Origin: Gammaproteobacteria bacterium
Lineage (GTDB): Bacteria > Pseudomonadota > Gammaproteobacteria > Pseudomonadales > GM7GCV1
Length of the DNA: 28,216 nucleotides
Assembly: GCA_030830945.1 (NCBI GenBank)
Contig: JAURLY010000234.1
Span: 1-28,216, forward strand
Reading direction: 5' to 3'
The notes beneath the pieces are model-generated. The model was not told where the DNA came from, ran no database searches, and saw nothing but the letters and a program-made list of their open reading frames with translations. The position numbers and the translations under genes are program-made. Positions within the stretch are counted from its first letter, which is position 1; the number at the start of each line of letters is the position of its first letter. Positions 1 to 28,216 of this stretch are shown here, piece after piece.

Positions 1-713
1 CAGCCTTCGAGGTAGCTAACCTGACTACCTTCGTCTGCAATAATTAAAGTGCGCTCGAACTGCCCCGTATTCTGCTCATTAATACGGAAATAGGTCGACA
101 ACTCCATCGGACAGCGAACCCCTTTGGGGATATAGACGAAGGAACCATCGCTAAACACAGCACTGTTCAGCGCTGCATAATAATTATCTTTTTGTGGAAC
201 AACGCTACCCAAATACTTCTTTACCAACTCGGGGTGTTCGTGAACCGCTTCAGAAATAGAGCAAAATATAATGCCTGCCTCAGACAGCTTTTTACGAAAA
301 GTCGTCGCCACAGAAACAGAGTCAAATACGACATCAACCGCAACACCTGCCAGAGCCTCTTGCTCATGCAGCGGAATGCCCAACTTGTTATAGGTCTCAA
401 TCAGCTCAGGATCAACTTCATCCAGGCTTTTAGGGCGATCTTCCATGCTCTTGGGTGAGGAATAGTAGGATATCGCTTGGAAATCGATCTTTGGATATTG
501 GACGTGAGCCCACTCCGGCTCATCCATCTCCAGCCATGCACGATATGCTCTAAGCCGCCAATCGAGCATCCATTGGGGTTCTTTTTTTACCCTTGAGATA
601 TGCGTGACAACATCTTCGTTTAGCCCAGGAGGCAACGTAATGGATTCGATATCCGTGACGAATCCTGCGGCGTAATCTTTCTCTACTAATTCGGCTATCT
701 GTTCGTTGGACAC
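1..713 (-). CDS. sufB: Fe-S cluster assembly protein SufB, N-terminal part (runs off the left edge; absent from the ORF track)
   Basis: Manual minus-strand translation from GTG at 713 (AGGA 5 nt upstream) gives [23 protein letters not shown]...[16 protein letters not shown]...[29 protein letters not shown]...[34 protein letters not shown]...[21 protein letters not shown], open to base 1. These are hallmark SufB segments. Confidence 0.96.
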
Positions 714-787
714 TGTTGTTCCTGGAAATATAGATTGTTCAAAAAGGCCAGTAAATTCATGCAATTCAACCCAGGCACATGGACGAA

Positions 788-820
788 ATTGTCCATTACC
801 TGACTAATTTTGTCAAGTAT
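788..820 (-). promoter_or_regulatory. sufB sigma70 promoter overlapped by a type-1 IscR operator
   Basis: 796-820 reads TTACCTGACTAATTTTGTCAAGTAT, 23/25 to the type-1 IscR consensus ATASYYGACTRWWWYAGTCRRSTAT. On the minus strand TTGACA (816-811) is followed by a 17-nt spacer and GACAAT (793-788). Confidence 0.8.
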
Positions 821-901
821 TGCAAGGAGCTCAAAAGCCTTTTGGGATGGCTGTAAATGGTTGCTATGATTCGAAATGCGCTACCGCATTATGCTAAATA
901 C

Positions 902-2131
902 CTATGCATTTTGTAATTTAGTCTGATGCCCGCATGTACTGGGCAAATCGAGCCCTTCCTTGAACCTGTTCCAGAGAGGTGACATTTCACGCAGCCGGCT
1001 CACCGCTGTTTTGGTCTGCTCAACGACATAATCAATCTCCTCTGCGGTCGTATAACGACCTATGCTAAAGCGAATGGAGCTGTGCGCAAGGTCGTCATCC
1101 AGCCCTAATGCACGCAATACATAAGATGGCTCCAGACTGGCGGAAGCACAGGCAGACCCAGAAGACACTGCCATATCTTTCAGCGCCATCAGGAGAGACT
1201 CCCCCTCAACGAAGGCAAAGCTTATGTTGACGATGCCCGGATAATTTTGGTCTGGATGCCCATTCAGCCGGATTGCTTCAACCTCATTTAGCCCCTCCAG
1301 CAATTGCTTTCTCAGGTCGGCCACTCTCTCATTATCAGTTTGCATTATCTCACCGGCCAAGCGGAAGGACTCCCCCATACCCACAATCTGGTGTGTGGGC
1401 AAAGTTCCGGAGCGCATACCGCGCTCATGGCCGCCGCCATGCATCTGGGCTTCCAGTTGCACACGCGGTTTACGCCTGACATAGAGCGCGCCCACACCTT
1501 TGGGACCGCAAATCTTATGAGCCGAGAGCGACATCAGGTCGACTTTCATGGCCTCTACATCAATAGCTACCTTGCCAGCGCTTTGGGCCGCATCAACATG
1601 AAACACAACTTTTCGCTCACGACAAATAGCGCCAATTGCGCCAATATCATTGAGGGTGCCAATCTCATTATTTACATGCATTAGGGAAACCAGGGTCGTA
1701 TCTTCACGAATAGCCTCGGCAACTTTCTCCGGACTAACAATGCCGAATTCATTTGGGTCAAGATAAGTTACTTCATAGTCCTCGTGTTCGAGCCAGCAAC
1801 AACTATCCAGTACCGCCTTGTGCTCGATTCTGGAGGTGATAATGTGTTTTCCCTTGCGCTGGTTAAAATGCGCAACACCCTTGATTGCGAGGTTATCTGC
1901 CTCGGTTGCGCCCGATGTCCAGACGATCTCTCGCGGATCCGCACCGATCAGAGCTGCCACCTGGCAACGAGCATTTTCTAAGGCTTCTTCAGCCTCCCAG
2001 CCAAACACATGGGATCTGGATGCCGGGTTACCGAAGTTACCTTCACTGGTCAGGCACTCAACCATCTTTTCCGCGACCCTGGGGTCAACCGGTGTGGTTG
2101 CCGCATAATCCAAATATATAGGCGTTTTCAT
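902..2131 (-). CDS. iscS: Cysteine desulfurase, IscS type (group I)
   Basis: [45 protein letters not shown] (PLP Lys), [10 protein letters not shown] (catalytic Cys loop), [20 protein letters not shown]. Confidence 0.97.
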
Positions 2132-2204
2132 AGTTTTCTTGAGCCTCTATGCCACTTAAAGCTATGGCGGTACTCAATGGTATACCTGATCTGCAACTAA
2201 TGTT

Positions 2205-2666
2205 TTAGGTAAGCTCTAAACGGCGATCTTCAACCATATCCTGGCGCTTACTAATTTGACTTATCTCTCGCCGGGTAATGAGGCAGTCAAGGCTGATTCC
2301 ACTCAAGAAATCATGAATCTGGTCACTTAGGTCTTCCCAGAGATGATGCGTGAGGCACATCTCGCCTTTCTGGCAATCGCCTTGCCCTCCACAGCTGGTC
2401 GCATCAACGGATTCGTTTACTGCATCCACTATTTCAGACACATAAATTTCTGATGCATCCCGCGCCAGGCAATAACCGCCACCAGGGCCACGTATACTCT
2501 CAACCAGACATTGCTGACGCAGCTTGGAAAACAGCTGCTCCAGATAGGAAAGCGATATACTTTGACGCTTACTTATATCAGACAGACTTATCGGTCCCTG
2601 ACCAGAATGTATGGCAACGTCCAGCATTGCTGTGACGGCGTAACGACCTTTGGTTGTCAGTTTCAT
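2205..2666 (-). CDS. iscR: Rrf2-family Fe-S cluster regulator IscR
   Basis: [11 protein letters not shown] start, SLSYLEQLF helix, RGPGGGY wing, cluster ligands C-x5-C-x5-C-x2-H ([20 protein letters not shown]). Lies directly upstream of iscS. Confidence 0.96.
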
Positions 2667-2701
2667 AAGCTAATGGAATATCACAAATTGCATTGCTACG
2701 C

Positions 2702-2736
2702 ATTATAGCCTAATCCCTAGTAATTTAATCAAGTAT
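2702..2736 (-). promoter_or_regulatory. iscR promoter with autoregulatory IscR operator
   Basis: Minus strand 2736-2712 reads ATACTTGATTAAATTACTAGGGATT and shares the ATACTTGA start with the sufB operator in the same orientation. A perfect TATAAT lies at 2707-2702. The TTGATT -35 candidate has a long 19-nt spacer. Confidence 0.65.
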
Positions 2737-2765
2737 ATAGCAGCGCACAAAATGGTAATTTAATC
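2720..2765. repeat. Exact 11-bp direct repeat GTAATTTAATC (2720-2730 and 2755-2765)
   Basis: Read directly. The first copy is the core of the iscR operator and the second lies 35 bp away toward the kps promoter. Confidence 0.85.
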
Positions 2766-2767
2766 GC

Positions 2768-2794
2768 TTGATAAGCTTTCGCCCAACCTATAAT
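2768..2794 (+). promoter_or_regulatory. Candidate promoter of the kpsD operon
   Basis: Perfect TATAAT at 2789-2794. TTGATA at 2768-2773 gives only a 15-nt spacer, so the -35 is uncertain. Confidence 0.4.
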
Positions 2795-2828
2795 GTATGC
2801 GGCCTTAATGTTAAATGGTTTTTTAAGG

Positions 2829-4505
2829 ATGACCTTTAAGTCTTTGTATAAAGGCATTATTTTCCAACTTCTGTTTTGCTCGGTTCTTTTTGGCTATTCC
2901 AGCTTTTCAATCTCTCAGGCACCGAACGCGGAGGAGTCAGGAAATCTGTCCCAATCTACCGGCCCAGGACAATTTGAAGCGTCTGTGGATACAGGGTATC
3001 GAGTATTTGGCAGCAATCTTTTCACTGGCACTTTCGCCCAGCAATCTTTCTCGGGCTTTAACCCCAACTATCAAATTAATGTGGGAGACATGCTTTATTT
3101 GCAGGTCTGGGGAGCAGTGGAGTTTGAGGGTGAGCAACAAGTCGACCCTCAGGGGAATATCTTTATACCTCAGGTTGGCCCAGTTCGCGTACAGGGAACG
3201 CCTAACAGCGAACTCAATGACGTCATAGAAAAATCCGTATCCCGTGTCTACACCGACAATGTTTATATTTATGCGTCACTGGTAGAAGCACAGCCTGTAA
3301 AAGTGTTTGTTACTGGCAACGTCTTACGGCCCGGACTGTATCCCGGACTATCCTCTGACTCCATTCTCAGCTATATCGACAGAGCCGGGGGCATCGACCC
3401 GCGTCGAGGCAGCTATCTCGACATTCAACTGAAACGTAATGGCCAAACAGTTGAAGTCTTTAACCTCTACGACTTTTTGCTACACGGCAACATTAGGAAT
3501 GTACAACTGCACGAGGGAGACATCCTGCTGGTGGGCTCGCGCCAAAATGTGGTGAACTTTAGTGGACTGGTAGAAAACCCCTATCAAATTGAATTTTCTT
3601 CAAAATCTATTTCTCTTGCCGATGCGCTTAAAATTGTCGATCCTTTGCCTTTGGCAACGCATATCAGTATTGAGCGCAATACTGGCTTGAGATCAGAAGT
3701 TGAATACTTGGAAATCGCATCAGCTTTGGAATCCAATATAGAGCTTCTATCTGGAGATAGTGCCTCACTTGTCGCTGACAAAAGCCAGTCGACCATTGGC
3801 ATCATTGTGGAAGGCGAACATTTGGGGCAAGCCCAATATGTTTTACCCTACGGATCGAGACTAGGTGATTTAATACCCCTGCTTAGACCAAGTGAGCTGT
3901 CTAACCTGACTTCAATCCAGCTCTTTCGTCGATCACTTGCGCAGCAGCAAAAACGCGCTCTAGAGGAATCCTTAAGAGGGCTTGAAACTCAAGTGCTTTC
4001 CGCTCGAAATGATACTGTTCAGGAAGCCCAACTAAGAGCTAGCGAAGCCGAGCTTGTTTCCCAATTCGTTCAAAGAGCCCGTCAGGTGCAACCCAGAGGT
4101 CAGGTGATTTTAGGGGAAAGCGGGACTGCCAGAGACGTAGTTTTGGAAAACGGGGATCGCATAGTCATTCCCGCAAGTAGCAATCTGGTTTCTGTCAACG
4201 GCGAAGTACTTTTCCCAAATGCCACCGTGTTTAATCAGAATAGCAATGCCATGGATTACATTGCCCAGGCAGGAGGGTTTACCCAGAGAGCTGACGATTC
4301 AAGGGTAATCATACGTCGACCCAACGGCTCTATTTCTCAGCTTGAGGGTCGCGGGCTAAAACGCGCAGGATCTGAATATGTAAATTCGGGCGACGAAATC
4401 CTTGTCATGCCAGCGGTTGATACCAAACGCTTACAGTATAATAAAGACATTATTGAGATCATCTATCAGCTGGCACTTTCTGCCGGTGTAGTTCTCTCAA
4501 TATAA
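2829..4505 (+). CDS. kpsD: Capsule export protein KpsD (Poly_export + SLBB repeats)
   Basis: FGSNLFTGTF, YQINVGDMLYLQVWGA, VDPQGNIFIPQVGPV, VFVTGNVLRPGLY, AGGIDPRRGSYLDI, LENGDRIVIP, YIAQAGGFTQRAD. The ~560-aa size fits KpsD rather than Wza, and it precedes kpsMTE. The start was moved from 2793 to the in-frame ATG at 2829 because 2793 overlaps the putative -10 and the later start gives a signal-peptide-like N-terminus. Confidence 0.88.
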   Translation: MTFKSLYKGIIFQLLFCSVLFGYSSFSISQAPNAEESGNLSQSTGPGQFEASVDTGYRVFGSNLFTGTFAQQSFSGFNPNYQINVGDMLYLQVWGAVEFEGEQQVDPQGNIFIPQVGPVRVQGTPNSELNDVIEKSVSRVYTDNVYIYASLVEAQPVKVFVTGNVLRPGLYPGLSSDSILSYIDRAGGIDPRRGSYLDIQLKRNGQTVEVFNLYDFLLHGNIRNVQLHEGDILLVGSRQNVVNFSGLVENPYQIEFSSKSISLADALKIVDPLPLATHISIERNTGLRSEVEYLEIASALESNIELLSGDSASLVADKSQSTIGIIVEGEHLGQAQYVLPYGSRLGDLIPLLRPSELSNLTSIQLFRRSLAQQQKRALEESLRGLETQVLSARNDTVQEAQLRASEAELVSQFVQRARQVQPRGQVILGESGTARDVVLENGDRIVIPASSNLVSVNGEVLFPNATVFNQNSNAMDYIAQAGGFTQRADDSRVIIRRPNGSISQLEGRGLKRAGSEYVNSGDEILVMPAVDTKRLQYNKDIIEIIYQLALSAGVVLSI

Positions 4506-4510
4506 AAGTT

Positions 4511-5308
4511 ATGCCCCTGACTAAACGATCTTCTTGGCAAGTTCAGTGGGCAGTCTGGAAAGCCCTGTTTCACCGTTCTTTGGACACAAAGATAGGCGAT
4601 CACTTTCTTGGTCCACTCTGGGTAATCACAGAACCCTTGGTGCATATAGCCACCCTGACAATTATTTTCAAGTTTATTCGCGAGCGTGGTGATTATCAGG
4701 GAATACCCTTTGTTGCGTTTTTCGCTGCAGGCATTCTGCCCTTCTTTATTTTCCAACACACAGTCAATAAAGCTCTCAGGGCAATGCGCCAGAATCAACA
4801 GCTTTTTAGCTATCGTCAGGTCAAACCGCTGGATGTTATTGTCGTGATGACTTATGTGGAGCTTTTTGTCTACGTTCTGATAGCCCTTATCCTCATGTGG
4901 GTGGGCGCCTGGTTTTTTAATATTGATGGTATACCTCACCTTCCACTCGAAGTGGTTTTGATTTTTATTTTGCTTTGCCTTTTCAGCATTGGGTCAGGAT
5001 TGTTTTGTGCTGTGCTGGGAGCCAGGTGGGAAGATGCCTCGACCCTTATTATCCAAATGCCTCTTCGCTTGCTATATTTCATGTCAGGCATTCTTATCCC
5101 GATGCAATCTTTACCACAGCACCTACATAAATACATGCTCTGGAACCCCCTGCTACACGCTATAGAGCAAATTAGGGCGCATACCTTTGATGGTTATATT
5201 GCGGCAGGAACGTCAATCAGCTATCTAGCGCTCTGCACTGTCGCCAACCTTTTTATCGGGTTAACCTACTTTTCCATGAACCGCTCCAGACTGCTGTTAC
5301 TAAGATGA
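4511..5308 (+). CDS. kpsM: Capsule ABC transporter permease KpsM
   Basis: ABC-2 membrane protein with LGPLWVITEPLVH, FFAAGILPFFIF, LFSYRQVKPLD, LYFMSGILIP and WNPLLHAIEQIR. ATGA overlap with the ATPase gene. Confidence 0.92.
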   Translation: MPLTKRSSWQVQWAVWKALFHRSLDTKIGDHFLGPLWVITEPLVHIATLTIIFKFIRERGDYQGIPFVAFFAAGILPFFIFQHTVNKALRAMRQNQQLFSYRQVKPLDVIVVMTYVELFVYVLIALILMWVGAWFFNIDGIPHLPLEVVLIFILLCLFSIGSGLFCAVLGARWEDASTLIIQMPLRLLYFMSGILIPMQSLPQHLHKYMLWNPLLHAIEQIRAHTFDGYIAAGTSISYLALCTVANLFIGLTYFSMNRSRLLLLR

Positions 5309-5982
5309 TTGAAATACAGAATCTCTATAAATATTACCCCACAGCATTGGGTAGAAAGTATGTATTTAAGGATTTAAATCTGAAAATTCCGGATATGTGT
5401 AATGTCGGGGTATTGGGGTTAAACGGCTCAGGAAAATCGACCTTGATCAATCTACTCAGTGGTAGTGATCAGCCAAATAGGGGAAGCATAAAGATAGACG
5501 GGTCTGTTTCCTGGCCCCTTGGGCTTTCGGGGGGGGTTCAACCCAGATTGACAGGACGTCAAAATGCGGAATTTGTCTGCCGAATTTATTGCGAAACAAG
5601 CAAGGAAATAAACAAAAAACTAGAATTTATAAAAGATTTTTCTGATATTGAAGATTTTTTTGAGTTGCCAGTAAGGACCTATTCAAGCGGTATGAAATCG
5701 AAGCTGACCTTTGCCATGAGCATGGCGTTTGATTTCGATATTTTCCTGATTGACGAGCTAACGGCCGTTGGCGATGCCCAGTTCCGACAGAAAAGCAAAC
5801 AGGCATTGAAAGAAAAGAGAAACAAGGCCAGCTATATTATGGTGTCACACAACGTCAATGACCTGATCAAGGAATGCGACCAGATGATTGTCCTTCACAA
5901 GGCTAAAGTAACCATGTTCGAGGATGTTGATAAAGGCCTTGAGTACTACAAGAAAAAGATCAAGATTGAAGACACAGAATGA
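5305..5982 (+). CDS. kpsT: Capsule ABC transporter ATPase KpsT
   Basis: Walker A GLNGSGKST, SWPLG, signature YSSGM, Walker B FLIDE, H-loop VSHN. No C-terminal carbohydrate-binding extension. Confidence 0.95.
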   Translation: MIEIQNLYKYYPTALGRKYVFKDLNLKIPDMCNVGVLGLNGSGKSTLINLLSGSDQPNRGSIKIDGSVSWPLGLSGGVQPRLTGRQNAEFVCRIYCETSKEINKKLEFIKDFSDIEDFFELPVRTYSSGMKSKLTFAMSMAFDFDIFLIDELTAVGDAQFRQKSKQALKEKRNKASYIMVSHNVNDLIKECDQMIVLHKAKVTMFEDVDKGLEYYKKKIKIEDTE

Positions 5983-7124
5983 TGGAAGATATAACGCAAC
6001 GCACTACGCGACTATTTCATTTAGCGGCAGAATGGCTCAAAACCGATTCTGGAAAAATTTTTATAGGCGTGGCGGCGATTCCTTCTCTCCTGACCGCCAT
6101 CTATCTATACCTACTGGCGCCCGATCGCTATGTGAGCACATCCTACCTAAGTGTTTACGATTCCAATGTTCCTTCAGCATCCAATGATGTTTTTACCTCC
6201 CTAGGAATAACCTCTGGTCAGAGCAACACCGATCTGCAAATTTTGGAAGCATATTTGCATTCTTCAGAGTTACTCAACACTGCAGACAAGGAGTTGAAAG
6301 TAAAAGAGCACTACAGCGACACATCTGACTTTGTTTTTGGTATGAGCCCAGATGCTCCTTTAGAAGATTTTCATAGCTTCTATCAAAGTCGCGTACATGT
6401 GCAGGTCAATCAGCAAACAAGGCTGCTTACCATTACTACAGAGGGATACACACCAGAATTTGCCCTGGAGCTTAATCTCTTTCTAATCAAAGAAGGCGAA
6501 AGAGTCATTAATCGGCTCAATCAGGATGTTGCTCGCACAGAAATGGCATTTGCGGAGGAGGAAATTGCACGAGGCTTAAATTTATTGAAAGAAGCTCAAA
6601 TGGAGCTGGCCAGATATCAAAGCCGTGAAGACGTGACTATTCCTCAAAGCGAGGGTGAATCCATTCTTTCCGTCATAAATGGCATGGAGGCTTCTTTAGC
6701 TGAGGCGAGGATTCAACTTAATGAGACCCTGACTTTTCTTAGCCCTGACTCACCTCAAGCCAGATCGCTCAACGCCAAGATATCTGCACTGGAAACACAA
6801 ATTGAGCAGCAAAAATCACGGATCATTGGTGCCAGTGGTTCAGATGAGGCATTGACCAGATTGCAAATCGAATACAACGAACTTCTCTCCAGGGTGGAGC
6901 TAGCTAGGGTTGTTTATGAAGCAGCAGTTAGTTCTTATGAAATATCAAGAAGTCAGTCCACAAAGAAGCTGAAACACCTGCTTATACCCTCTCCCCCCGC
7001 GCTTCCTGAAAAGCCTGAATTACCAGAGCGCTCATACTGGTGGGCAACCATGACCATGATTTGTCTTGCCTTGTTTGGCATAGTCAAAATGGTTCAGCGA
7101 TCTATTCGCGAGCATCAGGACTAA
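5979..7124 (+). CDS. kpsE: Capsule export polysaccharide co-polymerase KpsE
   Basis: N- and C-terminal TM segments, APDRYVSTS, YLHSSELL, long coiled coil, FLSPDSPQ, PALPEKPELPER before the last TM. ATGA overlap with kpsT. Confidence 0.92.
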   Translation: MMEDITQRTTRLFHLAAEWLKTDSGKIFIGVAAIPSLLTAIYLYLLAPDRYVSTSYLSVYDSNVPSASNDVFTSLGITSGQSNTDLQILEAYLHSSELLNTADKELKVKEHYSDTSDFVFGMSPDAPLEDFHSFYQSRVHVQVNQQTRLLTITTEGYTPEFALELNLFLIKEGERVINRLNQDVARTEMAFAEEEIARGLNLLKEAQMELARYQSREDVTIPQSEGESILSVINGMEASLAEARIQLNETLTFLSPDSPQARSLNAKISALETQIEQQKSRIIGASGSDEALTRLQIEYNELLSRVELARVVYEAAVSSYEISRSQSTKKLKHLLIPSPPALPEKPELPERSYWWATMTMICLALFGIVKMVQRSIREHQD

Positions 7125-7134
7125 GCCCTTAGCC

Positions 7135-9057
7135 TTGTATGAAAAGACCAGCATGCCGATCAAAATCGTTTCCGCAGTAGAGTTTGCCCAGCTATTAGGC
7201 AGTCAAGACATAAAACACAATGGTCTGGTAGAGATTCGAATCAAGCTTACAAAGCCACAAGTCTATCTTGAATGTGAAATAGCGGCCAAAAGCTCTCGTG
7301 GCGCAATTCGAAAATACAAGATTACACTGAGGCCTGGAGCTGTAAGAAGCAGAATTATTCGTCTTTGGAGGGATACTGAAAGTATTTCAATCAGGACATT
7401 GCGAATTGAAGATCCTTTTGAGCTTGAATTTGTTTCACTGGTTAAATTCCCCCTTGTTATCAATGCCTGGATAATCTGGAAAAGGTTGCAGCACTACAAA
7501 AGAGCCTTACCCAAAAATCGAAACCTTATCTGGCGGGCATACAACCAGACATTCAATACCCAGCAGGGAATAACCAACTACCAGAACTGGATTCAAGATA
7601 ACGAGCCAAAATCATCTCAGGCCCTTATAAAAGAAAACCTTGGCAAAAAATTCAATCTGGTTATTTATCCTGGAGAAAGTCCATCCTCCTATTTAAGCTT
7701 GGTGTCATTAAATACTAGCGGGAAGATATTTGACCTGACATCGGACTCACAATATGAACTGGAAGAACTTAAAAAAACGATTCAGGGTGATGCCAGCGGT
7801 TTAAGTGAATACTTCCTGTTTATAACGACGGATGATCAACTTGCCCCAACCGCGCCTGAAATAATTACCTCAACTCTTCAAACTTCGGACGCCGAAATCC
7901 TCTATACCGATGAGGATCGACTGATAGGCAAGAAACGTGATCGACCCGAGTTTAAACCTGCCTGGAATCCAGAATATTTTTTTGAATCTAACTACACAGG
8001 AAGATCTGTGGTATTTGCTTCCAAACATCTAAAAAAACTGGATCTGGCATATTTTTTTCCATCTCTTGCCTCAATCGGGAAAATTCTTGGTGAAGCAATT
8101 ATTGATGAGCCATCTACGCCCGTAAAACATATTCACGCTATGTGTTTCCATAGAGGCTATGAGCCACTGACCTATCGTTTCCGGCCGCCAGAAAAAAAGA
8201 TAACTGATGAATGGCCATCCGCCGATGATGAGCCCAGTGTAGACATCCTAATACCTACACGTGACAAACTTGAAATTTTAGAACCCTGCATTCGATCAAT
8301 TCTCGACAAATCCACCTACAGTAATTTTGTCGTTAGTATTCTGGACAACGAAAGTCAGGAGCAAGAAACGCTCGAGTTTTTTAATAAAATTGAGGCGCAC
8401 CCCCAAGTCAGGGTACTCAAGTTCCCCTATCCTTTTAACTACTCAGCAATAAATAATTTTGGTGCTCGCCAATCAACTTCGGAAATATTGATCCTGCTCA
8501 ATAATGATATTGAGGTAATCAGTCCACACTGGATTGAGGCGCTTGTTTCGCAAGCTGTGCAACCCAATATAGGCTGCGTTGGAGCTAAACTATACTATCC
8601 AAATGGCTGGATACAGCATGCCGGAGTTATCCTTGGTATCGGGGACATTGCGGGGCATAGCCATCGTTTTTATCCTGGCAATAGCAGAGGCTACATGAAT
8701 CGCCTGGTCAGCACCCAAAGAGTATCCGCAGTAACAGCAGCTTGCCTTGCAATTCAAAGATCTATTTATGATCAGGTTAATGGGCTGGATGAGGAAAACC
8801 TGACCGTGGCGTATAACGATGTAGATTTTTGCTTACGTGTATTAGAGGCTGGGTATCACAATATATGGACCCCAAAAGCTGAGCTTTTGCATCACGAATC
8901 CATAAGTAGAGGACACGATGACACACTTCAAAAGAGACGACGTTATCAAGCAGAAGTAAAATATATGAAGCAACGTTGGAAAAGCCACTTAAAACTGGAT
9001 CCTTACTATCATCCGGCTCTTTCACACAATAGAGAGGATTTTTCACTAAAATCATGA
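7135..9057 (+). CDS. Glycosyltransferase family 2 (two-domain RfbC-like; first domain degenerate)
   Basis: C-terminal GT-A domain: VDILIPTRD, ILDNES, FNYSAINN, LLNNDIEVI, VGAKLYYP, VTAACL, YNDVDFCLR, HHESISRG. A remnant first domain has ILYTDED and FKPAWNPE. The start may be TTG 7135 or ATG 7153. Confidence 0.88.
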   Translation: MYEKTSMPIKIVSAVEFAQLLGSQDIKHNGLVEIRIKLTKPQVYLECEIAAKSSRGAIRKYKITLRPGAVRSRIIRLWRDTESISIRTLRIEDPFELEFVSLVKFPLVINAWIIWKRLQHYKRALPKNRNLIWRAYNQTFNTQQGITNYQNWIQDNEPKSSQALIKENLGKKFNLVIYPGESPSSYLSLVSLNTSGKIFDLTSDSQYELEELKKTIQGDASGLSEYFLFITTDDQLAPTAPEIITSTLQTSDAEILYTDEDRLIGKKRDRPEFKPAWNPEYFFESNYTGRSVVFASKHLKKLDLAYFFPSLASIGKILGEAIIDEPSTPVKHIHAMCFHRGYEPLTYRFRPPEKKITDEWPSADDEPSVDILIPTRDKLEILEPCIRSILDKSTYSNFVVSILDNESQEQETLEFFNKIEAHPQVRVLKFPYPFNYSAINNFGARQSTSEILILLNNDIEVISPHWIEALVSQAVQPNIGCVGAKLYYPNGWIQHAGVILGIGDIAGHSHRFYPGNSRGYMNRLVSTQRVSAVTAACLAIQRSIYDQVNGLDEENLTVAYNDVDFCLRVLEAGYHNIWTPKAELLHHESISRGHDDTLQKRRRYQAEVKYMKQRWKSHLKLDPYYHPALSHNREDFSLKS

Positions 9058-9848
9058 GCAACCAATACCAACTCGATCAGTCGCAAATAGACAAGTTCTA
9101 CAAAGATGGCTTTTTGCTTCTCGATTTCACTATCGATTTGTCACTGATTGACCGGGCGCTGCTAGATATGCAAACCCTACACAAGAAAAAACCTAAGAAA
9201 AATTCTTACCAAAATGGACAGCGAATCCAGGATGGTTGGAAGTACAGTGAAGCCGTACATGAACTTGCGACCGAAAAAAAGGTACTCCTTTGTCTGGATA
9301 CTCTTTATGGCCGTAGAGCATTGCCATTCCAGACGTTAAACTTCCCAGTTGGCACCGAACAAAAACTCCACTCAGACACAGTTCACTTTAACTCCATGCC
9401 TTCAGGATATATGGCTGGCGCCTGGATTGCCCTAGAAGATGTGGACAGAGAAAATGGCGCTCTGATCTATTATCCGGGGAGCCATAAACTTCAAGAACTC
9501 AACATGCAGGATCTGGGCTACGAAGCCGGTAGAGAAAACTATCCTGACTACGAAAACTTTATGGAAAACTGGGCCAAGAACTCAGGCGTAGAGCCATACT
9601 ATGGCGTGATGAAAAAAGGACAAGTCTTGCTCTGGCATGCCAATCTTCTGCACGGCGGATCCGAGCACATCGACAAAACCCGAACCCGTCATTCCCAGGT
9701 TACCCATTACTTTTTTGAGGGCTGCAAATATTACACTCCAATGTACTCTACTCCAGATAAAATTGACTGGCGCGATCCCAACTGGATACCCCGCGAGCCC
9801 GAAAAACTGACATCAAAAATAAAAAGGTTTATTTTTTCTCACATCTAA
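9054..9848 (+). CDS. Fe(II)/2-oxoglutarate dioxygenase, phytanoyl-CoA dioxygenase (PhyH) family
   Basis: HxD facial triad LHSDTVHF, WIALEDVDRENGAL..YPGSHK, distal His WHANLLHGG, Arg in RHSQVTHY. ATGA overlap with the GT2. Confidence 0.88.
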   Translation: MSNQYQLDQSQIDKFYKDGFLLLDFTIDLSLIDRALLDMQTLHKKKPKKNSYQNGQRIQDGWKYSEAVHELATEKKVLLCLDTLYGRRALPFQTLNFPVGTEQKLHSDTVHFNSMPSGYMAGAWIALEDVDRENGALIYYPGSHKLQELNMQDLGYEAGRENYPDYENFMENWAKNSGVEPYYGVMKKGQVLLWHANLLHGGSEHIDKTRTRHSQVTHYFFEGCKYYTPMYSTPDKIDWRDPNWIPREPEKLTSKIKRFIFSHI

Positions 9849-9912
9849 ATGGATTTACCTAGATTGATAACCCATTTTAGTTTTTCGTTTTGATGATTTA
9901 CGGAACTCAAGC

Positions 9913-10608
9913 ATGTTTTTTTTTACATCCCCTATAGAAAAACTACGGGGACATCGCCATGGTCAAGTCTATCTATGGGTGATCGGCCCACCCAGATCTG
10001 GAAGTACTTACTTGACGCTCTCACTCGGAAAGAACACTAGCCACTGTTTTAGCGAGCCTATCAAAATCCCTTTGTTTGACCGGGACAATGTAGAGAACTG
10101 GAAATTTCCTAAATGTCGATCAATCGTATTTAAGTGGTGCGAAAATCACGGCGTGGCTGACAAAATTATTGATCGATTCCCTAACTCCTATTTCCTGCAC
10201 ACCATTCGTGATCCGGCAAACAATATACTCTCTTTGTCTCATCCCAAATCCGATTCCTGGCCCAGGAGGGAGTTCGAAGAACTTGGCGAAGAAAAGGAAA
10301 CCAGAGTGCAAAATGCGGTAGGTTTATGGGAACACTACACAGCTGGGTGTCTGGATGTGCGGGAAAAATATCCAGACCGATATATCCCCGTTCCCTATAC
10401 TTCCATGCCATCCTATTTCCCGGTCATAGAGGAAAAAATACAGCTCAGGTTGAAACGTAAATTAAAATTTAAGGACCGGGACCTGGATTCTGCCTACCTT
10501 CAGGATATTCAATATGTCATTTCTCACAATGTACTCGCGGTAGAGTTGTCCAAGAAATTGGAACAAATATGCCAGGATGCCAAAGCAGAATTGCTGCAAC
10601 AGAAATAA
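9913..10608 (+). CDS. PAPS-dependent sulfotransferase (P-loop sulfotransferase fold)
   Basis: 5'-phosphosulfate loop VIGPPRSGSTYL, 3'-phosphate motif HTIRDPANNILS, and V.Y (IPVPYT) toward the C-terminus. Confidence 0.75.
   Translation: MFFFTSPIEKLRGHRHGQVYLWVIGPPRSGSTYLTLSLGKNTSHCFSEPIKIPLFDRDNVENWKFPKCRSIVFKWCENHGVADKIIDRFPNSYFLHTIRDPANNILSLSHPKSDSWPRREFEELGEEKETRVQNAVGLWEHYTAGCLDVREKYPDRYIPVPYTSMPSYFPVIEEKIQLRLKRKLKFKDRDLDSAYLQDIQYVISHNVLAVELSKKLEQICQDAKAELLQQK
9916..9924 (+). repeat. T9 homopolymer immediately after the start codon of the first sulfotransferase
   Basis: ATG TTT TTT TTT ACA read directly. It is the longest homopolymer I noticed in the window. Confidence 0.9.
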
Positions 10609-10688
10609 CCACTTGACTTAACAGTGCTATAAAATCCGCTCTCTTTTTTTTGAGAATCTGCTTTTAATCCAATATCCAGAAGAGCATC

Positions 10689-11498
10689 GTGATTTCCATT
10701 ATCGAAAAAATCCGGGATTGGTATTTTAATCCCTACTCAAAAACCAAATGGGGCCTACTGCCGCTTCTACTTGACGAAAAAAAGATCATGCTTTCACTTT
10801 CGCCAAAGTCAGGTTCCTTGTTTGGTGTTAGCTGGTTTTTTTATCAGGCCAACCTGTGGCAAGACGTCAAAGAACACCCAAAATGGGCACACCACTATCG
10901 TCAGGAAGTCTATTACAAATCCCCCGGGTACCCGGCTAGTTACCGTCACTTTTTTGCCTCGCCCGAAACATACACAAAAATTAAATTGGTCCGGAATCCT
11001 TATTCCAGAGCAGTAAGCTCATATATCCACGCCCTGAGAACGCCAGAAATTTTATACAGGGATACCAGAAACAAATTTACGGCAACCGAATTCAGCTTTG
11101 AAACTTTTTTAGCTGAAGTAGAAAAACTTGGCACCCGTTCATGTGACGTTCACTACCGAACGCAAACGCATGAATTCGAGAGAAATAGCAACTGGGATTA
11201 CCAACATATCGTGCAACTTGAATCTGCTTTCAAAGATATCCCCAAGCTCGAAAAAATATACGATTTAAAAACTTCACCTCTCGAAAATTTCAGGGAATCT
11301 GAACATAATTCGCGCCGGAAAAAATCTGGCAAGAACTATGTAGGGAGCACTGTATTTTCTTCCGGATACATTAAGCACAGCCCCTACCCCTATTTCTACA
11401 ATACTGAATTGGCTCAAAAAGTTCAGGAACTCTATGCTGAGGACTTCAGAAACTTCGGTTATTCTACGGCCATAGAACTACCCTATGCGACAAACTGA
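10689..11498 (+). CDS. Sulfotransferase family 2 (CHST/HNK-1-like carbohydrate sulfotransferase)
   Basis: LSPKSGS (5'-PSB), LVRNPYSRAVSSY (RxPxxRxxSxY 3'-PB), DVHYRTQ, and C-terminal ELYAEDFRNFGY (Y..DF..FGY). Confidence 0.82.
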   Translation: MISIIEKIRDWYFNPYSKTKWGLLPLLLDEKKIMLSLSPKSGSLFGVSWFFYQANLWQDVKEHPKWAHHYRQEVYYKSPGYPASYRHFFASPETYTKIKLVRNPYSRAVSSYIHALRTPEILYRDTRNKFTATEFSFETFLAEVEKLGTRSCDVHYRTQTHEFERNSNWDYQHIVQLESAFKDIPKLEKIYDLKTSPLENFRESEHNSRRKKSGKNYVGSTVFSSGYIKHSPYPYFYNTELAQKVQELYAEDFRNFGYSTAIELPYATN

Positions 11499-11521
11499 TC
11501 GATCTTATAAAACAGAAATTA

Positions 11522-12541
11522 ATGGCCTCCAAAAACATCTACCTTCTAAGTGACGGCTGCTATCCAACGGAAGATCTCTACTTTCGAGGCGTGATTTCCT
11601 CTCGTCTTAAAAAAAACAAAATTGGAAGTTCGAAATACATCAACTGCAAGCAAACTCACCCGGATTATTTAAAAAGCCGCCTGTCCAAAAATGACATTAT
11701 TATCATTTTTCGTACACTACCTCCGATCTGGGCACTGTCTATGCCAGAAATATACGAGCAAGCCGGCAAGACAATCTATGTTCTCGATGACGACCTCCGG
11801 GTAGCTGCGAACACACCAAGCCTTCCAGAAAACTACCGCGAGCGCATAGGACACTTTGCCGAGCATTATCATCGACTGCTGCTAGACTATAGCGATGCAC
11901 TGGTAGTTAGCTCGAAATATTTGGCCGGACAATACGCTGACTACTCACCACGCCTACTACACCCAAGCCTGCTAATTAACCAAGAAAAATCAAGCGACCC
12001 CAATGCCAAAAAACTATGGGTCTGCTATCACGCAACCAGTTCTCACCAAGCAGATCTTGAATTTGTTACACCGGCGCTGAAGAAAACTTTAGCTAATCCG
12101 AACGTTGCATTTGAATCATTGATCGGCAACTCCACTCCCGATGACCTTAGTGCTTACCCCAACGTCATTTCTCGCAGCCCTAAATCCTGGCGAGGGTTTC
12201 AAAGATTCCAGCGTGCCTGTATCAGGCATATCGGGATAGCTCCCTTACTCGACACACCTTACAATCTCGGAAAATCACACATAAAATTTCTGGACATTGC
12301 AGCTGTTGGCGCCGTGGGCATATTCAGCAACCGGCCGCCCTATTCTGATGTCGTGGTAAATGGAGAAAATGGCCTACTGGCTAATGATGACCCGGATGAG
12401 TGGCATCATCATCTAAATCATCTAATCTCTAACCCCAAAAAGGCGGCTGAAATGGCATTTAATGCTCGTAAAACAGCATTTAAAATCGGGCATCCACGCC
12501 AGTCTTATCGTTTTTGGCGACAATTACTGAGCGAAAACTGA
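11522..12541 (+). CDS. GT-B glycosyltransferase (GT4-like)
   Basis: IYVLDDDL, ALVVSSKYLA, IGIAPLLDTPYNLGKSHIKFLDIAAVGAVGIFS, VVNGENGLLA, then LISNPKKAAEMAFNA. Confidence 0.78.
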   Translation: MASKNIYLLSDGCYPTEDLYFRGVISSRLKKNKIGSSKYINCKQTHPDYLKSRLSKNDIIIIFRTLPPIWALSMPEIYEQAGKTIYVLDDDLRVAANTPSLPENYRERIGHFAEHYHRLLLDYSDALVVSSKYLAGQYADYSPRLLHPSLLINQEKSSDPNAKKLWVCYHATSSHQADLEFVTPALKKTLANPNVAFESLIGNSTPDDLSAYPNVISRSPKSWRGFQRFQRACIRHIGIAPLLDTPYNLGKSHIKFLDIAAVGAVGIFSNRPPYSDVVVNGENGLLANDDPDEWHHHLNHLISNPKKAAEMAFNARKTAFKIGHPRQSYRFWRQLLSEN

Positions 12542-12695
12542 GAAATACCTCCTATACTTATAAAAAAATGCACGTTTCTGCTTGTACCACGCCCAAAATA
12601 AAGTATCAAAGCTCAAAATCCGCCTGAATTCCTAGTATGATTCATGATCGAGAAAGTTTACGATTTAGTGACAGAAAAGAGACTGCAGAGCGCGT

Positions 12696-15600
12696 ATGCC
12701 TAACAAAAAACAAAGGATAGCTATTGTCGGCATGGCCTTCCGTTTTCCGGGAGACATCGATAATCAGGAGAAATTTTGGAGCGCACTCACTAAAAAACAA
12801 GACCTGGTGACAGAAATAGGCGCGGATCGCTGGGACAGCAGTATTCTCAAACACTCCAGAAAATCCGAGGCTGGCAAAAGCTATGTATTTTCTGCAGGAC
12901 AGCTAAAGCGCATACAGGAATTTGATGCCCAGTTTTTTGGTATTTCACCAAGAGAGGCTGGACAAATGGATCCGCAGCAACGGCTTCTGCTCGAACTCAG
13001 CTGGGAGGCCATGGAAAATGCTGCGGTTAACCCAGAAACACTGGAAGGTTCTGACACCGCAGTCTATGTTGGCATTGCCAGTACTGATTATGCGCAAAGA
13101 CGCATGGATGACTTTTCATCCGCAGATGCTTATTCCATGACGGGATCAACAGCGAGCATTGCATCCAACCGAATTTCTTATATTTTTGACCTTCACGGGC
13201 CAAGTATGTCTATCGATACGGCCTGTTCCAGTTCTCTGGTCGCATTACACCAAGCCTGTAATTCCATTTGGAAAGGTGAAGCCAGCAAGGCCCTGGTAGG
13301 CGGGGTGAACCTGCTACTACACCCGTTTGGGTTCGTTGGTTTTTCCAAAGCATCCATGTTGTCTGCCAGCGGTCGCTGTCGTGCTTTTGATGCTGGCGGA
13401 GATGGCTATGTTCGCTCAGAGGGATGTGCCGTTCTATACCTCAAGCCTCTTGAACAGGCGGAAAAAGATGGCGATCGAATTCATGCAGTCATTGTTAATA
13501 CAGGTGTGAACTCAGACGGTCGAACCAATGGCATCACGATGCCCAGTTTTGATGGTCAATCTGCGCTATTGAAAAAGGTTTACGAAGAGGCTGGGATTAA
13601 CGTCAATGAGATTGATTACATTGAGGCCCACGGAACCGGAACTGCTGTGGGTGACCCTATCGAGGCCACAGCAATTGGTGAAACGCTCGCTAAACTTCGT
13701 TCTCACAAACACTTTCTTCCTATTGGCTCCGTCAAGACCAATGTTGGCCATATGGAAACTGCCTCTGGTATGGCCGGCATCGTAAAAGCAATTCTCTGCC
13801 TAAAACACCGAGCTATTCCTCCCAATCTGCATTTTGACGTCCCAAATCCCAATATTGATTTTGATGGTCTAAATATCAGTGTTGTTGACCAGATGTCCGA
13901 ATTCCCGGAATCAGATAAGAACCTTATCGCCGGGGTCAACTCATTTGGTTTTGGGGGAGCTAATTCACATGCAATTCTGGAAGAATACAGGGATACACAG
14001 GCGCGAAGCTCTGACATTCCTGATGATATAGAAGCGCCGCCGCTCTTTCTTTCAGCCGCCAGCCCTGCCGCTCTCAAACAAATGGCCGAGCAGTACGCAG
14101 ATTTTTTACGTACTAATTCCGCTTGGTACTACGATATTGCCTATCAGTTGGCGCACAAACGGGCGCACCTGAATAACGGCCTGGCCGTCAAAGCGAAGTC
14201 CGTTAGCGGCCTAATCAGGTCTCTGCGAAGTTATATCGAGGGTGAGGAAAATTCTGCGGTTGTCACACAGACACTTGTCGAGAAAAAAGCAGTCGTCGCG
14301 TTTATTTATTCCGGGAATGGATCTCAGTGGCTGGGAATGGGGCGCGACCTATTCGCCGCTGATGAGCTATTTGCCGAAAAGCTTGGCGAGGTGGATGAAC
14401 TTCTTAAAGAGCATGTGGATTACTCAATTATTGAGGAACTCCATGCAGAGCCGGAAAACTCACGTTTCCACCTGACAGAAATCGCCCAGCCCGCTCTCTT
14501 TGCAATTCAGGTAGGTATTACCGAATGGCTGGCAGATCAGGGCATTAAGCCCAAGGCAGTCGCCGGCCATAGTGTTGGCGAAGTGACCGCTGCCTGGGCG
14601 GCTGGTGCATTGACTTTAAAACAGGCTACCCACCTTATTGTTGAGCGAAGTGCAGCACAGGGCCTGACACGTGGCACAGGCCGCATGTCTGCCATGGGGC
14701 TAGGGCAGGAAAAAGCGGTCAGCCTTATTGACGAATTAGGACTTAAGGGCCAGGTTGAGATTGCCGGCGTAAACAGCACGAAATCAGTCACACTGGCCGG
14801 TTCCCTCCCCGCATTACAAAAACTCGAATCTGCTGCCGGGCAAAGGGATGTTTTTTATCGAATACTGGATCTTGATTACGCCTTCCACAGCAAGTACATG
14901 GATCCAGTAAAAGATCGTTTGCTAACCTCATTGGAAAGCCTAAGGCCGGGCCAAACCTCAGTGCCTATGTATTCCACCGTAATCGGCAAAAAAATCGATG
15001 GCAAAAAATTTACTGCCCAGTACTGGTGGGAAAATGTGCGACGTCCTGTGGCCTTTGGCAAAGCCGTTGATGCAATGATTGAAGACGGCATCCATGTATT
15101 TATGGATGTCGGACCCCATCCAATTATGCGCGGCTATCTTAACGAATGCTTGCGAAATGCAAATATTCGCGGTTTGGTTAGCCCAACGCTAATGAGAAAA
15201 TCCGATGAAGTTCAGGATATCCAGCGTGCGCTGTTAAGTGTTCATCTTGCTGGGGCATACATGGACCTTGATCGTCATTTTCCGGTTCCCGGCACTCATA
15301 TCGAATTGCCTACCTACCCTTGGCAGCATCAGGGATATTGGCATGAGGTTACGGATGAAGGGTATAACCTCACTGGCCGCCGTGTTGAACACCCATTACT
15401 TGGTTACCGCCTTAAACCTGGACTTCCTCAGTGGGAGATTCATCTTGACTGCGAGACTGTACCCTACTTGGCAGATCACGTCGTAGGCAATGGCGAGGTA
15501 ATGCCGGCTGCTGCCTATGTAGAAATGGCTTTGGCCGCTGCAAAAATTTGGTATCAGGAAGATAGCTTCCATGAGCTGGAAGACCTGGAAATTCGCTCTC

Positions 15601-18600
15601 CCATGCTTTTTGAAGCCGATCAATTGCGCACACTGCGTTTTGAGCTTTCCGAAGCCTCTGGACATTTCGTTATAAAAAGTCGCCTAAGACTCACCGATGA
15701 CGCCTGGACAGAACATGTTGTTGGCCGTGTTTTGCATCATAGCTCTGCACCCAATGATTCTTCTCAAGCCATTCAATTTTCCAAAAACCCTGAGGGCAAA
15801 ACCCTATCTGGTCAAGAGCATTACCAAATCGCAGCTGAGCTAGGGTTGAAATATGGCCCTTGCTTCCAGGGTATTGAACAAGTATGGGTATCCGGTAATA
15901 GTGCTGTGGCTAGCGTTACCACCCCAGATGGCATCAATGATCGATTTGAGCAACACGTACTGCATCCTTGTTATCTGGATTCCTGCTTCCAAGTGCTTGT
16001 CGGGCTAATGAGCAACCAGTTTTCTGGAGATAAAGCCAGCGCCATGATCCCTGTGAGGATCGGTCGCTTACGAACTTACAGCACAGGAAAAATAAATTGG
16101 TTTAGTGCGCAAATAACTCGCCAAAGTCCACTATCAGTTTTGGCAGACTTTCAATTATTTGATGTTAATGGCGAACTTGTTGCCAGAGCGGAAGATTGCC
16201 GATTTCGAGCTGTTAACTTTGCACAAGACGCTCATGAAACTGGTATATACGAATATCTTTTGCAGCCAAAGTCGAATGCATACTCTGCCAACAGCTCCGA
16301 AGCCCTGGACACAAAAAACCTGGCAAAAACAGCTGAAAATATTCTTAATGGCGAGGCGCAGGTAAAACGACGACAGACGCTATACTCTGAAGTGGTTCCT
16401 TTGCTGGACACTCTCATCGCATGCTACGCCTATGAGGCGCTCAATCATTTTGCTGAGAATCAGGATCTGGAGCTTGATTCGCTTTTTTCAGATCATGGCG
16501 TAGAACCAAGGCATCAATATCTGGTATCTCGTCTATTACAGATTCTGGAAGAGCAGTCTTGGGCAACAAAACAAGATGACAACTCGTGGAAATTAGCCCC
16601 GAGTGAAGAAATTCCCGATAGTCAGTCTGTATGGCTGACACTTATAGGTGATTACCCTGGTTTGATGCCAGAAGTGTTACTCGCCGGTCGAGCAGGAACC
16701 AATCTTAGTGATTTGCTTTCTGGAAAACGCAAGGTGGAAGATTTCATCAAGCCGGGTAAATCCAGTGGCCTAAAAGACCATATGGCAGACACCGCTCTGA
16801 GCATCAAAGGCACCATGGATAGTCTGGTGGATGTTCTTGGTCAATGGACCAGCCAACGGGAACAATATTTCCGTGTTCTACATCTGGGCAACGGCCAAGG
16901 GAAGCTATGTCAACGCATCATAAAAATGCTTCCTGTTAATTCGGATTATCACTACCTCCATGCAGATGCTGAAGTCTGCGGAAAAGTTGAGGCGCTCATT
17001 GAGGATTACCCTCAAGCCCAGGTATCACAAATTGATTTTGAATCCGCTGATGACTGGAATGAATTTACTGACCAACAAGCTCCTTTTGATCTGGTAATCG
17101 TCAACGAAACACTTCATGCCCACACTCACCCTGACCGACTTCTGCAGACGCTACGATCTGCCATGAGTGCAGAGTCACTATTGTTATGCATGGAGAAAAA
17201 TCCTTCTCGTCTTGGCGATATCACTTTTGGCCTTGATGATGATTATTGGCATCGAACAACGAACCCGGAAAATCCAACACCGCTTCGATTGCACGTTAAC
17301 AAATGGGCCAGCTTGACTCAGTCGGCAGGTTTTACAGACACACAGGCCATTAGCGATGACCCCGACAAGATTTCCGGCTCTTACTTACTACTTGCCAGAA
17401 ATGAAGCTGCACCAGAAGTTCTGGTTACAGAGAAACGTTGGCTGATCGTAACTGACTCAACAGCTAACGCCAATTCCTTGACTCACACGCTGGCTGAGCA
17501 ACTCCCGGCTAATATTCATGCAACATATCTGTCTCATCAAGCGGGCTGCAACAAACTGGAAACGCCGGATGAAGGTCAAAATATACTGGATTTGGTTAAC
17601 GGCAATTTCTCTGAAAACCTGGATAAGCTCGAACTAACCCAAATTGATTCTGTGCTATTTCTCTGCGGCTTAAATACCCGTCATAGCGAACTGGGTGACA
17701 GCCTTAATTTAAGAACAGTAGCCGCATTAAATATTGCAAAACTTATTAATACTGTCACCGAAAACCGTCCATCTCTTCGCTTGGTAACGCTGGGAGGCAG
17801 CACAGCATCTGTCGGCAAAAAACATCTGGCTGACGCTGCCCTTTGGGGGCTTGGACGCGTTATTCGCAATGAAATTGCAGACATCGATTGTAGCCAGATT
17901 GATCTTGCTGATGACAAGCCCGAATCCCTGCTTCCTACGCTCATCACAGAATTACAACACCCGAATAACGACCGTGAAATCGTGCTCGAAAAAACTCAGC
18001 GATACGTGCTGGAGATGCAATCCAGACCTATCAAGAAAGGGCAGGAAGAAGACTGGAACGGGCCTATCAAGTTAGACTTTAGCGATCCCGGGCTTTTGAA
18101 AAACCTTCAATGGGTTCCTCTCAAGGATCAATCTCCTGGAAATGGTGAACTTAAGATCCGACCAATGGCCTCCGGACTTAATTTCCGCGATGTTATGTAT
18201 GCCATGGGCTTGCTATCGGATGAAGCTGTCGAAAGTGGATTTTCAGGACCCACACTCGGTATGGAATTTGCGGGTGAAGTAGAAGCAGTTGGTAAGGAAG
18301 TCACCGGTTTCAGCGTTGGCGATCGCGTTATGGGTTTTGGCCCTGCCTGTTTTAGTACCCAGCTAATCACAAAAGCAACAGCTGTAGCGCATATCCCACA
18401 GACATGGCTATTTGAAGAAGCGGCTACCATACCCACAACTTTCTTCACCGCATACTACGCACTTGATCATCTTGCCCGCCTTCAGGAAGGTGAACGCATA
18501 CTGATTCACGGTGGCGCCGGCGGTGTAGGTATTGCAGCCATTCAACTGGCTCATTATTTGGGAGCAGAAGTCTTTGTAACTGCCGGCTCAGATGAGAAGC

Positions 18601-20318
18601 GTGACTTTGTTCGTCTCATGGGCGCTGACCATGTACTTGACTCACGAAGCTTAAATTTTGCCGATGACATTATGGCGCTCACAGATGGAGAAGGCGTTGA
18701 TGTTGTGCTCAACTCATTAGCCGGCGAGGCAATCAATAAGAACCTTAAAATTCTGCGCCCATTTGGTCGATTCCTTGAGCTCGGAAAACGAGATTTTTAC
18801 GAGAATTCGAGGATCGGGTTACGCCCATTCCGCAATAACATCTCTTATTTCGGCATAGATGCAGATCAATTAATGGTGGAAAAACCCGCACTTGCTGAAC
18901 GGGTATTCAAAGAACTGATGTCGATTTTTGAAGAAGGCGCTCTGCGCCCACTTCCTTACCGAGTGTTTAATGCCACACGAGCCGAGGAAGCTTTCCGCTA
19001 TATGCAACAGGCACGCCAGATTGGCAAAATCCTGATCAACTATGAAGACCTGCCTAAGGTTAAATGCCCAGTAAAAGAACAGCGTGACAGTCTCCAACTT
19101 GATCCCGAAGCGACCTATCTGGTTACTGGAGGTTTGGGTGGATTTGGTTTGGAAACGGCAAAGTTTCTGGCAAGCAAGGGTGCCAAACATTTAACCCTCA
19201 TAAGTCGTTCCGGAACTTCACCGGAAAGTTCTATCGCGTCCTTCAATGAATTATCCCAGATGGATATTGAATTGAGCTGTCACTCCATTGATGTCACTAA
19301 TCATGAACAGTTATCCGAGCTATTTGAAGATTTTGGCTCTTCTTTGCCCCCTCTGAAAGGAATTGTTCATGCCGCTACCGTATTCGATGATGGACTATTG
19401 CAAAACCTGGATGCAACTCGCATGCGCAATGTCCTTGACCCTAAAGTCATAGGTGGATGGAATTTGCACGAACTAAGCAAACCTCTCGACCTGGACATGT
19501 TCATTGTCTACAGCTCGGTAACTACCTATTTTGGCAACCCAGGCCAAGGCAACTACGTTGCTGCAAACAGCGCGTTGGAAGGTCTGGTGGAGCTGCGAAA
19601 AAATCAGGGGTTAAAGGGTTTGTTCGTCGCGTGGGGCGCCATCAATGATGCAGGCTTCCTTACCAGAAACGAAGATGTAAAAGATGCTTTACAAGCCCGA
19701 CTGGGTGGTTCTTCTCTAACATCCAAACATGCGCTATCAATTTTGGAAGAATTACTTTTAAGTGATCGCACAGGTTGTGCCGTAATGGATATTAACTGGG
19801 GACCAATGAAGCGTTTTCTACCCATATCCAGCTCTAATCAATACCGCATCCTCAACTGGCAGGCTGCCAGACAAGGTGGCGACGATGATCAGGGAGAAGA
19901 TATCCGCGAATTGCTCAAAGGATTGGACCATGAAGACGCGCTGGCGAAGGTAGCGGAATTACTTTCACGAGAAATTGGACATATCCTGCGAATACCTGCC
20001 GACAAACTTGATCAGCAGACGTCTGTTTTCGATCTAGGCATGGATTCACTCATGGGAGTGGAACTGGCTATGGCCGTTGAAAAACGTTTCAACGTGAATA
20101 TGCCGGCTATGGCACTTTCTGAGGGTCCTTCAATCCTGCGACTATCGGAGCGCATAATTCAGAAGCTCATGGGTGCCGAAATCGAGCAGGAAGACAACCA
20201 AGATAAAGACAGCGTTCGACGACTTGCCAATGTCCACAACGAGAACCTCGGTGAAGAAGGACTGGAAGAGTTGAGCAACAAAATGAAGTCCTCTGACAAA
20301 AACAGCAGTATTCTGTAA
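12696..20318 (+). CDS. wcbR: Highly reducing type I polyketide synthase, WcbR/RkpA type (KS-AT-DH-degenerate MT-ER-KR-ACP)
   Basis: KS: MDPQQRLLL, DTACSSS (C177), EAHGTGT, KTNVGH. AT: GHSVG (S626), YAFH (728-731). DH: DHVVGNGEVMP (H928). MT-like: VLHLGNGQG. ER: IHGGAGGVG, GRFLELGK. KR: TGGLGGFG, VFDD, GNYVAAN (Y2287). ACP: LGMDSL (S2451). No TE or reductase release domain. Confidence 0.95.
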   Translation: MPNKKQRIAIVGMAFRFPGDIDNQEKFWSALTKKQDLVTEIGADRWDSSILKHSRKSEAGKSYVFSAGQLKRIQEFDAQFFGISPREAGQMDPQQRLLLELSWEAMENAAVNPETLEGSDTAVYVGIASTDYAQRRMDDFSSADAYSMTGSTASIASNRISYIFDLHGPSMSIDTACSSSLVALHQACNSIWKGEASKALVGGVNLLLHPFGFVGFSKASMLSASGRCRAFDAGGDGYVRSEGCAVLYLKPLEQAEKDGDRIHAVIVNTGVNSDGRTNGITMPSFDGQSALLKKVYEEAGINVNEIDYIEAHGTGTAVGDPIEATAIGETLAKLRSHKHFLPIGSVKTNVGHMETASGMAGIVKAILCLKHRAIPPNLHFDVPNPNIDFDGLNISVVDQMSEFPESDKNLIAGVNSFGFGGANSHAILEEYRDTQARSSDIPDDIEAPPLFLSAASPAALKQMAEQYADFLRTNSAWYYDIAYQLAHKRAHLNNGLAVKAKSVSGLIRSLRSYIEGEENSAVVTQTLVEKKAVVAFIYSGNGSQWLGMGRDLFAADELFAEKLGEVDELLKEHVDYSIIEELHAEPENSRFHLTEIAQPALFAIQVGITEWLADQGIKPKAVAGHSVGEVTAAWAAGALTLKQATHLIVERSAAQGLTRGTGRMSAMGLGQEKAVSLIDELGLKGQVEIAGVNSTKSVTLAGSLPALQKLESAAGQRDVFYRILDLDYAFHSKYMDPVKDRLLTSLESLRPGQTSVPMYSTVIGKKIDGKKFTAQYWWENVRRPVAFGKAVDAMIEDGIHVFMDVGPHPIMRGYLNECLRNANIRGLVSPTLMRKSDEVQDIQRALLSVHLAGAYMDLDRHFPVPGTHIELPTYPWQHQGYWHEVTDEGYNLTGRRVEHPLLGYRLKPGLPQWEIHLDCETVPYLADHVVGNGEVMPAAAYVEMALAAAKIWYQEDSFHELEDLEIRSPMLFEADQLRTLRFELSEASGHFVIKSRLRLTDDAWTEHVVGRVLHHSSAPNDSSQAIQFSKNPEGKTLSGQEHYQIAAELGLKYGPCFQGIEQVWVSGNSAVASVTTPDGINDRFEQHVLHPCYLDSCFQVLVGLMSNQFSGDKASAMIPVRIGRLRTYSTGKINWFSAQITRQSPLSVLADFQLFDVNGELVARAEDCRFRAVNFAQDAHETGIYEYLLQPKSNAYSANSSEALDTKNLAKTAENILNGEAQVKRRQTLYSEVVPLLDTLIACYAYEALNHFAENQDLELDSLFSDHGVEPRHQYLVSRLLQILEEQSWATKQDDNSWKLAPSEEIPDSQSVWLTLIGDYPGLMPEVLLAGRAGTNLSDLLSGKRKVEDFIKPGKSSGLKDHMADTALSIKGTMDSLVDVLGQWTSQREQYFRVLHLGNGQGKLCQRIIKMLPVNSDYHYLHADAEVCGKVEALIEDYPQAQVSQIDFESADDWNEFTDQQAPFDLVIVNETLHAHTHPDRLLQTLRSAMSAESLLLCMEKNPSRLGDITFGLDDDYWHRTTNPENPTPLRLHVNKWASLTQSAGFTDTQAISDDPDKISGSYLLLARNEAAPEVLVTEKRWLIVTDSTANANSLTHTLAEQLPANIHATYLSHQAGCNKLETPDEGQNILDLVNGNFSENLDKLELTQIDSVLFLCGLNTRHSELGDSLNLRTVAALNIAKLINTVTENRPSLRLVTLGGSTASVGKKHLADAALWGLGRVIRNEIADIDCSQIDLADDKPESLLPTLITELQHPNNDREIVLEKTQRYVLEMQSRPIKKGQEEDWNGPIKLDFSDPGLLKNLQWVPLKDQSPGNGELKIRPMASGLNFRDVMYAMGLLSDEAVESGFSGPTLGMEFAGEVEAVGKEVTGFSVGDRVMGFGPACFSTQLITKATAVAHIPQTWLFEEAATIPTTFFTAYYALDHLARLQEGERILIHGGAGGVGIAAIQLAHYLGAEVFVTAGSDEKRDFVRLMGADHVLDSRSLNFADDIMALTDGEGVDVVLNSLAGEAINKNLKILRPFGRFLELGKRDFYENSRIGLRPFRNNISYFGIDADQLMVEKPALAERVFKELMSIFEEGALRPLPYRVFNATRAEEAFRYMQQARQIGKILINYEDLPKVKCPVKEQRDSLQLDPEATYLVTGGLGGFGLETAKFLASKGAKHLTLISRSGTSPESSIASFNELSQMDIELSCHSIDVTNHEQLSELFEDFGSSLPPLKGIVHAATVFDDGLLQNLDATRMRNVLDPKVIGGWNLHELSKPLDLDMFIVYSSVTTYFGNPGQGNYVAANSALEGLVELRKNQGLKGLFVAWGAINDAGFLTRNEDVKDALQARLGGSSLTSKHALSILEELLLSDRTGCAVMDINWGPMKRFLPISSSNQYRILNWQAARQGGDDDQGEDIRELLKGLDHEDALAKVAELLSREIGHILRIPADKLDQQTSVFDLGMDSLMGVELAMAVEKRFNVNMPAMALSEGPSILRLSERIIQKLMGAEIEQEDNQDKDSVRRLANVHNENLGEEGLEELSNKMKSSDKNSSIL

Positions 20319-20339
20319 CAGGAATTTAAGGCCTAAAGA

Positions 20340-21701
20340 ATGAGCAAAGAAAAAAAATCGCTATTCGGCCTCTCGGGCCAGGCCAAGGAACGCCTGATTC
20401 AGGCGGCTCTGGATAAGCGAAGTGAGTCTTCAGGGAGACAACAACCAGAAGATGATGCTCATTCCAGGTTTTCCAGTGAACGTCGACTAAAGATTGACCC
20501 TTCGCTCTGTCGTTTCGACAGTTATCCTAATTACAAGGATATGCTGATCCAGAAAGCGGCATCTGAACAACTTGGATTAGAAAACCCCTTTTTTAGAGTC
20601 CATGAGGGCATTGCAGCAGACACTTCGGTCGTCAATGGTAAGGAATGCATTAACTTCAGCAGCTATAACTATTTGGGGCTCAGTGGAGATCCCCGAGTTA
20701 TGGATGCAGCCAAGAAAGCCATTGATCAATACGGAACTTCTGCCTCTGCCAGCCGCCCAGTATCCGGGGAACGGCCAGTTCAAAGGCAATTAGAGCAAAA
20801 ACTTGCAGAGTTATATGGAACTGAGGATTGTGTCGTTTTTGTCAGCGGACATGCAACTAACGTCTCAACCATCGGTTACCTTTTTGGCCCTAACGACCTG
20901 ATTATCCACGACTCGTTGATACACAATAGCGTGCTGATGGGCATTCAGCTCTCTGGCGCTTTTAGGTTGTCTTTTCCTCATAATGACTGGAAAGCCCTCG
21001 ACCGAATTCTTTCCGAACGCCGCAAAGATTATCAACGGGTACTGATTGTTACGGAAGGCATCTACAGCATGGATGGCGACTTCCCCGACCTTCCCAAATT
21101 CATCGATATCAAAAAACGCCACAAGGCATTCTTGATGGTGGATGAAGCTCACTCTCTGGGGATTATGGGGGAACGCGGCAAGGGGATAGCCGAGCACTTT
21201 GGGATTTCCGGAAACGATGTAGATATCTGGATGGGAACACTCAGTAAAACCTTGGGAAGTTGTGGTGGCTACATTGCAGGAGAAACAGCACTGGTGAACC
21301 ATCTTAAATTCGCAGCGCCGGGTTTTCTTTACAGTGTCGGTATCTCACCGCCTCTTGCAGCGGCATCGCTCAAGGCTCTGGAGATACTGGAGCAGGAGCC
21401 ACATCGAGTTCGCCACATTCAACACAATGGCGAATTTTTCAAAAAACGCGCTGATGAGGCCGGTCTGGATACAGGTTTAAGCATGGGTTTATCCATTACA
21501 CCCTTAATCATAGGCAGTTCCATTAAAGCAACGCGCTTGTCCAACCTGCTCTTTGAAAAGGGTATCAATGTACAACCAATTATTTATCCTGCGGTCGAAG
21601 AACGCGCCGCTCGTTTACGATTCTTTATTTGCGCCAGTCATACTGAAGAACAAATAGAATCCACAGTCAAAATCGTTCAAGATCAACTGGCAAAAATTTA
21701 G
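20340..21701 (+). CDS. wcbT: PLP-dependent alpha-oxoamine synthase (BioF/SPT family), WcbT/RkpG type
   Basis: NFSSYNYLGL, GTSASASR, FVSGHATN, HDSLIHNS, FPHND, EGIYSMDGD, VDEAHSLG, GTLSKTLGSCGGY (PLP K303), RLRFF. Starts 21 nt after the PKS stop. Confidence 0.92.
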   Translation: MSKEKKSLFGLSGQAKERLIQAALDKRSESSGRQQPEDDAHSRFSSERRLKIDPSLCRFDSYPNYKDMLIQKAASEQLGLENPFFRVHEGIAADTSVVNGKECINFSSYNYLGLSGDPRVMDAAKKAIDQYGTSASASRPVSGERPVQRQLEQKLAELYGTEDCVVFVSGHATNVSTIGYLFGPNDLIIHDSLIHNSVLMGIQLSGAFRLSFPHNDWKALDRILSERRKDYQRVLIVTEGIYSMDGDFPDLPKFIDIKKRHKAFLMVDEAHSLGIMGERGKGIAEHFGISGNDVDIWMGTLSKTLGSCGGYIAGETALVNHLKFAAPGFLYSVGISPPLAAASLKALEILEQEPHRVRHIQHNGEFFKKRADEAGLDTGLSMGLSITPLIIGSSIKATRLSNLLFEKGINVQPIIYPAVEERAARLRFFICASHTEEQIESTVKIVQDQLAKI

Positions 21702-21725
21702 GGCTAGTCCCGAGGATAGGCAGCT

Positions 21726-22529
21726 GTGACCAAAGCTCGTGTGCTGCTTTGCACCAGCGGTGGCATTTGTGCCACTTTGAGTCTCCAGGCTTTACTGGCA
21801 ATTGATGAGGTAGCCGTCGCGGGCGTATTTCTTTCGACCCGTGCTCGCACAAAAAACGGCAGTTTTACCGGTGATGTGCTTCGAATCATTCGCACTTCCG
21901 GCCTCAGTTACGCTAGTTATCTGGCTATGGGAACAACCATTTTTGACTGCTTTCGTTTACCCGGAACGTTGCCCACAGTAAATAAGCTGGCCAAGCTGCA
22001 CAAAATCCCTTTTTTCTGCTCAAATGATATCAACTCTACTGATTCGCACACCTGGTTGTCGAAACAATTCCCGGATATTCTGTTATCGAGCTTTTTTAAC
22101 TTGAAACTCTCACCCGCCACAATAGCTATTCCCTCGCAGACTGCTATTAACTTACATCCGGCCCTTTTACCCGCCTATAAAGGCGTCGACCCTGTTTTCT
22201 ATTATTTTTCGAATAACGAAAATATTTTTGGGGTCAGTCTGCACAAAATAGCGGAAGAATTTGATACTGGAGAAATAATCGCACAAAAAAGCATGTCTAA
22301 AAATCCGGACAAAAGTGTTTTTTGGCACAACATCGAACTGTTTCGCCATGGCCTAGAACTTTTTCACGCATGGATATCTTCCCCATCGCCAGCTACAAAC
22401 ATCGAAAATACAGATATCAACGATCAATATGATTCATGGCCATCACCAGATCAGGTAAAAAAACTAGGCCATCCTCTCTACAGTTTTTCTGACTTTCTGG
22501 AACAAAGCAGAAGACCTTTTGGATTATGA
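21726..22529 (+). CDS. N10-formyl-THF-dependent formyltransferase (Formyl_trans_N domain only)
   Basis: AINLHPALLPAYKGVDP (N-x-H and LLPxYKG motif), GVSLHKIAEEFDTGEII (catalytic Asp). At 267 aa it is shorter than a full methionyl-tRNA Fmt. GTG start. Confidence 0.85.
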   Translation: MTKARVLLCTSGGICATLSLQALLAIDEVAVAGVFLSTRARTKNGSFTGDVLRIIRTSGLSYASYLAMGTTIFDCFRLPGTLPTVNKLAKLHKIPFFCSNDINSTDSHTWLSKQFPDILLSSFFNLKLSPATIAIPSQTAINLHPALLPAYKGVDPVFYYFSNNENIFGVSLHKIAEEFDTGEIIAQKSMSKNPDKSVFWHNIELFRHGLELFHAWISSPSPATNIENTDINDQYDSWPSPDQVKKLGHPLYSFSDFLEQSRRPFGL

Positions 22530-22535
22530 TAATCC
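22521..22535. repeat. Perfect 7-1-7 palindrome GGATTAT-G-ATAATCC on the overlapping stop codons
   Basis: Read directly. It spans TGA (22527-22529) of the formyltransferase and TAA (22526-22524) of the dioxygenase. Confidence 0.85.
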
Positions 22536-23510
22536 GGTTCGACTAACGGCTTTTGGTCGTCGCCTGATAGTGCTTATTGACCTGTTTAACGCAAGGCGGT
22601 CTAACCATCGCCACCCTGGAATAGGCAAAAGCAGAAAGGGATTTATTCGATTACTAAACGCCATGGATAGCCGGGTGCTATTCGCCGAGGCTTCTCCCCG
22701 ACGATGAAAACCAAAAGTATCGGCAACAACCAAGGTATTCGCCTTGACTTCCAATGATCGAATCGGCCCATAACCCAGAGCTTCAATTTCGGAATCATCG
22801 ACTCTCAATGAACCACGACGGGCATAGGTCGCGCCCTCCTCTTTTACACCCAAACTTTGACGATACTCCCACATCAAACGTTTCCAGGTAAGCCGATTGG
22901 AACCCTGTACAAATTCGAAAGGCCCCTTGCTCGAGTCGACATCCTCCAGAAATAACCAGGCTTTCATGGTCGGGTGAAAGGTGTCCGAATGAAAATACTT
23001 TTGGGGGTCACCCTGCCGGCTTCCTCCCACATTAACCACCCTGAGAAAATCCATCCAGGGAGATAAACCACAGGCAGCCACATATTTCATTAAACGATTC
23101 AAAGAATCGTTATGCGCCAGTTTTTTGCATGCAGGCAGCAACTGCTGCCGTTTAGAGTCGAGATATACGAATTCAGTAGTGGTATCACCCTGCACGAAAT
23201 ATCGAACTTCTGGCCATTCCGAATTAGCTTCTTGCTGCAATGCGAGAAAGTGCTCATTTGGCACAGCGTTTTCCAAAATAACAAAACCGTTCTGGCGAAA
23301 CTGATTTTTCATATCCGCCGGCAATCGCCAACCAAGGATAAATCGGCGAACACCGGTTAAACTATGCGCCAGAAGAACTCGCAATACATGCAAACCCAAT
23401 CGATTGAGCAAATGGTTGCCAATAACCGGGTTGGCTTCAAAGGATTTTGCTTCGGTAAATATTTCCAGAAACCAAACGGGATACCGAAACATGTTCGAAG
23501 TTTTTTTCAT
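22524..23510 (-). CDS. Second PhyH-family Fe(II)/2-oxoglutarate dioxygenase
   Basis: PQKYFHSDTFHPTMKAWLFLEDV (HxD), GPFEFVQGSNR, VVADTFGFHRRG (distal His), RLSMAF. The start may be 23510 or 23492. Confidence 0.85.
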   Translation of the reverse strand: MKKTSNMFRYPVWFLEIFTEAKSFEANPVIGNHLLNRLGLHVLRVLLAHSLTGVRRFILGWRLPADMKNQFRQNGFVILENAVPNEHFLALQQEANSEWPEVRYFVQGDTTTEFVYLDSKRQQLLPACKKLAHNDSLNRLMKYVAACGLSPWMDFLRVVNVGGSRQGDPQKYFHSDTFHPTMKAWLFLEDVDSSKGPFEFVQGSNRLTWKRLMWEYRQSLGVKEEGATYARRGSLRVDDSEIEALGYGPIRSLEVKANTLVVADTFGFHRRGEASANSTRLSMAFSNRINPFLLLPIPGWRWLDRLALNRSISTIRRRPKAVSRTGLS

Positions 23511-23596
23511 GAGTTAAGGTTATATGTTGATCATCGCAATCATACCAATTTCATTAGACTGTTTATGCCATTCCTTGGCCTCTATGGAAACGCCTG

Positions 23597-25687
23597 GTGA
23601 CTGATATTCCAGAAAAAAAATATAACTCTGCACTCTGTTTATCTGACGGGATAGCATCAGTACCTAATCTGGCATTTTTTACCGGGGCAAACAAACATCG
23701 CTCTACCCGCGGTCTTAATTTTCCCTGGCAACTCGGCAATGCTGACCTGATTGTCGACTGGGGCAATAAAAGGCTGGATTTTTGCCAGAAACTTGTCGAC
23801 AAACAACAGGTCGATATTCTTCGTCTGGAGGATGGATTCATTCGTTCTCTTGGCCTGGGCGTCGAGGGCAGTCGGTCATTTTCAATTGTCAGCGACTGGA
23901 GTGGTATATATTACGATGCTCGCAAGGCGTCAGATTTAGAGAAAATCCTGAATGGCCAACATGTGCTTTCCCACAGGTTATCTGGATTACACCAGCGCGC
24001 CAAATCCTGTATTGATCTAATCCGGAAGCATCAGCTATCGAAATATAACCACGCTCCAAGTCTTGATCTGGGAACCCGCAAAGGACTACGAATTCTACTG
24101 GTAGATCAAACGGCCAACGACCTGTCTATCTCTGGGGGATTGGCATCAAAGCAAAGCTTTGAGCAGATGCTGCAAGATGCCTTGACCGAAAATGATTCAG
24201 AAATCTTCATTAAAACTCACCCAGATGTTCTTTGCGGCAAGAAACAAGGCTATCTCACTAATCAAAAATTACCAAAAAATGTCCGAATAATTGGCAAAAA
24301 CTGCAACCCTCTCAATTTGATAGAACAAGTAGACGAGGTTTGGTGCGTCACTTCCCAAATGGGCTTTGAGGCCTGTATGGCCAGAAAAAAAGTACGCTGC
24401 TACGGCATGCCTTTTTATGCCGGATGGGGCGTAACCGAAGACCAGATAAAACTGGATCGAAGGACAGAAAGGCGCTCACTGGAAGAAATTTTTATCGCCG
24501 CTTATTTACTCTACAGCACCTATTTCGATCCTGACACGGGTGAGATCTGCGATTTAGAAATCGTCATTGATCACATTGCACGGCAAAAGCATTACTGGGG
24601 ACAAAACCGTGGGCATTTTATTTGCCTGGGTTTTGACGCCTGGAAGCACACTTACGTACGGGATTATTTGCGCAGTGATGACAACAGAATTACATTCAAG
24701 AAAAAACTAAGTAATACCGACGTTAAAAGCCAGCCTCGCATACTGGTTTGGGGCATTAATGCCGACAAGGGTTCCCTGAAGTTAGCCCATCGTCACGGGC
24801 TTCCTATTGCCACCATGGAAGATGGGTTTATTCGATCTGTAAACCTGGGAAAGTATGGAACTGCGCCTCGATCTCTGGTGATTGATCAACAGGGGATATA
24901 CTTCGACCCGGAATCAAACTCCGATCTGGAAAAAATCCTTTCTTCAGATACTTTCTCCGAAGATGAGCTGAGGCAAGCCAAATCGTTGATTAAGACGATT
25001 ATTGAAGGCGGCTTAAGCAAATATAATGTCGGCGAGATTGTCCCGATAAGCGTAAACAACCAGCCCCAGCAGAAATTGATTCTCGTCCCGGGGCAAGTGG
25101 GAATCGACGCGTCGATTGCCAAGGGCTGTGACCAAATACATACCAACATGGCACTTTTGGCGGAAGTTCGCAGGCTTAACCCCGATGCATTTATTTTATT
25201 CAAACCCCACCCGGATATCGTTTCCGGAAATATCAATGAATACGGCAACTATGCAGAATATGCCGATCAGATTGAGCCATATGCGCATATTCATGCCTGT
25301 TTAAGTATTGCCGACGAGATACACACCATGACATCACTGGTGGGCTTTGAGGCGCTGATAAGACAAATTCCCACAACTACTTATGGTCGCCCCTTTTACG
25401 CTGGCTGGGGGCTGACAAGGGACTTAACCACAAAAAAGATGCCTAATCGGGATCGACAACTTAACCTCGAACAGCTGGTCGCGGGGGTCTATGTGAAATA
25501 TCCAAGATACATCAATCCTGCTACAGGCGAATTCACTTCAGCGATTCGATCAGTGCAGGGATTACAGAAAGAATTATCAGAGAAGGGTGTCACCCGAATA
25601 AGTAGCTCACTATTCAATCGCTGGTATCTTAAAGTTCGTTACGGAGGCTGGGGAATGTTAAAAACACTGCTTTCTAAAAATCGATAG
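23597..25687 (+). CDS. kpsC: Capsule linker beta-Kdo transferase KpsC (two GT107 domains; WcbA/RkpZ-like)
   Basis: Duplicated motifs EDGFIRS, YYDARKASDLE / YFDPESNSDLE, SKYN (twice), GQV..DAS, KTHPD / KPHPD, TSQMGFEA / TSLVGFEA, YGMPFYAGWG / YGRPFYAGWG. GTG start. Confidence 0.93.
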   Translation: MTDIPEKKYNSALCLSDGIASVPNLAFFTGANKHRSTRGLNFPWQLGNADLIVDWGNKRLDFCQKLVDKQQVDILRLEDGFIRSLGLGVEGSRSFSIVSDWSGIYYDARKASDLEKILNGQHVLSHRLSGLHQRAKSCIDLIRKHQLSKYNHAPSLDLGTRKGLRILLVDQTANDLSISGGLASKQSFEQMLQDALTENDSEIFIKTHPDVLCGKKQGYLTNQKLPKNVRIIGKNCNPLNLIEQVDEVWCVTSQMGFEACMARKKVRCYGMPFYAGWGVTEDQIKLDRRTERRSLEEIFIAAYLLYSTYFDPDTGEICDLEIVIDHIARQKHYWGQNRGHFICLGFDAWKHTYVRDYLRSDDNRITFKKKLSNTDVKSQPRILVWGINADKGSLKLAHRHGLPIATMEDGFIRSVNLGKYGTAPRSLVIDQQGIYFDPESNSDLEKILSSDTFSEDELRQAKSLIKTIIEGGLSKYNVGEIVPISVNNQPQQKLILVPGQVGIDASIAKGCDQIHTNMALLAEVRRLNPDAFILFKPHPDIVSGNINEYGNYAEYADQIEPYAHIHACLSIADEIHTMTSLVGFEALIRQIPTTTYGRPFYAGWGLTRDLTTKKMPNRDRQLNLEQLVAGVYVKYPRYINPATGEFTSAIRSVQGLQKELSEKGVTRISSSLFNRWYLKVRYGGWGMLKTLLSKNR

Positions 25688-25693
25688 ATGCGA

Positions 25694-26554
25694 TTAAATC
25701 CAACGCCAGGCATCCGGCGTGTTAAAAAGCGCAGCCATGCCTGAATGATTGGTTACATGCGCTGACGAGTGACAAGTAATCTTTCCCCGAATATCCCCGC
25801 CAACCAATTGCAGGTCACCGATAATATCCAGCACTTTATGGCGCACCATATCATTTGCATGCAGCAGTCCCGAAGGGTTTATCGGTCGACCAAACGCGTA
25901 CACCACAGCAGTATTTAATCCCGCCCCACGCAATACCGGGTTTTTAAGGAAGTTACCCACGATCTTTGGCAACCAAATATCCTTTAGACGCCCCCAGGCT
26001 TTGGCACCAATAATTTCCTGTTTAAACACTGCCGGAGTCATATCGCCGGCCCATGGCATATGACCATACTCGCCCGGATAGATATTAATATCGACGGCAA
26101 AACCATCGTACGGCTCAAACGAAAATTTTCGGTGCTCATTTTCATAGCTGACAGGCTGAAGTATTTCCAGAACTCGACGCTGTTCACCTAAATCAATAGT
26201 CCCTACTTCGTCGATCAACTCGACAATAGGTCGGGCACTGCCATCGAGAATGGGCACTTCTTCGCCCTCGATCTCAACTTCCAGATTATCTATGCCCGTG
26301 GCATAACATGCAGCCATTAGGTGCTCGACCGTTCGTACCGACACCCCTTGATCATTGGCGATGCAAGTACAGGCGGGATATCTAATCACCCTATCCCAAA
26401 GAGCAGGCACCCAGTTGTCCGAACCTTGCCCATCCAATCGGTGAAACCTTATACCCATACCTGCATCTGAAGGTTTTAAGTGCACAATAGCATTACGCCC
26501 GCTATGCATTCCCTTACCATGGAAACTGACGGTTTTTGCGATAGTGTTCTGCAA
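25694..26554 (-). CDS. wcbS: LpxC paralogue, Zn-dependent N-deacylase (WcbS type)
   Basis: QNTIAKTVSFHGKGMHSG, VRTVEHLMAA, DNLEVEIEGEEVPILDGSA, RHKVLDIIGDL, SSAHVTN. Zn and catalytic residues are kept, but the ARTFGF substrate motif is replaced by AKAWGR. The start was set at TTG 26554 (GGAGG 5 nt upstream) instead of 26566. Confidence 0.85.
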   Translation of the reverse strand: MQNTIAKTVSFHGKGMHSGRNAIVHLKPSDAGMGIRFHRLDGQGSDNWVPALWDRVIRYPACTCIANDQGVSVRTVEHLMAACYATGIDNLEVEIEGEEVPILDGSARPIVELIDEVGTIDLGEQRRVLEILQPVSYENEHRKFSFEPYDGFAVDINIYPGEYGHMPWAGDMTPAVFKQEIIGAKAWGRLKDIWLPKIVGNFLKNPVLRGAGLNTAVVYAFGRPINPSGLLHANDMVRHKVLDIIGDLQLVGGDIRGKITCHSSAHVTNHSGMAALFNTPDAWRWI

Positions 26555-26610
26555 TCTGTCCTCCAAAAAAATGAATTGCTGTTGAGCTAACGAAATCCTG
26601 CAGGTTTACC

Positions 26611-26639
26611 TTGACTAACACTCAGCAGCTTCGTAATGT
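26611..26639 (+). promoter_or_regulatory. Candidate sigma70 promoter for kpsS
   Basis: TTGACT (26611-26616), 17-nt spacer, TAATGT (26634-26639), about 90 nt upstream of the kpsS ATG. Confidence 0.5.
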
Positions 26640-26682
26640 CCCGCCTCAATTCCGTGCCCTCTTGATACTGCCAGAAAGCAAT

Positions 26683-26731
26683 CAACAGACGGAAATATAC
26701 AACAGACACGAGCATCTCAACGACGAAATAT
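26683..26731 (+). repeat. Three degenerate tandem direct repeats in the kpsS leader
   Basis: CAACAGACGGAAATAT (26683-26698), CAACAGACACGAGCAT (26700-26715), CAAC-GACGAAATAT (26718-26731, ending in the ATG). Confidence 0.55.
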
Positions 26732-27953
26732 GCCCGACGCCCGCCATTTCCTCTTTTTACAAGGACCAATCTCGCCTTTTTTTCCGTTGCTGGCAAAAAA
26801 ACTGGAGGGGCAAGGACACAAGGTTTTTAAAATAAACCTTAACCTGGGCGATCAATTGCATTGGAAGTGTACGAATACTTCTAATTATCGAGGGAAACTG
26901 GAACACTGGGATAACTGGATTGGCCAGTACTATCATGACCACCAGATTACTGACATCCTGCTTCTTGGTGAACAGCGCGAATATCACCAAATAGCTATCC
27001 AGAAAGCACGGAATGAAAACATTCAGGTTATTGTTACCGATTTCGGCTACTTGCGTCCCGACTGGATTACCTTTGAGCACAACGGGATGTCTTCTGAGTC
27101 CCTTTTTCCGCAATCCCCCGAAGAAATTATGGCGTTAGCCGATCAATGCGGCACTCGCGATATGAAAAAAGTGTATCAGGATTCTTTTTTCAATCAGGCA
27201 TATTGGGATGTGCTTTACCATTTTGCGGCCATTCTGGGCTGGATATTTTTTCCGGGCTATGACAATTTCCGGCGCCATAATCCCGTTCAGGACTATCTTG
27301 GTATTTTGGTCCGACTCATGCGACGTCGATGGGTGGAGCCCAAAGCATCAAGCTTTGTAGAATGGATTAGCGCAAGTGACATTCGCTACTTTGTCTACCC
27401 GCTTCAGCTCCAGCACGATTATTCCATTCAGGCATATTCTCCCTACGATGGTAACGACCAGCCTATGGAAGACATCTTGCGCTCATTCGCGCATTCATCA
27501 CCTAAGGACGTCCATCTGGTAGTGAAAATTCACCCACTAGATCCCAACCCTTTTAAATGGAAGCGCATGGTACTTTCTGGCGCGAGACGCTTTCATATAG
27601 CTGACAGAGTACATTTTCTCGACGGTGGAAATCTGCAAAAACTGCTCTATTCGGCTCAGGGAATGATTACCATCAATAGCACGACAGGCATAGCCACCTT
27701 GCAGGAAGGTATTGCCACCAAAATATTGGGCAGTGCAATCTACGACATTGAAGGATTGGTCAGCAAGCAGTCTCTGGACGAATTCTGGAATGATCCCACA
27801 CATCCAGACATCCCCTTACGCGATGCGTTTATCAAGGCGCTGACAGACACCGTGCAACTGAAAGGAACCTACTATCAGCAGCCCGGTCTGGATAATGCTG
27901 TTGAAGAAGCCGCACACCGCTTGCTTAATAACAAGATTAACCAACCCTATTAG
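26730..27953 (+). CDS. kpsS: Capsule priming beta-Kdo transferase KpsS (WcbO/RkpJ-like)
   Basis: FLFLQGPISPFF, DFGYLRPDWITFEHNG, PLQLQHDYSIQAYS, VKIHPLD, ITINSTTG, KILGSAIYDIEGL, TVQLKGTYY. Confidence 0.92.
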   Translation: MPDARHFLFLQGPISPFFPLLAKKLEGQGHKVFKINLNLGDQLHWKCTNTSNYRGKLEHWDNWIGQYYHDHQITDILLLGEQREYHQIAIQKARNENIQVIVTDFGYLRPDWITFEHNGMSSESLFPQSPEEIMALADQCGTRDMKKVYQDSFFNQAYWDVLYHFAAILGWIFFPGYDNFRRHNPVQDYLGILVRLMRRRWVEPKASSFVEWISASDIRYFVYPLQLQHDYSIQAYSPYDGNDQPMEDILRSFAHSSPKDVHLVVKIHPLDPNPFKWKRMVLSGARRFHIADRVHFLDGGNLQKLLYSAQGMITINSTTGIATLQEGIATKILGSAIYDIEGLVSKQSLDEFWNDPTHPDIPLRDAFIKALTDTVQLKGTYYQQPGLDNAVEEAAHRLLNNKINQPY

Positions 27954-27957
27954 CTGC

Positions 27958-28216
27958 TTACAGTTTTTCTATACTGGACAGGAATCCTCGAAGAATTTGG
28001 ACTTCAGACTCATCGGGGCGAATTCGGTTAAACATCCTTCGTAAACGAGTCATTGTTTGGCGGGGATTTGACGGATTATGAAACCCAGTCTTCATCATCG
28101 ACCGCTCCAAATGCTCAATCAAAAACTCTACTGACTCACTTGATGCAAGCGGTTCATCCCATTGTTCACAGATCGGCAGCTCACCGGCTTCATCAAGCTG
28201 ATGCATTCGTAATTCA
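27958..28216 (-). CDS. trmJ: tRNA/rRNA 2'-O-methyltransferase TrmJ, C-terminal part (runs off the right edge)
   Basis: ...ELRMHQ...EPLASSESVEFLIEHLE...GFHNPSNPRQTMTRLRRMFNRIRPDESEVQILRGFLSSIEK matches the TrmJ C-terminal domain. trmJ normally precedes iscR. Confidence 0.88.
   Translation of the reverse strand, partial: ELRMHQLDEAGELPICEQWDEPLASSESVEFLIEHLERSMMKTGFHNPSNPRQTMTRLRRMFNRIRPDESEVQILRGFLSSIEKL

Follow-up and report, generated by a model that had tools for sequence, protein, structure and literature searches.

The products of PfSgaAB in Pseudomonas fluorescens MYb115 are C24-C28 sphinganines and phosphoglycerol-sphingolipids (+154 Da), and PfSgaB is an SPT that uses L-serine almost exclusively (Peters et al. 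2025, PMC12134224). In that study, the free sphinganines and PG-sphingolipids were regarded as secondary metabolites, no N-acyl or Kdo-linked forms were reported, the cluster was not linked to capsules, and a parallel with fumonisin was mentioned for the KDSR step (PMC12134224). As for capsules, the rkp-1 region of Sinorhizobium is needed for KPS/K-antigen and poly-Kdo secretion (PMC4881576), and KpsS canonically uses phosphatidylglycerol as its acceptor (review PMC13721041).

Here we analyse a stretch of 28,216 nucleotides (the window) that corresponds to one entire contig of a MAG with a completeness of 87%. The source organism is an uncultured, marine-type bacterium known as this MAG. A first-pass annotation had proposed that the locus makes a sphingoid-like lipid, and had held the lipid product of the related Burkholderia and Sinorhizobium PKSs to be not well defined. 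Since the PfSgaAB products have been characterised, the product class of this PKS/oxoamine-synthase family is defined; the second part of the statement is thus outdated, whereas “sphingoid-like” names the right class by membership of the PfSgaAB family. Our preferred reading, which we hold with moderate confidence, is that the locus is a lineage-specific variant of the rkp-1/wcb/Sga lipid module within a group-2-like ABC-transporter capsule locus, and that it probably supplies KpsS/KpsC with an N-formylated sphingoid primer that is later deformylated by an LpxC paralogue.

Comparison with described loci

The PfSga system was represented by a homologous cluster on plasmid pL21564-1 of Pseudomonas sp. 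TMW 2.1634 (L133). Like the window, this cluster has an iterative type I PKS without thioesterase followed by an SPT-type synthase, with a PhyH-family gene (38% identity), KpsC and KpsS alongside (PKS>AONS<PhyH<KpsC<GNAT<LtaS-family<SDR<KpsS...KpsF, KdsB). However, it carries a GNAT in place of the formyltransferase of the window, it has no LpxC paralogue, and its KpsS falls in another deep KpsS clade. It also encodes an LTA-synthase-family protein and a KDSR-like SDR (PfSgaC), both missing from the window.

The rkp-1 region of S. meliloti/fredii (rkpU, rkpA, rkpG, rkpH, rkpI, rkpJ and kpsF; locus L132) shares with the window the PKS, the synthase and an RkpJ-type KpsS, with a polysaccharide export gene alongside. 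It differs by its RkpH SDR and its sulfatase-family RkpI region, neither of which is in the window, and no formyltransferase, PhyH gene or LpxC paralogue was found within the 25 kb examined. Likewise, wcbO-wcbT of the Burkholderia pseudomallei CPS-I combines a PKS and a synthase of the WcbR and WcbT types with KpsC/KpsS homologues in an ABC-transporter capsule locus. The earlier link to wcbRST and rkpA/G is correct, RkpG and RkpJ being 53% and 41% identical to the corresponding window proteins. In the Bordetella/Achromobacter capsule loci (PKS>AONS>KdsA>KdsB>KpsC>KpsS) there is no formyltransferase, PhyH gene or LpxC paralogue, and these genomes have the housekeeping LpxC only.

Fumonisin synthesis (Fum1 PKS, Fum8 oxoamine synthase, Fum3 2OG dioxygenase and Fum13 ketoreductase) follows the same logic as we propose for the window: the chain leaves a highly reducing PKS that has no releasing domain through the action of a PLP-dependent oxoamine synthase, and tailoring of the product falls to a 2OG dioxygenase. 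Fum8 uses alanine as substrate. However, the fungal genes are non-orthologous and make a free toxin, with neither Kdo transferases nor an exporter, and the analogy is one of mechanism only.

A complete capsule export locus surrounds the module

The window encodes, on the + strand, a kpsD-type outer-membrane polysaccharide export protein (2793..4505; Pfam Poly_export and SLBB domains), the ABC-2 permease KpsM (4511..5308; ABC2_membrane), the ABC ATPase KpsT (5305..5982; ABC_tran) and a kpsE-type inner-membrane export protein (5979..7124), the latter scoring 238 bits against NCBIfam TIGR01010 (BexC/CtrB/KpsE), below the cut-off of 437. With these four components, and with KpsS and a two-module KpsC recognised as beta-Kdo transferases by their Capsule_synth domains, the locus has the make-up of an ABC-transporter-dependent (group 2-like, kps) capsule locus. 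Between kpsE and the PKS, on the same strand, lie a 640-aa family-2 glycosyltransferase gene of the serotype-specific region (7135..9057; Glycos_transf_2 at residues 367-614), a first PhyH-family 2OG dioxygenase gene of the polymer region (9054..9848; Pfam PhyH, 73 bits, HxD motif present), two sulfotransferase genes (9913..10608, Sulfotransfer_3, conserved in the relative L007; 10689..11498, Sulfotransfer_2) and a GT1-like glycosyltransferase gene (11522..12541; weak Pfam Glycos_transf_1). This last gene is conserved directly 5' of the PKS in relatives, its cluster (c29) preceding the PKS in L003, L005 and L007.

The seven genes from the PKS to kpsS listed by the first-pass annotation are real, all being intact in an ORF check (7/7), precisely at the positions given, and enclosed in the complete kpsDMTE capsule locus. 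The contig end truncates the locus 263 bp past kpsS, the remainder being on contig C212, and cuts a SpoU-type methylase gene of which only the 3' part is in the window (27964..28216, - strand; 83% identity in tblastn with the L003 SpoU protein as query) and the N-terminal part on C212. A synteny search for the exact gene set, suggested beforehand, was successful: the order PKS>AONS>FT<PhyH>KpsC<LpxC>KpsS is also found in three related assemblies (L003, L005 and L007), and a fourth related genome (L006/L086) has the same genes rearranged. We refer to the window and these four relatives as this lineage (five loci). With protein identities of 48-93%, this recurrence shows that the arrangement is conserved and not due to chance.

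The PKS and the oxoamine synthase

Pfam domains and active-site motifs identify the 2540-aa product of 12696..20318 (+ strand) as an iterative highly reducing type I PKS of the RkpA/WcbR/PfSgaA type, with KS (residues 6-381), AT (536-854), DH (899-1174), ER (1815-2114), KR (2139-2317) and ACP (2423-2487) domains followed by a 53-aa tail. A methyltransferase-like stretch between DH and ER (1393-1497) is weak (31.6 bits for a cut-off of 30). The motifs of KS (Cys/His/His), AT (GHSVG), DH (His), KR (Ser/Tyr/Asn) and ACP (Ser) are present and, as previously claimed, a Pfam search of the protein found no thioesterase domain (domain order KS-AT-DH-MT-like-ER-KR-ACP). The PKS shares 35-40% identity with S. 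meliloti RkpA and 41% with the Pseudomonas plasmid PKS.

Starting 21 bp past the PKS stop, the next gene (20340..21701, + strand; Pfam Aminotran_1_2) encodes an SPT-type (RkpG/WcbT/PfSgaB) PLP-dependent alpha-oxoamine synthase that is extended by ~90 aa at its N-terminus. Among solved structures, serine palmitoyltransferase (3a2b/8guh) is closest to it (E 1e-71), and it is 57.6% identical to the Pseudomonas plasmid homologue of PfSgaB. This identity, and not specificity residues, points to L-serine as the most likely amino acid used. A highly reducing iterative PKS ending in an ACP without thioesterase, an adjacent SPT-type synthase orthologous to RkpG/PfSgaB and, at the same locus, a Kdo transferase of the KpsS type (RkpJ), all found here, are features of the rkp-1/wcb/Sga module. 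The PKS-synthase pair is known from at least 358 species, and kps genes lie within 10 kb of it in 39/83 PKS-synthase loci. No phosphopantetheinyl transferase matched in the MAG, an absence that carries no weight at 87% completeness.

A formyltransferase coupled to the synthase

The start codon of the third gene (21726..22529, + strand; Pfam Formyl_trans_N) is 24 bp past the synthase stop. Its product has a formyltransferase fold and is predicted to N-formylate the sphingoid amine. The catalytic Asn-x-His and Asp of 10-formyl-THF-dependent N-formyltransferases are present, aligning with those of GDP-perosamine formyltransferase (5vys) and ArnA, and the alignment with the ArnA formyltransferase domain has an E of ~6e-11. 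By contrast, NCBIfam scores for the named equivalogs (Fmt, PurN, ArnA and sugar formyltransferases) were far under their cut-offs (best 66.8 vs 316), and homologues form ~23 clusters among 5.8 billion proteins.

A formyltransferase follows the synthase in 34/83 PKS-synthase loci, so that it is common, and in 27 of 33 loci it shares the strand of the synthase and lies no more than 50 bp away. Other loci have GNAT or E2-type acyltransferases at this position. The claim that the system is a variant thus holds in a narrower form, without the formyltransferase: what is specific to the lineage is its LpxC paralogue, its PhyH gene and its lack of the SDR and LtaS-like genes.

Kdo transferases and missing lipid-processing genes

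KpsC (23597..25687, + strand) is a two-module beta-Kdo transferase with three Capsule_synth stretches (259 bits), and KpsS (26730..27953, + strand; Capsule_synth) belongs to the RkpJ clade. At 235 bits against the NCBIfam KpsS cut-off of 600, KpsS is a divergent member of its family. Kdo genes (KpsS, KpsC, KdsA, KdsB and KpsF) are tightly interleaved with the PKS-synthase pair in Alpha-, Beta- and Gammaproteobacteria, and even share a single operon with it in L021; in Bordetella/Achromobacter, KdsA, KdsB-KdsC, KpsC and KpsS are immediately 3' of the synthase. This pattern, together with the need for rkp-1 in Sinorhizobium KPS and poly-Kdo secretion (PMC4881576), argues against a different reading, in which the PKS-synthase lipids would be free very-long-chain sphingolipids (membrane or secreted metabolite) never joined to the capsule. 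The kps genes would then be neighbours since surface functions move together, and the capsule would sit on lyso-phosphatidylglycerol with a poly-Kdo linker. Such a reading fits the free sphinganines and PG-sphingolipids treated as secondary metabolites by Peters et al. (PMC12134224) and phosphatidylglycerol as the canonical KpsS acceptor (PMC13721041). It also fits the Cocleimonas-type loci (P450>PKS>AONS>FT>chorismate-lyase-like), which have no kps gene within 10 kb; yet all five Cocleimonas-type genomes do have KpsS, in C. flava at another locus, as part of a KpsS>SDR>LtaS-like operon. Overall, we consider a free lipid unlikely, albeit worth serious consideration, and favour a primer for the Kdo transferases.

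No KDSR-type reductase (RkpH/WcbP/PfSgaC) was found in the window, and the best matches in the MAG and in the closed relatives G001 and G814 are generic SDRs with 28-35% identity located elsewhere in the genome. In the relative L005, kpsS has an SDR gene next to it, but this SDR belongs to another cluster. An LtaS/sulfatase-family membrane transferase (RkpI type), present in 14/83 other PKS-synthase loci, had no match in the MAG, nor in G001, whose closed genome measures 2.6 Mb. As the MAG is only 87% complete, gene absences in it depend on closed relatives.

Such losses could mean that the module is decaying, that is, that the PKS-synthase product is no longer converted to an acceptor fit for use, the additional genes being passengers unrelated to it. 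The small genome of the MAG (~2-2.6 Mb) would be in keeping with this idea, which we nevertheless hold to be very improbable, first because all seven genes are intact with their catalytic motifs, and second because the synthase remains 78-93% identical among relatives and the arrangement has been kept while the formyltransferases diverged to 48-50%, which indicates purifying selection.

The PhyH dioxygenase and the LpxC paralogue

A second PhyH-family Fe(II)/2OG dioxygenase gene (22524..23510, - strand; weak Pfam PhyH) encodes a protein with a conserved N-terminal extension, in which H174-x-D176 and H269 are invariant among 32 homologues. Its predicted model (pLDDT 90.8) matches the folds of SnoN/SnoK, HygX, GriE, KanJ and EctD with TM-scores of 0.40-0.47, the fold hits being mostly sugar-acting oxygenases at modest scores. 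Homologues at 41-55% identity also occur in unrelated contexts.

The gene between kpsC and kpsS (25694..26566, - strand; Pfam LpxC, 231 bits) encodes an LpxC paralogue (“LpxC2”), a predicted zinc amidase whose substrate pocket would be altered. Aligned to E. coli LpxC (4mdt), it keeps the LpxC zinc ligands and catalytic Glu/His, with equivalents of E. coli E78, H79, H238, K239, D242, D246 and H265. However, it scores 172.7 against TIGR00325, under the equivalog cut-off of 187.25. The housekeeping LpxC is separate (contig C107), 30% identical to the paralogue, and outside the paralogue clade (support 99/95), which is marked by a 5-6-residue insertion and 13 fixed substitutions. Among these, a Lys that precedes the catalytic His by three residues (aligned with K262 of E. 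coli), presumably part of a basic patch binding UDP, is Ser in 11/11 paralogues compared. Context is known for 12 clade members, all of them from genomes with the PKS-synthase pair, and none was found outside such genomes in the sample. In a class-wide sample, 2/400 genomes had a match at E ≤ 1e-45, both outside the clade. The paralogue is present in 5/5 Cocleimonas-type genomes; in the three with examined flanks, an ABC ATPase gene is directly 5' of it, encoding in C. flava an MsbA-like ABC exporter. Every genome with the paralogue also carries a formyltransferase or GNAT gene. Conversely, the formyltransferase occurs without the paralogue in genomes of Marinobacterium and Thiothrix, implying that deformylation is not obligatory.

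The LpxC paralogue and the PhyH protein, possibly also the formyltransferase, might act on sugars instead, for example by deacetylating an N-acetylated sugar ahead of N-sulfation or oxidative modification of the sulfated polymer, with the PKS-synthase pair still making a lipid. Each enzyme offers some ground for this. First, among solved structures the formyltransferase is nearest to sugar N-formyltransferases, but its coupling to the synthase persists in Cocleimonas-type loci without nearby sugar genes. Second, the closest solved PhyH folds (SnoN/SnoK, HygX, AviO1 and KanJ) work on sugars or aminoglycosides, and the polymer region has two sulfotransferases and another PhyH gene; in this lineage, however, the LpxC and PhyH genes flank kpsC/kpsS and not the serotype-specific region. 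Third, the natural LpxC substrate is a nucleotide sugar, and an LpxC-PhyH pair is found in the kps-type locus L104, which lacks a PKS for 30 kb around. The L104 LpxC is nevertheless outside the paralogue clade, which itself tracks PKS-synthase genomes and has replaced the K262 equivalent, and the Cocleimonas paralogue lies beside the lipid-flippase-like ABC exporter and not near any glycosyltransferase. Action on sugars thus seems to us rather improbable, and we retain the lipid or a glycolipid as the preferred substrate.

Proposed pathway

By homology to the characterised system, the iterative PKS would assemble a saturated, very long acyl chain attached to its own ACP, and the SPT-type synthase would join this acyl-ACP to an amino acid, most likely L-serine, releasing a 3-keto very-long-chain sphingoid base. 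Gene neighbourhood and intact catalytic motifs are the basis on which N-formylation, hydroxylation and use as capsule anchor are proposed. The formyltransferase may N-formylate the new amine with 10-formyl-tetrahydrofolate, which would stabilise the alpha-aminoketone. KpsS (RkpJ type) and KpsC would then put beta-Kdo on the lipid or a derivative, the two glycosyltransferases and two sulfotransferases would make a sulfated polymer on the Kdo primer, and KpsMTED would export it. More tentatively, the LpxC paralogue could act as a zinc amidase that N-deformylates the lipid or glycolipid, in the manner of ArnD in the Arn pathway, and the PhyH-type dioxygenase could oxidise the sphingoid base or its head group. 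Adding a formyl group to a lipid-linked amine and later removing it has an established precedent in ArnA and ArnD, although the window has no Arn genes and its candidate deformylase has the LpxC and not the ArnD fold.

In other lineages, the reductase and, presumably, the transferase yield sphinganine and its phosphoglycerol head group. This lineage is distinguished by the lack of a KDSR-type reductase (3/5 loci) and of an LtaS-like transferase, and by the presence of a PhyH-type dioxygenase and an LpxC paralogue. Without that reductase and transferase, the acceptor of KpsS in this lineage is probably not a phosphoglycerol-sphingolipid.

The PKS block lies within a complete ABC capsule locus

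The window is an entire 28.2-kb contig (C200) of a 1.96-Mb MAG that is 87% complete; the named relatives closest to it are MAGs labelled "Pseudomonadales bacterium", whose closed chromosomes measure 2.6-2.8 Mb, and next Marinobacterium. By combining ORF calling with Pfam and NCBIfam scans, we recovered every gene that the first-pass annotation had listed, each at its position, and confirmed that the PKS block sits, as proposed there, within an ABC capsule locus, which is complete (kpsD, kpsM, kpsT and kpsE upstream). The block encodes a type I PKS, an alpha-oxoamine synthase, a formyltransferase-fold protein, a PhyH-family dioxygenase (minus strand), a two-module KpsC, an LpxC-family protein (25694-26566, minus strand; hereafter the LpxC paralogue) and KpsS. 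Also upstream of it, the serotype-specific region (7135-12541) encodes two glycosyltransferases (a 640-aa GT2 and a GT1-like protein), a second PhyH-family dioxygenase and two sulfotransferases of different families, and because of this gene content the polymer is suggested to be a sulfated, ABC-exported capsule.

The PKS (2540 aa) is organized as KS-AT-DH-(weak methyltransferase-like stretch)-ER-KR-ACP with a 53-aa tail after the ACP, and its active-site motifs are intact. A possible C-methyltransferase domain is a marginal Pfam match with a degenerate motif I, and Pfam and NCBIfam scans of the 2540 aa found no thioesterase. A search of the 87%-complete MAG gave no match to a phosphopantetheinyl transferase, even AcpS being missed by the same search.

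At its 3' end (27964-28216), the window stops inside a SpoU methylase gene whose remainder is on contig C212 (3180-7150). Next on that contig come genes for an inositol-phosphatase-family protein, an unknown protein of 380 aa and a P450, matching the arrangement in the relatives, and these genes are 67-91% identical to their counterparts in the related locus L003 (79% for the P450). In 11 loci of the Cocleimonas type and one Legionellales locus, the PKS is adjoined by a P450 from this broad family (31% identity), so the P450 may be part of the lipid pathway. The inositol-phosphatase-family gene just downstream is possibly CysQ-like. On the other side, an IscR-like gene and IscS (902-2666) are divergent from, and adjoin, kpsD; in two loci from Cocleimonas MAGs (L024, L025), the same two clusters are found within a few kb of the PKS locus, possibly by coincidence.

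The PKS-synthase pair belongs to the rkp-1/wcb/Sga family

The first-pass annotation had linked the locus to rkp-type PKS-capsule loci, and comparison with the rkp-1 region of S. meliloti (RkpU, RkpA, RkpG, RkpH, a sulfatase-family RkpI region, RkpJ and KpsF) bears this out, with identities of 35-40% for the PKS, 53% for the synthase and 41% for KpsS. The S. meliloti record used (CP090106.1, L132), labelled "plasmid pSymB", is 3.7 Mb long and holds both the rkp-1 region and secD, and thus looks like a mislabelled chromosome; its RkpI stretch has no CDS in the plasmid table, yet shows a sulfatase-family frame by tblastn. A second reference is plasmid pL21564-1 of Pseudomonas sp. TMW 2.1634 (NZ_CP016850.1, L133), with the order PKS>synthase<PhyH<KpsC<GNAT<LTA-synthase-family<SDR<KpsS<KpsC-like<phosphotransferase, then KpsF and KdsB, and a synthase 57.6% identical to that of the window. 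The window locus is thus a member of the rkp-1/wcb/Sga PKS-sphingoid modules within a kps capsule locus. Since the full set lies beside an IS5 transposase on a 100-kb mobilizable (MOBP) plasmid, the PKS-synthase capsule-lipid module is mobile.

The synthase is highly conserved and widely distributed. A pattern scan that took one representative genome for each species gave relatives in 358 stretches, the best 80 of which are 57-93% identical. Carriers include Marinobacterium, Cocleimonas, Thiothrix, Bordetella and Achromobacter (Gamma- and Betaproteobacteria), as well as Desulfobacteraceae, Nitrospiraceae, Campylobacteraceae and Acidobacteriaceae, and the PKS lies immediately upstream of the synthase in 81 of 83 loci. 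Within the window's order, the pair has a scattered distribution, with about 12-14 of 400 sampled genomes carrying it, and in the window's own family it is confined to the window's genus.

The first-pass annotation had considered the lipid product of such PKSs not well defined, which is now out of date. In P. fluorescens MYb115, C24-C28 sphinganines, and also species with an extra 154 Da that were assigned as phosphoglycerol-sphingolipids, require PfSgaA, an iterative PKS, and PfSgaB, the synthase; in purified form, PfSgaB acts as an SPT and prefers L-serine almost exclusively, and 3-keto reduction was proposed for PfSgaC, a KDSR-like SDR (Peters et al. 2025, PMC12134224). By homology, the core chemistry of the window locus, that is the making of a very-long-chain sphingoid base from serine, can now be taken as known.

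Neighbouring genes suggest a tie of the pair to the Kdo primer

Peters et al. counted 6,101 homologous clusters, most of them in Burkholderia, with no mention of capsule, kps, wcb, rkp or Kdo, nor of KpsS, KpsC and the other neighbours seen on the Pseudomonas plasmid (PMC12134224). The locus tags of PfSgaB (RS19800) and PfSgaC (RS19775) leave space for four genes, and the Pseudomonas plasmid has exactly four in that interval (PhyH, KpsC, GNAT and LtaS-family); this tag spacing suggests that the MYb115 cluster is arranged like that of the plasmid.

Among the 83 PKS-synthase loci, 39 have kps genes within 10 kb. In Bordetella and Achromobacter, KdsA, a KdsB-KdsC fusion, KpsC and KpsS directly follow the synthase, and locus L021 holds PKS, synthase, GNAT, a KpsC half, LpxC paralogue, KpsS, the other KpsC half and an SDR in one same-strand block. 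Only gene context speaks for a tie to the Kdo primer, but this context is strong.

The terminus of KpsS/KpsC-primed capsules is lyso-phosphatidylglycerol (review PMC13721041), and phosphoglycerol on a single-chain sphingoid is a chemical mimic of it. Because the sga homologue on the Pseudomonas plasmid lies among KpsS, KpsC, an LtaS-family gene, KpsF and KdsB, the comparison brings up the idea that the phosphoglycerol-sphingolipid is a lyso-phosphatidylglycerol mimic primed by KpsS, with the LtaS-family gene as a good candidate for the putative adder of the phosphoglycerol head group.

A predicted amine-capping gene follows the synthase

By clustering the ORFs of the 83 loci, we compared core and accessory genes and found a constant core with exchangeable accessories. 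A predicted amine-capping enzyme directly follows the synthase in 42 loci. First, a formyltransferase occupies this position in 34 loci, chiefly of Gammaproteobacteria. Second, a GNAT does so in L021 and L043, and another GNAT lies within the Pseudomonas plasmid cluster. Third, an E2-type acyltransferase (2-oxoacid-dehydrogenase catalytic domain) comes straight after the synthase in six betaproteobacterial loci (L052, L061, L063, L066, L067, L080). The Legionellales locus (L075) has its P450 and an LpxL-like lipid A acyltransferase ahead of the formyltransferase. The E2-type and LpxL-like loci may indicate products that are N-acylated and ceramide-like.

In 27 of 33 loci, the formyltransferase starts at most 50 bp from the synthase stop on the same strand. 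This tight coupling persists in loci of the Cocleimonas type (P450>PKS>synthase>FT>chorismate-lyase-like), where sugar genes are absent from the surroundings, and this argues that the formyltransferase (FT) would act on the lipid amine. Its catalytic residues Asn-x-His and Asp line up with those of GDP-perosamine formyltransferase and ArnA.

The window lineage lost two genes and gained others

The first-pass annotation had proposed a synteny search, and the set FT<PhyH>KpsC<LpxC>KpsS does recur in three relatives (L003, L005, L007), with the same genes in another order in L006/L086. Window-lineage loci lack a sulfatase-family gene and, L005 excepted, an in-locus SDR. No sulfatase-family homologue was found in the 87%-complete MAG or the closed relative G001, and no KDSR-type SDR in the MAG, G001 or G814 (a second closed relative), where we found just generic SDRs (28-35% identity) elsewhere in the genome. 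L022 and L044 show that a full set with FT, SDR and sulfatase-family gene can be joined by the LpxC paralogue and by PhyH, each on its own; the LpxC paralogue and PhyH are add-ons, and the loss of SDR and sulfatase-family genes is a separate event.

The KpsS tree has two deep clades (100/100 support). The window KpsS groups with S. meliloti RkpJ and those of three other loci lacking a sulfatase-family gene, and those of Pseudomonas, Thiothrix, Marinobacterium and Bordetella fall in the other clade. We considered the KpsS subtype as a marker of the absence of an LtaS-like gene, a use weakened by RkpJ, whose locus has RkpI and which is sister to the sulfatase-less clade. For the same reason, the clade of the window KpsS is compatible with, and not proof of, a different acceptor.

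In the PhyH protein, the HxD...H triad is invariant and the N-terminal extension conserved. Its predicted model is confident (pLDDT 90.8), and a fold search returned generic PhyH-family likeness only (top SnoN/SnoK, HygX, GriE, KanJ and EctD, TM 0.40-0.47). A halogenase was rejected, as the HxD motif invariably retains its carboxylate ligand. Homologues adjoin the synthase or KpsC/KpsS on the Pseudomonas plasmid, on one alphaproteobacterial contig and in L044; others (41-55% identity) lie in unrelated contexts, one adjoining glmU-glmS. With three of the homologue contexts examined being unrelated, PhyH as a dedicated component of the module is not supported.

The LpxC paralogue forms a clade that tracks the PKS-synthase pair

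Compared with E. coli LpxC, the LpxC paralogue retains the zinc ligands as well as the catalytic Glu and His; it scores below the NCBIfam LpxC equivalog cut-off and is 30% identical to the housekeeping LpxC of the MAG (on C107). All 12 paralogues of known context, plus that of locus L103, form one clade split from housekeeping and alphaproteobacterial LpxC (99/95 support). Its members have in common an insertion of 5-6 residues where LpxC forms its acyl passage, and they carry 13 fixed substitutions, one of which replaces Lys by Ser at the third residue ahead of the catalytic His. Each of the 12 comes from a genome carrying the PKS-synthase pair, and every paralogue-bearing genome has a formyltransferase or GNAT; these counts include kin and are not independent, so they show association, not proof. 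In 400 sampled genomes of the class, two gave matches at E <= 1e-45 (G615, G535); both proteins fall outside the clade, and both genomes are without synthase orthologue, PhyH and KpsS.

Each of the five Cocleimonas-type genomes tested carries the paralogue, with an ABC ATPase gene immediately upstream in the three whose flanks were fetched. In C. flava, this gene is an MsbA-like ABC exporter, and KpsS>SDR>LtaS-like lies at a third locus. More generally, Cocleimonas-type Thiotrichaceae (L014, L018-L020, L025, L028, L030, L041; L128-L131) have the system spread over three loci: P450>PKS>synthase>formyltransferase>chorismate-lyase-like (Rv2949c-like), KpsS>SDR>LtaS-like, and MsbA-like ABC exporter>LpxC paralogue.

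Because the catalytic residues are kept, the distinct clade tracks PKS-synthase genomes and a formyltransferase or GNAT is always present with it, we lean slightly towards the LpxC paralogue being an N-deacylase of the capped sphingoid rather than a sugar deacetylase. A strict pairing of formyltransferase with the paralogue was rejected, as Marinobacterium and Thiothrix have the former with housekeeping LpxC only. In Marinobacterium and Oceanospirillaceae loci (L009, L012, L013), the formyltransferase and LtaS-like genes are separated by an M28/M20-family peptidase gene, which could possibly encode an alternative deformylase where the paralogue is absent. On a 275-kb metagenome contig (L104/L112), an LpxC-family gene adjoins a PhyH gene (43% identical to that of the window) within an ABC polysaccharide locus of the kps type that contains many GT4 genes; this LpxC falls outside the paralogue clade, and no PKS, KpsC or KpsS was found within 30 kb of the pair.

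Discussion

The question of the lipid carrier of capsules in rkp/wcb-type bacteria (Burkholderia, Bordetella, rhizobia) has stood since the 1990s. From these gene sets, we infer capsule-primer use and N-formylation of the lipid and, in the window lineage, an oxidation step and deformylation by the LpxC paralogue. The most interesting point is how KpsS would be primed in the absence of both the reductase and the candidate for adding phosphoglycerol. One speculative and rather improbable scheme is that the RkpJ-type KpsS of the window lineage would add the first Kdo directly to a hydroxyl of an N-formyl very-long-chain (keto-/hydroxy-) sphingoid base, with no phosphoglycerol lipid, and that the LpxC paralogue would then remove the formyl group. 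If true, a Kdo-sphingolipid would be a new type of capsule anchor, the formyl group a transient protecting group for the lipid amine, and the paralogue the first LpxC-family enzyme acting on a substrate outside lipid A.

The window lineage is in effect a natural experiment, with head-group and reductase genes missing and formyltransferase, oxygenase and LpxC paralogue added, and can therefore reveal which lipid features KpsS needs and whether enzymes of the LpxC family also act on substrates beyond lipid A. The organism of the window is uncultured. The comparison sharpens the old anchor question and identifies, in P. fluorescens MYb115, Cocleimonas flava DSM 24830, Marinobacterium rhizophilum DSM 18822 and S. 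meliloti, cultured carriers in which to address it.

Follow-up and report, generated by a model that had tools for sequence, protein, structure and literature searches.

Genes of the locus

The window, as we call the whole analysed stretch of 28,216 nucleotides of gammaproteobacterial DNA, contains a reducing type I polyketide synthase (PKS) with a terminal ACP, followed after 21 nt by an alpha-oxoamine synthase (AONS). This is the gene arrangement that defines the wcb/rkp/sga modules. KpsS, KpsC and Kps export genes adjoin the PKS-AONS module (Table 1). The AONS matches the NCBIfam models for bioF, Kbl and serine palmitoyltransferase, in each case below the equivalog cut-off, and is predicted to free the PKS chain as an amino-ketone lipid. 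The original prediction had placed a stand-alone formyltransferase (FT) directly after the AONS. The open reading frames and their families agree with this: FT starts 24 nt downstream of the AONS gene, and its Pfam score exceeds the Formyl_trans_N cut-off of 26.1 bits. The same PKS gene precedes AONS and FT in related loci. A non-canonical LpxC paralogue, here LpxC2, is placed between kpsC and kpsS; its start is either position 26566 (TTG) or approximately 26554, the latter as in the 286-aa relative P0004. KpsS scores 235 bits against the NCBIfam KpsS model, below the cut-off of 600. FT and LpxC2 are both genuine genes and not chance open reading frames, because both are conserved in relatives.

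Table 1. Annotated features of the window
Feature	Position	Strand	Description
Sulfotransferases	9913-11498		
Type I PKS	12696..20318	+	highly reducing, WcbR/RkpA/SgaA type; Pfam domains KS-AT-DH-MT-ER-KR-ACP, without thioesterase
Alpha-oxoamine synthase (AONS)	20340..21701	+	BioF/SPT family; Pfam Aminotran_1_2, 160.7 bits
Formyltransferase (FT)	21726..22529	+	267 aa; Pfam Formyl_trans_N, 59.6 bits
PhyH-like Fe(II)/2-oxoglutarate dioxygenase	22524..23510	-	Pfam PhyH, 26.2 bits; convergent with FT
KpsC, beta-Kdo linker transferase	23597..25687	+	tandem Capsule_synth domains; Pfam PF05159, 259 bits
LpxC2, non-canonical LpxC paralogue	25694..26566	-	290 aa; Pfam LpxC, 231 bits, profile positions 1-267 of 268
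KpsS	26730..27953	+	Pfam PF05159, 229.6 bits; divergent from LpxC2, gap ~165 bp

Two further genes of the stretch 21726-26554, kpsC and that of the PhyH-like dioxygenase, went unmentioned in the original prediction. Orthologues of the PhyH-like gene are found in the loci L008, L009, L130, L131, L132 and L135 and in genome G117; L131 and L135 carry FT genes as well. We found no DegT-type sugar aminotransferase or 4,6-dehydratase, the genes of amino-sugar nucleotide synthesis, in the window. A WcbP/RkpH-type short-chain reductase and an LtaS-like WcbQ were likewise not found there, and a search for WcbP in genome G000 and the closed genome G092 returned generic short-chain reductases of 29-33% identity as the best matches.

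The formyltransferase and its association with the oxoamine synthase

FT is homologous to the N-domain of ArnA (E 4e-28), and its match to Formyl_trans_N is confined to profile positions 75-157. The residues of its triad, Asn142-His144-Asp180, correspond in the alignment to the NLH...D segment in the catalytic part of ArnA and are invariant across 20 members of the clade. The predicted structure (pLDDT 90.5) gives TM scores of 0.64-0.68 against the ArnA N-domain and Fmt and has additional helices at residues 47-75. FT is an extra formyltransferase beyond the ordinary ones of its genome, three of which give strong Formyl_trans_N matches on other contigs. A scan of genome contigs with the FT alignment, based on the universal formyltransferase motifs, recovered only generic formyltransferases, the best of them with 44% identity over 89 residues.

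FT belongs to a small clade of formyltransferases encoded downstream of AONS genes. A clade-specific DNA pattern recovered 57 metagenome loci, all of which were verified as FT. An AONS gene lies upstream of FT in 37 of the 38 loci that have at least 600 bp of DNA upstream of FT, and in 42 of 43 loci both are read from one strand. The order PKS-AONS-FT is repeated in Leucothrix sargassi, a culturable carrier of the clade, in the loci L013 and L135, and in the genomes G117, G250 and G432. The Leucothrix locus combines FT with an LtaS-like WcbQ homologue, a reductase and KpsS, and LpxC2 was not seen there within 10 kb. FT is also present in loci without visible capsule genes (L013 and L154), and a distant FT occurs in a plasmid-borne capsule locus of a Microbulbifer sponge isolate. 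FT is thus firmly tied to the enzymes that make the lipid and is a core member of this module variant. Because it tracks AONS so closely, even where capsule genes are missing, we infer from gene linkage that its substrate is probably the amine of a polyketide-derived long-chain base and not a capsule sugar.

One half of the original prediction had been a sugar pathway, in which LpxC2 would strip the acetyl group of an amino sugar and FT would substitute a formyl group, leaving an N-formyl sugar in the capsule. Sugar N-formyltransferases, ArnA and WbkC, do figure among the closest solved relatives of FT. However, FT follows AONS and not the variable sugar genes, and does so outside capsule loci too; the window is devoid of amino-sugar nucleotide genes; and LpxC2 is missing from most FT loci. 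We therefore set the sugar pathway aside as highly improbable.

The LpxC paralogue

LpxC2 is a true paralogue, since a canonical lpxC follows ftsZ directly on another contig of the genome (C107). The canonical protein matches the Pfam family with 358 bits versus 231 for LpxC2, and the two are 30% identical. The expected combination of preserved catalytic motifs and altered substrate motifs was recovered: LpxC2 retains TVEHL, HKVLDIIGD and the general-acid histidine, whereas ARTFGF is changed to AKAWGR and GGSxDxAIV to GAGLNTAVV.

LpxC2 falls into a rare and well-supported clade (46 sequences, support 0.996). All 46 members retain E78, H79, H238, D242, D246 and H265, among them the zinc ligands H79, H238 and D242. 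In all 46, D160 and F161 are substituted and the following residue is deleted. In the window's LpxC2, D160 is replaced by tyrosine, F161 by proline and K262 by serine, and the residue after F161 is deleted. Every one of the 14 sequences in the window's subclade has serine at position 262, as do 16 of the remaining 32. Arginine replaces F194 in 41 of 46 clade members, and the changes T191A, F192W and F194R are common to all 14 members of the subclade. In LpxC, D160 and F161 bind uridine, K262 belongs to the UDP site, and F192 and F194 form the hexose pocket (PMC10254716). LpxC2 has therefore lost the residues by which LpxC holds the lipid A precursor, with the uridine site replaced and the loop shortened.

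The model of LpxC2 has the LpxC fold, with a TM score of 0.92 to both the E. coli and the P. aeruginosa enzyme. A hydrophobic acyl-chain tunnel is predicted to be retained in the window's subclade, in a region that is the least confident part of the model (pLDDT 63-77).

A complete fold and a full set of catalytic residues would be expected if LpxC2 were a reserve LpxC for lipid A synthesis, or one used under particular conditions. We give this explanation almost no weight. It is contradicted by the 30% identity to the genome's own LpxC, the loss of D160 and F161, the serine in place of K262, and scores below the NCBIfam equivalog cut-offs (172.7 against 187.25 bits for TIGR00325, and 212.2 against 423 for PRK13187). 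LpxC2 genes also sit in capsule and PKS loci and not with ftsZ. Furthermore, a profile search of 399 other sampled genomes from the class, with an overly loose threshold, recovered no LpxC of this type, the best other matches all being canonical (ARTFGF, F161 loop, K262). The open-access literature yielded no relevant report of capsule or PKS loci with an LpxC paralogue.

Genomic setting of LpxC2 and its co-occurrence with FT

A PKS or AONS gene lies within 10 kb of LpxC2 in 9 of 12 loci, across six gene orders. In L197 LpxC2 abuts FT. In L134 it has a PKS as a neighbour, neither capsule nor sulfotransferase genes are visible, and the beginning of its reading frame overlaps the stop codon of a gene of the LPG_synthase_C type (the MprF C-terminal family). 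Its neighbours in L132 are sugar-nucleotide genes (GFO/IDH/MocA, hexapeptide-transferase and DegT kinds).

These surroundings bear on the possibility that LpxC2 acts independently of FT by deacetylating a HexNAc of the capsule or of a lipid-linked primer, either for N-sulfation or for a lipid-A-like glycolipid anchor. Both outcomes have precedents: the deacetylase half of the heparan sulfate enzyme NDST enables N-sulfation, and the Vi antigen capsule has a dedicated, lipid-A-like terminal lipid anchor of its own. Sulfotransferases are encoded in the window, are fused to glycosyltransferases in L009 and directly follow LpxC2 in L135, and the sugar-nucleotide genes of L132 point in the same direction. 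Nevertheless, the parts of LpxC2 that have changed are the uridine-binding residues and the hexose pocket, L134 combines LpxC2 and PKS with neither capsule nor sulfotransferase genes, and most LpxC2 loci have a PKS or AONS nearby. We consider a HexNAc deacetylase quite unlikely.

The original prediction expected FT and LpxC2 to co-occur, and this holds in part. The two are found together in close relatives of the window and in two distant arrangements (L135 and L197). On the other hand, LpxC2 is missing from four of the six FT-carrying genomes (G117, G250, G432 and G424), the genomes in this count being 99-100% complete. Of the 15 FT loci that extend 4 kb or more downstream, a single one shows it, and FT was not seen within 10 kb in three LpxC2 loci; most loci are short and seldom cover the DNA upstream of the PKS, so several of these absences mean 'not seen' only. 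The two genes do not occur together as a rule, as an ArnA/ArnD-type pair would. The pairing is one-sided, and LpxC2 is a rare add-on, not an obligate partner of FT.

It follows from the FT genomes without LpxC2 that the formyl group, if made there, either stays in place or is removed by another enzyme. The formyl could then be permanent, and LpxC2 could serve a different step of this lipid pathway, either taking off a small group other than formyl (N-acyl or aminoacyl) or releasing the amine for a further acylation, so that the two enzymes would share a pathway and not a bond. The scarcity of LpxC2 among FT genomes and loci favours this arrangement, as does the overlap with the LPG_synthase_C-type gene in L134, a family that also appears upstream of PKS-AONS-FT in L013. 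Against it, the window encodes no other N-acyl donor, and FT is the sole amide-forming enzyme seen beside the lipid genes. A permanent formyl of this kind seems to us unlikely.

Proposed pathway

The reading that we prefer, with a confidence a little short of even, is that FT and LpxC2 are tailoring enzymes of a PKS-AONS lipid module within a Kps-type capsule locus. The PKS would build a long acyl-ACP, and a 2-amino-3-keto lipid would arise when AONS condenses this chain with an amino acid. FT would then move a formyl group from 10-formyl-tetrahydrofolate onto the amine of this lipid. We place formylation after the condensation because the PLP enzyme needs a free amine. LpxC2 would be a zinc amidase that uses the LpxC catalytic machinery outside lipid A synthesis and acts on a small N-acyl substituent of this lipid. 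Its target would most simply be the formyl, as an optional step restricted to certain lineages. An N-acyl sphingoid phosphodiester would resemble the LpxC substrate in its C1 phosphate, C2 amide, and C3 oxygen with a long chain. Gene linkage, the retained catalytic residues, the changed pocket and the one-sided co-occurrence are observed, and from them we infer both substrates and the order of the steps.

The two parts of this proposal do not stand equally. Formylation of the aminolipid, the other half of the original prediction, is upheld by the linkage of FT to AONS, although the nearest solved relatives of FT (ArnA, WbkC and Fmt) act on sugars or tRNA. Subsequent removal by LpxC2 is borne out only halfway, given its absence from most FT genomes, and is plausible only as a lineage-specific step. 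In L010 and L132 no PKS or FT lies within 10 kb of LpxC2, and so the general substrate of the clade may not be a formamide. Moreover, the window's genus is without a WcbP-type reductase; deformylation would therefore re-expose a reactive amino-ketone, which counts against it.

A stronger version of the preferred reading is possible, although we regard it as doubtful. As an N-deformylase, or as an amidase for small N-acyl groups, LpxC2 would act on a sphingolipid-like capsule anchor of polyketide origin, and it would be the first LpxC-family enzyme with a target other than a lipid A precursor. FT and LpxC2 would run a protect-deprotect cycle on the lipid amine, and the substrate of LpxC2 would be recognised by mimicry of the C1-phosphate/C2-amide/C3-O-acyl layout of UDP-3-O-acyl-GlcNAc.

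To our knowledge, the lipid made by capsule modules of the wcb/rkp type has stayed unsolved since the 1990s. The fixed association of FT with the PKS-AONS pair implies a modified amine in a widespread marine and freshwater variant of these modules, and formylation of the amine would give a mass-spectrometric signature of +28 Da. LpxC is a drug target and, as far as we know, has so far been treated as a single-function family. A clade that keeps its chemistry without the nucleotide site would show re-use of the LpxC scaffold and would serve as a natural specificity control for LpxC inhibitors.

Comparison with known systems

The wcbO-T genes of Burkholderia pseudomallei, the rkp-1 genes of Sinorhizobium and the wcbPQRT genes of Cobetia marina, whose capsule is sulfated, share with the window an iterative reducing PKS and an AONS beside KpsS/KpsC in an ABC-transporter capsule locus (PMC11766843, PMC3908369). 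Relative to these modules the window adds FT, the PhyH-like dioxygenase and the LpxC paralogue, and has neither a WcbP/RkpH reductase nor an LtaS-like WcbQ. The original prediction placed formyltransferases outside the wcb/rkp products; this fits the Cobetia module, which has wcbPQRT only (PMC11766843). In Pseudomonas fluorescens MYb115, very-long-chain (C24-C28) sphinganines and phosphoglycerol sphingolipids were shown to be products of SgaA and SgaB, which, like the window, pair a PKS with an alpha-oxoamine synthase (Peters et al. 2025, PMC12134224). Their products carry a free amine and the main text of that report names neither formyl nor capsule, in contrast to the FT and capsule setting of the window.

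In L-Ara4N synthesis, ArnA and ArnD offer both a homologue of FT, in the ArnA N-domain, and the idea of a transient formyl on an amine during modification of an envelope lipid. The ArnA substrate is a UDP-sugar, whereas that of FT is probably a lipid amine, and the deformylase there is of the ArnD type, whereas the candidate here belongs to the LpxC family. LpxC itself, the UDP-3-O-acyl-GlcNAc deacetylase, has its fold, zinc ligands, general base and general acid in common with LpxC2. LpxC2 differs in lacking the uridine site, in its remodelled hexose pocket and in being a second copy within a capsule/PKS locus. Caulobacter ceramide synthesis (Spt, bCerS and CerR) involves N-acylation of an AONS product, as we propose for the window, and this acylation reportedly comes before ketone reduction. 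The acyl group proposed here is, by contrast, a formyl, and FT is a folate-dependent enzyme unrelated to bCerS.

Capsule locus of the window

The window comprises a capsule locus of the Kps type (ABC-transporter), which carries a polyketide synthase (PKS), an alpha-oxoamine synthase (AONS), a formyltransferase (FT) and a non-canonical LpxC paralogue (LpxC2). The genetics of capsule modules with a PKS and an oxoamine synthase have long been known. Re-reading of the sequence bore out the original prediction's account of FT, of the LpxC paralogue and of its motif changes. The genome assembly measures 1.96 Mb at a completeness of 87%. Its canonical lpxC lies directly after ftsZ on a separate contig and is only 30% identical to LpxC2. 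Outside the window's contig, three strong matches to Formyl_trans_N are ordinary family members. A fifth, weak Formyl_trans_N-like ORF is also present (contig C262:755-1027 of this genome, G000; 30.7 bits, 227-aa open frame).

Features of the capsule locus (window positions)
Feature	Position	Strand
kpsD, kpsM, kpsT, kpsE	2793-7124	+
GT2 glycosyltransferase	7135-9057	+
First PhyH-type dioxygenase	9054-9848	+
Two sulfotransferases	9913-11498	+
GT1-like glycosyltransferase	11522-12541	+
Reducing type I PKS, 2540 aa, KS-AT-DH-MT-ER-KR-ACP	12696-20318	+
AONS	20340-21701	+
FT	21726-22529	+
Second PhyH-like dioxygenase	22524-23510	-
kpsC	23597-25687	+
LpxC2	25694-26566	-
kpsS	26730-27953	+

The formyltransferase travels with lipid enzymes

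We scanned a metagenome collection with a DNA pattern built from two FT-clade motifs, and all 57 recovered loci were FT-clade members (118-376 bits). Many of the related loci are short and they are not independent. AONS lies upstream of FT in 37 of the 38 metagenome loci with at least 600 bp of upstream DNA, and the two genes share a strand in 42 of 43. A PKS precedes them in every metagenome locus with enough DNA; few loci extend past the start of this 7.6-kb gene. The PKS-AONS-FT order recurs in Leucothrix sargassi, in loci L013 and L135 and in genome G117. Downstream of FT, the usual genes are a WcbQ-type gene of the LtaS-like/sulfatase family, a WcbP-type short-chain reductase gene and kpsS. 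In the 15 loci that continue for 4 kb or more past FT, the counts are 9 for the reductase, 8 for WcbQ, 8 for KpsS and 1 for LpxC2. In genomes G250 and G432, AONS-FT and the LtaS-like gene are convergent.

Two loci follow another plan, with an Rv2949c-like gene and housekeeping genes after FT and no capsule genes in view. L013:1-12310 reads LPG_synthase_C gene, PKS, AONS, FT, Rv2949c-like gene, then DUF6122 and LRAT genes; L154:1-2704, which begins inside AONS, reads AONS, FT, Rv2949c-like gene. This second architecture looks like a free-standing aminolipid pathway. A cultured sponge isolate, Microbulbifer sp. MKSA007, carries an FT of 27% identity in a plasmid locus with AONS, reductase and kps genes, and is a possible test organism. 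In its record (L206; CP128431.1, 207126-225866) the distant FT follows two capsule-synthesis genes, and the same locus encodes an oxoamine-synthase-like protein, a reductase and Kps export proteins.

If FT modified a sugar, one would look for it among the variable, serotype-specific genes. FT accompanies lipid enzymes instead, and its near-constant place after AONS makes the originally proposed acetyl-to-formyl swap on an amino sugar very improbable. Peters et al. 2025 (PMC12134224) demonstrated that a PKS paired with an oxoamine synthase produces C24-C28 sphinganines along with phosphoglycerol sphingolipids. Since such a pair makes sphinganines, the substrate of FT is most likely a long-chain aminolipid of the 2-amino-3-keto or 2-amino-3-hydroxy type. 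From linkage, conserved residues and models, we lean towards formylation of this aminolipid by FT. By established PLP chemistry, the amino acid used by a PLP-dependent oxoamine synthase must have its amine free; formylation would therefore follow condensation.

The FT clade is small, comprising about two dozen clusters of 31-100% identity in a word-indexed protein search. Asn142, His144 and Asp180, which align with the catalytic segment of ArnA, are invariant across it, as is a clade-specific C-terminal YDSWP motif. In sequence, FT comes closest to the solved structures of the ArnA N-domain, GDP-perosamine N-formyltransferase and Fmt. The AlphaFold model (pLDDT 90.5) superposes on the ArnA N-domain and Fmt with TM 0.64-0.68 and differs from them by additional helices at residues 47-75. 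This helical, rather hydrophobic insertion (window 21864-21950) lies outside Pfam coverage and is missing from the nearest solved relatives; it might form a lid or a lipid-binding surface.

LpxC2 retains the catalytic residues of LpxC

Forty-six of the 121 closest database sequences make up the clade that contains LpxC2 (support 0.996).

Residues of E. coli LpxC, with roles from its product complex (as summarised in PMC10254716), and their state in the 46-sequence clade, divided into the window's subclade (n=14, at least 55% identity) and 32 others
Role	E. coli residue	State in LpxC2 clade
Catalysis and zinc	E78, H79, H238, D242, D246, H265	Retained 46/46
Uridine site	D160, F161	Replaced 46/46 (window's subclade: Tyr, Pro); next residue deleted 46/46
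Phosphate and uracil	K262	Ser in 14/14 of window's subclade, 16/32 others
Phosphate	K143	Arg in 13/14 of window's subclade; others mixed (Arg 16/32, His 9/32)
Phosphate	K239	Lys or Arg in 46/46
Hexose pocket	F194	Arg in 41/46
Oxyanion and hexose pocket	T191, F192	T191A + F192W in 14/14 of window's subclade
Acyl-chain tunnel	M195, I198, F212, V217	Hydrophobic character retained in window's subclade

By these residues, the chemistry is conserved, as is the long-chain site in the window's subclade; the nucleotide site is not. The model (pLDDT 92.9) matches solved LpxC structures with TM 0.92, the tunnel region having the lowest confidence. LpxC2 scores under the NCBIfam LpxC equivalog cut-offs, and a spare LpxC for lipid A seems most improbable.

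In nine of 12 LpxC2 loci a PKS or AONS lies no more than 10 kb away, and six gene orders are represented. The window's order is shared by L008, L131 and L199. L009 has a divergent PKS, then glycosyltransferases, DUF707, LpxC2, KpsS and PhyH; L133 has kps export genes followed by LpxC2-PKS-AONS; L134 has, in order, LPG_synthase_C (its end overlapping the start of LpxC2), P450, GerE and PKS, and shows no capsule genes; L135 reads PKS-AONS-FT, PhyH, WcbQ, reductase, KpsS, LpxC2, sulfotransferase, kps export genes; and in L197 AONS-FT converges with and abuts an LpxC2 of the wider clade. FT was confirmed in six of the 12, its position falls past the end of the sequence in three, and none was seen in L010, L132 and L130. 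In L130 (LpxC2 69% identical), insertion-sequence genes (DUF772, DDE transposases; 13176-16597) replace PKS-AONS-FT, and KpsS, LpxC2, KpsC and the PhyH-like gene are retained.

Another candidate role for LpxC2 is to strip the acetyl group from HexNAc, in a unit or a primer, so that the sugar can be N-sulfated or a lipid-A-like anchor can be built. Sulfotransferases are nearby, and in L132:7923-14420 genes for GFO/IDH/MocA oxidoreductase, hexapeptide transferase and DegT aminotransferase surround LpxC2 and a PhyH-like gene, a set reminiscent of 3-amino-sugar synthesis for lipid A or O-antigen. Of all the loci, L132 makes the strongest case that some LpxC2 members may act on a sugar. Against this reading stand the lost nucleotide and hexose sites and L134, where LpxC2 lies beside a PKS and no capsule genes are visible. 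We consider the sugar deacetylase quite unlikely. At L134:4351-6179 the stop of the LPG_synthase_C (MprF C-terminal type) gene overlaps the LpxC2 start codon, which suggests translational coupling and a common lipid substrate.

A PhyH-like dioxygenase and LpxC2 as possible stand-ins for WcbP and WcbQ

The WcbP/RkpH-type reductase and LtaS-like WcbQ follow FT in most metagenome loci, and both are absent from the window (12696-27953). The window's genus is without these genes and has the second PhyH-like dioxygenase and LpxC2 instead; the closed congener genome G092 contains no close orthologue of the WcbP-type reductase. The PhyH-like gene and LpxC2 may stand in for the reductase and WcbQ.

Besides FT and LpxC2, the PhyH-like dioxygenase forms a third partner in this mosaic. 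Its orthologues adjoin LpxC2 in L008, L009, L130, L131 and L132 (L132:10855-11943; 39% identical, in a locus without PKS), and adjoin FT without LpxC2 in G117 and L174; another lies at L136:6158-7159. It has no NCBIfam match, and one guess is that it hydroxylates the lipid base.

Proposed pathway

The PKS would build a long acyl-ACP, from which the oxoamine synthase would free the chain as an amino-ketone lipid. Free alpha-amino-ketones self-condense, and a formyl cap placed by FT on the lipid amine would also block this reaction. In the common architecture, the WcbP-type reductase and WcbQ would act next, the latter being a plausible source of the phosphoglycerol head group detected in PKS/oxoamine-synthase sphingolipids by Peters et al. 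(PMC12134224). KpsS and KpsC would then prime the lipid with Kdo. From this lipid LpxC2 would remove a small N-acyl substituent, the formyl being the simplest candidate, on the argument that an N-acyl sphingoid phosphodiester shares the layout of the LpxC substrate: a C1 phosphate, a C2 amide, and a C3 oxygen with a long chain. On linkage, conserved residues and models, on which all functional statements about both proteins rest, the deformylase assignment is tentative. That the formyl is permanent and LpxC2 cuts a different amide of the same pathway appears rather unlikely.

Distribution of FT and LpxC2

LpxC2-clade genes are rare: two of 151 genomes in the order have one (the window's genome and one congener), and so does one of 400 sampled from the class (the window's genome). 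Three genomes in the class-wide search, G188, G290 and G444, are flagged as unpublished, and none of them individually carries a conclusion drawn here. The predicted co-occurrence of the two genes held in the window's genome and G092 and failed in the other four of six FT-clade genomes. These four (G117, G250, G432 and G424; 99-100% complete, three genera) have one LpxC match each. The Pfam model gives the sole LpxC of G117 a canonical score (380 bits), and those of the other three reach E values of 1e-69 to 1e-74 on the LpxC2 profile, the level of sampled canonical proteins, against 1e-130 for the window's LpxC2. The pairing is one-directional: LpxC2 is found mostly where the lipid module is, and FT occurs without need for LpxC2. 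This pattern agrees with LpxC2 acting at an optional step, either after FT or alongside it. A search of an open library of papers found no description of the FT linkage or of an LpxC paralogue of this kind. The distribution does not fit an obligatory cycle of formylation and deformylation such as that of ArnA and ArnD.
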